DNA of 64,000 bases from the NCBI GenBank assembly GCA_038087875.1, contig CM075989.1:14386001-14450000 (forward strand), read 5' to 3'. The translations under genes were made by a program, and so were the position numbers. Shown here piece after piece: positions 1 through 64,000 of the stretch. The stretch's first letter is position 1; every line of letters begins with the position of its first letter. The notes beneath the pieces are model-generated. The model made no database searches, had not been told where the DNA came from, and was given only the letters and a program-made list of their open reading frames with translations. The stretch is from Malacoraja senta (taxonomy: Eukaryota).

Positions 1-184
1 TAGCAGAAAAGATGTGGAGGGATAGGTAGAACAAAAGGAATACCTTCTATAGGATGAGATCAAATTGGGTTAATGTGGCACTTAGCGACATTGTGCTTCT
101 CTGTCTATTATCTGATGCTAACAGCAGGATTTACAACACCTGTCCTTTCACTTGTTCACTTCCCACTGTGTAGGAACCAAATAG

Positions 185-520
185 TCTTTCCAGGTGAAGT
201 TTATTTCCAGTTTATTTTTATTTCCAGTTCTTCCAATCTAGTGTCTACATTCAGTGTTAACGATGGAGAAAGCAAATGTGGACTGGATGATTGCTTTGTG
301 GAGCATCTGCATTCCAAAAATCCTCTGTCTTCAGCTTCCAGTTACGTTCTGTTTTAGTACTCTATCCTACTCCACCTCTAACCTTTCTGTCTGTAGCCTC
401 CTGCACTGTAACAACAGCGCTCCACACAAGGTCAAGGCACAACAACTCACCCACCATCTGGGCTGTCGCAGTCTCCTGGAATATATATCAAATTCTAAAA
501 ATGTTGGATAACTCACTCTT
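185..520 (+). mobile_element. Old Penelope-like element remnant (GIY-YIG endonuclease region)
   Basis: Degenerate SSSNLV...GESKCGLDDCFVEHLHS aligns by eye with TSSNLIY...GETKRRLGDRFAQHLRS at 10734. Confidence 0.55.
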
Positions 521-639
521 TCTGTCTGTATCAGAATTGGCTGTTTCTGCTAGTCATCCATATGTGATTTTGGCTCAGTTGTTTTCTCTCCATCAGTGCA
601 GTTTGGCCGGCTGGGCATGTCCCACAGCCCTGCTCTCAC

Positions 640-1155
640 CAAAACATTGCACAGACAAAGATGTAGAATGTGTTTCAAAGGTGGATTATCTTGAGTATAT
701 CCTAAGATGCATGGAAAGCAAGCGAGGAGACTGCTGGGGCATTGGTAGAGTTTATTGATTTTCCTTCGCCACAGGTGAGCTACAGGAAGACTGGAGAGTG
801 CCTGATGATATAAAACTACTGAAGAAGGGCAACAAGAGCAAGGCAGAGAACTTAAGGCCTAATCAGCCTAAATCAGTGGTGGAATGGTTAGTGGAGGGGA
901 TTCTGAGAAACAGGATCTATCATCATTTGGAAAGACAAGGACCGATGATGTCTTTGTTCATGGGAAATTGTGTCATATTAATGTGATTGAGTTTTTTGGA
1001 GAGGTGACCAAGAGGATTGATGAGGGAAGGGTGGTAGACGATGTTGCATGGACTCTAACAAGTCCTTTGACATAGTCCCGCATGGTGACTGGGCCAGAGG
1101 TTTGATCACATGAGACCCAGGTTGAGATAGTCAATTGGAAACTCTATTGGCTTGG
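640..1155 (+). mobile_element. Degenerate CR1-clade LINE RT fragment
   Basis: TGE..EDWRV, LIEFF.EVTKRIDEGR.VD and KAFD.VPH-like remnants with frameshifts. Confidence 0.7.
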
Positions 1156-2689
1156 GGGAGGGGGATTTCCTGAGTGTTTCCAGCAATTTTTGTTTTTATT
1201 TCAGATTTCCTGCACCAGCACTTTTTTTCTATTTCCACTATTTAGTTGGTTTCCATTCAGATGGACCCTCCATCAGAATGAGAAATCCCAATGCAGCTGG
1301 TTGATTTTTTTACATTTAACACCAAATGCATCTAACACTGCAATTTCCATCCTCTGTGTTCATCTAATGATGTCAGTGGGTGTGATTGGTTTTTGTTGAT
1401 GACATGCGGTCTGGTATTCTGACTTTTTTACCTGTCGGCCCAATTTGCCACAACTCTGTCTGTTTGACATTGTCCCTTCAAGATTCTCCTGCCCTCTCTG
1501 TTATTGGCCTTATCTCTTGCACTGAAGGCACATGAGTTGATCATTTGATAGTTGTATTCAGTTTCTCGATGTTTGGACCTGCTGAAGTCAATGTAATTAG
1601 ATAGTTGGGGATGAGTAGAATCTGTGAGCATCACTTTTGCACAAGTTAAACACTAATGACCAAAGTCAAATTATTGCAACTTGCATTATATCCTGAAAAT
1701 CACTTAGTTTCTACATTCTAACACCATGAAGCATTTTGGAATTCATTAGTGCTTTAGACAATGGATGTCTCTGGCTTTCAGCATGTTACATTATACAACT
1801 GTGAAATCCCAACACTCCTCCTCCCTGCCTCAAATTATTCTTCCTTCAGAGGAATGTCATTAATAATCCTATGTTTTATCTATAATTTATGATGTACCAT
1901 GATGCATAGTGCACAAATTAATTTAAGAAAGGTCCTGTAGAAGACTGATGGCAAACAATAGATGGAATGGGAATATAATATCTATTTTTGAAACTGAATA
2001 ATTTATTGAATCTTCTATACTGTGCACTAAAGACACTTTTAATACCTCAGGCAAAGTGCTGGAATATTTACTCAGATGCACGGTTGAATTTTGAGAACAA
2101 CAACTGCAGGAATTTTAGCAAAGTTTAAGTGTCGACACCATGCTTGGAATGTTGGATTGTTTAATAATTTACTGAAAGCAGTAGCAGATGTTATAACTTG
2201 CTCTGTAAGATATTTGTTATTTATTCCTAAATCTCCATGCATTGACTGTTCAAGAACAAATGTTGCACTTTGATTTTTTTGAAAAGAAAAGTAATTCATA
2301 CAACACCCAGGAAGAAAACCTAAGTCAACAAACTCTTCATGAATTTTGTTTTCGTAATATTATCCTCACTAAATAAAACAAATGCAAATAAATGTACAGC
2401 ATAATTTGGCCAGAAAACCATAATTTTCTCTTAACTACATTTAATAAATTAATATCTGCTCCACATTCAAGTTATGATTCCAGCCCTTAACCTCCCAAAA
2501 ATCATATTATCATGGATACACTAAAGGCTATGGGACTAGATGCAAACAAGCTTCAGTATTGAAAGCTGCACTGTCAGCACTAACTGAATCTATAGTCAAG
2601 CTGAGAACAAAGCTATCTACACAAAAATGTAATAGATAGCAGGACCTGCCCAAACAATGTAATTGCAGTCATTGTCAAAGTGATGGACT

Positions 2690-3310
2690 GTGATCTCGAC
2701 AGTGCTATCAGTCCTTTGTCACAAATGCCCAGTTTGAGTTTTACCGATTCAGCTCCAGACCTCATCATTGTCTTGGTCCAAACATGGACTAAAGAATTGA
2801 ATTCCAGGGATGAGGTGTAAGTGGCTGTGCCTGATATCAAGGCAGGATTAGACTAAGTGTGATACCATGGAGCTCTGGTAAAACTGAAAACAATAGGCAA
2901 TAAGGGGGCTTCCCGGATGTGACTGCAGGAGTTCTTCAGTTCAGTGTCCCAGGTCAAACTGTCCGCACCTATTTCATAAGTTAGTTCCCTCTAAAATAAG
3001 TTTGGATGTGGGATGGTTGTACAATTTTCAGTTCCATTTGCAACTTCTCAGCAAATCGAACAGTTCATGTCTGCATGTTAAAGATCTGGACAACAATAAA
3101 TGGCAAGTAATATACATGCTACATACTAACCATCTCCAGCAAGAGATGGTGAATGGTATTACTGACATTGAATACTGTTTGGTTACTGTTGGACAGAAGC
3201 TACATAAATACTGTATCTACCAAACAAGTCAAACATTGGATATCCCATGCACACTCATCTTAAATTACCAAAGCCTTTCTACCACAAGTCATGAGTGTGC
3301 AATGACTACA
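2690..3310 (+). mobile_element. Highly decayed LINE (CR1/L2 group) RT remnant
   Basis: SAPDLI..LVQTWTKELNS...DIKA..D-like and GV.Q.SV.G-like remnants. Confidence 0.5.
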
Positions 3311-4504
3311 TCCTAAAATATATATATTTACAATAAAATAATAAAATAGCTTACAAATGTATCATTAAAATTATATTCCATAACTGATGCTTGGATACAA
3401 GTTTCAAAAAAGATTTTAGTGTGTGCAAATTCTCCATATATTTCAATAAAATGTATGTTATGTTTTATGTGGCTGAGTCAATGTGCCTGTGATGCTGTTT
3501 CAAGCTAAATTGTCAATGTACCTGTACCTCTCCGTGCTTGTGCACATAAAAAATAAACTCGACTTGACTTGAAATGACAGGAAATGTCATTTGTCTTTAG
3601 CTAACGCATGACCCACCCTTCATATATTAGATCTCAGCCATTCTTTATTACCCCATGGGAAGACCTGCCTCTCTGCATTTCTATATGGGACCACATTTTC
3701 TGATTATTTGTTGATTTGGTGTTTTCTCCGTTTGTTCAGTGCTGTTCATCAACCTTTTATTATTTAATGAGGAATACCAAAGTATTGTGTATGATAAGCA
3801 TTCAAAGTAATAATTCTCGCGGTCACGGTCTCTTGTTATGCATTTTGGTATTTAAAGATTAACCAGTCTATTGCTGTACATTAACAATGCACCTCTTGCA
3901 AAGCTGGAGTTGTTTCCCTCGAGGGATGTGACCTGCTTTTCAAAGCTCAGATACAGGGTTCCTTTGTTTTATTGCTTCCAAATGATTTTTTTTTTGTTTT
4001 CAGCTACTCCCTCTCACTCTCCCCTCTCTCGCTCTCACTCTCTCTCTCGCTCTCTATATCTATATCTCTCTATCTATCTGTGAAGAACCCAAATATGCAT
4101 GTATAGTAAAAAGTCCATCGAGGATCAAGAGGAATTGTTCTTGGATCAGACCTGATTTGGGGGGAAAGGATAACGGGGTTTGGGGTTGTCATGGGGTTGA
4201 GAGGCCGGGTGGTGATGGGGGAGGTTTCTACCTCAGTGGAACAGTCAGGAAATGGTTAGCTGTGGGGAAGGTGTCAGAAGGGGCAGGGATTAATGTTGGA
4301 ATGTGTTGTGGGTCATTAATCCCTTTCCACTTCACTCTAACAAGCACATTCATGCCTTGAACGCCCACCGTGACACTTTCGAAAGCATCCCATTTTCTGG
4401 ACATCCTTTTGCCCGCTAACTTCCCTTTGCCCAAGGAAACTGTGCAGTGAATGGAGGGAATGCCTGTAATTGGTGAACAAGGCTGTCCAGATGACACTAT
4501 TCCT

Positions 4505-4788
4505 TTAGTTTAGAGATACAGCGTGGAAACAGGCCCTTTGGCCCACCGAGTCTGCACAGACCAACGATCAATGCGCATTAACACTATCCTACACACACGA
4601 GGGACAATTTACACTTATACAATTTACCTACATACCTATATGTCTTTGGAGTGTGGGAGGAAACCGAAGATCTCAGTGAAAACCCACACAGACATGGAGA
4701 GAACGTACAAACTCTGGATCGAACCCGGGTCTCTGGTGCTGCAAGCGCTGTAAGGCAGGAACTCTACCGCTACGCCACCGTGCCGCCC
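4505..4788 (-). mobile_element. tRNA-derived V-SINE (HE1-like), full length
   Basis: Minus strand: head GGGCGGCACGGTGGCGTAGCGG (A box) and GGTTCGATCC (B box); V-domain GAGTTTGTACGTTCTC...TCCCACACTCCAAAGAC; CR1-like tail GGGCCTGTTTCCACGCTGTATCTCTAAACTAA. Confidence 0.85.
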
Positions 4789-6111
4789 TACAGTCCTACA
4801 GACAGATCAATAATAATTGACAAACATTCATTTCCCTCTGCTAGTTACAATTCTGTCACTGCAGATGCAAAGATAATTTAAAAAAGGGAACTGGGAATAC
4901 ATTTGTAAAGGAAAAATTGATGGAACTGTGGATTAAAGACAGGAGTGGAGCTAAATTGAAGCTTCTTTCAAAAGCAACTGGGAAGGTGAGGCCACGTTCC
5001 CCTGCTTTTATGGTTATTTCAAAGTTAATATGGGAAATTGAATTCAGCAAATCTTATCTAGAGTAGCCAATGGGCAGTTTCATAACTGGGTTTTATAATT
5101 CAAATGAAAAATTATAAAATGCAATTCTTAGATTAATGTAGATAATTGATATTAAATCATTATTAATCAGCAATGGACCCAAAAATGGTAATTATACAAA
5201 TGAACTTTTAAAAATGATTCAAAAAGGGCCTGATTTGAAAATAATTTTCTTTACAGTTTCCCTCATCATCATAACCAAAAACAGTCTGTTTCTGTTATCT
5301 TCTTGCAATTTTGTACAGAAGACAAAGAAGTCTAACCTTAGGAGTGATTCTGACGTGCAAATAAAATATCCTTTTTTATAGGAGCTCAAGGATTGGATTT
5401 CACATTAAGCTTGTGGGACTTTGAGAGCCACAGCAAATAATTTACAGCAATTTAGCACTAATGTTCACAGTTTTTTTAAAACAAATTTTGGCATCAGCAT
5501 TGGAAGTTTAAAACCTGGTGGTGTTTAGACAGAAGACGCTTTAAGTTTAGTCATTTGTATCTGCTATCTTTCCTCGGGGTTCCCTGCCCCGGCATCAATT
5601 GATGAGCATTATGAACATGTAAACGTCCATTTTTGACTAGAGAGTAAGATAGAGAATTTCCATTTTGATATTACCTTATCTGGTGCGTGAGAAATATCCC
5701 AAAGCTGCTCATACAATTAATTATTCTGCTGAACTGCTGTCACAGTTACATTGTTATTAAAATGAAGGTTATTAATTGGGAGTTCAGATACACAGTCAAC
5801 TTGAAAAATTATTCTTGGTCATATCTGGTATTAAACGATTTTACATGCTACAAAATTTCCAGATATTGCTACAGTGGTTGAAACACTGAAAAGCCAAAGG
5901 AGTTATGTGTCATAGAGCTCTGGTGTAAAGGTGGCCCCGTCATATTGGAGTAGGAGAGAGACTGGGATCTTAGGGTTAGTCATCTCAGAATGGTAGGGAA
6001 GTGGTACGTGGGAGGGATAGAGAGAGAGCGAAGTGGTGGAGTGAGTTACGATTCAATGGAGAGAGACCTTAATGAGTATGGCATGTGGATCATGAGTAAT
6101 TTTTGCCAAAG

Positions 6112-6315
6112 ATAGACACAAAATGCTGGTGTACCTCAGTGGGTCAGGCAGCAACTCTGGAGAAAGGAATAGGTGGTGTTTCAGGTCAGAACCCTTCTTC
6201 AGACTTGAAATATCGCCTATTCCTTTTCTCCAGTCACGTTGCCTGACCCGCTGAGTTACTCCAACATTTTGTGTCTATTTTCGGTATAAACCAGCATCTG
6301 TAGTTTCTTCCTACA
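6112..6315. mobile_element. Palindromic Penelope-like terminus with a hammerhead core on the minus strand (6178-6202)
   Basis: Inverted arms ~6112-6182 and ~6207-6278; minus strand reads CTGAAGA-AGGGTTCTGACCT-GAAAC. Confidence 0.7.
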
Positions 6316-6534
6316 TGTTAGAATTTGTTGCCAGTTGTCTATGGTGCTTAAGAGTCAGGTCATTGACTCGTTGGCCTCATCCAGTGTTTGGCACTTTGTT
6401 TGCCATTTGTTAAAAAGACACTGGTCTAGATATTCTTTCTCACCTCGGCAGGCACATCAAAGCAGTACTGACACCTCCTCCTTGCATCCCAGATTGTCAA
6501 ACTCTGACATACACAACAGGCATGCAGATCTTTG

Positions 6535-6720
6535 TCCCCATGCATTCCCTCTCGGTTGCTCCAGTTTCCACCCACACTCCAAAGGCCTACAGGTTTGTAG
6601 TTAAGTGGCTTTGATAAGTGTGTAGGATAGTGCTAGTGCACAGGGATTGCTGGTCGGTACGGATTAGGTCGGCTGAAGGGCCTGTTTCCGCGCTGTATCT
6701 CTAAACTAAACTAAACTAAA
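6535..6720 (+). mobile_element. V-SINE 3' part
   Basis: cacccacactccaaag...ggcctgtttccgcgctgtatctc followed by (taaac)n tail. Confidence 0.8.
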
Positions 6721-7076
6721 GGAGCGTGTTTTCCACCCCAACTTGGGGTACACTGCACCTTTCCTGCCCAGATATAAAAGCAGATAGTATTATCAGTAAA
6801 AGTACATATTCTAATAGAAATTGTAATCCCATTTTCTATTTTGCTTAGCCAACATATAGGGATAGTTGTATACAAATTAATTTCTAGCAATTGCACTTTG
6901 AAAGTTCCAAATGGTCGCTGTTTCCATTACTGGACATGCAATGAGTTCCAGATCACAACAACATTCCTGTGTACATTATGTTACTTCTTACCAGAGTTCA
7001 ACCAGAATTCCAAGTCCTAATGAGTAGGAAGTTACTTCAGTCTGCGATTTTGAATCACTTGCAATTATTATCACCT

Positions 7077-7314
7077 CCCGATTACGGGTGCTGTCTGTAC
7101 GGAGTTTGTACGTTCTCCCCGTGACCTGCATAGGTTTTCTCTGAGATCTTCAGTGTCCTCCCACATTCCAAAGACATACAGATTTGTAGGTTAGTTGGCT
7201 TGGTAAATGTAAAAATTGTTCCTAGTTGGTGTAGGATAGTGTTAATGTGTGGGGATCGCTGGTCGGCGTGGGCCGAATGGCCTGTTTCCATGCTGTATCT
7301 CTAAACTAAACTAA
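7077..7314 (+). mobile_element. V-SINE, 5' truncated
   Basis: ggagtttgtacgttctccccgtgacctg V-domain and (ctaaa)n tail. Confidence 0.85.
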
Positions 7315-7677
7315 ATTATTGCACTAGAGTTGCAGACATTATGACAATTCATTAATGAGTGCTTTACAAAAAATGATTGCAGGTGCAACCTGATTGCTAT
7401 TTTCTTCAGCAAGATCATATTGTTTTTTGATATATTTACAATATTAATAAATGAGTCTACTAAACGTTGATTGAATAAGTAAAAAATAGCTATGAAAATA
7501 CAAAGCCTTCAATGCACTTGACATGATGAATTCAGCATCTGCAAGGCAATGGTTCCTACCAACATGCCCCCACAACACCACACCGCTGTCCAACAGGAAA
7601 TGTTCACAGTCAGAACCTGCACAGCCATGGATTGAATGAGGAACAGAATATTTGAACATCAGGATCTCAGACCTGGT

Positions 7678-8362
7678 CTAAGCATGCAGGTACAGCAGGC
7701 AGTGAAGAAAGCGAATGGCATGTTGGCCTTCATAACAAGAGGAGTTGAGTATAGGAGCAAAGAGGTTCTTCTGCAGTGGTACCGGGCCCTAGTGAGACCA
7801 TACCTGGAGTATTGTGTGCAGTTTTGGTCCCCTAATATGAGGAAGGACATTCTTGCTATTGAGGGAGTGCAGCGTAGGTTCACAAGGTTAATACCCGGGA
7901 TGGCGGGACTGTCATATGCTGAGAGAATGGAGCGGCTGGGCTTGTATACTCTGGAATTTAGATGGATGAGAGGGGATCTTATTGAAACATATAAGATTAT
8001 TAGGGTTTGGATACGCTAAAGGCAGGAAACACATTCCTGTTGTTGGGGGAGTCCAGAACCAGGAGCAACAGTTTAAGAATAAGGAGTAAGGCATTTAGAA
8101 CAGAGATGGGGAAACACTTTTTCACACATAGAGTTGTGAGTCTGTGGAATTCTCTGCCTCAGAGGGCGGTGGAGACCGGTTCACTGGATACTTTCAAGAG
8201 AGAGCTTGATAGGGCTCTTAAAGATAGCGGAGTCAGGGGATATGGGGAGAAGGCAGGAACGGGGTACTGATTGTGGATGATCAGCCATGATCACATTGAA
8301 TGGTGGTGCTGGCTCGAAAGGCCGAATTGCCTACTCCTGCACCTATTGTCTATTGTCTATTG
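7678..8362 (+). mobile_element. CR1 LINE 3' fragment
   Basis: ORF2 C-terminus YRALVRPYLEYCVQFWSP...GVQRRFTRLIPGM...FFTHRVVSLWNSLP; (ctattgt)n tail. Confidence 0.92.
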
Positions 8363-10397
8363 CTGGGCAGCAGTGATTTCAGCCCATCCACCCGCTGCTG
8401 TGAGCTGGACCATCCCCACTGACTCCTGGGGATCATTGACCCACAACTGCTCACAGGAGATGGCATTTAGAATCACAGCTTCATGCACTGGGAGCAGTGG
8501 TGGTGGGGAGTGATACTCCCTACTACCTGCTCCATCAGATATCTCATACCCTATGTGTGGAAGAGCCTGCAGTTCCCACACTGACCTAACAGCAATCTCA
8601 GAACCAACTATACTGGAGTGGAAACAACTCACCCTCGATATGAAAGAACAATCTGAAGGATAAGAAATATAAGCCCCAACAGCAATAAAATGAAATTCAT
8701 AATATTGCCTACTATTTTATGTTGAGTACAAACTTTTGTAACAGATTTATTTTTGCTGTTAATTAGTTTGAAATCAACAGTAATAATGTTACCTTGCTTT
8801 TACATTCCATTTTTTAGTGAGAAAAATATTTTAAGTCACAACATGGAAGTCAACTCAAAAATCGAAGTAAAAAAATACATGTGGGGGCGGTGGCAAATGG
8901 TTTCATCTAAAGATAATCTTTTTTAAAAATCACAAAGGAGGAAAAGAAGAGGCAGAGATTCAAGGATCAGAATGGTTGATGAATGTGGGTAGATGGTGAA
9001 GGAAGGCATTCTCAAAATTGAATTCCCAGGTACTACGTTGCTATGCAATAAGAAATGTACAAAAGTATCAAAATTGGAGCAATTAGAAGATTCATATATG
9101 CATGTAAAATCCATGGTCAAATATCTGCAAATTCATTTTTTCAAGGATATGTTACTGAACTTGTGTTTTTATAATATCTGTTTCAAGTTTATGAGAATCA
9201 TTCATCTACATAGTATATGCCTTCCTGGCACACATGCAGTTTAGCCACAGTAATTTTGCAAAAGTGAAATTTACCTCCTAGTTCTTCTGTTTAAAATATC
9301 TGATAGTTAGCCTCGGTTCAACTGGCATTTAAGAATATTATACCAACCAGCAGGCAAATCCCAGAAGTGAAGCTTGATTAAATAAATATAATTATTAAGA
9401 TGGAATGAGGTTATAAAAAGGTTAGCGAGTGGATGACATGAAAGGGGCTTCCATTGTAAAGCACCTTAATCTTTCACATGCAAGAAAGGTGTCTGAGCAA
9501 GTAAAGATACACGATTTATTTTGAGATTATTTTACAGGGCTGTACTACATATCAAAAATAAAATGAATTGGAGATCTTTTTTTGCACTTTGTGGTTGGGT
9601 AAGCCATTGTATAAGATTAAATCCAGGATAGAATGGATTTAAATCTGAGTGGTCTGTTGCACTGCCGACACTCATCTAAAAGCTTCCTGATTGATAATGC
9701 ATTGAGTAATCGGCTTTGAAAGTGCATGCTGCTTTTGCTTGGCAGGTAAATGAGGTCAGTTTTCAAATAACAAAATCCCTTAAGATTTTGCTCATCTGTA
9801 TGTCAGTCTAAACAGGAGAATTGGACCATTTGATTTATAATGGTGACCCTGTGTGCATTTCATTGCTTACCGGAGCATTTTCCGAACTCAGTAAATGCAA
9901 ACAAAGTAATACTGAGCAGACTATGCATTTGCACTGCTGATGATCCATATGTATTGCTTGCACACATTACAGCATGTACTATAATTGACACAGGTCTGCT
10001 CTCTTTGAAGAGTTGGTTCACTCAGATTTGAATTGACCAATTTTCCATCGACAATCATTATCAGTGTCACTTTCTTTATATTTGTTCAGTTTGGAAAATG
10101 TTCCGAAAAGTAATGAAATGTGCACAGAGGCACATAGCGGACCATAAGCCAAATGGTTCAATTCATTCGTTTGGACTTACACAGTGAATGACAGTAAAAC
10201 ATTCAGATTCATCTGAATTATTTTGAAAGCCGACATTATTCCAAGAATGGCAATTAAGATTGGTTCCCATCCTTGCATACTCTTCATATTAAAACACTTT
10301 CAAAGACTGAATGTAAAGCTTTAGTCATTTTTGAAATCATCATAATAGCTCATAATAGGATTCATGATTTACAAATAATTATTTTATTTATTTTTAG

Positions 10398-10486
10398 CTT
10401 GATGATGAGGCTAGCAATCTCCTGAAGGAACTGCAGGCCAATCTCAATGGTGTCTTGGATGAACTGAGCTTTACCTTTGCCACCAG
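10398..10486 (+). CDS. UNC13C: UNC13C (Munc13-3) coding exon, MUN domain: LDDEASNLLKELQANLNGVLDELSFTFAT(S)
   Basis: Acceptor tttttag| and donor |gtaatg; 89 nt, phase 0 to 2. Translation matches the Munc13 MUN segment LD.EAS..LKELQ..L..VLDELS. Confidence 0.9.
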
Positions 10487-10691
10487 GTAATGCATTGTTA
10501 TAAAAATTATTAATGCAGCTGAATGATTAATGTATTATGTAAGCGTGTGGCAGATTCTTCTCCAACGCAGTATGGATGTAAATTTGTACTTTGGGGAATT
10601 TTACGTTAAGTACGGGTCTCTCAGGATTCTACTTTGAGGCAGTGTCCATAATGTAAGACATTTAAATGAATATCATAAAAGTGGAGCCTAA

Positions 10692-10718
10692 TGGCCCAGT
10701 CCCACTTACGCGATTTTT
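10692..10718 (+). mobile_element. Truncated left end of the MITE seen at 54595
   Basis: TAA followed by tggcccagtcccacttacgcgattttt, near-identical to agggcctgtcccacttacacgattttt. Confidence 0.55.
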
Positions 10719-10733
10719 CTGGGGTTTTATTAC

Positions 10734-11295
10734 GTGCAGGTGCAGGAGGTTCACCTGCACCTCCTCCAACCTCATCTATTGCATCCGCAGCTTAGGTGTC
10801 AGCTGCTCTACATCGGTGAGACCAAGCGTAGGCTTGGCGATCGCTTCGCCCAACACCTCCGCTCGGTTCGCAATAACCAACCTGATCTCCTGGTGGCTCA
10901 GCACTTCAACTCCCCCTCCCATTCCGAATCCGACCTTTCCGTCCTGGGCCTCCTCCATGGTCAGAGTGAGGCCCACCGTAAATTGGAGGAGCAGCACCTC
11001 ATATTTGGCTTTGGTAGTTTACACCCCAGTGGTATGAACATTGACTTCTCCAATTTTAGGTAGTCCCTGCTTTCTCCTCCCCTTCCCAGCTCTCCCTCAG
11101 CCCATTGTCACAACCTCTTCCTTTCTTCTTTCTGCACCCCGCCCCCCCCCCCCACCCTCACATCAGTCTGAAGAAGGGTCTCGACCCGAAACGTTGCCTA
11201 TTTCCTTCGCTCCATAGATGCTGCCTCACTGGCTGAGTTTCTCCAGCATTTTTGTCTACCTTCGATTTTCCAGCTTCTGCAGTTCCTTCTTAAAC
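10734..11295 (+). mobile_element. Penelope-like element 3' part: GIY-YIG endonuclease C-terminus, pyrimidine-rich repeat, hammerhead core and tail
   Basis: RFTCTSSNLIYCIR (frameshift) CQLLYIGETKRRLGDRFAQH...RKLEEQHLIF...GMN, followed by CTGAAGAAGGGTCTCGACCCGAAACGTT. Confidence 0.88.
11168..11195 (+). ncRNA. Minimal type I hammerhead ribozyme motif (Penelope-associated)
   Basis: CUGAAGA, extra A, helix II GGGUC/GACCC, GAAA, palindromic ACGU and cleavage triplet GUU. Helix I is weak, so activity is unverified. Confidence 0.7.
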
Positions 11296-11297
11296 TT

Positions 11298-11540
11298 TAA
11301 AAGGAGATGTGTGGAGTGAATTTAATTTACATAGCGACTGCTGGGTGTCTGGAACACACTGTTAGTCGTGATGGTAGAAGTAGATCCAATAGTAGCATTT
11401 AAGAGCTGTTTAGTAGGCACATGGATATTCAGGCTACGGAGGGATATGGATCACAAGCATGCAGAATAGATTAGTTTAACTAGGCATCTATTGAGCAAAG
11501 ATAACATGGGCTGAAGGGCCTGTTCCAAAGCTGCACTGTC
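11298..11540 (+). mobile_element. Degenerate CR1 3' end
   Basis: catttaagagctgtttag...gagggatatgga...gggctgaagggcctgttcc. Confidence 0.65.
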
Positions 11541-11900
11541 ACAGGTGAGATATAATGGGGCCAGTGATACAATCACCATGGTTTTATGAAGAACAGGTCC
11601 TTAATTGTTATAATAAAAGAGGAAAATGTTTGAAATACCGAGCAGGTCAGACAATATCTGCACAGAGACAAACGGAGACAATTTCCAGTTGAATAGTTAT
11701 TTTTATAAATGGCTGGTGAACCTCCAATCTGACAGTCCATGATTCTATTACCTGAAATTAGGTACATAATTATTGAGAATTATTGACACTTTCATTATTG
11801 ACTTTGGCTTGGTAGATTGTGCATTGTGGATTTAAAGAGGTGCATTTATATTTCTGTATTTTTTGCTGCTTTACCCTGAGCTCTGGCATTCCATCTTTCA

Positions 11901-12152
11901 TTTAGTTTAGTTTAGAGATACAGCGTGGAAACAGGCCCTTCAGCCCACCGGGTCTGTGCCGACCAGCGATCCCTGCATATAAACACTATCCTACACACAC
12001 TAGGGACATTTTATTCATTTACCAGGCCAATTAACCTATAAACCTGTACGTCTTTGGAATGTGGGAGGAAACCCAAGATCTCAGGGAAAACCCACGCTTG
12101 TCACGGGGAGAACGTACAAACTCCGTACAGACAACATCTGTGTTGTGAGGAC
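11901..12152 (-). mobile_element. V-SINE, head truncated
   Basis: (tttag)n agatacagcgtggaaacaggccc...ggggagaacgtacaaactccgtacagaca. Confidence 0.85.
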
Positions 12153-12479
12153 ATGAGAGGACTTTCGTTGTTGCATAATGTTTTCTCTGGAAGTACATCA
12201 AAGGTGATAATCTAATGGAAAGGATGGTAAAAGAAAAGCAGGAGGTTAAAAGAATCAATGGTACATATCTGAGACTGACATGGCAAGACTGTGAAAGGGG
12301 TGATGAATCTTCTAAAAGTGCCAGTATGTCTAAGGCCAGCCACGGCTGGTTTAAATGTCTCGTGAACTGTCCATATCAGAAGAAAGAGGAGGCACTAAGT
12401 GTGGATACTATACCGACTGGACATTCTGTCTCCTGTGTGTAACAAAATCAGAAATGATGGAAGAAATCATCCCTTCAGT

Positions 12480-12960
12480 CAACATCTGTGGAAAGAGAAA
12501 CCAATTAATGTTCCAGGTCAAGGCCCTTTGGCAGAACTGAGGGGAGAGTGGAGGGGTAAAAAGGTGTTTTCAAAGCAGAGCGGGGTGGGTGGGGGGGGAG
12601 GTATAGGCACAAGAATGGATGGAGATCGGTTAAGGTAGAGCTGCTGGTAAGGGGCATGAGGACTGCCAATTGGGGAGCAATTTTATAGAACAAAAAAACA
12701 AATGACTGGAGGAGCTCAGCAGGCCACACAGCATCCACAAAGGGAAATGGACAGGAGGCTTTTCAGGTCGAGTCCCTTTTTCAGACTGAAGTTTGTTTTT
12801 TGCTCAGGATTCCAGTGCATACAAACAAGGTGATAAAGGGACATCAGCATGATATTGGGAAACGATAACAAGTTGAAAATTAATTGTTCATTTCCAGGTG
12901 ATTGTAAAGCACCCAAACAAAAGATAAGATGTTGTTCTTCTAGTTTACATTGGGGCCCGC
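12480..12960 (-). mobile_element. Old Penelope-like remnant(s), including a degenerate hammerhead terminus (~12760-12784)
   Basis: Minus strand encodes QCKLEEQHLIFCLGALQSPG, homologous to the C-terminus of the 10734 element. Confidence 0.65.
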
Positions 12961-14464
12961 TATGGCAGCGCAGGAGGTAGCAGACAAAATGGGAGTGGGA
13001 CTGAGAATTAAAGTGACATACGACATACTCTTAGACAAAGTTTCATTATTTGAACAATGCAATTGCCTCCTTCTCTGTGCTATTGAGGGGTTTTTTCTGC
13101 CATTAAGCATTTTATCACAAGAATCCAATATAGTGTATGTTTTGTTGTTTCATTGAGCCATACTTGTGCTCCACATAGCTCTGTCGAAAAACATTAGGGA
13201 GATTTATATCGATTGGCATTTCATCTTCAGCAAGAGAAATGTTGAAGGATCATTTTTGTAAGCTGTCACCAAGGAAACTGGTTTTGCATAAGTTGTGGAT
13301 TTCCCAAATTCTCATTGGCAATTGACAATCATGCTGGCTGATTTGAGGAGCTTCTGTGGTAATAAGTGACGTATACGAGAGAAAAATGATGGAAAAGCTA
13401 AAAAATATTGAAATATATTCTGTGCAAAAATGTCACAAGTACCAATAAATTGTGTAAGGATAAATTGTGAGATGCGACAGCAATACTCATGTGAAATCTT
13501 ATTTTCCCTGAGGATAATAAACCATCCGATTGTGTATACTTTTTGGAAGGTTATATTCTTTATTATCTGTAGCTTTGAGAAAGCTGTGGGAATGTTGAGT
13601 GGGGAAGTTCTATAAAGGAAATCTCTGTCTAATGCCCCCGCCGCTTCAACACCCACTCCCCAGTCCACTGCAATCATCACTTTACAATAAATAAGAAAAC
13701 AGTTAGATTACTGTTTCTTTTGGATGGCAAGATTATGACATCAAATGCAGTCCAGAACCAGAGCACTTGATCTATCTGGCATTTAGAGTACCATCTAGAG
13801 AATGCCATTTGTTACACTCAAGACTGTTAGATGCCCCCCACTGAGAATCATGAAATAACACAGCACAGATGCAGGCTGTTGTTTGCGGCGTGCCTCTTTG
13901 GTAGAGTTATCTCATTAATCCCGCTTTCCTGTTCTTTCCTCAACCTTGGTTAACAACACATTGCTATTTGTGTATCCTTTTTGCACAAAGAATGGTTATC
14001 AACGCAAGTCTCAGTGTATGTGATACAGGCTAGTGCTCTGCTCAATGGCCTATTGACATTGAGCGAACCAACATTAAATAAATTCTGCCTGCCTTCCTTT
14101 TGGCTAGTTATTTATTTTCACTAAGCATGATATTTGAAGTTCAGGTCTAGAGTTACAATGTGCGTAGAAGGCTTTTTCTTATAAAATGGCTTCTCCAACC
14201 TGACGTCGCAATGTCTCTGTGTACTGGTACTTGGCAACCACATTCCTTGCCATCTTTTGAAATTCCTATGTTAAAAGCAAATTTCCAGCATTGCCTTTAC
14301 ATGTTTGTAAAAGGCAACAAAAGAACAATGTCAAATCATGGTTTTAACACTTTGCTGCAAGCATTGTTGCCCATAGTATGTCAGTTATTTAAAACATGTT
14401 AATATCTTTTGATTTTTGGTGTTGCACGCATGGCTTTATCATTGATCCTGCTTAATTGTTTCAG

Positions 14465-14565
14465 CTTCCAGTCCGTAATTGAAGAATGCGTGAAGCAGAT
14501 GAATCTCGAATTATATCAGATGAGAGGAAATGGGAACTCATCTACCAACAGGAACAGCGCAGCCA
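14465..14565 (+). CDS. UNC13C: UNC13C coding exon, truncated by the assembly gap: (S)[33 protein letters not shown]
   Basis: Acceptor tttcag|; phase joins the previous exon (AG|C = Ser). Resembles UNC13C FQ.IIEECIKQM..EL.QMR.NGN...N.NSAA. Runs into Ns at 14566. Confidence 0.88.
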
Positions 14566-14765
14566 NNNNNNNNNNNNNNNNNNNNNNNNNNNNNNNNNNN
14601 NNNNNNNNNNNNNNNNNNNNNNNNNNNNNNNNNNNNNNNNNNNNNNNNNNNNNNNNNNNNNNNNNNNNNNNNNNNNNNNNNNNNNNNNNNNNNNNNNNNN
14701 NNNNNNNNNNNNNNNNNNNNNNNNNNNNNNNNNNNNNNNNNNNNNNNNNNNNNNNNNNNNNNNNN
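14566..14765. other. Assembly gap (200 N)
   Basis: Run of exactly 200 Ns, starting inside a coding exon. Confidence 0.99.
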
Positions 14766-15392
14766 ATTAAATGTCAGTCTAAAGATACGATGATGTGCAT
14801 CACTGGGTAATCTGTCATTCATTTAGAATCAAGAATTAGAACAAAGATGTAGGTTCAACATGGAATGAAGACACCAATTTGTCGTGTAATTTTTTGAAGT
14901 GTGTGATTAGCAGTTGTGAACAATGGAGTACATTAGGGTTCCGTGCTGGCTCCACTATTGTTTGTTACCTACACGAACAAGGAACACAAAATCTCAATGA
15001 CATTTGTGAGTCGCACTTTCCCAGCACAAAGCCGTATTCTCTATCTCTAATTAATCCTTGCTTATCCAAATGCTGGTAGATCTTGTCCCAAAGAATCCCA
15101 TCCAACAACTTTCCCACCACTGATGTCAGGCTCACCAGCTTGCCCTTTTCTAAAATAAAAGGACATTAGTCATCTTCCAGTCTTCCTGTTCCTCACCCAT
15201 GGTTAACGATGATAGAGCAAAGTTATTTCTTCCATGGGTTCCATAATGTCCTAGGATAAACTTGGTCAGGCCCTGGGGATGTATTCGCCTAGGCGCGCAT
15301 TAAGACTGCCAGTGATTCCTCTTTTCTGATGTGGATATGTTTCAAGACATCATTATTCTCGCCCCCAAATTCCCAAGCTTCCATGACCTTCT

Positions 15393-16612
15393 ATGCTATG
15401 AGGCTGCAGGGTGACTTGGACACGTTGCGTGAGGGGGCAGATGCTTGGTAGATGCAGTATAATGTGGAAAAATGTGAGGTTATCCACTTTGGTGGTAAGA
15501 ACAGGAAGGCAGATTATTATCTGAATGGTGTCAGATTAGGAAAAGGGGAGGTGCAGCGAGACCTGGGTGTGCTTGTACATCAGTCACTGAAAGTAAGCAT
15601 GCAGATACTGCAAGCAGTGAAAAAAGCAAATGGCATGTTGGCCTTCATTACGAGAGGATTTGAGTTTAGGAGCAAGGAGGTCCTACTGCAGTTATACAGG
15701 GCTCTGGTGAGACCGCACCTGGAGTATTGTGTGCAACTTTGGTCTCCTAATATGAGGAAGGACATTCTTGCTATTGAGGGAGTGCAGCGTAGGTTCGCCA
15801 GGTTAATTCCCGGGATGGCAGGACTGACATATGATGAAAAATTTGGTCGACTTGAGCTTGTATTCGCTGGAATTTAGAAGGATGAGAGCGGATCTTATAG
15901 AAACATACACAATTCTTAAAGGATTGGACAGGCTAGATGCAGAAAAAATGTTCCCCATGTTGGGGGAGTCCAGAACCAGGGTTCACAGTTTAAGAATAAG
16001 GGGTAGGCAATTTTAGGACTGAGATGAGGAAAAACTTCTTCACCCAGAGAGTTGTGAATGAGTGGAATTCTTTGCCACAGAAGGCAGTGGAGACCAAGTC
16101 ACTGGATGTTTTCAAGAGAGACTTAGATTTAGCTCTTAGAAACATAGAAACATAGAAAATAGGTGCAGTAGGCCATTTCGGCCCTTCGAGCCTGCACCGC
16201 CATTCAATATGATCATGGCTGATCATCCAACTCAGTATCCTGTACCTGCCTTCTCTCCATACCCCCTGATCCCTTTAGCCACAAGGGCCACATCTAACTC
16301 CCTCTTAAATATAGCCAATGAACTGGCCTCAACTACCTTCTGTGGCAGAGAATTCCAGAGATTCACCACTCTCTGTGTGAAAAATGTTTTTCTCATCTCG
16401 GTCCTAAAAGATTTCCCCCTTATCCTTAAACTGTGACCCTTGTCCTGGACTAAAGTGGACTTGTTAGGGCTAAAGAAATCAAGGGATATGGGGAAAAAGC
16501 AGGAACGGAGTACTGATTTTAGATGATCAGCCATGATCATATTGAATGGCGGTGCTGGCTCGAAGAGTCGAATGGTCTAATCCTGCACCTATTTTTCTAT
16601 GTTTCTATGTTT
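15393..16612 (+). mobile_element. CR1 LINE 3' fragment interrupted by an antisense CR1 insertion
   Basis: LQGDLD.L...MQYNVEKCEVIHFG...LYRALVRPHLEYC. The host sequence gctcttag|ggctaaag is split at ~16139/16465; (tctatgtt)n tail. Confidence 0.92.
16138..16451 (-). mobile_element. Young CR1 3' fragment nested in antisense
   Basis: Near-identical reverse complement of 20130-20444 (FFTQRVVNLWNSLPQKVVEASSLAIFKRELD). Confidence 0.92.
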
Positions 16613-17743
16613 CTCCATCATAAGAGGAGAAATATTTACCTCAGATTTTGTCCATGTCCAGTGGCTTCACATACAGACACCCAGATTGATCCTTAAGGGA
16701 TCCTATGCTCTATCTAGTTTCCCTTTTGCTCTTAATATATTTAATGTATTTGCTAGGATTGTCCTTTCTCTTTATCTGCCAGGGATGTCGCATGTGCTCA
16801 TGGATTAATGCTTCCAGTATTCAATAGAGTATTTTCTGTAGAATTTACCTGCAAACCATGCTGCTTAAATGGAACATTAATCTCCTTTCCCTGGTGCCAG
16901 TTAAACAAATTCTTCATGAGTTCTCTGTTAATCTGAATGGTACACGGTTCTTTTGAACAATTTGGTCCTGCACGATTGACGTTGATTCGATAATATTATT
17001 CATAGATAAGCAACCAAAGAAATGAACATTCCAATCAAGGTACAATGGAAATTCTTCTCAGCATGTAATTTTGCTTTACATTCTGAAGGAGGAGATTTCT
17101 AGCTTGCCTGTTTGAAGTTGTTAACCTTACTCGTGTGTTACCTATTTTTGATTACAGAATGGTTTTCAATTCATCAAGTTATGTTGTTAAATCTGTCGAG
17201 CTCAGGGCATCAGCTCTATCGGCCAGTCAACAATGTGAGGGAGGAAGGATTTATTTACTTGCTTGTGATTTGTATAATGTTGCAGGCAGTTATTTCTTCC
17301 TTGGCAAAGAGCAAACTTAAAGTAGCCATATATTATGGGGAGTTTCAGTGGGAAACAGGTAATTTCAGGATTTGTACAGAGAAGAGAAGAATGGTGGTAT
17401 ACTGTAAGGAAATAATCAGAAGGTACTTTCCCTTCCATTTTTACACTCCCTGCTCCTCCCCCCCCCCCCCCACCATTCCTCAATCCCTCGTGCTCCCCCT
17501 CCCTACCCATTCCCTGCCCCCTACGTTTCCCACATCGAGATTATGAAATCAATAGAAATGAAATGGAAAATTCTGTGCTTCCAACAATATTGTTTCTTTC
17601 TCCCTTTCCATTTTCCTGAGTCGCGCAACACTTCGAATCTCTGAACAAAAGGTCAGTTGGACATCAATTCTAAATTCCTGCCAGCGTTGCACTGAAATTA
17701 ACGGGCACACATGACTGAACACAGAACTGGCGAATTACTACCC

Positions 17744-17757
17744 TTTTCCATGGCAAC
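17744..17757. promoter_or_regulatory. RFX X-box-like motif TTTTCCATGGCAAC
   Basis: One mismatch to GTTNCCATGGNAAC; lies in a repeat-free segment. Confidence 0.4.
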
Positions 17758-19517
17758 AGCTCTCCGTTCAGGAACTCGTCATGTGGACAATTGCATACAC
17801 AGGCATAGCTCGTGCTGCTTCTGTGGCATTAGGCATGGGTCCGATGCTTCTCCTGCCTCGCTGTGTCAGAAGTTTCAGTCATTGTGAAAATGGAAAAAAG
17901 ATTTGGAGCAAGTTAAAACCAATGAGTTTCTCTGCATTAACGGAATACGGAATATTCTCAACAGTCGCACTAAATGTCTGCATTCAAGCGCATCTGGATC
18001 TCGTTGATTTGTTTAATTTTGAATCGTCCTCTATTTTCCAAATATGCCATTGTTCTCCTCACGGTGTGAGAGAGAGAGAGAGAGAGGTGGCATTTTAATT
18101 CCTTGTTATGGAGCCTTCCAGTTAGCTCCTGATTTATTTCTAGGTATTGCTCGTGGAAGGGATATTCTATTCAAATCTAATGCCTATAACTTTACATAAA
18201 ATTCCAGATTGTTGCTGCTGTAAGTAATTAGGGAGTTTGAGTCAGAATTCAGTTAATTTCAGGATTTGTGCTGTGAAGAGTAGCATAAACCTTGTTAAAG
18301 TGGCTGATGATGTCCCCTGTTCCCTCTCCACCACAACCTTTCCGTCCCACGTTTACTTGCAACTCCCCCTTCTCTTCTTTATTCCTAAGCCCTCTTCCTT
18401 CTCCCTCTCCTGCACTCCCTCAAAGTTCAATTGCATGACTGTGAGTGTCCACCTGCATGTGCCATGACACCACTAAAGATGCCGCAGAGCAAGTTCAACA
18501 AATGCAGAGGAAATTGCTAAGGTTTACAAAATTCCAGTTATAGAGGAAGAAACACTGACCACCTGTTTGAATTGGTTGCAGAATACAGGCAGTCTCCTCC
18601 ATATCACAAGTGTTTGCAGGACAAATGAACAAAAAGGGTGTGTGGGAGAAGATCACAGAAACAGCAGTAATGGGAGGGCGAGCTGCCGCCAGCCGGCTTC
18701 ACTGGCTCCGTGAGTGAGTGAGTGAGTCTGCTTAGTGCTCCCAGCGCTGCTCAATGCAGCCTAGCTCTCAAATGGAGCGGCTCGGGATAGAGGGGAGAGA
18801 AGCTGTATAGAAGCGCCCTGTTCAGAATCCTGCTGGTGTCCCAAATACTCACTCACTCCATAAGTCAGGCATAAGCAACCTAAGGAGGTACGTGAAAGAA
18901 AGCCGTTGATATAATCGATATTTCAGTGAAGTAATTTTGAGATCCAAAATCAAAAGTATAAGCAAATAAGGATGTATAAAGAGAAATTAATGTGTACAAC
19001 AATGGGAGAAAATTGAATATAAAACGAAAATTGGTTATAAATTGAATTAAATATAATACTGAGTGAATTTAACCTGGAAAATATTGTCAAAAGTATTTAT
19101 GTGGATCATTTAGTTTCCTCAAATAGGAAACGATGAAGCCATTGTCACTTCTCCCCCACCCTCAACACCAGCTGGCATTCTGTTCTAACATGATCTTTGT
19201 TCAAATGCACACACCTCTCCCTCCCACACCCCCACTGAATTGTTCTTTAGACACACTTGCCTTTCACCATTCAACCTTCATGGCCGTCTGTAACCTATTG
19301 CTCCTCTGCAACACTCTTACTTTCAAGGAACCCATAAAAGACCAACACATTTTCTTTTATAGCCAGCCACTGATCAATATGCTTTTATCCCAGTTGTTTC
19401 TGTTTTCCCCGGTGTTTGGGACAATGTTTAACCTCATTCACTTTTATACTATCAAGCTGACATTTGTCATACCTCCCCATATATCTGCATTATTCTGTGA
19501 GTTCTGTCTTTTCCCCC

Positions 19518-20444
19518 ATGACACTAAGCTGGGGGGCAGTGTTAGCTGTGAGGAGGATGCTAGGAGGCTGCAAGGTGACTTGGATAGGCTGGGTGTGGGC
19601 AAATGCATGGCAGATGCAGTATAATGTGGATAATGTGAGGTTATCCACTTTGGTGGCAAAAACAGGAAAGCAGACTATTATCTAAATGGTGGCCGATTAG
19701 GAAAAGGGGAGATGCAACGAGACCTGGGCGTCATGGTACACCAGTCATTGAAAGTAGTAGGCATGCAGGTGCAGCAGGTAGTGAAGAAAGCGAATGGTAT
19801 GTTAGCATTCATAGCAAAAGGATTTGAGTATAGGAGCAGGGAGGTTCTACTGCAGTTGTACAGGGTCTTGGTGAGACCACACCTGGAGTATTGCGTACAG
19901 TTTTGGTCTCCAAATCTGAGGAAGGACATTATTGCCATAGAGGGAGTGCAGAGAAGGTTCACCAGACTGATTCCTGGGATGTCAGGACTTTCATATGAAG
20001 AAAGACTGGATAGACTCGGCTTGTACTCGCTAGAATTTAGGAGATTGAGGGGGGATCTTATAGAAACTTACAAAATTCTTAAGGGTTTGGACAGGCTAGA
20101 TGCAGGAAGATTGTTCCCGATGTTGGGGAAGTCCAGGACAAGGGGTCACAGCTTAAGGATAGAGGGGAAATCCTTTATGACCGAGATGAGAAAAACTTTT
20201 TTCACACAGAGGGTGGTGAATCTCTGGAATTCTCTGCCACAGAAGGTAGTTGAGGCCAGTTCATTGGCTATATTTAAGAGGGAGTTAGATGTGGCCCTTG
20301 TGGCTAAAGGGATCAGGGGGTATGGAGAGAAGGCAGGTACAGGATACTGAGTTGGATGATCAGCCATGATCATATTGAATGGCGGTGCAGGCTCGAAGGG
20401 CCGAATGGCCTACTGCACCTATTTTCTATGTTTCTATGTTTCTA
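19518..20444 (+). mobile_element. CR1 LINE 3' fragment (young)
   Basis: DTKLGG..CEED..RLQGDLDRL, then a 212-aa ORF2 C-terminus at 19712-20350; (tctatgtt)n tail. Confidence 0.95.
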
Positions 20445-22206
20445 AGTACCCGTTGATACTCATCTCATTTATGAGCACCTGGTCTATAGCCTCTCAGCCT
20501 TGGTAATTCAAGGAGTCTTTTTAAATGTTGTGAGATTAAATGTTACATACATTACATTATTTATACCCATCAAATTCTCATATTTTTCTGACTCTTTTAA
20601 GTGCTGAATCTCAACTCTGAGAAAGGATGGGTTGGATTCTAAGATTCAATTACAAGACAAAATTATTCGCACCAGGAACAGAACCACTCCACTCCCCAGC
20701 AGAGGCAAGTGGCCAACCTACTTAAGGATGCTCTCTGCTTTCATTTAACACACATTTTAAACTACAGGCTTCCTAGACCACTGGAGACTTGGCAGCTGTA
20801 AACACAAAAGCTGGGCTGAGTCCATGAGGTAGGTGTCTTCAAAGCACTGTGCTGGCCAAGACAAGCAAGCTGGAGCCTCAGACCCAAAACACACTCAGTA
20901 AATCCACAATGAAACATTATTTCCTGCCGCTCCAACCATCACCTCACCTCATTCTCTTGACCCACGTCACACCACCTTTCCCCCACTCTTTGCACCATAA
21001 AACTCGAGACGCCAAAACCAAGTGATTCTAAAAAGCTCCCTCACCGTGATTTCTCTCCAAACAATTTCAACCAAATGCCCTCTACTTTAATTCTCAGGAC
21101 TTTTGGGAAAACCTTTGCATAGCTTTCACCCCAACCTCTTGCGATCCTTCCCATTGCACAATAAAACTCAGATATAACTGTCTCTCCTGCTTTTTTAATC
21201 TAGATGCCCAATTCTCTGCCAAATTAGTTATATCCCACTTCCTTTTGTATATTACTACTTGTTAGTTGGTACAGAATATTCTTCACATCGCTTTTTTTTC
21301 CTTCCGCTCCAAGTCGAAGCTGCATAAGAGAAATTTCCTCACTCCTTTTTTTGCTTCTGTCAAATATTTGAGATTGTTTCTCCCCTGGTTTCTGAACTCG
21401 TGCCAGTGAAACCAGCTTCTCCAGTCCATCAATGCACTGATCATTTTGAACCCCTCCTTAAATCTCTCTTTTCCTTGCACTCAATGATATCTCCCAGAGC
21501 TTTTGTCTTTCCACAATGCTGAATTTTCCCTCCTTGATATCTATGCTAGTACCTCAACTCTGCTTGACTTATTTCAAATCAAACCAGTATGGCTCAAGAT
21601 ACACTCTCTTGCTTGTCTGTTCAATGCACAATTTATAAACACAATAAATATTTTTTTAACAATGTTATCAATATCTACCTGGAAAGATTTCAATATTTAC
21701 TTCATGGTCCTGGATTGAAAGCTGGCATTGGATGATAGACAATTATTCCTTAATGCAGTAGCTTGTTCTCAATGGTGTCGGGGTCCTGTAACTGAGCTCT
21801 TGACAACCCTGCCTCTGTTAGACATGCGAGTCTGCCACAAAAGTTTCTAATTCTCTGACCAAATTAATGTTCATGTCGAGAACGCAAGCCGCTGTAATTC
21901 AACATTCAGCATCAGTCCCAAGGTCTGCACTGAATACTGCTTTGGATCTTGCTTCATCTATGACTATGAAAGCTTCCCTCAAACAGCACACTTGCTAAAT
22001 ACAAGGACAACCACAGGGATCAGAATACATGACTAAGATAATTCTTCGCTCTCAGCATAGACAGCATGGCAACATCTTGCAGCCTTATCATGGTATGCAG
22101 ACAGTGCTGACTGTGCTGTTGAATGCCAGTATGAGAGGCAAGAATCTCTTAAAGGAGAACTGCATCACTGTAAGACTGCCTGCGGCTCTCAAAGGAGGTC
22201 GAGGGA

Positions 22207-22330
22207 AGAAGGGTTTCAGCCCGAAACGTTGCCTATTTCCTTTGCTCCACAGATGCTGCTGCACCCGCTGAGTTTCTCCAGCACTTTTGTCTACCTTCGA
22301 TTTTCCAGCATCTGCAGTTCCTTCTTAAAC
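22207..22330 (+). mobile_element. Short Penelope-like terminus starting inside the hammerhead core, with 8-bp flanking direct repeat
   Basis: agaagggtttcagcccgaaacgttgcct...cttaaac; TCGAGGGA at 22199-22206 and 22331-22338. Confidence 0.8.
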
Positions 22331-22550
22331 TCGAGGGAGTCTATGGCAGATTTCAGTGCAGACGTCTCTGTCACTTCCTCCTCATTGTGCTTCGGGTCAG
22401 AGTATTGCTTCCTGAACAACCTGGGGAGATGTGACTTCCTACTGCATGTCCTCCTCCTGGCATCTTGCCCTATTTGGGGCAACCTTTGCCATTCTTCCAC
22501 TGATGCCGCATGGTGAAGTGAACGCAGACTTGAGCACCTAGGTCAGTGTT

Positions 22551-23300
22551 AACTGGAAACAGAAGAGTCTGCAGATGCTGCAATCTAGAACAAAAAACAA
22601 TGCTAGATGAACTCAGCAAGTCAAGCAGCAACTGTGAAGGCTAACGTTGTACGCCAGCATTTTGGGTTGTTCATACCAGTACGTCCAGGTGAGAAAGAGG
22701 TTCATGTGCACCTCCCCTAACCTCATCTACTGCATCAGGTGTTCCCGATTTGGTCTATTGTACATTGGCGAGACAAGCATACTCAGCGGCCGTTTCACTG
22801 GACATTGGCTCGATCCGCCAATGCCTACTGGATCCCTCAGTTATTAATCATTGTAATTCCCCTTCCCATGTATGAACATTGATCTCTCCAGTTTTAGGTA
22901 ACTAACATTTCTCCCCTTTTTTTTATCTCTCCCCTCTCTCCCCTGTTTCCCAATTAGACTTGCACCTATTTCTCTTCTCCCCTTCCACCTACATTCCTTC
23001 CTCTAGCTTCACAATCCACAACTCTTCAATCTTTTTGTATCAAACCTTCTGTCTTTTCATCTCTGGCCTCTGTCCAACCACCTGCCTATCAAAGACCCCC
23101 TCACCCGTATCCACCTATTACCCGGCAGGCTTTGTCCTATTTCTCCTTTCTTCCAGCTTTCTTCCCCTATCCCCTTCTCCCCCCTCCCCCCAACACAATC
23201 AGTCTGGAGAACGGTCCTGACCCAGAAAGTCACTTATCGATGCTCTCCGGAGATGCTGCTTGACCCACTGAATTGCTCTAGCACGTGTATTTTCTTGGGT
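22551..23300 (+). mobile_element. Penelope-like element: inverted terminus, GIY-YIG remnant, terminal repeat and degenerate hammerhead
   Basis: QVRKRFMCTSPNLIYCIRCSRFGLLYIGET at ~22686-22775; agtctggagaacggtcctgacccagaaagtc at ~23201. Confidence 0.8.
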
Positions 23301-26079
23301 TGAGACCCTGCTTCAGGACCGAGTGGGAACAGGAAGGATTGCTGGTAGAGAACAGCTGTTACGACCACCTCTTGGGACGAAGTCTCCATTATGGCCACAA
23401 TCGTAGGTCCATGCATTGATTTGGGCCCTAGGTTCATCCGTTTTACACAAAATACTCCTTGCATTGACATGCAGTGACTGGCTTAGCTGTCTGAATAAAG
23501 GAAATTATATTCACTGCACTCTAATTAACTGAAAAGTGCCACAGTTACTTGTTATCTTAAACTACCAGCAGATCATTGGCACTGCAGCACCCATTCCGTA
23601 ACTGTTCAACTTTATGCAGTTTGATACTGAAACAAATGCCAATGACAGTGTCAGTCCTTCATTATCATAATATTAACCTGCTCTACAAAAGCCAGATTCT
23701 GTAAAGGTTCCCTGTTATTTGGAGCTCCCAGGACAACATGCTCATAAATCCGTAGTATTAACTTAGAAGGCCCGCAGATACGTAAAATACTTCCCTCAAT
23801 TTCTCAAATCCATTGAAGTACCATCAAATTTCAAATATTTTGTTGCAAAGTGGTCATAGACATTGGGGTAAACTTTCAAGATGCTATTCAGGAATAAAAT
23901 TGGTTATTTGACCACACCTTCAATTTCCATCTCCTCCAACTTAATGTGTTTGGGAGGGACTTCTGTGCCTTATCTTGGGAAACATTGAAACTCTCATGTG
24001 AAACCCAGCTCTTTGTTCCATTTAGTCACCTAATCAGCCAGTTTACTTCATCTGATGGATTTAGACCCACCAAAATATTCTTCAACTATTTCAGACTTCA
24101 AACTGGGCAGGTATAAAAAAGACATCGACCTCAAACCTACCCATTAATGGCAAAGACAGCTCTCAATTATCATCATTAATGGAATTGATCTGAAGTTATA
24201 TACTCTCTCGAGGTCCCATTGCAAATTCACAGCAATTTATCTTACCTTTCAGTTTTTATTTCTGGTGCTATATTTTGAAGTCATGAAAAATGCTCAGTGT
24301 TATGACCAATTAATCCTTTGGGAATTTTTTCCAACTTGCCATTTCTCTTCAATCATGCCATATTTTACTCTGATCTCATGGGTCCATATAATGTTCCTCC
24401 TAGCTGACATATAGAAGGCAAAAATACAGTATGCTATTTATTTCCTCAAATACTAAACTTTCCCATTGTTGCCCATGTCAGAATTGCTCCATTTTCAAAT
24501 ACATTTTGACATAATCAGATTGCAACTCTTTCATCTTCGCCTCTGTGCAGCTGTAATGAACTGCTCTCCTGTTTAAATTTCGACTGAGTTTTTTATATTT
24601 TCCCAGATTTAGACTTTTTTTAGCAGATGCCTTTGTTTTCACCTTCCCCTTTTACACCGGTAATCTGTAGCATATTCTTCGAGTTGCTGAAGTTTCCACT
24701 TCACTTGAAGCTTTTGTAGAATAAGTAAACAGGTATATGTTTTGCTTCTTAGTTTTAATTAGAAACAAGCCTACTTGAAAGCAGCAGCATAGCATTTGAA
24801 CCAGGTTAAACTGAGCAAAATAAAGCTGTCAGGCATCTTTTCCAAATGTCACAGTGGAAGATGTGTAGTTATATTGCAATATATACTGTGAATTCATCTC
24901 TTTGATACGTTTTGATGAAAGCAGAGATAATTTCCCTCTTTGTCAAGTGTGCTATCAGTGCTACCATTTCAGTTGGTTGGATACCTCTTGGAGTTTACTT
25001 TTCTCTTGTATCTAGGTATATTGTTGCAACATCAAACATATCTCAACCTTTTATCTTGTAATACTATTAAGATGTAAATTAGGCAAATTGTTCAATTTCT
25101 CTCAGTAACAATAGCATTTCATATTCTGAGGACCTTTCCTTTCAATAGAAACATGAATTTTGCCTTCCATTCCAGTACTAAAATTGGATCTCTGAACAGA
25201 TTACAATTGAGAAATTAAAAATATATGTTGTTGAGAATGTTGTAAATACTTAAAGTCATTCCATGTTTCTTGATTCATTGTTTTAGTAAAAATGGGTCTA
25301 TTATATATATACGTGAAGGCCTCTGTTAAAGTAACAAATAGAACATTTTTCCTTGTATGTTAAGGTTTGCAGTGATTTATACATTGTAAACGCAATCACC
25401 TGTCTGCAGAGATTATGTTTATGGCACAAACCTAGCCCATTAAACAATGAACAGTCGATAGCATAGCTATGAAAATCAATAAAACTGCAGAGGCTGTAAA
25501 TCTGAAATAGAAGTGGTAAATAATGTTGTCACTCAGCATCTGTGGAGAGGGAATCAGAGGTAATTTTCCAGATCAGATAGCTTAGATCTATTTTGCTTTA
25601 GATAGATCAGTGTGGTTTCCATAATCAATAAAGTTTGATATCAAGATAAATACTGAAGGAAATCTTTAAAAGTCTTGTTTAAAATCAAAATGTATAACCT
25701 TCACAGCATTTTGTACTTCTGTGATGCTTTTGAATGTGGTCTTTGGGAGGACAAGAAGGTATCACTAGACACATGAGAACTCCCACATCCCCTTGGAAGG
25801 GCAGCAGAGGATTTTGTTTACCATCACAATTAAAATATGTAGTATTCTTACATGGAAATAACATCTTGGGTCAGCTATGGCCAGTTCCTGCCTGAAGAAG
25901 TGAGGGTGCTGTCAAAAGCAAAAAGTTCTAATGATACTTTTATAATAATACTAGTAAAGCATCTAATTATACTTCACTGGAGAAAATCCATAGAAAGTTT
26001 GAAAAAAAATGTATTAGGCTAGATGATCAAAGAATTAAGCTCAAGGGAGCATGTTCCTAAAAAGTAGAAGCAAAAGGAT

Positions 26080-26397
26080 TTTAGTTTTGTTTAGTTCAAA
26101 GATACAACACGGAAACAGGCCCTTCAGCCCACCGAGTCCACACCGACCAGCGATCCCCATACAATAACACTACTCGACACATATTAGGGACAATTTTACT
26201 TTTACACCAAGCCAATTAACCTACAAACCTATACGTCTTTGGAGTGTGAGAGGAAACTAAAGATCTTGGATAAAACCTACGCAGGTCACGGGGAGAACGT
26301 ACAAACTCCTTACAGACAAGCATCCCTAGTCAGGATCGAACCCGGGTCTCTAGCGCTTTACATCAGTAGCTCTACTGTTGCACCACCATGTCGCCCC
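26080..26397 (-). mobile_element. V-SINE, near full length
   Basis: Tail, V-domain, B box (ggatcgaacc on the + strand) and tRNA-like head. Confidence 0.85.
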
Positions 26398-26599
26398 AAT
26401 AGGGGCAGAGAATTCAGTGCTCAAGGACTTGGTGAGTTAAACCATGCACTGGTTACAATGAGACATGTTCGAGGCCAGACTTGGAGGAACACCTGTATAT
26501 TTGATGGTTGTGGGGCTGCAGGACATCACAAATATGGGAAGTAGTCAAAACATGGGAGCTTCTTAAAAGAAAGATGGGAAATTTAAAATCAAGGTTTTG

Positions 26600-27095
26600 T
26601 GTTTCAGTCACAGTTCCTGAAGACAGGAATGATGGGTGAGTGGGACTTGATTCAATAGGCTACTGGAAGTAGAGTTTAGGATGACCTCAAGTTTACAGAA
26701 GATGAGGCACTGTAGGACAACTAAGAACATTTTGGAATTGTTGGGTCCAGACGTAATAATGGTGTCGATGAAAGTTTGAATCCCAGATAAATCAAAGGGA
26801 GGGCGAGGGTATCAGACGATGTTACAGAAATGTAAATAAGCAGTTTTGTTGACAGTGGGTTAAGAAACATCTTAGGATTAAATTTAATGCTAAAGTTGCA
26901 AACAGGCTGATTCAGCCTTGGACAGTTGGTGGGAAAGAGATGGTGTCTATGGCAAGGACTGAAAACAAAGACCAGAATGTTCCCAGTATTTAATTGGAGG
27001 TGTTTCTTGCCTAGCCAGTGTTGGATGAAGGAAATGTCTAATAAAATGGCTGGGCTAAGCAAGATTGTGCTGAGATTTAGTTGGGTCATTGGTTA
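26600..27095 (-). mobile_element. Decayed L2-like LINE
   Basis: IQHWL...LQLN.G..., RLNQ.V.N and RLD-like ORF2 remnants. Confidence 0.55.
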
Positions 27096-27104
27096 CTATG
27101 ACTT

Positions 27105-27440
27105 TAGAATATAGAACAGCCCTTTGTCCCATAATGTTTGTGCCAAACATGATGCTTATTTAAATTAATCCCTTATGCCAGCGTGTGTTCCATTTTCCTC
27201 CATTGCCTGCATATTCATTTATCTATCAAAATGCCTCTTAAACACCGCTGTCGTACCTGCTTCCACCACAACCCCAGCTAGAGCGCGTTCCATGCATCTA
27301 CCACTCTCTTGTAAAAAACACTTGCCCTGCACATCTCCTTTAAGCATTCCCCTTTTGCCTTTATAGCTATGATCTTTAACAATTGACACTTCTGTGCTGG
27401 GAAAAGGTTCTGTCTGTCTACCCTATCTATGCCTGTTATG
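27105..27440 (-). mobile_element. Degenerate CR1 3' end
   Basis: GIDRVDRQNLFP...YKRVVDAWNAL. Confidence 0.7.
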
Positions 27441-28360
27441 TTAGTATTATGCCACCTCAACATTTGCTTGATGCATAGAACATGGCACAGATTTACCAAT
27501 TTCAGAAGGATGCATTATCAGGGGTAGAATCTTTTGCGATTAAGGCATGGAATGTACTAGGCTGGGTCTGAAGCTCAATATTTGTCTGAGTACATACAAT
27601 TACTGTATAAATATTAAGGACCTAAATTTTTTTTTTAATCTGTTTTTACTACAAATGCACAATATCCCATCATACCGGGAGTATGTGGAGCATTACTATT
27701 TTTTGTGGTCTTCTGCCTAGTGACATCACACACGGCCAACTCTGTAAAAATTATCCACAAAGAAATGTCGATAAAATCAAACAGGTAATTAATTATTCTG
27801 AAAGCAAAATGTCACGCAGCATCTATGGAGTGAGAAACAGGGTTAAACTTGGGTCAATAATCTTTTAGCCAACTAGAAATATATTTTCAACATCTTCTAT
27901 TTTATTTCAGGTAATTTTACTCATTAATAATAAAGGCAAACAGCGCTTCGCTTATACCTACAGGAGATTATGAAAGGACTGGACTAGCTGGATGCAGGGA
28001 AAAAATATATATTCATTGTTGATTTAGGATAGTTCACAGTTTTACCATTACTCTATGACAAATACTGATTTTAGGTAGCATAGTTTTTCATCGATATGCT
28101 GTGGATGCTGTGGCAGAATTTTATCTGGGACTTGGCCTGGTAATGCAGGCAAAGCTTTGATTGCTACATGTGTGTCATCATTTAATACGGTGTCAATTAT
28201 TTTTGCTTGGTACTCTGAATTTTAGTTTGTTTTTGTCTTGAAAAGGTCACAAAGCAATCTTTAAACTTTGTTTCCCCAAATAAACACTGATATTCAAAGG
28301 TTCTTCTTTGATGGCTTTGGTTTTCCACTCACTGCCATATTTTAATCTTGTTATTTCTAG

Positions 28361-28417
28361 GGAGCTCAAATGATCTTCAGTGCAGCAAAAGACTTGGGCC
28401 AGTTATCAAAGCTAAAG
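28361..28417 (+). CDS. UNC13C: UNC13C coding exon: GAQMIFSAAKDLGQLSKLK
   Basis: Acceptor ttatttctag| and donor |gtaaca; 57 nt, phase 0-0. Matches the conserved Munc13 motif QMIF.AAK(D/E)LGQLSKLK. Confidence 0.92.
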
Positions 28418-29315
28418 GTAACAGTATGAATGTATTGGCTGTAGTAAAAGTCGCTTCTATTTAATCTTGCCCTCCCAAGTGGTTTCCTCTTAAAATCCAT
28501 ATACCAGACATACATCATAATGATTGAAATTCCTTGCGTGAAGCTAACCGAAATATATTCTAGAACTAAACTATTCCAGTGATTCTTTACATTGGGCATG
28601 GTTCTTCAGTACGACTCAAAATGATGTGTGTGGGACTCTGCCAATTATAATTTACATATCCCTGTCAAAATATGCTTCATACTGAATCATAGCAAATAAG
28701 CATGTCATTGAAAATAGAAACTCTTTAGTATTTCAAAGATGCATTCCCTGGAAATTCAGGCAGAACATTCAGGTCATCAGAACGTTCTATATTTTTAATT
28801 GATGGGGAAGCACTCAAAGGTTAGATTAAAGGCTTTTATCAAAAGCTCTTTGCTATTTTTGAATGGTAATGTAAAAGAAAACTGGAAGTAATAATATGCA
28901 CATTCTGAAACACGGCTGGAGCAAAAATATGTGAAAAACAGTTTAATTGTCTATAATGTGATTCAACTCAGGCAGAATTACCCTATTCTAGTCCGTAGAA
29001 ATATTTAGTATGTTTTAAAGTAAGTCAAAATATATAGAGTGAAATTCAGTAGTTGAGTATTTCTAGCATCATTGTTATATTGTAAACATTTAAATTGCAT
29101 TAACTGGATGCTGCATGTTGGTCAATTCAAGATTATGCATGCATTTGCTTTCACTGAATGTGCTGTTACTAGTAAAATGTGTTTAAACTAGTCTGGCAGG
29201 GGATTGATACCCAAAGTAGTGGTGTAGTAGATGAGAATATTGAAACAAATATAGAAATTAAAGCCAGAAGGAAACAGTAAGCAGACCAGGGAGCAATACC
29301 CAAATTGCATTCTCT

Positions 29316-29885
29316 GGTTCTCTGGATACTTTCAAGAGAGAGTTAGATAGGGCTCTTAAAGATAGCAGAGTCTGGGGATATGGGGAGAAGGCAGGAATGG
29401 GGTACTGATTGGGGATGATCAGCTATGATCACATTGAATGGCGGTGCTGGCTCGAAGGGTCGAATGGCCTACTCCTGCACCTATTGTCTATTGCATTTAT
29501 TTTAATGTACAAAGCCTGACAGATAATGCAGAGGAGCTCAGGGCACGGATTGGCACCTGGCATTGTGATATTTTAGCTAGCACGATAATATGATTGAGGT
29601 ATTGACAGGACTGGCAGCTCAATGCTCCTGGGTGCAGATGCTGCAGGTATGATAGAGGTGGAGGTAAGATAGGAGAGGAGAAGTTGCAATATTGACAAGG
29701 GAGAATATTATGGCAGTGGTTAGAGAGAATATTCCTGGGACAATGTCCAGTGTAGTTAAATAGGTACAATTTAGAGAGATATGGGCCAAACATGATAAAA
29801 TGGAGCTGGCTCAGGAAGTCATCACTTGGTCGGCATGTTCAAATTGGGCCAAAAGACTGTTTGTGTGCTGTATAACTCTGTGACT
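29316..29885 (+). mobile_element. CR1 fragments (young 3' end plus older endonuclease and tail pieces)
   Basis: ggatactttcaagagagagttagatagggct...ctattgtctattg, then an ELRA.IGTW..DI-like endonuclease remnant. Confidence 0.75.
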
Positions 29886-30115
29886 ACGACATTGAACCTC
29901 TAGCCCTACTTTGCTCTTGGTAAATACTGTCAAGCTCCTTGAGATATATATATTAATCTAGGTTACTATATATACTAGTTTCTTAAACTATAACGAGTAA
30001 TGTTAATGTTATGGCTAGTTACTTATTTCTCTGGTAAGCGGAGTAATGTTTTGATCATATCATTTTGCAATATATTCACTAATTAAACATGTTTCGTTTG
30101 ATAAACCTCAATTAG

Positions 30116-30196
30116 GAACATGTGATTCGGGAAGAGGTGAAAAGTCTCAGTCCTCGCCAATGTGCAATAATGGAAGTCGTGTTGGCCACCATAAAG
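30116..30196 (+). CDS. UNC13C: UNC13C coding exon: [27 protein letters not shown]
   Basis: Acceptor attag| and donor |gtattg; 81 nt, phase 0-0. [15 protein letters not shown] is characteristic of UNC13C rather than UNC13A/B. Confidence 0.93.
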
Positions 30197-31202
30197 GTAT
30201 TGCCTGGATTCTGTGTGAGCACAGATCCATTCATCAATTAATGTGTTATTGTTCAATGTTGATCACAAATGGGATCTTCTAAAGGAAGAAGTATCTTTGT
30301 CCACCCTGAATGAATCTGTGTACAATGATGGAGGTTGCCCAGCAGAGAGAGTGCAGAATCTCACTGTTCCAGAAACATGGAGGGCACAATGAAGAGATGG
30401 AATGATCACACTGATGTCCACAGGTGGTTCACAATGGACAATAATGAATCTACTGCCTGTTTTCTGCCTTAACTAATTTTCTTTCTTCTCAACTCTTTCA
30501 CTTTATTCCCAAAGCCAGATTTGGTCAGTTATGGGTGGCCAGTGCCTGTGGTAGGTTGCTGCACGCATCTGGTACCTTTTCTCCAAAAAGCCGGTGCATT
30601 TTTATGCAGTAATGTTACATTTTGTTGTTATGCCATTGCACATCTAAAGCTATGTCATTGTTAGATGCTAAAATCATTAGCTCTGCATTCACTACCCCTT
30701 CATATATAAAGCTGATAAAATATACCACATAATTCAAATGTGTCACCTGATAAAATTATAAAAATACATTCTCTTTTTCTTCTTTTGCATCAATACACAC
30801 TTATAGGCTGGATCATTTTAGACTACAATTATTTTCCCAATGCTGTTGATAAATGAAAAGATGAGAAGCAGCAACAGTGTGAAATTGGCTGCCCTAGGCT
30901 TCCAGTTGCTTACTGTAATCATTGTTTTTGATGTAAAAATAGTTATTAGTCAGAAACACTAAAACAGAGGGAGTTAATCTCCAGCACACACTGACTAATG
31001 CACAGCTGCCCCTCATGCAATCCAGTGACAGCTTTGGTAAACAGATAGATTTAATATATTACTGAATAATTTGCACAATATGGCAAATGCACAGAGGACA
31101 CAGTGTGTAAACCCCTTCTTCTCCATTTTCAACCAATGAATTTCCAAGGTAGCACCTTGCCCTGTTATTTTCTAAATTCAAAGCCTATAATCGCCTGTCT
31201 CC

Positions 31203-31357
31203 TGTGTAGGAAGGAACTGCAGGTGCTGGTTTACACCAAAGATTGATACAAAATGCTGGAGTAACTCAGCGACCCAGGCAGCATTTCTGGATAGAACCGT
31301 TCCTTCTATCCAGAGATGCTGCCTGTCCTGCTGTTACTCCTGCATTTTGTGTTTATC
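31203..31357. mobile_element. Palindromic Penelope-like terminus (no hammerhead core retained)
   Basis: Inverted arms 31241-31296 and 31304-31357 of the same tail sequence. Confidence 0.75.
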
Positions 31358-32677
31358 GCCTTTCCCCTTCTGCCTGTTATGTCAACATTGCTGCCTTGGA
31401 AAGATTTCCTATTCCTTGCCTGCACTGCCAATTTAAAACCAATATTGGGGATTGTTGATTATTCCTGCTAATTCCCCTTTCCAGCAAAAGGTGAAGGAAT
31501 TCTCACATTCTGTTAGCATACTAACAGAAACATCTGGAATAATATTCCAATGGATTACTCAAGTTGAAATGTGAATTAGTACTTCATGTTGGTTTGAATA
31601 TTTTAGACTTTGATTTTCATTTTGGGATGTTTCTTTAGTTTTCATGATAGTTTGTAAAACAGTTAATAAAATAAATCAAGAAATTTGCTTCAGGCGTTGG
31701 AGGATTTGCTGGTACCTTTATTCACAGAAGCATGAAGGTCAGCTGTTGTAGCAAGATTCAATAGACATTAAGTGAAAATTTCACAGGGGTAACTCACTTC
31801 TGCAGATGCCTCACTTTAATAAAATGTTTTAAATCTCTCCTTCAGCAAAGGCCCACAGAGTCTACCTTTCAATAAACTTAACTGCTTTCAGAAATTTTCA
31901 TTTGGAATACCTTTTCATCCAACCTGTCTGTCTTTGTAGAGGCAAAATGTCCTCTTTGTTTACCACCACTGATTGCGGAGATGATTACAGCCAGCAGTTG
32001 ATACTTAGACACACAGATAGGTCTGGTGATTAAGGATGGATTTCTTTCCATTCACTTTCAATGCAGAGAGAAAGGGATTGAAGGGCATGGGGTATGTTGA
32101 GTTGACCTTGAATACACCCATCATGTGGTTCTCTAGCCCGAACATACAAGTCCAACGCGTTTCATGTCATTTGAGTTAGTTAGTCACTTGGAAAAACAAC
32201 ATTCATTTAACGTCTTTACCTTCTTTCATGGGAATACATTTCATTAAAAAAAGCGGATATTTAAAGCGGTTCTATTTTCATAAATTAGTTAAATATGACT
32301 ATTGATTAATAGATGCAATTACATTCTCTTTTTCCAGTTGCATTTGGGCAATAATAATCGTTTCAACTATTGAAGTGTGATCCTAAACGTAATTGAACTT
32401 TTGGTTGGAAACAGATAAAGAAAATGAATCAGCTCATTGGGGAATGGAGATGCCTTATCCAGTTTAGCCAGTTACTCATCAAAGCAGAGCAGATGTGAAG
32501 AATAAATCACAAAACAAAATTACCTATACAGAGTGTTGAAGTTGTTAGGAAAAGCAATAAAGCTGATATCTGCTCCTTTAAAAAAAAATATTTATCTGCA
32601 ATTAAACAACTATTGTAAGGTGGAATATGAAAGATTGACAATATTAATACATTTTTTCTGGATATTTACTGGGTAAC

Positions 32678-32755
32678 AAGTCAAGTCACAAGTCACATTT
32701 ATTTATATAGCACATTTAAAAAACAACTCTCGTTGGCCAAAGTGCTTTACATTTG
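32678..32755 (-). mobile_element. L2-type LINE/SINE 3' tail
   Basis: Minus strand tgtaaagcactttgg...aaatgtgctatataaataaa followed by (gactt)n. Confidence 0.55.
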
Positions 32756-33562
32756 TTATAAGAATAGTATAAACAGAAACAGTAAAACACTATAACAATG
32801 TTCCAGAGAATCTATTCATTATTCCAGCAGCAAACTGTTAATCCCCAGTGAGTATCATGATATTATGATTGATGAAAGCTTGGAAGAAAGATACAAACAG
32901 TGTTTGATCTATTTCTTATCTTATTATATTTTTCTCCATTTCCTGACACAGTGGAACAATTTTTTTGACATTGCAAGATGTTAATAGTCAGTCAACTATT
33001 CAGGTTTATAGTGTTGAATTCTCTGTTACTTTATCAAACCCCTGTACGTATGGAATATCTTCTAAAGTGGAGATGTTTTCCGTCTTGTCATACTGTATCT
33101 GAGTAATAGTGAGACAATGGTGAGAATATAGCCAGACAAACAGATTTTCCCTGGAAGTGATCGTTAGACACTGAATATACCTGTCATGTTGCAGAAGATG
33201 ATTGACCCTGACATACAAGTCCAACATAATTTCTGTCATTTACACCGTGATTAATGGCGGCTGGTGAGATTGACATGGCATTTTGATGTTCTGTAATAAT
33301 AAGGAGTGGGTGGAAGGTACGATGCAGAATAGCGGTGGTGAGGGCCATCACTTTTAAATGGATTTTTAGATGAGTGTGATTGAGAACAAGATTACAAATT
33401 TGATTCACACCATATGGTCAAATTCAGAACTTGCTTAAAAACTCAATAATATCTGCAACTGCCCCATTCAGGCCCACCTGTGGCTTGTATCATGTAGAAA
33501 CAGGGAACTGCAGATGCTGGTTTAAAAAGACACAAAGTGCAGGAGTAACTTAGCAGGTTCAC

Positions 33563-35055
33563 CCTGACGGCATCCCCGGGCGCGTCCTCAGGGCCTGTGC
33601 AGCACAGCTGACAGACGTCTGGACTGACATCTTCAACCTGTCACTTGCCCAAGCAGTTGTGCCCACGTGCCTTAAATCCACCTCCATCGTGCCGGTGCCA
33701 AAACACTCCACTGCGGCGAGCCTCAACGACTTCCGCCCAGTTGCACTTACTCCCATCATCGCCAAGTGCTTTGAGAGGCTGGTCCTGGCACACCTCAAAG
33801 GCTGCCTACCCCCCACATTGGATCCCTATCAGTTTGCCTACCTCATGAACAGGAGTATGGAGGATGCCATCTCAACGGCACTTCACTCCGCCCTCTCCCA
33901 CCTCGACAACAGAGACACTTACGTAAAAATGCTGCTCATCGATTACAGCTCAGCATTCAACACCATCATACCCTCTAAACTGATCACCAAACTCGGTGAC
34001 CTGGGCATCGACCCCTCCCTCTACAACTGGATACTGGACTTTCTAACCAACAGACCCCAGTCTGTTAGGTTAGACAAGCACACCTCTTCAACCCTCACCC
34101 TGAACACCGGCGTTCCACAGGGCTGTGTGCTGAGCCCCCTCCTCTACTCCCTCTTCACCTACGACTGCACACCTGTACATGGTACTAACACCATCATCAA
34201 GTATGCAGATGATACAACGGTGATTGGCCTCATCAGCGACAACAATGAGTCGGCCTATAGGGAGGAGGTCCAGCTCCTAGCAGCATGGTGCGCTGACAAC
34301 AACCTGGCCCTTAACTCCAAGAAGACTAAGGAGCTCATTGTAGACTTCAGGAAGTCTAGGGGCGGCAAGCACACCCCCATCCACATTAACGGGATGGAGG
34401 TGGAACGTGTTTCCAGCTTCAGGTTCCTGGGGGTCAACATCTCCGATGACCTCTCTTGGACCCACAATACCTCAACTCTGGTCAAGAAGGCTCACCAGCG
34501 TCTCTTCTTCCTGAGGAGACTAAAGAAGGTCCATCTGTCTCCTCAGATTCTGGTGAACTTCTACCGCTGCACCATCGAGAGCATCCTTACCAACTGTATC
34601 ACAGTATGGTATGGCAACTGCTCTGTCTCCGACCGGAAAGCACTGCAGAGGGTGGTGAAAATTGCCCAACGCATCACCGGTTCCTCACTCCCCTCCATTG
34701 AGTCTGTCCAAAGCAAGCGTTGTCTGCGAAGGTCGCTCAGCATCGCCAAGGACTGCTCTCACCCCAACCACAGACTGTTTACCCTCCTACCATCTGGGAG
34801 GCGCTCTCTGTTGTCGGACCAGTAGGTCCAGGAACAGCTTCTTCCCTGCGGCTGTTACACTACTCAACACTGTACCTCGGTGACTGCCAATCACCCCCCC
34901 CCCCCCCCACCCCCGGACACTCCTCCCACCAGGATTTATTAGATTTATTTATTGCTCATATTTATGTCGCTCTTCTAGGGAGATGCTAACTACATTTCGT
35001 TGTCTCTGTACTGTACACTGCACAATGACAATAAAGTTGAATCTGAATCTGAATC
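33563..35055 (+). mobile_element. Rex1/Babar-clade non-LTR retrotransposon, 5' truncated, with an open RT frame
   Basis: Frame open from [13 protein letters not shown] through [46 protein letters not shown] and YADD; tail ATGACAATAAA plus (tgaatc)n. Inserted between the arms of a Penelope palindrome. Confidence 0.88.
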
Positions 35056-36224
35056 AGAGATGTTGCCTGACCTACTGAGTCACTCCAGCACTTTGTGTCT
35101 TTTTTGTGGCTTGTGTCACATCACCTTTTTACCACCCAGCTCTCTCCTATGAGGCAGACTTCCTGACCGCATCAAAGTCCCAAACACTTAAAAATATCTC
35201 AATTATTTGATCAAGAAAATCTATCTGGATGACCGTCAGGTACCATGGATGAAGACAAAGCCCCAACACAGTTCTAGTAACTCTGTATATAAAAGGTTTC
35301 TTAAGTAATTTCAGATATTTTGTATCAAGATCTGTCAAAGGATTCTTCCTCCAGCATTGCATGATTCACAGTAAATCTTCACAGATGATATGTAAAATTG
35401 ACATGTGTGGAAAATGAAAGGAACCTGTTCCCATGTGTTAATCGACATAATGGGCTTTATACCATTATAATTAAATTAATAGTTAAATAGAAAAGATTCT
35501 CTCTCCCAGCTTCTTACCTTGGCGTAGAATAACCTTATAGCCTGTTCCTTTTATGTAAGAATTTACATATTTAAGTTTACACGTAATCTCATAGATGATA
35601 AGACAAGTGAAAAGCTAATTGTGACAACTACAAGATTTCTGAATAGATTAATATAATATAACCATGTTTTTTCAGCTCAAGTCACTGCAATATGTAAATG
35701 GGAGGGTTGTTCTGACTGCATCACAAAAAAAATAGATAAGCACCTCGGGTAAAAATCATCTCTCATTCATTTGCAGAATTAAAGTCCATTGTACAGGTAG
35801 ATTGCTGAAAAATCACAATAAATCAATGCTATATTTAGTTACATCAAATTAATAAAAATAAGCCTCCAACGCATTGTATAAGTAATTTATGGATTCCTAT
35901 GTTATATAACCCACTTACCAAAGAAAGTTGAGTTTATTTTTATATGCATAAGTACAGTGTGATACAGGAACAATGAAAATTGCAGTAGCATCGCAGGCAT
36001 ATAGACTTGGACTCAGATAGATTGGGACAGACCATTGACAAACAGTGATCAAGCAAGATGCAGGATTGTTGCAGCAGGGTTTGGAGAAGGTTGGGGTTTA
36101 TGGAGGCAGAAAGGCCTGTAAATAAGGTTAAAATGTAAACTACAGATGGTGGAAATCTGAAATGAAAATAAATGTTGGAATCAAGCAGAGCTCAGGCTGC
36201 ATCACAGAGATTCATTAAGTTTAC

Positions 36225-36470
36225 AGCAGAGAAATGGACCCATCAGCACATCACATCCATGCCAACCTTTTTGTTCAACTACATTAAACCCATTTGCCTG
36301 CATCGTGCCTATAACCTTCTATGCCTTGCCTATTCAAGTGTCTGTTTAAATGTCTCTTAAATATAGTAATTGTATCTGGCTCCACCATCTCCTCTGTGTA
36401 AAAAAAAAACATTCTTCAGACCCCCTTTAAACCTCCTTCCCCTCGCCTTAAATCTATGCCCCTCTTGTTT
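36225..36470 (-). mobile_element. Degenerate CR1 3' end
   Basis: tgtctgtttaaatgtctcttaaa...cccctttaaacctccttcccctcgccttaaa. Confidence 0.6.
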
Positions 36471-36804
36471 TAACTGTGATAGGGTGAGGTTACAGTTGCT
36501 GTGCAGGTAAGTTCTCAAGTTTAATGTGAACAGTTAGATTACATGTATAATTTGTTGCACGTAGTTGGACTGTGTTCAGCAATTCAGCCTGTAATAATAC
36601 AGAGGAAATCTCAATGGATGACATATGGCAAGGATGTCAACCTTTACTCTCAGTTTTTCTGTCTGTGCCACATTTCCATTCCAGGACATCTGAGATGTTC
36701 TCTATATTCAGCAAATATAGAGAATGCCATGCTGTTATGGATGCAGCCCTCACTTTGTTCTCCTCTGTTTCCTACAGTTCTGTTCAGGTGCTGTCTATAC
36801 GGAG

Positions 36805-37135
36805 ACATCCGGTACTGGGGATTTATCCACCTCATCCTTCCATCAATATCCCTCCCTCCAGCTTGACATTTCACTCCTCCTTTATCTGGCACTCTTTTGT
36901 CTCCATTTCACCTCTAGCATTTGTCACTATCTCCACCGATCACACACTCATCCTCACCTGTATCACTTGCCAGGCTTTGCTCCACCCCTACCTCTCTTTT
37001 CCAGCTTTCTCACCCTCCCACTCCATAAGTCTTAAGAAGGGTACCAACCCAAAACATCATCTCCACAGAAGCTCCCAGTCCCACTGACTTCCTCCAGCAT
37101 TTTATTTTTTTCCAGCATCTACGGTCTTTTATATC
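36805..37135 (+). mobile_element. Penelope-like terminal repeat with degenerate hammerhead (~37030-37060)
   Basis: Pyrimidine-rich repeat like 22960-23200, then agtcttaagaagggtaccaacccaaaacatc and the tail. Confidence 0.65.
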
Positions 37136-38090
37136 TTCAGTGGAACATATAACTGAAAAACAAATAAAGTCATTTAGGGTCACTTTGTTTGGAAACAGAA
37201 TCCTTTGAGATGAAAACAATGTGTTTTTTGACAGAGAATGATGTGTTTTGAAAACTTATACAAGTGAATTTCAATATTTACTCTGAAGGTCTAAAATATT
37301 AATTCTTAAGATTCAAGAGACAATAATGCACTCTTTAAGTATGTTTGGTGAGAACAGATAAATCTATTTTATTTTAATGCATTAAAACACACACTCATGA
37401 ATACATACCACTTCCTTCCTGCTGTTTCATTTAAACTCAACCAGGTCATTGACATTTTTATGAATCAACGAGCATTACTCCAGAGGCCGTGGCCATGGAT
37501 AGCCCAGGGCTGGGAGTTTTGTTATGATGGTTAGGAGCCCATCTAAATGGACATGCCACTTTTATGCCACTGCTCAAGTACAGCCCTGGGGAAATGAATT
37601 AAATGCCTCCACCAAGGATGAAAGGGAAATTATTAGAGAGGTTTCTGTGGATTGGGAAATCTTGTGAACCCCTAGGTCCTCTTCTTAGGCTAGAAATCAC
37701 AATACTACTAACAAAATGTCAGTTGGAAATACATCCCTTTCTGGCACTTCTAAGCACAAATGTGCAAAGTACAAAATAGGTGTCAATCTCAATGCTACAT
37801 TAGCACAGATTAGCACAAAACAGTGTGACGTAACGTGATCTATAGAAGTATATTACCAATGTAACTGAACCAGTGTAATCACATACACTATAATCAATTA
37901 TAATTTATTATTACAACTAAATAATCATCAATGACATCAAGAAATTATTACCAAAAGTACTAATAACAAAATAAAAAATGCAGTCTTCTTGCTTGAGTTG
38001 AGGAGATGCGTTATATATGTTGAGGTCAGAGATCAGATAATGTGCATGACCACTGGATTGGAGAAGCAAAACTCCACAATAGTTTTTTTT

Positions 38091-38398
38091 ACTTTAGACT
38101 TTAGAGATACAGCGCGGAAACAGGCCCTTCAGCCCATCGAGTGCACCAATCAGCCCGATCACCCCATAGACGAACACTATCCTACACACGAGGGATAATT
38201 TACAATTTTTATTGAAGACAATTAACCTACAAACCTGTACGTCTTTGGTGTGGGAGTAAACCAGAGCACCCAGAGAAAACCCACGCGGTCACAGGGAGAT
38301 GTACAAACTCTGTACAGACAGCACCCATAGTCAGGATCGAATCCAAGTCTCTGGCACTGTAAGGCAGCAACTCTACCGCTAAGCCACTGTGCCACCCC
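38091..38398 (-). mobile_element. V-SINE, full length
   Basis: Tail, V-domain, B box and head gggGTGGCACAGTGGCTTAGCGG on the minus strand. Confidence 0.85.
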
Positions 38399-39026
38399 AT
38401 TTTAATTGGACTTTGTTTATGAAAAAGTTTGGAATCAACAATGAATTTAGTCTGAAATGCTTTCTGGTCTAATTATTTTAAGGCAATTCTCTTGCAAAAT
38501 TTGTTCTATACCTGAGGTTTAGCAGTTATACTGTTGGAAGGAGCATCTGATTTCATATTTTGATGGTTCGCCATAAATTGTCAATGTACCTCTTTCACTA
38601 ATTGCATTGATGTTCAGATTTTCTCCTAAACTTACAAAATGCACCGTCAGCTGAACACTTCTAAACCAATAAACCATTGCACAGTTTAAATCCTGTAGTC
38701 TAAATTTGAATTGTGTTCATTGGAAAGTTGATAGTGGAATTAGAAATTCAGTATTTTAAACAATTAAGAAGCTTGTCAGAATTGGGAAAGTTACAACATT
38801 TTACTTCAACCTATTTGAAAATGTTTAGTGGAGAAAGAATGTTTAATAGATTTGCCTCACTCCACAACTGAACCGTGAAGGTTATGACAAAATTAGACCA
38901 GTGAATGTGCAGTATAGTGGGATAACTAGGTTTTTTTCAAAGCTTCACCTCAAATTGACTGCTGAATAGAAAGCCTCTGTATTCAGACAGTTGTAACTGT
39001 CAGAAGTAAAATGAGTTATTGTGTTT

Positions 39027-39150
39027 CCGAAGAAGGGTCCTGACCCAAAATGTCGTCTGTCAATTTCTCTCCACAGATACTGCTTGACCCACTGAATTTC
39101 TCCAGCAGTTTGTTTTTTGCTGAAGTTCCAGCACCTACAGTTTCCTGTAG
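39027..39150 (+). mobile_element. Short Penelope-like terminus with degenerate hammerhead
   Basis: ccgaagaagggtcctgacccaaaatgtc followed by the tail. Confidence 0.7.
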
Positions 39151-41132
39151 CTCTATTGTGCTGATTCTGCCTTGTTTCTGGAGATGATTGACCACAGTAC
39201 AAAATCTCCTGAAAGTTATCAGCAGTTGAGATGACTACTTCAATTCCTTCAGTGAGCCACTGTGTGAATGCCAGCACAGGGATAGTTGATGGGGTTTCTT
39301 GGTATTGTATTTACTTGATAATGTCGTTAAAACTGATGGACACAGGAATTTCATACAAAGCCTTTAACCATTCATGTGCTGGTTTCTGGAGAGGAGAATG
39401 TCAAGGCTACAGGAAAGATGTGCAAAATAAACTATTCGATCAGTATAAAAGGAAACTTACATGACTTTTTTAAAAATAACCGTTTTAAAAATTGAAAAAC
39501 CAAAGTGTGGGACTTGGCCATTTTTTCTCTCGAATGGCGATAGGCTGATGAGATGGGCCAAGTGGTCAGATCCTGCTCTTGAGTTGTATGTTCCTTTATT
39601 TGTATGTCTAGTTCATTGTTATTTCTAATTCTGGTAGTTACATTTGGCTCTATGGTCACCACTGCTCACATTTACCTTGGTGAGATGTTAGATGTGAACT
39701 AAGGTGACCCAACTACCCAGGAGCATCTGTAGCTGGGTAGGGTGGGGGGAAGAGGTGTAGCATCACCTCAGCCACGGGGAGGACTGAGCCAGTGCTCTCC
39801 CCACTGACAACGTATGACCTGAGACATTTGTAGAGAAGCCTCACCTTCTGTCAACTCGCTGAAGCTTTTGTAATAGATTTTAAATGTTTTTAACAGAGAG
39901 AGCGACTTAAAAGCTGTCGGGATTACTGACAATTATCATTTAAAAAAAGCCAGATCAAAATGTAAACAAAATCAAAAACATATTTACATACTGATAAATA
40001 ATTTAAAACGTTAAAGTAAAGTAAATTAAAAATCAAACTATTTGATTTATCTTTCTCCTCCTAACTTCCAGCCAGAAATTCCCACTCAAGCCTACGGAGC
40101 TTCCTATACTGTGCCCCCTTCTGTTGGTCTAGAGTGCGAGTGGGAGATTCCCTAACATTGTGCTGGGGAGGAGTTGATGTAGGATTGCTGGTGTAGGGGT
40201 GTGTGAGGATTGTTAGAGTTGCTCATTATGGTGGAAGATTGTTGTTAGTGCTGGTGTTTTGGTGTGAGGCTGCTGGATGGATTGAACTGCTGGGTTGTCG
40301 GTTGGTCCTGTTGGTGCAGGGTTGTTGTTGGTGATGTTGCAGTTGATACAAAGGGCTGTTGCTTCAGTAGTTGAAGAAAGATGAGTATCAGAGGGTTGTT
40401 TTCTGGCAGTAAAAACATCCTGAACTCTCAATTCTTCCTCGTGTCCGGCCATCTTCTATATCACGTCTTTCCGGTCGGTCAGTGACGGTTGCAGAATTGG
40501 TTGCTTCAGTCAGTCACTGTGGTACAGTTTCTGTCGTCAGCATTGCCCAGGATGCGCCACGTGGAGGCTTCTGCTTGCATCCCGAACTCTCAGTGGATTC
40601 TCACTAATCTTTCAGTGGTAGTCAAAGGTGCACTTTAGCCTATAAAAATTCTTATATTAAAGTTTAAGACACATATTTTAGATTTTGTTGTACTTCTCTG
40701 CAGCAAATATGAGTAATCGAATGCAGAGCATTGAATGATGGTAAGGCACTGATATTCTCTCCATCCTTGCAGATGAACACTCTAAATGAGGTATCCTCCA
40801 CCCCACCTCATGCCCCATACTAACTGGCACCAAAAACCGTGGGAAGTCCATGTGGCTTGGATTTCTGGGATCAATACTTGAGGCTGTGCATCTGAAAATG
40901 TCCGGAATTGTCAAGACCTCATGAGTTCAATCTCAAAGTGTTGTAAATTGGTGGATGGGTTACTAAACTTTGCTCAGTTAGACAACAGTATGATCTTTGG
41001 AATTTAAATATTTATTCCTCTTGTTGTTCTCAGCACATCTGATGGTGCCGAGAAAATTGCAATGGCATTGTTCCCACCAGTTTTCTATAATGTTGTTAAT
41101 TAAAGCATGTTCTTGAATTCTTCATCCTGTAG

Positions 41133-41280
41133 CAATATTTCCATGCTGGAGGAAATGGCTTGAAGAAGACATTCCTAGAGAAGAGCCCCGACTTGCTGTC
41201 CTTGAAATATGCACTCAGCCTCTACACCCAGACAACAGATGCCCTGATTAAAAAATTTGTCAACACTCAGTCTTCACAAG
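41133..41280 (+). CDS. UNC13C: UNC13C coding exon, end of MUN/MHD2: [49 protein letters not shown]
   Basis: Acceptor cctgtag| and donor |gtagga; 148 nt, phase 0 to 1. Highly conserved Munc13 motif [29 protein letters not shown]. Confidence 0.95.
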
Positions 41281-42729
41281 GTAGGATGCAACAAACTGCA
41301 TTGTACAATGATTATGGTTAAGTTCGTTAGGGCGTACTGTGATCCACCGTGAGGTGCTGATTGTTTCTTTCTTCAGTTAAAGCTAACATTTCATTTAAAT
41401 GGCATGAAGAAAATCCCAGTTTAAAAAAGCACTCTCAGAGAATACCTTGAAATGTCATTTACGTTTTGGCTCGGTTAAGTTAAATATTGATTACAAAACT
41501 TGAATAAATTGTTGAAAAGGTTTGTTGTTTCTGTGTGGTTGCCACAGAGAGTAAGTGGGCCTTTAAGGGCTGTTCATCTTCACTGCATATCAACAGTAAA
41601 GTGAAGGGAGCTGTACTGACTGAGTGGGATGCTGCCAGGAATTGTGCAAGTGACATTTGACTATTATTGATGTCGACTATTATTGCCCTGAGATCCGTAA
41701 TTACATACACTTACCACCATTTTTATTTCATTCAAACTATGAGTTTATCTTACATAAAGTCTTGGTGTCACACTCATAATAAAAAATTATCTATTCATTT
41801 ATAACGTAATAATCAAAGTTACGAATGATACTGGTCACTAATTCAGAATGTACAATCCATCTGTTAACTCCACATGAGCAACAATTAAAGTGGTCATTAA
41901 ATAAAGATGTAAAATGTAATGAGCTCAAGCTGAAATTTAATGAACAAATTAGTTGTAAAATAAATTTATGTGGCATTCGATGAGGTCAAATGAAACTGAT
42001 ATGTGTAAGTACAGATAGGTGTGTTTGATCCTATAGAGCAGCAGCATATAAAAGGAACCAAAGGCAGTGAAAGCTCAATGTCAGTGTCGTAGTCACAGAG
42101 CCTGGAAGATAAGAGGAATGGAAGCCAGCTTTCCAACTCTGCATTGTGATCATTTCAAAAATGTGGTGGAATAGAACGCAGAAAAGATAAGTTAGAGGGA
42201 AGAACTCTGTTCTTTAAGCTACCTGCACGTACTGCAATTTCACAAACTTGCTTCTGCTCTAGTTTTCTGTATTCAGAGGTAGCTGGAGAAATCATCTTGA
42301 GAACCAGAGACCACTACGATTGGAGCAGGGGTGAGCGGTGCCTCATCTGGAGAGCAACTAATGGTTTTTACTGGGCTTCCGCATGGAACTCACCAAGGGA
42401 CTCGGTGTGATCCTGAGGACTCCTCCTCCATTTTCAGGGATGAAGAACTATGGGCTCCCAGGAATTAGTGGGAAATTACATATTTTAAGGAAACCATGAG
42501 AACTGTTTAGAGGGATATGGTCCAAACCTGTCAGGTAGGACGAGTGCACATGGGGCATCTAGGTCGACATGGGCAAGTTGGGCTGAAGGGTCTGTTTTCT
42601 GTGCTGTGTATCTCTATGACTAGAGCAAGCTGAATTATTTTCTCTGGCCTCCTGATAAACCTGCCATAATGCAGCTGGGAATGGAGTGTTAATTCTTGAG
42701 CCTGGTGTTGGGCATGTGAAAGAACCAGT

Positions 42730-42962
42730 TGAATGGAGTTAACATTTTCTCCATGTGACCATGTGGGCTTCCTCTGGATACTCCAGTTTCCAGATATGTG
42801 CAGATACATAGGTTAATTGGCTTCTGTAAAACTGCTCCTAAAAATATAAAGTGCGAATGAGAAAGTGCGTAAACTAGTGTGAACTAGTGTGAACGGGTGA
42901 TCGTGTGGACTGAGTGGGCCAAAAGGCCTGTTTCCATGCTATATCTCTAAATTAAATTAAAT
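42730..42962 (+). mobile_element. Degenerate V-SINE 3' part
   Basis: ttctccatgtgaccatgtgggcttcctc...ggcctgtttccatgctatatctctaaattaaa. Confidence 0.7.
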
Positions 42963-43227
42963 GTTAAATTTTTTATATTTCTTAAATTCCTGTTGATTGT
43001 GATTCAGTTAGGATTTTGATATAATGTTTTAAAGTGGAAAGTAAAATGTCCCAAAGTGACATAAAACTCCAACAGAAACATTCAACCTATTAAATCTGTA
43101 TCGGCATTGAACTTCTGCACAAGTATTCATACTTGGAAATCTGACATTATTTTCAGGTGTGTTAAAGAGGCATAAAATTAAAAATGCTCGAAATTGTCAA
43201 TTGATTGTTAAACTTCATACTAAAGTT

Positions 43228-43982
43228 CATCTAAATGTTGGCCGACTAGGAAAAGGGGAGATGCAGCGAGACCTGGGTGTCATGGTACACCAGTCATTGA
43301 AAGTAGGCATGCAGGTGCAGCAGGCAGTGAAGAAAGCAAATGGTATGTTAGCTTTCATAGCAAAAGGATTTGAGTATAGGAGCAGGGAGGTTCTACTGCA
43401 GTTGTACAGGGTCTTGGTGAGACCACACCTGGAGTATTGCGTACAGTTTTGGTCTCCAAATCTGAGGAAGGACATTATTGCCATAGAGGGAGTGCAGAGA
43501 AGGTTCACCAGACTGATTCCTGGGATGTCAGGACTGTCTTATGAAGAAAGACTGGATAGACTTGGTTTATACTCTCTAGAATTTAGGAGATTGATAGAAA
43601 CTTACAAAATTCTTAATGGGTTGGACAGGTTAGATGCAGGAAGATTGCTCCCGATGTTGGGGAAGACCAGGACAAGGGGTCACAGCTTAAGGATAAGGGG
43701 GAAATCCTTTAAAACCGAGATGAGAAGAACTTTTTTCACACAGAGAGTGGTGAATCTCTGGAACTCTCTGCCACAGAGGGTAGTTGAGGCCAGTTCATTG
43801 GCTATATTTAAGAGGGAGTTAGATGTGGCCCTTGTGGCTAAAGGGATCAGAGGGTATGGAGAGAAGGCAGGTTCGGGATACTGAGTTGGATGATCAGCCA
43901 TGATCATATTGAATGGCGGTGCAGGCTCGAAGGGCCGAATGGCCTACTCCTGCACCTAATTTCTATGTTTCTATGTTTCTAT
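43228..43982 (+). mobile_element. CR1 LINE 3' fragment (young, same subfamily as 19518)
   Basis: ORF2 C-terminus within ORF 43159-43884; (tctatgtt)n tail. Confidence 0.95.
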
Positions 43983-43996
43983 ACTGATCTGGCAGC

Positions 43997-44296
43997 AACA
44001 TAGAAACATAGATGCAGGAGTAGGCCTATCAGCCCTTCGAGCCAGCACCGCCATTCAATATGATCATGGCTGATCATCCAAAATCAGTACCCTGTTCCTG
44101 TTTTCACCCCATATCCCTTGATTCCGTTTGCCCTAAGAGCTATATCCAGTGAATTGGCCTCCACTGCCTTCTGCAGATTCACAACTGTCTGGGTGAAAAG
44201 GTTTTTCCTCATTTCAGTCCTAAATGGCCTACCCCTTATTCTTACACTGTGACTCCTGGTTCTGGACTCTCCCAACATGGGAACATTTTTCCTGCA
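43997..44296 (-). mobile_element. CR1 3' fragment, tail-to-tail with the previous copy
   Basis: aacatagaaacatag...; minus frame MLGESRTRSHSVRIRGRPFRTEMRKN. Confidence 0.9.
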
Positions 44297-44540
44297 GCAA
44301 GAAATGCTGCATAAACATTTTGTTGGGTTACATATACTCACGACAAAATAAGCATTTATTTTGGGGCTAAATTACCTTCTCTTGCTTCTATTTCATTTTC
44401 TGAAATATTCTTATGGAAGGCCACTGGACAGCTGCCATAAGGAAAGCCTCCCCTTGGATCAGGTACTGAAAGTGTAAGATGATTACTGTAAAGTGAGAAA
44501 TGTAGAATATCTGGAACCTGAGTAATAAGTAATAATCTTA

Positions 44541-44697
44541 TGTGTAGGAAGGAACTACAGATGTTAGTTTACACCGAAGATAGATACAAAATGCTGGAGT
44601 AACTCAGTGGGACAGGGAGCATCTATGGAGAGAAGGAATGGGTGATGTTTCGGGTCGAGACCCTTCTTCAGACTGAGAGTAAAATCTTATTATGAGC
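44541..44697 (-). mobile_element. Short Penelope-like terminus with intact hammerhead core (44647-44671) and 12-bp flanking direct repeat
   Basis: Minus strand CTGAAGAAGGGTCTCGACCCGAAACATC; GTAATAATCTTA at 44529-44540 and 44698-44709. Confidence 0.8.
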
Positions 44698-45069
44698 GTA
44701 ATAATCTTACATCTGTAAACACTTGGATGGAATTGGTTGAAATGTATTCACTGGACTAAGAGCAGACTGGACTAAGAGCAGTGTGGATGAATTCAATGCC
44801 AAATTAGTTACAGAAAGAAATAGAGAGCAAAATTGATTGACTCAATAGAGAGAAAGAACAAGAACATCATTTGATGTTTAAATTTGCAATGACATTTAAA
44901 ACTCAAAGGGATGAAATGCTATGCATATAAATCCATTTCTAATGCCAGACCGTTTGAATGGCAGTAACTGCGACTTAGGGCATTGTTAGACCTCTACTTG
45001 GCTTACAATTGACAAGATACACTAACCTCACATCATCCATCAGTTGTGAACCAGATAGTTTCATGCACC

Positions 45070-45636
45070 GACAAAGGACAAAGGACATTTATTTGTCACG
45101 TACACCAATTGGTGTAGTGAAATTTGTCTTGCCATGCAGCACACAGATAAAGATAAGACACAACATTAAAGAATTTAACAATAAACATAAAAACATCCCC
45201 CCACAATGGTTCCCACTGTGAGGGAAGGCACAGAGTCCAGTCCCCATCCCCTTGTCCACCCATAGTCGGGCCTATTGAGGCCTCCGCAGTCGCCGCTACG
45301 GGGCCCGATGTTTCAGGCCCTTCTTCGCCGGGTGATGGTGCTCCGGCTTCGGGAGAACCCTCTCAGAAGCTTGGGACACCTGGAGCGGCCGCTTCCTAAC
45401 TGGAGACCGCGGCTTCCGAAGCCGACAGGCCGCGTTCGATGGAGCTTCACCACTGGCGATCTCGTCGCGAGATCCCAGGCTCCCGGTGAAAAGTTCAGCG
45501 CAGCTGGCCGCTCCACAGTCCCGCAGCTCCGCGATGTTCACCTGCGGTCTCAGCATTCCGGAGCTCCAGCGCGGCGACCCGGGGCAAGGCATCGCCCACT
45601 CCGCGATAGTGCTCCAGCGCTTGTGCCGTCGGCGAG
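45070..45636 (-). mobile_element. GC-rich non-autonomous element with a Rex1/Babar-like 3' tail
   Basis: Shares body motif and 3' hairpins with 53432-54287 and 49330-49569; tail TGACAAATAAA plus (tgtcctt)n. Confidence 0.7.
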
Positions 45637-45742
45637 CAGCACAATTTAGACACAATTCTGGAATACTCCAGTTTAACTGTACTTTTTTCAAGTGCCTTAT
45701 TTGCTCCCAAATATAAATGAGGCTCATCAGCCTCATTATATT

Positions 45743-45855
45743 GAAGATAGACACAAAATGCTGGAATAACTCAGCAGGTCGGGCAGATGCTGAGTTACTC
45801 CAGCATTTTGTATCTATCTTCGGTGTAAACCAACATCTGTCGCTCCTTCCTACAG
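45743..45855. mobile_element. Palindromic Penelope-like terminus
   Basis: 34-bp inverted arms 45743-45776 and 45788-45821 (32/34 complementary). Confidence 0.78.
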
Positions 45856-46324
45856 AGCATCATTATTGTCTGATCCACATTCTTATGCAAAGGGAATCGT
45901 CTATGTTTTAAGCTGTATTACTTCATCATCCTGCACCACAAGGGATAAACATTTATTGTCCAACAAAAGCACCAGAATTATTAAAGAGATTCATGGCTGA
46001 TTTGCCTGTAAACTCTTTCTGCATTCAAAATTATGTGGGAGACGACAAATTTCTAAAATAAAACTATCTTCCCATAACCAAATGACTAGAGGCTTCAACT
46101 ACATTATGTGACATTCCACATAGAAAACCTGAACATCAAATTACAGTAAAACTATAATAATCTGCTATCCCAATTTTGTTGACTTCCTGATGGTTCAGTA
46201 TCAACAGGTGATGTTTCCTGTACTCACTTTCTATTCTCTGGCCCCAATTCTTGCAATCGCTTACCTCTCACTGGGGCCCCAGTTCCTGCTCTCCCTTCCC
46301 ACTCACTGGGACCTCAAAGGCACT

Positions 46325-47666
46325 CAATAAACAATAGACAATAGGTGCAGGAGTAGGCCATTTGGCCCTTCGAGCCAGCACCGCCATTCAATGTGATCAT
46401 GGCTGATCATCCCCAATCAGTACCCCGTTCCTGCCTTCTCCCCATATCCTCTGACTCCACTATCTTTAAGAGCTCTATCCAACTCTCTCTTGAAAGCATC
46501 CAGAGAACCGGCCTCCACCACCCACTGAGGCAGAGAATTCCACAGACTCACAACACTCTGTGTGAAAAATTATTTCCTCATCTCCGTTCTAAATGGCTTA
46601 CTCCTTATTCTTAAACTGTGGCCCCTGGTTCTGGACTCCCCCGACATCGGGAACATGTTTCCTGCCTCTAGCGTGTCAAAACCCTTAATAATTTTATATG
46701 TTTCAATAGGATACCCTCTCATCCTTCTAAACTCCAGAGTATACAAGCCCAGCCGCTCTATTCTCTCAGCATATGACAGTCCCACCATCCTGGGAATTAA
46801 CTTTGTGAACCTACGCTGCACTCCCTCAATAGCAAGAATATCCTTCCCCAAATTTGGAGACTAAAACTGCACACAATAATCCAGGGGTGGTCTCACTATG
46901 GCCCTATACAACTGCAGAAGGACCTCCTGTAGGTAGACAAAAGTGCTGGAGGAACTCAGCGGGTGCCGCAGCATCTATGGAGCGAAGGAAATAGGTAACG
47001 TTTCGGGCCGAAACCCTTCTTCAGACTTTCAGTGACTTCCTTTCTGTGACTGATGAACAAGGACCCCCAGATCCCGTTGTACTTCCCCTTTTCCCCAACT
47101 TGACACCATTTAGATAATAATCTGCCACCAAATCTGCCACTGTTTTTGCCACCAGAGTGGATAACCTCACATTTATCCACATTAAACTGCATCTGCCATG
47201 CATCTGCCCACTCACCCAACCTGTCCAAGTCACCTTGCATCCTCATAGCATCCTCCTCACAGTTCACACTGCCACCCAGCTTTGTGTCATCTGCAAATTT
47301 GCTAATGTTACTTTTAATCCCTTCATCTAAATCATTAATATATATTGTAAATAGCTGCGGTCTCAGCACTGAGCCTTGCGGTACCCCACTAGTCACTGCC
47401 TGCCATTCTGAAAGGGACCCGTTTATCCCTACTCTTTGTTTCCTGTCTGCCAACCAATTTTCTATCCATGTCAGCACCCTACCCCCAATACCATGTGCTC
47501 TAATTTTGCCCACTAATCTCCTATGTGGGACCTTATCAAATGCTTCTGAAAGTCCAGATACACTACATACACTGGCTCTCACTTGTCCATTTTCCTAGTT
47601 ACATCCTCAAAAAAATCCAGAAGATTTGTCAAGCATGATTTCCCCTTCTTAAATCTATACTGACTC
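46325..47666 (-). mobile_element. CR1 LINE fragment (RT core to 3' end) with a nested Penelope terminus
   Basis: AFDKVPHRRL...TSGVPQGSVL.PQLFTIYINDL...FADDTKLGG; (ctattgt)n tail. Confidence 0.95.
46928..47027 (-). mobile_element. Short Penelope-like terminus with intact hammerhead core (47000-47024)
   Basis: Minus strand agtCTGAAGAAGGGTTTCGGCCCGAAACGTTacc plus tail. Confidence 0.82.
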
Positions 47667-47887
47667 CCTTTGAACTGGTTCATTGGAAATTTTCCAATTA
47701 CATAGCAGAACATCTAAAACAATGAATTAAAAGAGTTTTAAAGTATTAATGGAAACAACAAGTGAAAGGCAGTTTGAATTTTACTATAAATTTCTGGAGT
47801 TTCAAATAATTGATTCACCCAGGAAAAATGTATAAGATTTGTTCCCTTCAAATTAAAGAGAGAACTAGATAAATGTCTGAACTATCA

Positions 47888-48155
47888 CTGAAGAAGGGTC
47901 CTCACCTGAAATATCACCTATCCATGTTCTCCAGAGATGCTGCCTGACCTGCTGAGTCACTCCAGCACTCTGTAAAACGTCACCTATCCATGTTCTCCAG
48001 AGACACTGCCTGACCTGGTGAGTCACCTATCCATGTTCTCCAGAGATGCTGCCTGACCCGCTGAGTCACTCCAGCACTCTGTAAAACGTCACCTATCCAT
48101 GTTCTCCAGAGATGCTGCCTGACCCGCTGAGTCACTCCAGCACATTGCGTCTATC
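47888..48155 (+). repeat. Hammerhead core followed by four tandem copies (~50-70 nt) of the Penelope tail
   Basis: CTGAAGAAGGGTCCTCACCTGAAATATC, then a repeated cacctatccatgttctccagagatgctgcctgacc.gctgagtcactccagcac unit. Confidence 0.85.
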
Positions 48156-48925
48156 CTGGATAAATGTTTAGATTGACAGAGAAGGTTTTGTCATAATTCT
48201 TGAATATTGAGTCCAGTGACAGAAATATATCATCTCATCGTTTACATTTCTATGTAAACTTGCTTTTTATTCTTTTATTCTGTTCGAAATAAAGAATTAA
48301 ATAAAAAATAGAAAATAAATAAATAAATAAAGATATGTAAAATTGCTTTCTTATCTGAAGTGAGATATATTGTTCAATTAATAAGGATATGGAAATGTTA
48401 CAACAGCACACTTAACAATTGCTCAGAGAAGTCTTATCAGTCTCCAACTATCCATGAAATGTTGTAGTACATAAAGGGACATTTGGCACATCAGATCCTT
48501 TCAAGTTATTACCTGTTCACCTCTTGCAGTAATACTATTGACTTTAGTCAGGGCTACACCTCAATCCTTATACTGTTGCAGTTGTGGTTGGATTAATATT
48601 AACCAGTATTTTCTGCTTGATTCATTTTAAAACCCAGCACTTAGTTTTGTTTAGATTATTTAACCCGAGTACTACACAAGGAAAACATCCAACTTTAATG
48701 ACTTTAACACCCCTCATCTTCCACTGGAGTAACATGACAACACTTTGCACTAATTCAAGATGTGCATTTTAACCACCTGATAAATAATGCAGAATATCCC
48801 TGGTGTTGGTGGAAGGGCTGTTCACAGTAGTTATTCATTCCAACAACCACGTCTCCAGAAGGAAAGGTCTTCCATAAAAAACAGGTTATCAATGAAACTT
48901 CTATAGAGATATAGATTTTTCCTAC

Positions 48926-49018
48926 GAATAAGGGTCTCGACCCGAAACATCACCCATTCCTTCTCCCCAGAGATGCTGCTTGTCCCGTCGAGTCACTCCA
49001 GCATTACTGTCTACCTTT
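48926..49018 (+). mobile_element. Short Penelope-like terminus with 12-bp flanking direct repeat
   Basis: gaataagggtctcgacccgaaacatc...; GATTTTTCCTAC at 48914-48925 and 49019-49030. Confidence 0.78.
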
Positions 49019-49329
49019 GATTTTTCCTACATTTTGGGCATTCATGCTGCTTATTCACATTAAATGCAATCTTAAATCATCATGGGATTCCCAAATCTTT
49101 TAAAACTGTCAAGAGACCAAGAACTCTTGTGCAGATTCAATTTCTTTGGGAAGACTGCAGTGGCATTTCTTCCAGGAATCCACTTTTATCAAAACACAGA
49201 GCATTGAATTTAATTATAACATTTTAGTTATTTTGCACACAGACTATCCATGTGTTATTAAAATTCTGCTTATGGACACTGTTGTATACAAATGAGCTCC
49301 CATAACATTATTAAATCCAAAAGTACAAC

Positions 49330-49569
49330 ATACATACAATACAATACAATACCGTTTATTGTCATTTGAACCTCAAATGAAGTTCAAACGAAATTTGGAT
49401 TCTGCAGTCATACAAACAAGTAAAAAGAACCAAGACACAACACAATTTACACAAACATCCATCACAGTGAATCTCCTCCTCACTGTGATGGAAGGCAAAG
49501 TCTTATCCCTCCCCTGCACTCCCCATTCTCCTCCCGATGTCAAAGTCAAAGCCCCCGGCGGGCGATGGT
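49330..49569 (-). mobile_element. 3' end of the Rex-tailed non-autonomous family
   Basis: Hairpin TCCATCACAGTG/CACTGTGATGGA, second hairpin, TGACAATAAA and (tattg)n. Confidence 0.7.
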
Positions 49570-49645
49570 AAATAGAGTTTATCCCATAGATACATTGGTT
49601 TCTACAAGTGGCAGTACTAGTTTTCTTTCTCTCTCCACTTTTAAT

Positions 49646-50685
49646 TAGCAATGTTACAAAATTTTGAGATTTTAAAAATAAAGTCTGCAATTTATCCCAT
49701 CAGATAAAGCATAAAAAGAAGTTTAATTTGACACCTAATTCACTTTCATATCTTCAGTATTAAAGAAGTTATGGCCATTTTCATACTAGGAAATTAGCAT
49801 CTTGTTCCCTATTGCTTTTCCATTGACTTAACACAAAAGCTGTGATCGAGGACAGTTAAAAGCCCATAACTTTCTTAAAAATTAAGATAACTGAAAGAAA
49901 TTTTCAGTTATTATAGATTGAAGCATTCTGAAACAAATATGAAACAATCTTACTTAGAAGACATGAAAGTAAAGCATATAATTAGTTAGTTACCTAATTG
50001 TAGCTAATTACAAAATTCAATTACTAGATCTAAACATCTATCAATTTCTTAAGAATAGATTAACATTTTTAAATAGCCTAAGTGTCCAAATAACATTCAC
50101 ACAATAATTCACAATATAACATAATTTTTAAATCTCATTTTCATGAATTTACAGGCCAAATGGAAGGAATTGAATGTTTAATACCTGTAAATTAATGGGC
50201 ATTTAAATCATCTTGTGAGTGAGGATTTCTGGAACGCGATCTTTTGGAACGTTCATTTGTGGAGAATTTAACCCCGTATTGGCATGAAAAATACTGCCGT
50301 TAGTTCGGGGAATAAAATCACCGTTTCGCATGTAAAAATGTGAATTAAAGGCTTCTTAAGAAGCACTTTTATACATTTAAAGAAACCACTTTCGTTTACC
50401 TGTCCCGTGTGTGAAATCCGTCCCCGTTATCGGCGTTGACGCTTCAGGAGCTGCTTTTAAAATTACTCCAGCGCTGACATTGACGATTTAATAAAAATTA
50501 AAAATTCACAAAACGCCACTAGGAACGATTTTTCAGCAAAAGGTTGTACTCCAACGAAATATAATTCAGGACAAGGGAGGAGAAACCGCGTTTTAACCCC
50601 GCCCCCCCTTAAAGGCGGCAAAATCGCGCACACAGCCAGTGGCAGAATTACAGCGCGACTGAAAGTAAGTATTGTAACATACCTA
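49646..50685. mobile_element. Possible non-autonomous DNA transposon with imperfect terminal inverted repeats
   Basis: TAGCAATGTTACAAAA versus the reverse complement TAGGTATGTTACAATA (13/16); AT-rich body with a CpG-retaining right part. Confidence 0.35.
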
Positions 50686-51679
50686 TTTTAATAAATGTTC
50701 TTTCTTGTCAGTCTTATGTGCTTCTGATGCCATTCATTACAACACTGGGGAGATACAGTTACTATATTGAGTGTTTTTTGCATATTTTCCAGCATTTTGA
50801 CTAAATCATCTTATGGGCGTCTGTAAAAATGGAAGCCCTTCTTTATCAATGGGTGGCTTGTAATTTCTGCCTGTAGAGAAAGTCACCATCAGGAAAACTA
50901 TACTCATTAGTAATATCACATTCACCCTGAGTAAAGTCCATTCCTGAGGTATTTTAATCATTATTATCAAGATGCACAAGATTCTTGTCTCTTACTCACA
51001 GTCAGGTATATCACATTGGTGTACTTTCAAAAAGCATCCTGCTTCAAATTCAGACTACGACCTCAAGATTAATACTTAAGATTGAACCTGAAATTGCTGT
51101 CACCCAGGCTGTCGCTACCTGCTCTTGACTCCCACATTTGCCACCCAGGGAAGTATGTATGTGCAACATTGCAAGAAGAGCCCATAGATAGGGGATGTGA
51201 TTCCTGATTGAACCAGGCAACAAATCACCACAGTGAGCTTTAAGTATTGGGAAGTAAACAACGGAGGATCTAAGAAGATGGTGATCTAAAAAGGATGCTT
51301 TGTATTGATTCCTCGCAAAGTGAGTAATAAGAGTAGGAAGGAAAGACTGATTCAAATGTAAAAGAAGAAAAAGACAGAAGAAATGTTTGACATATTTGAA
51401 ATGGCCTCAAAGTTCAAAAAGCCTGAAGAAATAATACTATGCTTGTAATATTTAATATTTAATGCAAGAGGGTGAATGGCACTAATTAATGTTTATCCCA
51501 TTGTTGAACGAACACTTACTGTATGCTACTAATTAGTAGTCCTAACTATCTGCATTGTTTTAATTTGTGCCTGCAGACAAATCCAGAAACTTAATGTTAT
51601 CAAATGTGAATCAGCAGTGAGGCAGACTGCAGAAAGACATTTCAGCTAACTAAGAGCAGAGCAGTGGAGACGCATGGGT

Positions 51680-51875
51680 CCACAGATGCAGAGATCTGGA
51701 GCACCAAACAATCGATGGGTCGAGCAGCATCTGTGAAGTGAAAAGGAATTGTCAGCGTCACGGGTCAAAGCCCTGCATCAGTCCTGAGGCAAGGTCTTGA
51801 TTCGAAATATTGACAATCCCTTTCCCATCACAGATGCTACTCGACCTGCTGAGTCCCTCCAGCAGATAGATTGCT
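51680..51875. mobile_element. Head-to-head Penelope-like termini with two degenerate hammerhead cores
   Basis: Minus CTGATGCAGGGCTTTGACCCG and plus CTGAGGCAAGGTCTTGATTCGAAATATT; inverted tails. Confidence 0.65.
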
Positions 51876-52934
51876 GCCAGTAGCAGAGCAGTGAGGACTT
51901 TGTACATGCTTCAGTTTAGCCCACCTTGCAGGTGCTTGGTCTACACCTGGCAAAAGTTGACATTGTTTGCAGATGAGTTCCTGGAGAAAGTATCTCTTTG
52001 GACTATTTTGTTAAATCTAAAGGGATTATTTTCTGTGACATCTGTGTTTTTTACCGTCTTGTCCAACAGAACCTGTTGTGGATGGCACCCATTGCAAAAT
52101 ATACAAACCATAGGTTCAGAAAGATGATGGGAAGGGATGCCCCTGTTTATATGTGAATGTTGCACGACAATGTCCAATGGCGAACTTGCCAGTTGTAGCT
52201 GGTAATTCCTGCTTAAAACATGGAGACCTACACAGGGCAGGGTCAACAAAGAATTGATAGAAAGATGTCCTCTGTAACTATTTTCTGGGAAAGTCACCCC
52301 CCCCCCCCCCCCCGGCAATGCTGTTGGCTTGTGGTGATGGTGGGTGGTGCTGAACACTTAAGCAGATGGAGAGTTGCCATTGGGGAATTATGCATTAGGT
52401 GGGGTGTACAGAGGACTCATGGGGGCAGGATGCAGGGACTGTAATTGTTGGTCAGGGTTATAGTAGTGTCAGTAGCTATGATTGTCAGTTGGGGTGTAGC
52501 TGAGTCATGGTCAGTGATAGTTGGTAGGGGTAGAAGGATAGTGTTGAGTTGACTGGGAGTGGTTTCAATAGTTGGTCAGGGTGTAGTTGTGTCATGGTGT
52601 AGCTGCGGTTCTTTGTTCACTGGTTATTTTCCCAACACTTGGACAACAGAAGCTCTCAGTCCAAGGATGGTTGCCAAAGCTCTAAGCCAGAAATGAAGAT
52701 GTGTGAGGGGGGGTGATGTGTGCTAATATTGGTGGCCACTGGCAGTTGTTCCTATACATGCTCTTTTTAAGAGTCTATCTGCTTGATAGAATATAATGAA
52801 ACAAAACCCAAAGCAACATCAGCGCAAAATTACTTTCACTAGAGACACCATGAGAGGAAAATTGCATGATTTTACAACTGATAGTGCTGAATATACTTGT
52901 TTATATATCTATGCAAAAGCAACCCATAGATTTA

Positions 52935-53432
52935 CGGAGCTATAGAGCACGGAAAAAGGCCTTTAGACCCAACTCAACCATGCCATTCAAGCTGTCACCC
53001 TCAAAGTCCCTTTCACCTGAGTATGGCAAATGTTCCATTAATTCTTTCTTATCCACGTACCTGTCCGAATGTATTTTTTTTATTGTATCCAGTTCTACTA
53101 GTTTCCCTGGCAGCTCATTCCATATACCCGCAATCCTCTGTGGAAAAACAAACCTCTCAGGTCCTCTTTAAATCTTACCCCTCTCACATTACCCTATGTC
53201 CCCTAGTCGTGGACTCCCCTACCCTGGAGAAAACACTGTCCCAATCCATCTCCCACATGAACCTATAAACCTCTAAGGTTACTCCTCAACCAACTTTGCT
53301 CCAGGGAATATAGCCCCAGCCTACCCAGTCTTCCAGTCCTAGCAATATCCTTGTGAATATTTTGTGCACCCTCTCTACCTAAATCACATTCTTCCTATGA
53401 TATGGCGACCAGAATTGCACACAATATTCCAG
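52935..53432 (-). mobile_element. Degenerate CR1 3' part (continues at ~54289-54318 after an insertion)
   Basis: gcgaccagaattgcacacaatattccag ... gtgcggtttcaccaagg is the reverse of LVRPHLEYCVQFWSP. Confidence 0.7.
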
Positions 53433-54287
53433 GTGGGTAGATGTTCCAGGTGGGAAGATGGCCAGGGCGGTTGGGGGCGCTGTTCGTTATTTCGACTTTT
53501 TTTTTGGAATGTCCAAATGTTTGTTTTAGTGTCTCTCGGTATGTCTTATGTGGGGGGGGGTGGTGGGGGAGAAAAGGGGGAAACCGTTTTTCAGTCACTT
53601 CCTCAACGGTGAGGCGACTTTTTCCATGTCGCTTCTCCACTTCCCCTCTCGTGGCCTAACAGTTTGGATTGGAGCGGCATTTCCTGGAGTCGGGCCCAGA
53701 GCTTCAGCAGCGGGCGCAGCGTGGACTTTTCCATCGCAGAGCGGGGTGAACCCTTGCCGGGGGTCGCCAGAAAGGTGTGCTCCCATCGCTGGCCTGGTGA
53801 CTTTGGCATCATGTGGCTGTGGTCTACGGAGCTTCTAGCAGCGGGCATAGCGTGGACTTACCATCCGGAGCCAGGGATCCCTTGCCAGGGATCGCCGGAG
53901 AAGAGCTCCGACCACTGGCCTGCGGCCTATAACATCCTGAAACCGTGGTTTCCAGTAAGCAAATGGCCGACTCGGGCACTCCAAGCCACGGAGTGTGTTC
54001 GACCGTCCCGACGTCAGAGTTTCGATCATCCCGACGAGAGGGCCTCTGCATCCGGGCGTCCGTAGCAAGCGACTGCAGGGGGTTCATAGCCCCGACCACG
54101 GATGAACAAAGGAGGAGGACTGACTGAACTGTGTTGCCTTCCACCACAGTGAAGAATGCTGTGGTGGATGTTTATGTTAAATTCTATTGCGTATTGTGTG
54201 TTCTTTTTCACTTGCATCGCTGCTGGCAAATTCATTTCACTGTACTTTAGTTGGTGCATGTGACAAATAAATTTGTATCTTGTATCT
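53433..54287 (+). mobile_element. GC-rich non-autonomous element, possibly full length, with a Rex1/Babar-like tail
   Basis: 5' AAGATGGC motif (53455-53462), internal ~130-nt duplication, hairpin 54140-54168, TGACAAATAAA plus (ttgtatc)n; splits a CR1 remnant. Confidence 0.72.
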
Positions 54288-54319
54288 CGTGCGGTTTCAC
54301 CAAGGTTTTGCACAACTTG

Positions 54320-54815
54320 AGTTTAGTTACAGCGTGGAAACAGGCCCTTTGGCCCATCGAGGCCGCACTGACCAGTGATCCCCACCCATTAACAGTACCC
54401 TACACACACAAGTGACAATTTTCTACATTTATATCAAGCCAATGAACCTACAAACCTGTACATCTTTGGAGTGTGGGAGGATACCGAAGATCACGGAGAA
54501 AACTTATGCAGTCATGGGGAGAACGTACAATCTCCATACAGACAGCAGCCATAGTCAGGATCGAGCCCAGGTCTCCGGTGTTACAGAACTGTAAAGGGCC
54601 TGTCCCACTTACACGATTTTTTCGACGACTTGCTGGCACCCGTCATAGTCACAGCAGGTTGGCGAAAATGTTCAACATGTTGAAAATCTAGCGGCAAACA
54701 GAAAAAGGTACGACTCTTTGGGCGACTACTCACCACCAAACAGGCGTCACCCCGAATGTCACGGTGGGACAGGCCCTTTAGGCAGCAACTCCACCGCTGC
54801 GCCACTGTGCCGTCC
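54320..54815 (-). mobile_element. V-SINE interrupted by a MITE
   Basis: SINE sequence ctgtaa|ggcagcaactc is split by the 54595-54777 insertion. Confidence 0.85.
54595..54777. mobile_element. MITE (PIF/Harbinger-like), 183 bp
   Basis: Perfect 14-bp TIR AGGGCCTGTCCCAC/GTGGGACAGGCCCT; flanks TAA and TTA; internal palindrome TTCAACATGTTGAA (54671-54684). Confidence 0.8.
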
Positions 54816-54840
54816 GACTGTAACATGTATATGTAGAAAT

Positions 54841-54940
54841 GTCTAAAAAAGAAGGGTCCTGACCTGAAACATCACCTCTCCTTGTTCTCCAGAGATGCTG
54901 CCTGACCCACTGCGTCACTCCAGCACTTTTTTGTCCTTTT
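54841..54940 (+). mobile_element. Short Penelope-like terminus with damaged hammerhead core
   Basis: gtctaaaaaagaagggtcctgacctgaaacatcacc plus tail. Confidence 0.75.
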
Positions 54941-56507
54941 GTAATATGTATATCTATCAAATATGAATAGATTTGCTCCAAATCTACTTCAAAAATGAAT
55001 ATATCTGGGGAATAGAAGACACCAAGGAAACTAAGTTGAAGTAAAGGGCTAGATAAAACAAAGACTGTTGCAGAAATAAATTTGCTCAGTTGATCACCGG
55101 TCATCAGTGTTGCCTCCAAAAGCATTGGGGGTATGAACTCCTAGAACAATACTTGCCAGCACATCCGGGCTAAACTCCCTGCCTGTCCCCTTTACAAGTG
55201 TTTGTATCACTTGTCAGCTGCTTGGAGACCGAGTCAACCAACTCCATATAAAATGTTGTCAAGAACTGAAGAGACACCTGAAGTTTCAGCAGAAGATTAA
55301 GAATCTGCTTTCAACATATTAACAAAGAACATGACGTTAACTATCCTTCTGTGATTTTCAGCATCTCAAAAGAATCATGGAACTGAGCTTTTTTTCCAAT
55401 TAGAAGAAATTGAAACTGTTCGACTTTTGTAGAGCAAGGTTGAATCAGTTGCCACTTGAGTGTAGCAGCATTAAATTCAACATCCCCTGAGTCTCACAAC
55501 TCCTGCAATTACATCTGGGTTGTCAATTCATTCATAAAATCACATCAAGTTTCATTAGATGTCATTGGTTAAAGATTGGTATGGTAAAGAGTATGGAGAG
55601 GAATCCATGAACGCTGAATAAAACTTCAGCTGTTAATGCACCATATGGAGTGAAGAATGGATACACAAGGGGTGGAGATCATAAAGCTAGATCTCTGGCC
55701 ACTTTACACATTGCTGGGCTTGGCTTCGATAGGAGCTGGCAAACTGCCTGACTAGGTTAACATATTTGCATCTTTGCAACAAATCCTCCCTACGCCCACC
55801 AGTGCCCATCTGTTTCCAACCAAGTAAAACCAGACGGGCCAGGTCAGTAGGCAATGATCTTAAAAGCGACTGCCTTACAACTGCTGACACATTTCAAGCC
55901 ATTTTTAAAACCTTTCATTTTGCATTATTAGACTTGCTACTGGATGTTCAGTGGCAACATCAGGAGTACAGGCTGCCACATCCACAGACTGAGGGAGAAG
56001 TACTGTGGTGAACACTAATTCACGGGGAAGGCAGCGAATGAACATTACCACACACTAATGATTTATCTCCAGTCAGACTCTTCCACAGATACAGAAATAC
56101 CTGTGGTGTGAAGGTCACAGCAGCCTTTAAATTCTTTGTGTCTGGAACATTTCAAGTTGCCGCTGGCAACATCAGCTGTATTACTTATCCCAAATGCTCA
56201 AGCAAGAGACAGATTGGTTATTTGCTTGAGTGAATAATGTGTGTGTTTCCCTGTAGTTGATGGGCTGCAGCATGACTGGGCTGTACAACATGGAACTGTG
56301 GCAGCATTCCCACAAACCCAGGGCCATGCAGTCCCATTTTGCCATTTCACGTTTTTTGCATTGGGCCACGGTTTTCCGCCTGATCCAGGCAGTTTAAAGC
56401 AAGCATTTGTACAGGGGAGGATCCATAGGCTTACACCATTAACAAAATATACTGATTACATTTAGATCACATGTTACAGTCCGAAAGTGCAAACAATTTG
56501 TTTTTTC

Positions 56508-56803
56508 TAGTTTAAAGATACAGCATGGAAACAGGCCCTTCTGCTCTCCGAGTCCACGCCACCATCGATCACCCGTGCAATGCTATCCCACTTTCACTCC
56601 TGCACTAGGGACAATTTACAGGAGCCAATTAACCTTCAAACCCGCTTGTCTTTGGAATGTGTGAAGAAATTTGAGCAACCAGAGAAATCCATGCGAGCAC
56701 AGGGAGAACATACAACTTCTGCACAGATAGTAGCCGAGATTAGAATCGAACCCGGGTCTCTGGCACTGAGAGGCAGCAGCTCCTCTGCTGCACCACGGTG
56801 CTG
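56508..56803 (-). mobile_element. V-SINE
   Basis: Tail, V-domain, atcgaacccgggtctctggcactg and head. Confidence 0.82.
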
Positions 56804-58553
56804 TAGCTAAGCTCTATGCAGTGTTAAGCCCAAGGGTGAGAGGTGAATGGTGAGGGCAGGGCTCAGAGATGGAAGGGGGTGGTGGATGGATGGGATTGAG
56901 TGGTCGTTGTGAGGAGTTTCTTACCATTGCAATAAGAGTCTAGATCCTCCTTGGGTTTACATTCATTCAGCATTTCTGTGATGTATAATGTGGTTTGCAG
57001 CAAAGTAAAAGGACAGGATAAAAGCATGAAACATTTTTGTGTATTTTCGGCATCAGTAGATTAAGTGTTATAAAAACATTTGGTGTTTGCTTGTAAAATA
57101 TTGTCTACAATGAATTCAAATGAATGGAAATAAATATTACTAAATATCCTCAGGAAGTATCTGCACAGGCATGTAGAAGGAAGCTTTACTATAAAGCACT
57201 ATTTCAGAAGGATTGTGTCAGCTGTCAGAGATACTCTCATCTTATCAGGCATTTGCAATACATACAGTGCTCTCCACAATGTCCAGCATGCCTATTCTTC
57301 GTGAAATTAACTGCATCCAATCTCTTCCCTCAATATTTCAATCCATTTTCTTCATCACCTTGTCTGAACTTTTTTTTTGCCTCATTTATATACTCTTCTA
57401 TCCATGGCACCGTTCAAACACAGGAACAAACTGCTTCTATTTGCCTTTCCATTTCTTTGTTCAACAATTTATGTTCTCGTGTAAAGGATCCAGCTTCAAG
57501 ATTTCTTCAGTTTAGTAATTCCTTATACTGAGCTTCCTAATGAATCCATTATGCTTTCTCTAAGGCCTTACCATCCTGATTATAGTAGAGAGGCAGGAGC
57601 TCCACATGAGGCTGTAATGAGTGTGAGATTCGATGTTCTGGACAAGCTGATCACTAACTGATTGATTTTATGCCCCATACGTTGAGGAAAAACTCTGGTT
57701 ATTGTTAGCTTTCTTCATGATTGCTTGTCCCTGAGAAGCTGCTCCATTGCTCTGTGAATCTCTCTCAAATCCTTTCTTTTATTTTACGGGACCAATTCCT
57801 CTTCTATTCAACATGTTAATACTCGCATTTCCACAGAAGACACCACCAATATCTTATTAATATTGAATTCAACCTGCCACTTGCAGCCCATCCCAGCCTA
57901 TCAATATCCCAAGTGGTCTGGCAGAGTACACTGCCATCTTCTAGCCCGGCTCTTCTTTCTCTCCATTCCAATCATTTATCTCCCAATCTACAAATGCCTT
58001 AGGTTTCTCCAATGATCTCCCAGATGGTATTTTGTCAAACATTTTTGCTGAAGGCTACGTGTTACCTCATCAAATATTGTACAAGTTTTATCAAAGACAA
58101 CCATCCCTTTTGAAATTTATTCTGGCCACTTCTGTTTTTCTCCTTATCTTGCTATGTCTTTATTTCATCCTTAACTAACGTTTTGGAAATTTTGACGAGG
58201 TGCACTGCAAACTATGATCATCCACTACGATTAGCTGTGTCTCTGTGTTGAAGACTGAACACTATTATCCAGCCCTCCAGCACACAGACACATACAGCTT
58301 GCAACGATAATGACTGCAGTCTTTGCAGTTGTCCTTTTACTGCCCAATTATGTCTTTTCAAACCCTTGTGTTCCACTTCCGTTGCTCAACTGATGTCAAT
58401 CGGTAAATGCATAACAATGTCACATTTTAGATGTTAGGCTCAAATCCACAACTGACCTTAAAATCATAACCTGTTGTTCAGACTAAGTGTTAGCATTAAA
58501 CCAAGCTAAATCATGCCCAGTACTATTGACTGTTCGTAGCTTGCATGGATAGA

Positions 58554-58846
58554 GTTAGCGATACAACATGGAACCATGCACTTCGGCCCACCGAGTCCAC
58601 ACCAGCCATCCATCACCCGTTCGTTGTATGTTATCCCACTTTTGCCTCAGCGTCCGACACACACGGGGCAATTTACAGCAGCCAATTAACCTACAAAGCC
58701 ACACATCTTTGAGACGTGAGAGGAAACCTGAGCACCCGGAGGAAACCCACGTAGTTACGGGGAAACTGTGCCAATTCCACACAGATTGAACCCGGGTCTC
58801 TGGTGCTGTGAGGCAACAGCTCCCCCAGCTGCGCCACTCTGCCACC
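58554..58846 (-). mobile_element. V-SINE
   Basis: Tail, V-domain, ttgaacccgggtctctgg and head. Confidence 0.82.
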
Positions 58847-59065
58847 TTTTTAAAATGGTTTTGCTCCAAAGTAGTCGCCATTGACGGCACTAACATTCAC
58901 AATTGATTCGAATGTTGATTTATAATCCAGATGAATTGATTCTTTATAGTTTGGGATCACAAAATTGAATTGATATCTGAACCTTAGAGACCCTCCTGCC
59001 TTGCTATGTGTATTGTAGTTGCTTTGTCTAACTTGGTTATTCTTGTTTACTGTATAACATTTCAG

Positions 59066-59158
59066 CTCAATCTGCAAATGGCGCAGTGGGAGAAGTATCG
59101 ATTCATGTAGACATCTTCACTCACCCTGGTACTGGAGAACATAAAGTTACAATTAAAA
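59066..59158 (+). CDS. UNC13C: UNC13C coding exon, start of C2C: (A)[30 protein letters not shown]
   Basis: Acceptor tttcag| and donor |gtaagt; 93 nt, phase 1-1. Munc13 C2C motif [20 protein letters not shown]. Confidence 0.93.
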
Positions 59159-59264
59159 GTAAGTGTCCCCACCACTCTCCACTGGTGTAACTAGTGACAG
59201 ACCCTTTGAACCGGGCCAGCTATTATGACCATTTGAAGAGCTTTGATCTCTTTTTTTTTTGCAG

Positions 59265-59424
59265 TTGTTGCTGTCAACGAGCTGATCTGGCAAACAACGG
59301 CCATGTTCCGACCCTTTGTAGAAGTTCACGTGATTGGACCGAACCTCAGCGACAGGAAAAGAAAATTTGCCACAAAAACCAAAAACAACGTTTGGTCACC
59401 GAAGTACAACGAGACATTTCACTT
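59265..59424 (+). CDS. UNC13C: UNC13C coding exon, C2C domain: (I)[52 protein letters not shown](F)
   Basis: Poly-T acceptor gcag| and donor |gtaagt; 160 nt, phase 1 to 2. [13 protein letters not shown] motif. Confidence 0.95.
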
Positions 59425-59659
59425 GTAAGTGGTCCTGCATCGTCTGTGTATTTATCTCTTGGAGTTACATTTCCTTAAGTATTCATTTGCAATTAAGCTG
59501 CTGGCTTCAAAGTGTATCAGTCTGAAAGATATTGCAGTCTGGTAAATCAAATCAAATCATCATTTGGAGAAAAAACAGAGCCCCAAATGGTATTATAGCG
59601 TCATTGAACCCTATAGCATGGAAACAGTCTCTTTGGCCAAGATTGTCCAAGCTAACCAC

Positions 59660-60140
59660 TTCACAAGACTTAATACGGGAATGATCCCAGGGATGGTTGG
59701 GTTAGCGTATGAGGAAGGTATGAAGGCTGTACACGATGGAGTTCAGAAGGATGAGGGGGATCTCATTGAAACCTACTGGATACTGAAAGGCCCAGATAGA
59801 ATGTGGAAATGGTGTTTCCAGTAATGATAGAGTGTGGAACCAGAGGACACAGCATCAGAATAAAGCGACGTTCCTTTAGAGTGAAGATGAAGAGGAATTT
59901 CTTTAGCCGGGGACGGTGAATCTGTGGAATGCATTGCCACAGACGGCTGTGGAAACAAAGATATTGGGTGTTTTTAAAGCAGAGATTGATACATTCTTGA
60001 TTAGTCAGGGTGTCAAAGGTTACAGGGAGATGGCAGGAGAATCGGGTTGAGAGGGAAGAATAGATCAGCCATGATCAAATGGTGGAGTAGACTTGATGGG
60101 CCAAATGATCTCATTCTGCTCCTGTGTCTTGTAGTCTTAC
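59660..60140 (+). mobile_element. CR1 3' fragment
   Basis: MIPGMVGLAYEE...GDLIETY.ILKG...NLWNALP remnants. Confidence 0.8.
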
Positions 60141-60843
60141 GCTTTAAATTGATTTCCCTCCGTGTATCAAAATGCCTAATTTGAAAAAGGTAATTGTCAC
60201 AATTGTTTCAATAGTGTTAATATTTGGTTTTGAAGTGGAGCCAGAGCTGATTTATATCTGATTTGCAATATAATCGGTGTGAGAGTGTTTGGGCTCAGTG
60301 CTACTCTGGAACAAGATAATGTGTTGGCAGCAGAATGGGGTTATGCGGGGTGATTGCCAATGAGTGCTGTGGCAGGCACAGACTCTGTGGGACGACAGGC
60401 TTGTTTCTGTGCTGCATGGGGACATGACTTGGCTCAGGAACCTTCTGCTCTCCTGGTCCTGGTCACAAACGTACCCTACCCTTTGCTTCCTGTGCTCCAC
60501 AGTGGCACGGTGTGCAAAGGTAACTGTGTAAGAGCAATTCCTCGTGCCTCAGGGGCTGCTGCATTTTGTTGGGGGGTGGGCCTGATACTAATGAACTCGT
60601 TGAGGCACAGCGCGGTTTAGAGCAATATCCTTGGAGGCAGAACATCTCCAGCCCTTTGCACCTCTGGACAAAGAGGAAAGAAAGGAAAGAGAGAAACTCG
60701 AGGAGCATGATGAAGTGTTCATGGCAACTGAGACTCATAGCTGGAGAGAGAATAGCTGCAGTGGACACTGAGATGTGAGTAAATGGAAGTAGAAATTGTA
60801 GGTGGGGAGGATATCCAGACTAAATGTTTGTTTATGACCGCAG

Positions 60844-61129
60844 CCTTCTGAGCAATGAGAACGGCCCTGAGTCCTTCGAGCTTCATGTGACCGTGAAAGA
60901 TTACTGCTTTGCCAGAGAAGACCGGATTATCGGAATGACCGTCATCCAGTTAAAGGACATTGCCGAGAAAGGGACCTGTGCCTCGTGGTACAGCCTCATC
61001 AAGAACATTAACATGGATGAAACCGGCCTGACAATTCTCAGAATACTCTCCCAGAGGACCAATGATGAAGTGGCCAAAGAATTTGTACGCCACAAATCCG
61101 ATACCAGATCCTCGGAAGAAACCACATAA
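60844..61129 (+). CDS. UNC13C: UNC13C terminal coding exon: end of C2C and C-terminus ...[18 protein letters not shown]...[13 protein letters not shown]
   Basis: Acceptor ccgcag|; frame continues from the previous exon (TT|C = Phe); stop TAA at 61127-61129. IIGMTVIQL and [19 protein letters not shown] motifs (here [16 protein letters not shown]). Confidence 0.95.
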
Positions 61130-62155
61130 GAAGCAGACGAGAGAGAATGCAAGGAAGCTGAAGTTATCTTTAGTGCATGTCTGTTTTAAATGTGTGGGTA
61201 CGTTTATCTGAATATGTGCAGGTGTGTGCAGAAAATTATAAAGTACTTCAGCCCACTGTTCCAGTGACGAAATGGGAAGGATGTTATCTCAGTCTCTCAG
61301 ACAGTTAATTGTTCCGATAAAGTGCCAAATCTAGATTATCCAAGGGAATTTTCTCCTGGTATTTTGGGATTTTTTCAATTTGCTATATGAATAAAATCTA
61401 ACACTTGACTTGCTTTTCTGTGGTTTTTAACACTAAGTATTGATCCTTCATTTGTGACAGGCTTTGTCTCTCTACTTCTGCGATGTTGGGCTGTGATTAT
61501 CCAGAGCATGTTAATGTATCTCAGCTAAGTTACATCCTAAAACTTACTAGTATACTTCACATTTTTGTAAGTTGCATTTTACTTCCCCAGACGAAGACAT
61601 TTATATTGGGGTACCTGTCGATGACATTTAGACTGCTTATACTTTTCACTCTTATTTCACCAAACTGCAAACTACTGGTCATTATTAAAGGTGCAAGACA
61701 ATTCATATTAGCTTAGTTCTTTTTCTGACACATCACTGTGAAGATGATACTTAGCTGACATCGTAACCAATTTTCTTAAAGAGAAACAGCTCATGAGCAA
61801 ACTGGCATTGTTAATTTCCAAAAGTTGCCAAAAGGATCCAAGGTCCATCCAATACTTTTTTACGCCACATTAAGAGGCCACATATGTTTACAAAGCAACC
61901 GGGCTGTTTTGGTGATTTGAATAGAAATACTATGTTTCTGATAAATAGTGAAGCTGTTACTATTTTCAATGATGCGATTGTAAATGTTGCTTTATAAAAT
62001 GGTAATATTGTTCCAGCTGTAATCCTCATTGTTTCAGCATTTTCAACAAATGGTAATTATGCAACATCCTTATGTATTGCACTGATGTTGAAATGAGTGT
62101 CTTGTAAATATATTTAGTGAACAATTGTACAATAAAGCATTGGAAAAATTCCAGT
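61130..62155 (+). promoter_or_regulatory. UNC13C: Putative UNC13C 3' UTR with poly(A) signals AATAAA at 61390-61395 and 62131-62136
   Basis: Repeat-free AU-rich stretch after the stop. The distal AATAAA is preceded by TGTA motifs. Repeats resume at ~62270. Confidence 0.6.
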
Positions 62156-62269
62156 CCTGCACATTGATACTTGGCGCTGAACTTGTTCAGCATTCAGTGT
62201 TGCAATAGAGAGCGCTGATGTGGCCTCACCTGGAATAATTGTTTGGTCCTCTGAGCTAAAATAAAAAGA

Positions 62270-62695
62270 TATAGCAGCATTGGGGGCAGTATGAAGGAGA
62301 TTCACCTGGACAATTCCTGGGATGAGAGGGTTGTCCTTTCAAGAGAGATTCAATAGTTTGCCTCTGTATTCCTCGGTGTTCAGAAGAACGAGGGGGGACC
62401 TTATTCAATCGTAAGATCCTAATGGTGCTTGGTAGGATGGATGTTGGGATGTTTTATTCATGGGACTGTCTCGAACAAGTGGACATAACTACAACATGAG
62501 GGACTGGTGATTCAAACCAATGTGCCAAGAAATCTCTTCTGACTAGATGATCAATCTCTGGAATACGTTTCCCCGGTGGATGGTGGGTGGTAGCTGGATC
62601 ATTGGAAGTATTTAGAGTGGAGGTTGATAAATATTTGATACATCTATGACTGGCACACAGGAGGAGTTGAGGCCAGTATAGATCAGCCACCATCA
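62270..62695 (+). mobile_element. Degenerate CR1 3' fragment
   Basis: aggagattcac...ttcctgggatg...aatctctggaat...gatcagcca. Confidence 0.7.
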
Positions 62696-63259
62696 GCGTG
62701 CAGTCTTCAACTGAGGGCTAGCTATGGGTTGTGTAATTTGTACAATGGAATTGTTACTTGCTGCAGCTTTACAGGCCCATTAAGAATGTTACTGTTCCTT
62801 TGCCAGTATATATGATAATTAAGCACCGAGCACTCTAGAAATTTATGACAACATCCTGTCCCTGGAAGAAATGTGAGGAAAGTAGTTTGGAAAGAGGGTC
62901 TGGTGAGAAGATGACTGGTGATTGTAACATTGTGAGAGAAGAGTGTGGAAGCAACAATGGAAAGTTAAAGGAAGCCCATATCTGGGGAAGATGGGTGCCT
63001 CGTTGGTCTAGGTCAGTTGGAGGCCCTCAATCAACACTGAAGCAGGCCTCAGACCTCCAGGTACAACCCGCTGCAGCATTCTCCCGGGCGTAGTAGAATT
63101 TTACGTAAGTGCTCTGTGCAAGATTTGCCTTCATTGCACATGATCTGTCAGTAGCCTCTGTGCACCAGTGGGTTCCACTCAATTATTTACTCCACCTGCA
63201 AAGCCTGAGGTAGGTATTCCTGCCCCAGCAAGATGTGGTGGCCAATCTCACATGGAATA

Positions 63260-63590
63260 GTGGGAGAGTCTAGGACCAGGGGGTGCAGTCTTATACTAAA
63301 AGGATGTAGCTTAGAAAGGAGATGAGTGAGAATTTCTCTATTCAGAGGGTGGTGAACTTGTGGAATTCACAGCCACAAACGGCGGTGGGGGCCAAGTCTT
63401 TTGGGTATTTTTAAAGCGGAGATTGATTAATAAAGATGTTAATTAGTTCTTGATTAGTAAAGATGTTAAAGATTAGAGAGAATGCAGGACAATGGAGTTG
63501 AGAGGGAAAAATAGATCAGCCATGATCAAATGGCAGTGCAGACTTGATGAGCTGAATGGCCTCATTCTGCTCCTTATGGTCTCATGGTTG
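63260..63590 (+). mobile_element. Degenerate CR1 3' end
   Basis: ggagagtctaggaccagg...gagggtggtgaacttgtggaattc...gatcagccatgatc. Confidence 0.75.
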
Positions 63591-64000
63591 ATGACTCAGT
63601 TTGGCTCTTTCAGCCTCAGTTACAGAGTGCTCTTCACATTTTGTCCTCTACATAATGACCTCCAGAACTCAGATGTCCTTCCTAACTCCCATGCCCAGAC
63701 CCTTCATCGATCAATGATAATCCCTCTCCTGCATTCATTTGTTCTGGTCCGGCAATGTTTGGTTTTAAAATTCTATGTTCAAGCCATTCCCTGACTTCTC
63801 ACCTCCCTATCAGGTCAAGTCGAGTTTATTGCTGGAGTAGAGTGAGGTACAACTACAATACAAATCTTCATAAAACGCGGTCTGCAACTTGCAAATAAAT
63901 CTCTACATCCATTTCTGGAGTATTTCCACCATTGGTGACTGTGCAAAAGCCTTAAGCTCATGCTTCAGCTTTTGGAATGGCACAGTATATTCTATCTAGA

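Follow-up and report, generated by a model that had tools for sequence, protein, structure and literature searches.

Hammerhead-bearing mini-repeats of Malacoraja senta as probable by-products of an autonomous Penelope-like element

The 64-kb stretch of the Malacoraja senta genome analyzed here (hereafter the window) contains scattered repeats, 105-135 letters long, in which a hammerhead-like motif is followed by a common tail, and which are best explained, with a probability of about 0.6, as dead-on-arrival run-off cDNAs of the leader of the pseudo-LTR (pLTR) of a Penelope-like element (PLE), that is, as by-products of the autonomous element. Judged by its sequence, the repeat unit is the pLTR of a PLE, and the family is a previously known kind of element, the ribozyme-carrying PLE. 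The PLE reverse transcriptase (RT) would start internally, about 73 or 103 nt beyond the motif, and cDNA synthesis would run off at the RNA 5′ end in TCAGT, the 5′ edge of the motif. To judge from the ends of the DNA copies, this common 5′ boundary is likely the transcript start rather than a ribozyme cut.

All of the 13 sites named in the original prediction bear CTGAAGA-A-GGGT(4-nt loop)ACCC-GAAACGT(C/T), and the strict pattern CTGAAGANGGG..CC..GAAAC matches the window four times versus zero in every one of 100 dinucleotide shuffles. For the 51-nt motif region, a covariance model built on 83 copies (7 from the window) and searched with filters off recovered 13 of 13, twelve as full matches at E<1e-5 (Table 1). 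A profile of the last 465 nt of the element brings the window total to 26 pieces, tail-only pieces and inverted pairs included. The complete core and the ACGT palindrome occur together only at 11168(+) and 47000(-); the site at 47888(+) keeps the core with a changed palindrome, and the other ten are mutated or 5′-truncated. The very high abundance that had been predicted was borne out: an exact 25-mer occurs 28,408 times in the genome and a degenerate 25-mer 108,839 times, versus 0 for its control, which scales to an estimated ~5x10^5 motif-bearing copies genome-wide, and the density is 64.8 per Mb in the sample described below versus 56.0 per Mb in the whole genome.

Table 1. Pieces of the element in the window. 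Covariance-model matches have E<1e-5 unless stated; "additional" marks pieces beyond the sites first named.
Feature	Position	Strand	Profile positions	Covariance-model match	Details
Head-to-head inverted pair	6103..6314	both	332-435 and 350-462	6160-6210(-)	Left arm 6205->6103(-), AGTCTG start; right arm 6202-6314(+) (additional), start within motif, long 3′ end
5′-truncated PLE	10794..11294	+	1-463 (E 4e-125)	11160-11210(+)	C-rich 3′UTR linker after the coding remnant, intact hammerhead motif (CTGAAGA at 11168, ACGT palindrome, H17=T), tail to long 3′ end
GIY-YIG C-terminal coding remnant of the same PLE	10794-11042	+			tblastn, P0001 residues 790-874
PLE 3′ fragment	12694..13015	-	67-424	12742-12792(-)	Endonuclease C-terminal end, linker, motif, tail; core broken (G8 to A)
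Mini-copy	22205..22329	+	337-463	22198-22245(+)	Start 2 nt into core (GAAGAAGGG), long 3′ end; flanks TCGAGG
Copy with ~30 nt linker	23168..23301	+	302-434	23196-23246(+)	Core mutated (A6 to G), short 3′ end
Inverted pair, tail-only pieces	31205..31357	both	372-463 (-), 364-427 (+)		Additional
Tail fragment	35055..35102	+	379-426		Additional
Decayed copy, short linker stretch	37013..37115	+	311-430	37029-37062(+)	Core broken (G5 to T, G12 to A)
Decayed mini-copy	39026..39142	+	334-453	39019-39069(+)	U4 to C, G12 to A
Complete mini-copy, 134 bp	44543..44676	-	330-463 (E 6.8e-34)	44629-44679(-), the best, 75.9 bits	TCAGT to long 3′ end; core intact, palindrome decayed to ACAT; TSD flanks ATAAGATT(T/A)T
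Inverted pair, tail-only pieces	45724..45854	both	found by profile		Additional; long hairpin; weak miRNA-like Rfam match at 45751-45813
Young-subfamily mini-copy	46928..47027	-	332-431	46982-47032(-)	AGTCTG start to short 3′ end; motif intact (GGGTTTCGGCCC, ACGT, H17=T); within LINE reverse-transcriptase ORF 46956-47594(-), RVT_1 E 4.9e-20
Mini-copy	47888..48174	+	four consecutive matches	47880-47930(+)	CTGAAGA start, palindrome decayed to ATAT; then ~3 tandem 61-bp repeats, AAACGTCACC to CTCTGT stretch
Mini-copy	48926..49031	+	337-443	48916-48966(+)	5′ end truncated or mutated (GAATAAGGG)
Diverged head-to-head inverted pair	51695..51866	both	51783->51695(-), 51775-51866(+) (window positions)	51776-51826(+), E 9.5e-4
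Mini-copy	54849..54936	+	338-424	54835-54888(+)	Start within core (AAGAAGGG); TSD flanks TAA(C/T)ATGTATAT, 11 matches

The proposed origin from a Penelope terminus was supported: the PLE whose terminal repeat contains the motif has an RT plus GIY-YIG ORF. This ORF is followed by a C-rich 3′UTR linker of ~110 nt, TCAGT, the 28-nt motif and the tail, and in full-length copies the linker-motif-tail block is also found directly 5′ of the ORF. In copy L013 the end of the GIY-YIG ORF (43% identity to P0001, a protein of 879 aa with RVT_1 plus GIY-YIG; E 8e-51) precedes linker, motif and tail, and the insertion is flanked by a 15-bp target-site duplication (TSD), with a partial copy in inverted orientation also present; L065 spans residues 282-879 of P0001 (E 6e-140), and L100-L104 have open frames of 952-1261 aa with the pLTR downstream. 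A complete pLTR also stands immediately before the ORF in L100 and L101, its tail adjoining the ORF region, and the one in L103 is internally gapped. Subfamilies a, b and c are all also seen joined to the PLE linker, with copies starting at the motif edge and copies reaching linker or ORF in the ratios 13:9, 36:16 and 19:11, respectively; the ORF is reached in the sample by subfamily a only, and the ORF-linked L013 is b-like by inspection.

Copies with ribozyme motif and tail only, which had been suggested to be the majority, amount to about half, and they share a sharp 5′ boundary. A linker-bearing profile of 14 copies was used to score 194 tail-bearing copies in a 464-kb sample: the starts of 92 fall within 14 nt at TCAGT (profile positions 327-340), those of 40 upstream of position 321 and those of 13 at 358-372. 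Immediately upstream of TCAGT, column identity drops from 0.85 or higher to 0.3-0.4. An inverted copy abuts 24 of these 92 edge copies and a C/T-rich flank (C+T 0.72 or more) 4, the flanks of the remaining 64 being unrelated. In the young subfamily (n=18,122, with upstream continuation in 9,535 copies) the preceding base is non-native at T330 in 907 copies, at C331 in 1,085, at A332 in 2,028, at G333 in 3,128 and at T334 in 1,439, a peak of only ~2-3x the per-site background of 6-9%. The boundary sequence TCAGTCT conforms to the YYANWYY initiator, and an initiator promoter without a TATA box is described from within the pLTR of Drosophila virilis Penelope (Schostak et al., 2008, PMC2377424).

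At the other end, insertions stop at ...GTGTACC(T) or 35 nt farther, at ...CTTCTTTAAC, with 98 3′ ends of the 464-kb sample at profile 415-439 and 75 at 450-464, so that the predicted common tail extends 73 or ~103 nt past the predicted cleavage site. These two ends agree with the two RT start sites published for PAc, the Anolis carolinensis Poseidon PLE, in which reverse transcription is initiated internally (Frangieh et al., 2024, PMC11167929). Among 63 copies, 13 have TSDs with 8 or more matches, versus 4.4% in a permuted control, and TSDs directly adjoin the 5′ boundary. Most copies are single-motif monomers dispersed through the sequence, and inverted pairs in head-to-head arrangement are common; the two tandem arrays examined are both without the ribozyme core and therefore could not give circles by double cleavage.

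The motif contains the predicted hammerhead core in full, with the hallmarks published for the minimal hammerheads of metazoan PLE pLTRs (Cervera and De la Pena, 2014, PMC4209133): location in the pLTR, type I order, with CUGANGA, helix II and GAAA ahead of the site, an unpaired base separating 9 from 10.1, a G10.1-C11.1 pair, and a palindromic 15.2-16.2 with no loop 3, hence the dimeric action predicted there. By analogy with these ribozymes, cleavage by the motif would require a dimer formed via its ACGU palindrome. As in that survey, the motifs are mostly single and dispersed, with some opposite-strand pairs. Helix II is here of 4 bp plus a tetraloop, compared with 7-8 bp in Schistosoma mansoni PLEs and 6 bp in a D. 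virilis variant; helix I has 2 base pairs only, a length given in the accessible part of the survey just for the D. virilis variant, and copies number over 10^5, compared with 4,000-9,000 in the richest genomes listed there. In the same part, single motifs are called "probably related to truncated PLEs" and a common 5′ boundary is not described (PMC4209133).

The suggestion that helix II varies while keeping its pairing is weak: in the 83 copies its changes are one-sided (G-C to G-U, U-A to U-G) or in the loop, covariation within the family is absent (84.6% of cells paired versus 85.4% in shuffles), and for each pair at most 1 copy of 83 is changed on both sides. The Rfam hammerhead models, proposed as a check, gave no match to the motif even at E<=10, and minimum-energy folds of monomer and dimer did not yield the hammerhead fold. 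The core proved as mutable as its flanks, an outcome that the original prediction had named as refuting it, core and tail blocks being equally conserved; this is expected of dead copies and therefore says nothing on the source elements. Young source copies retain every one of the 11 invariant core bases, together with the G10.1-C11.1 pair and the ACGU palindrome. Within the motif, four differences were noted when subfamily a was compared with b, each of them structure-compatible: a U-A to U-G change, a single loop base, C to U at H17, and A to G at 1.1, opposite U2.1. In view of the Rfam, helix I, covariation and folding results, the identity of the motif as a ribozyme is weakly supported.

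We regard as somewhat unlikely the idea that the source elements have retained the motif for some function besides self-cleavage (for example, protein binding, RT initiation or promoter activity) and that its hammerhead likeness is vestigial. Starts at the predicted cleavage site are not in excess in the 464-kb sample (5/194 at profile 360-365), and in the young subfamily ~78 of the first 100 cases other than T are the C17 variant, and the remainder falls below the number for a control position 2 nt distant; in PAc, hammerhead mutants were without effect on in vitro insertion and RNA-seq gave no reads starting or ending at the cut site (PMC11167929). Such a role is countered by the invariant bases, pair and palindrome of the young source copies, by the structure-compatible a/b differences, by the PAc motif, which cleaves with protein help (PMC11167929), and by a few copies and one array that begin precisely at the cleavage site.

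A transcript start at TCAGT has to be weighed against a stop of the telomerase-related PLE RT, which would leave the template at a bound or dimerised leader and not at the RNA end, for example at the 9-nt palindrome TCAGTCTGA, which overlaps the CUGA box and is able to pair two RNAs. This would produce an identical picture, and a pLTR start at TCAGT should leave some upstream partial-copy ends there, whereas in 30 full-length young copies these ends vary (17 past the profile start, the rest at 11 to 392) and none lies at 327-338. RNAcofold pairs two leaders via UCAG/CUGA, the inverted copy adjoining 24 of the 92 edge copies often forms a perfect palindrome whose midpoint lies in TCAGTCTGA, T stands before TCAGT in the majority of the 907 non-native cases, and the PAc protein binds RNA between motif and RT start (PMC11167929). 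Nevertheless, we consider an RT stop unlikely: a duplex block should halt synthesis on its 3′ side (A338) and not at A332/G333, and no biochemical precedent for such a boundary was found in the PLE studies consulted. The base before A332 is G in 38 of 100 listed cases; at a control two nt beyond the site of cleavage the figure is 35 of 100, and GG also precedes ends situated exactly at the cleavage site; the extra 5′ G is not specific to the TCAGT boundary and therefore is no cap mark.

The original prediction further held that the mini-copies behave as a SINE- or retrozyme-like family. A self-propagating family of this kind, with its own promoter and copied in trans by PLE enzymes, seems doubtful to us. 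It would account for the sharp boundary at the initiator-like TCAGTCT, the TSDs and the huge copy number; the D. virilis Penelope promoter lies within the transcribed region, so a copy from the transcript start could retain promoter parts (PMC2377424), and a 2026 preprint argues for an origin of animal retrozymes from PLE pLTRs (10.64898/2026.07.22.740005). However, each of the subfamilies a, b and c is also joined to the PLE linker, no tRNA-like head was found in the window, no mini-specific lineage emerged, and the copies are single-motif dispersed monomers for the most part, both arrays being coreless. Of the original interpretation, the PLE hammerhead origin stood; compensatory change in helix II was not seen, and a separate lineage seems doubtful. 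Finally, the reading of the copies as random 5′ truncations, with a boundary created by local alignment against a diverged linker, which single-reference BLAST invited by putting some diverged-linker copies there, was already disfavoured and is highly improbable, given that the linker-bearing profile still places 92 starts where ~15 are expected (14 positions out of the roughly 170 that extend from the stop codon as far as the last scored start), that 64 of the 92 flanks are neither inverted copy nor C/T-rich, that TSDs adjoin the boundary and that alignment-free exact-pattern counts give the same peak.

Run-off copying of the PLE leader has a close parallel in PAc, with its two RT start sites and a tail of 30-40 bp that is optional (the 3′ ends here differ by 35 nt), initiation of RT some 75-105 nt beyond the hammerhead site, cutting and extension of both DNA strands, which fits the inverted pairs, insertion without need for cleavage and a cut site without ends; the PAc ORF begins within the motif, where stem II starts, whereas here it begins after the tail, and PAc was studied in vitro (PMC11167929), the present element being read from its genomic copies. 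Animal non-LTR retrozymes are likewise short non-coding hammerhead units related to PLE pLTRs and found as dispersed genomic monomers, but their defining trait is head-to-tail arrays with a ribozyme per unit, which give small circular RNAs (Cervera and De la Pena, 2020, PMC7229834; Li et al., 2026, 10.64898/2026.07.22.740005). The present copies, unlike retrozymes, are mostly single with TSDs or in inverted pairs, and the examined arrays are coreless. The schistosome Sm-alpha and Sj-alpha SINE-like elements have a pol III promoter and a canonical hammerhead. They too are short dispersed retroposons with a type I hammerhead, placed after the promoter (PMC6765202), whereas the present unit forms the terminus of an autonomous PLE and has no tRNA-like head in the window. 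In D. virilis Penelope, whose expression requires an upstream partial copy, a transcript start inside the pLTR, at the initiator of a TATA-less internal promoter, was mapped experimentally (PMC2377424); here the start is deduced from DNA-copy ends. The copies themselves give no sign of cleavage in their formation, and the mini-copies would be products of the autonomous element rather than self-propagating units.

In the window, the strict pattern CTGAAGANGGG(2-12)CC(0-3)GAAAC is matched four times (6178-, 11168+, 44647- and 47000-), with no match in any of 100 dinucleotide shuffles of the same sequence. With one copy as the query, BLAST found 20 related pieces, all falling on the same stretch of ~135 bp, and a profile built from the last 465 nt of the parent element found 26, tail-only pieces and four head-to-head inverted pairs included. 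A covariance model trained on the 51-nt motif region of 83 copies, seven of them out of this window, recovered all of the places listed in the original prediction, as 13 sites. The whole core and the ACGT palindrome are intact only in 11168(+) and 47000(-); with 47888(+), which keeps the core and has ATAT instead, the invariant core is complete in three of the 13 copies, and each of the remaining ones either has a mutated core, with most of the changes at CpG, or has its start within the core.

The high copy number that had been proposed is confirmed by genome-wide counts: an exact 25-mer of the motif occurs 28,408 times, and a degenerate 25-mer allowing for CpG decay and subfamily differences 108,839 times, while its reversed control does not occur at all. 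A sample of 464 kb was made up of the window itself, a further 200 kb flanking it and 200 kb taken from four more contigs. The degenerate 25-mer matches this sample 30 times (64.8 per Mb, vs 56.0 per Mb in the genome as a whole), and the sample holds 139 copies with the motif and 194 with the tail. Scaled up to the genome, these numbers give an estimate of about 5x10^5 copies with the motif and 7x10^5 with the tail; the family likely accounts for a few percent of the genome, by our estimate 3-4%. The unit repeat alone is also present in sequencing-run contigs of several organisms. Over 44541-44680, the contigs of four sequencing runs number in the thousands and contain the repeat only, with loose ends at 44673-44676 and a linker-like one at 44680; no transcript start, end or strand is shown by them.

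The parent of these units is a Penelope-like element (PLE), found by searching the 1.94 Gb of the window's own genome for the GIY-YIG domain. This search led to the locus L003/L013 (Pfam GIY-YIG in L003, 32.1 bits), where an ORF ending in a Penelope-type GIY-YIG endonuclease is followed by a C-rich linker of ~110 nt, the sequence TCAGT, the 28-nt motif and the tail. The ORF is 43% identical to P0001, an 879-aa reference protein with RVT_1 and GIY-YIG domains, over the last 240 residues (E 8e-51), and the insertion in L013 is flanked by a 15-bp target duplication. Another locus, L065, reaches back through the reverse transcriptase (RT; P0001 residues 282-879, E 6e-140), and a young subfamily (L100-L104) has open frames of 952-1261 aa that align to P0001 from residue 122 or 143 to residue 832 or 879. 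The linker-motif-tail block also closes the partial copy that lies upstream in L100 and L101, where the last tail base adjoins the region opening the next ORF, an arrangement which is the classical pLTR. Direct partial tandems are present in L100, L101 and L103, an inverted partial copy lies upstream, on the left, in L013, and the upstream ends vary across 30 loci; among the matches listed, at least 33 loci are 100% identical over 200 nt at the ORF start (by bit score, one of the 200 nt may differ). The element has the features by which PLEs are recognized, namely a frame with RT and GIY-YIG, a variably truncated upstream copy, direct or inverted, and an optional 3' tail of 30-40 bp. The derivation of the units from Penelope termini, part of the original prediction, is borne out by the location of the motif in the linker-motif-tail block after this ORF.

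Two further observations concern related sequences. The netrin receptor DCC isoform X2 of Amblyraja radiata (P0007) shows 87% identity to 7% of the PLE ORF query, probably because part of a PLE was annotated there as an exon. Another family of PLEs, whose open frames are 759 aa long, forms long tandem arrays at G000:C14:18.24-18.41 Mb in the same genome and on many small contigs (L004-L012), with spacings between neighbouring matches, among the matches listed, of about 1.4-1.6, 3.8-5.5 and 7.4 kb. This family was rejected as the source of the unit, no copy of which lies within 1.5 kb of its endonuclease domain.

Features located in the window (window positions)
Feature	Position	Strand	Evidence or remark
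5'-truncated PLE copy retaining the endonuclease end	10794-11294	+	profile and protein alignment
Assembly gap	14566-14765		run of 200 N
LINE RT ORF	33554-34825	+	RVT_1 E 1e-31; also ALKBH8_N-like C-terminal motif
LINE RT ORF	46956-47594	-	RVT_1 E 5e-20; broken by mini-copy 47027-46928, then RT frame resumes
About three tandem 61-bp repeats appended to a mini-copy	47975-48174		AAACGTCACC to CTCTGT (profile 356-420)

Also a LINE was considered as a source and rejected, the RT ORF on the minus strand being that of a LINE into which a mini-copy has inserted; comparison of the LINE around 47027 with the other LINE as an empty site revealed no nucleotide similarity. An array resembling that of the 61-bp repeats is present in another locus of the collection, L036, around 8436-8565.

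In the coordinates of the 465-nt profile, TCAGT occupies 330-334, the core begins at 335 and cleavage is predicted between 362 and 363. The enrichment of 5' ends at the edge of the core, which had been anticipated, is evident among the 194 tail-bearing copies of the sample: 92 start at 327-340, against nine in the ORF, 31 in the linker (217-320), seven at 321-326, 25 inside the motif, 13 at 358-372 and 17 further down. Of those 92, 64 have an unrelated flank, 24 adjoin an inverted copy and four have a C/T-rich flank. Flanking repeats were examined in 63 of the 64 copies with unrelated flanks, one being dropped for a short or N-containing flank: repeats of at least eight matches are found in 13 (4.4% in permuted pairs) and of at least nine matches in nine (1.7% in permuted pairs). 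In the young subfamily, where copies were counted free of alignment by exact 27-31-mers, 18,122 copies reach T334; the native base continues upstream in 9,535 of them, and a non-native base immediately precedes T330 in 907, C331 in 1,085, A332 in 2,028, G333 in 3,128 and T334 in 1,439. The 5' boundary is real and peaks at A332/G333, with a peak in the young subfamily that is only 2-3 times the per-site background of 6-9%. Young insertions have one of two 3' ends, ...GTGTACC(T) or, 35 nt beyond it, ...CTTCTTTAAC, and the ends in the sample are bimodal (98 at 415-439, 75 at 450-464). In Poseidon of Anolis carolinensis (PAc), a PLE in which an "optional 30-40 bp tail" lies between two biochemically mapped RT start sites (PMC11167929), the two sites agree with these two 3' ends.

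Head-to-head pairs deserve separate mention. At some loci of the sample (for example L033:4189-4275, L034:4071-4165 and L038:41-127), the two arms meet in a perfect palindrome whose centre lies in TCAG(T/A)CTGA, a 9-nt palindrome overlapping the CUGA box, and, if transcribed, such pairs would form perfect hairpins of at least 100 nt.

Read as a type I hammerhead, the motif offers CUGAAGA as C3-A9, then a single unpaired A, a four-pair helix II that has G10.1-C11.1 as its closing pair and is capped by a tetraloop, G12-A14, the helix III positions A15.1-C15.2-G16.2-U16.1 with no loop, and C or U at H17. In source-like copies the invariant core of this class (C3 U4 G5 A6 N7 G8 A9, G12 A13 A14 and A15.1/U16.1, with any base but G allowed at H17) reads CTGAAGA ... 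GAAA-CGT-(C/T), and helix II is present as A-GGGT(NNNN)ACCC, with the extra unpaired base between positions 9 and 10.1. Of the 83 sampled copies, 53 have G-C and 18 have G-U at pair 19-31, and the other three pairs are standard in 70-79. The palindrome without loop 3, through which helix III could be built by two copies together, is ACGT in young copies; its C-G is kept in 42 of the 83, the others being mostly products of CpG decay. The published description of PLE minimal hammerheads names three marks, the unpaired base 9/10.1, G10.1-C11.1 and palindromic 15.2-16.2, in forms predicted to act as dimers (Cervera and De la Pena, 2014; PMC4209133), and all three are present here. Furthermore, subfamilies a and b differ at four places read within the motif, all compatible with the structure (helix II U-A to U-G, one loop base, H17 C to U, and 1.1 A to G opposite U2.1).

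Other results fit this form less well. Most described forms have 4-6 base pairs in helix I, which is shorter here: only U2.1-A/G1.1 and G2.2-C1.2 can pair, and beyond them A stands opposite C. In the text of that source consulted here, a 2-bp helix I is described solely for a D. virilis variant (PMC4209133). The Rfam hammerhead models matched nothing in the window, at the gathering score or at E<=10, as is expected for forms without helix III. Neither minimum-energy folding of the unit nor cofolding of two leaders recovered the hammerhead fold, and the cofolded dimer pairs through UCAG/CUGA instead.

For the claim that helix II varies while keeping its pairing, the counts give no signal of compensatory change: across the 83 copies, 84.6% of cells are paired vs 85.4% in shuffles, and three cells changed on both sides, a count of little power because the copies are decaying relics of few sources. 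The core columns, too, are not conserved above the best tail blocks. Neutrally decaying copies would give both of these results, which neither support nor refute a function in the source elements. The motif is a predicted hammerhead of the PLE minimal type I form, with predicted self-cleavage 3' of H17. Low activity in vitro has been published for Penelope minimal hammerheads.

Copies made from cut RNA should begin at ACC, directly after GTC or GTT. No excess of starts appears at the predicted cut site, where 5 of the 194 sample copies begin (360-365). Genome-wide, 1,057 young tails carry a base other than T ahead of ACC; in the first 100 of the listing, about 78 represent the C17 variant, and one array supplies 11 of the other 22. 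At the control position two bases further, there are 1,129 non-native cases, with G or A in about 55 of 100 listed. The cut site is not enriched, the cases there other than the C17 variant being fewer than at this control position; true ends do exist there, as seven of nine fetched loci are such breaks. This agrees with the findings on PAc, in which hammerhead mutants leave insertion in vitro unchanged and the cut site is neither the start nor the end of any RNA-seq read (PMC11167929). The lack of a pile-up argues, in vivo and over evolutionary time, against cut RNA as the usual template.

A separate structure is the perfect tandem array L136:812-2349 (G000:C1:27817312-27818849; 138 bp x 11.1 copies, 100% identity). 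Its unit starts exactly with the base that follows the predicted cleavage site (ACCTATTTCC...), lacks the ribozyme core and covers the tail plus ~38 nt of 5'UTR, ending in ...CAAGGTATG, apparently the start codon of the ORF.

In the simplest account of the boundary, which we consider likely, the RT of the element would start at one of two internal sites, copy the tail and then the motif, and run off at the RNA 5' end within TCAGT, giving units of ~105 or 135 bp. In a bolder form of this account, to which we give a probability of about 0.35, the mini-copies would be "strong-stop-like" run-off cDNAs copied from the initial 105-135 nt of the Penelope transcript. The boundary would then mark transcription start at the first bases of the hammerhead, with the ribozyme uncut during copying; the leader would be repeated at both RNA ends, like the retroviral R, with a terminal palindrome (UCAGUCUGA), and would serve template transfer and the rebuilding of the pLTR. 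Minis could arise from pLTR-initiated RNA, by a leader-proximal RT start, because in pLTR-bearing copies the leader also precedes the ORF. TCAGTCT fits the initiator consensus YYANWYY. In D. virilis Penelope, transcription starts at an initiator inside the pLTR, from a TATA-less internal promoter (PMC2377424). Against the run-off account, which predicts some upstream boundaries at TCAGT, none was found in 30 full-length young copies.

Other promoter or cap signals were sought and set aside. A pol III B-box or a Drosophila-type downstream promoter element in the motif fits poorly, as judged by eye. An extra G as a cap mark, which would have favoured run-off, was rejected: G stands before A332 in 38 and before G333 in 47 of 100 listed cases, but in 35 of 100 at the control position as well, and GG also precedes several ends at the uncapped cleavage site (L137-L141 examined). 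Both results count against the run-off account. In the pattern listings, once transitions are set aside, the base next to a 5' junction on its upstream side is most often G, whichever position was tested, which suggests untemplated G addition whatever the RNA end.

The main alternative to run-off, a fixed stop of the RT at the boundary, for example at the palindrome TCAGTCTGA, is in our judgement improbable; in its favour, this palindrome pairs two leaders in cofolding and lies at the centre of many perfect inverted junctions. Equally doubtful is a self-propagating SINE-like lineage: every subfamily is also joined to the linker, subfamily a to the ORF too, and the unit begins directly with the hammerhead motif rather than a tRNA-like head. 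SINE heads derive from tRNA, 7SL or 5S and carry an internal pol III promoter. In the window, ARAGORN found no tRNA-like gene and Rfam scans no 7SL or 5S match. Retrozymes, defined by head-to-tail units with a ribozyme in each, differ from the units studied here, since all 13 motif pieces of the window are single or head-to-head, and the arrays at 47888-48174 and in L136 repeat tail sequence only. A SINE/retrozyme-like family, as proposed, is improbable on these results. Tandem retrozymes have been linked to PLE pLTRs in a 2026 preprint (10.64898/2026.07.22.740005).

Two other structures of the window are recorded here. At 40518-40585 (-), an HDV-like ribozyme candidate scores below threshold with CPEB3_ribozyme (26.9 bits, cut-off 35; E 3e-05 on a 301-nt stretch) and HDV_ribozyme (28 bits, cut-off 50), and is possibly the 5' ribozyme of a LINE. 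At 43925-44042 there is a hairpin, long and near-perfect, that contains TTTCTATG repeats and gives several weak matches to plant and animal miRNA families (best 40.7 bits, cut-off 85); its appearance is that of a relic of an inverted-repeat transposon rather than of a curated miRNA. For annotation, it matters that the many perfect hairpins formed by inverted pairs of the family could be misread as microRNA precursors.

Both the motif and its location in the pLTR have already been described, and dispersed single motifs ascribed to truncated PLEs (PMC4209133; review in PMC6765202). What is added here is how large the family is, a 5' boundary that falls sharply on the first bases of the motif, the lack of cut-site ends, and the two 3' ends matching biochemical RT start sites; the 5' boundary was not found in the literature on PLE hammerheads that was searched, and we do not claim that it is unpublished. 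About half a million motif-bearing copies, in at least three subfamilies and a young family with long frames, offer a large natural sample of insertion products, and the pile-up at the first bases of the ribozyme gives the transcript start, or else a template boundary, a definite position that can be tested. If the bolder run-off reading is true, ~4% of this genome would preserve, in fossil form, the products of Penelope reverse transcription that failed or was aborted.
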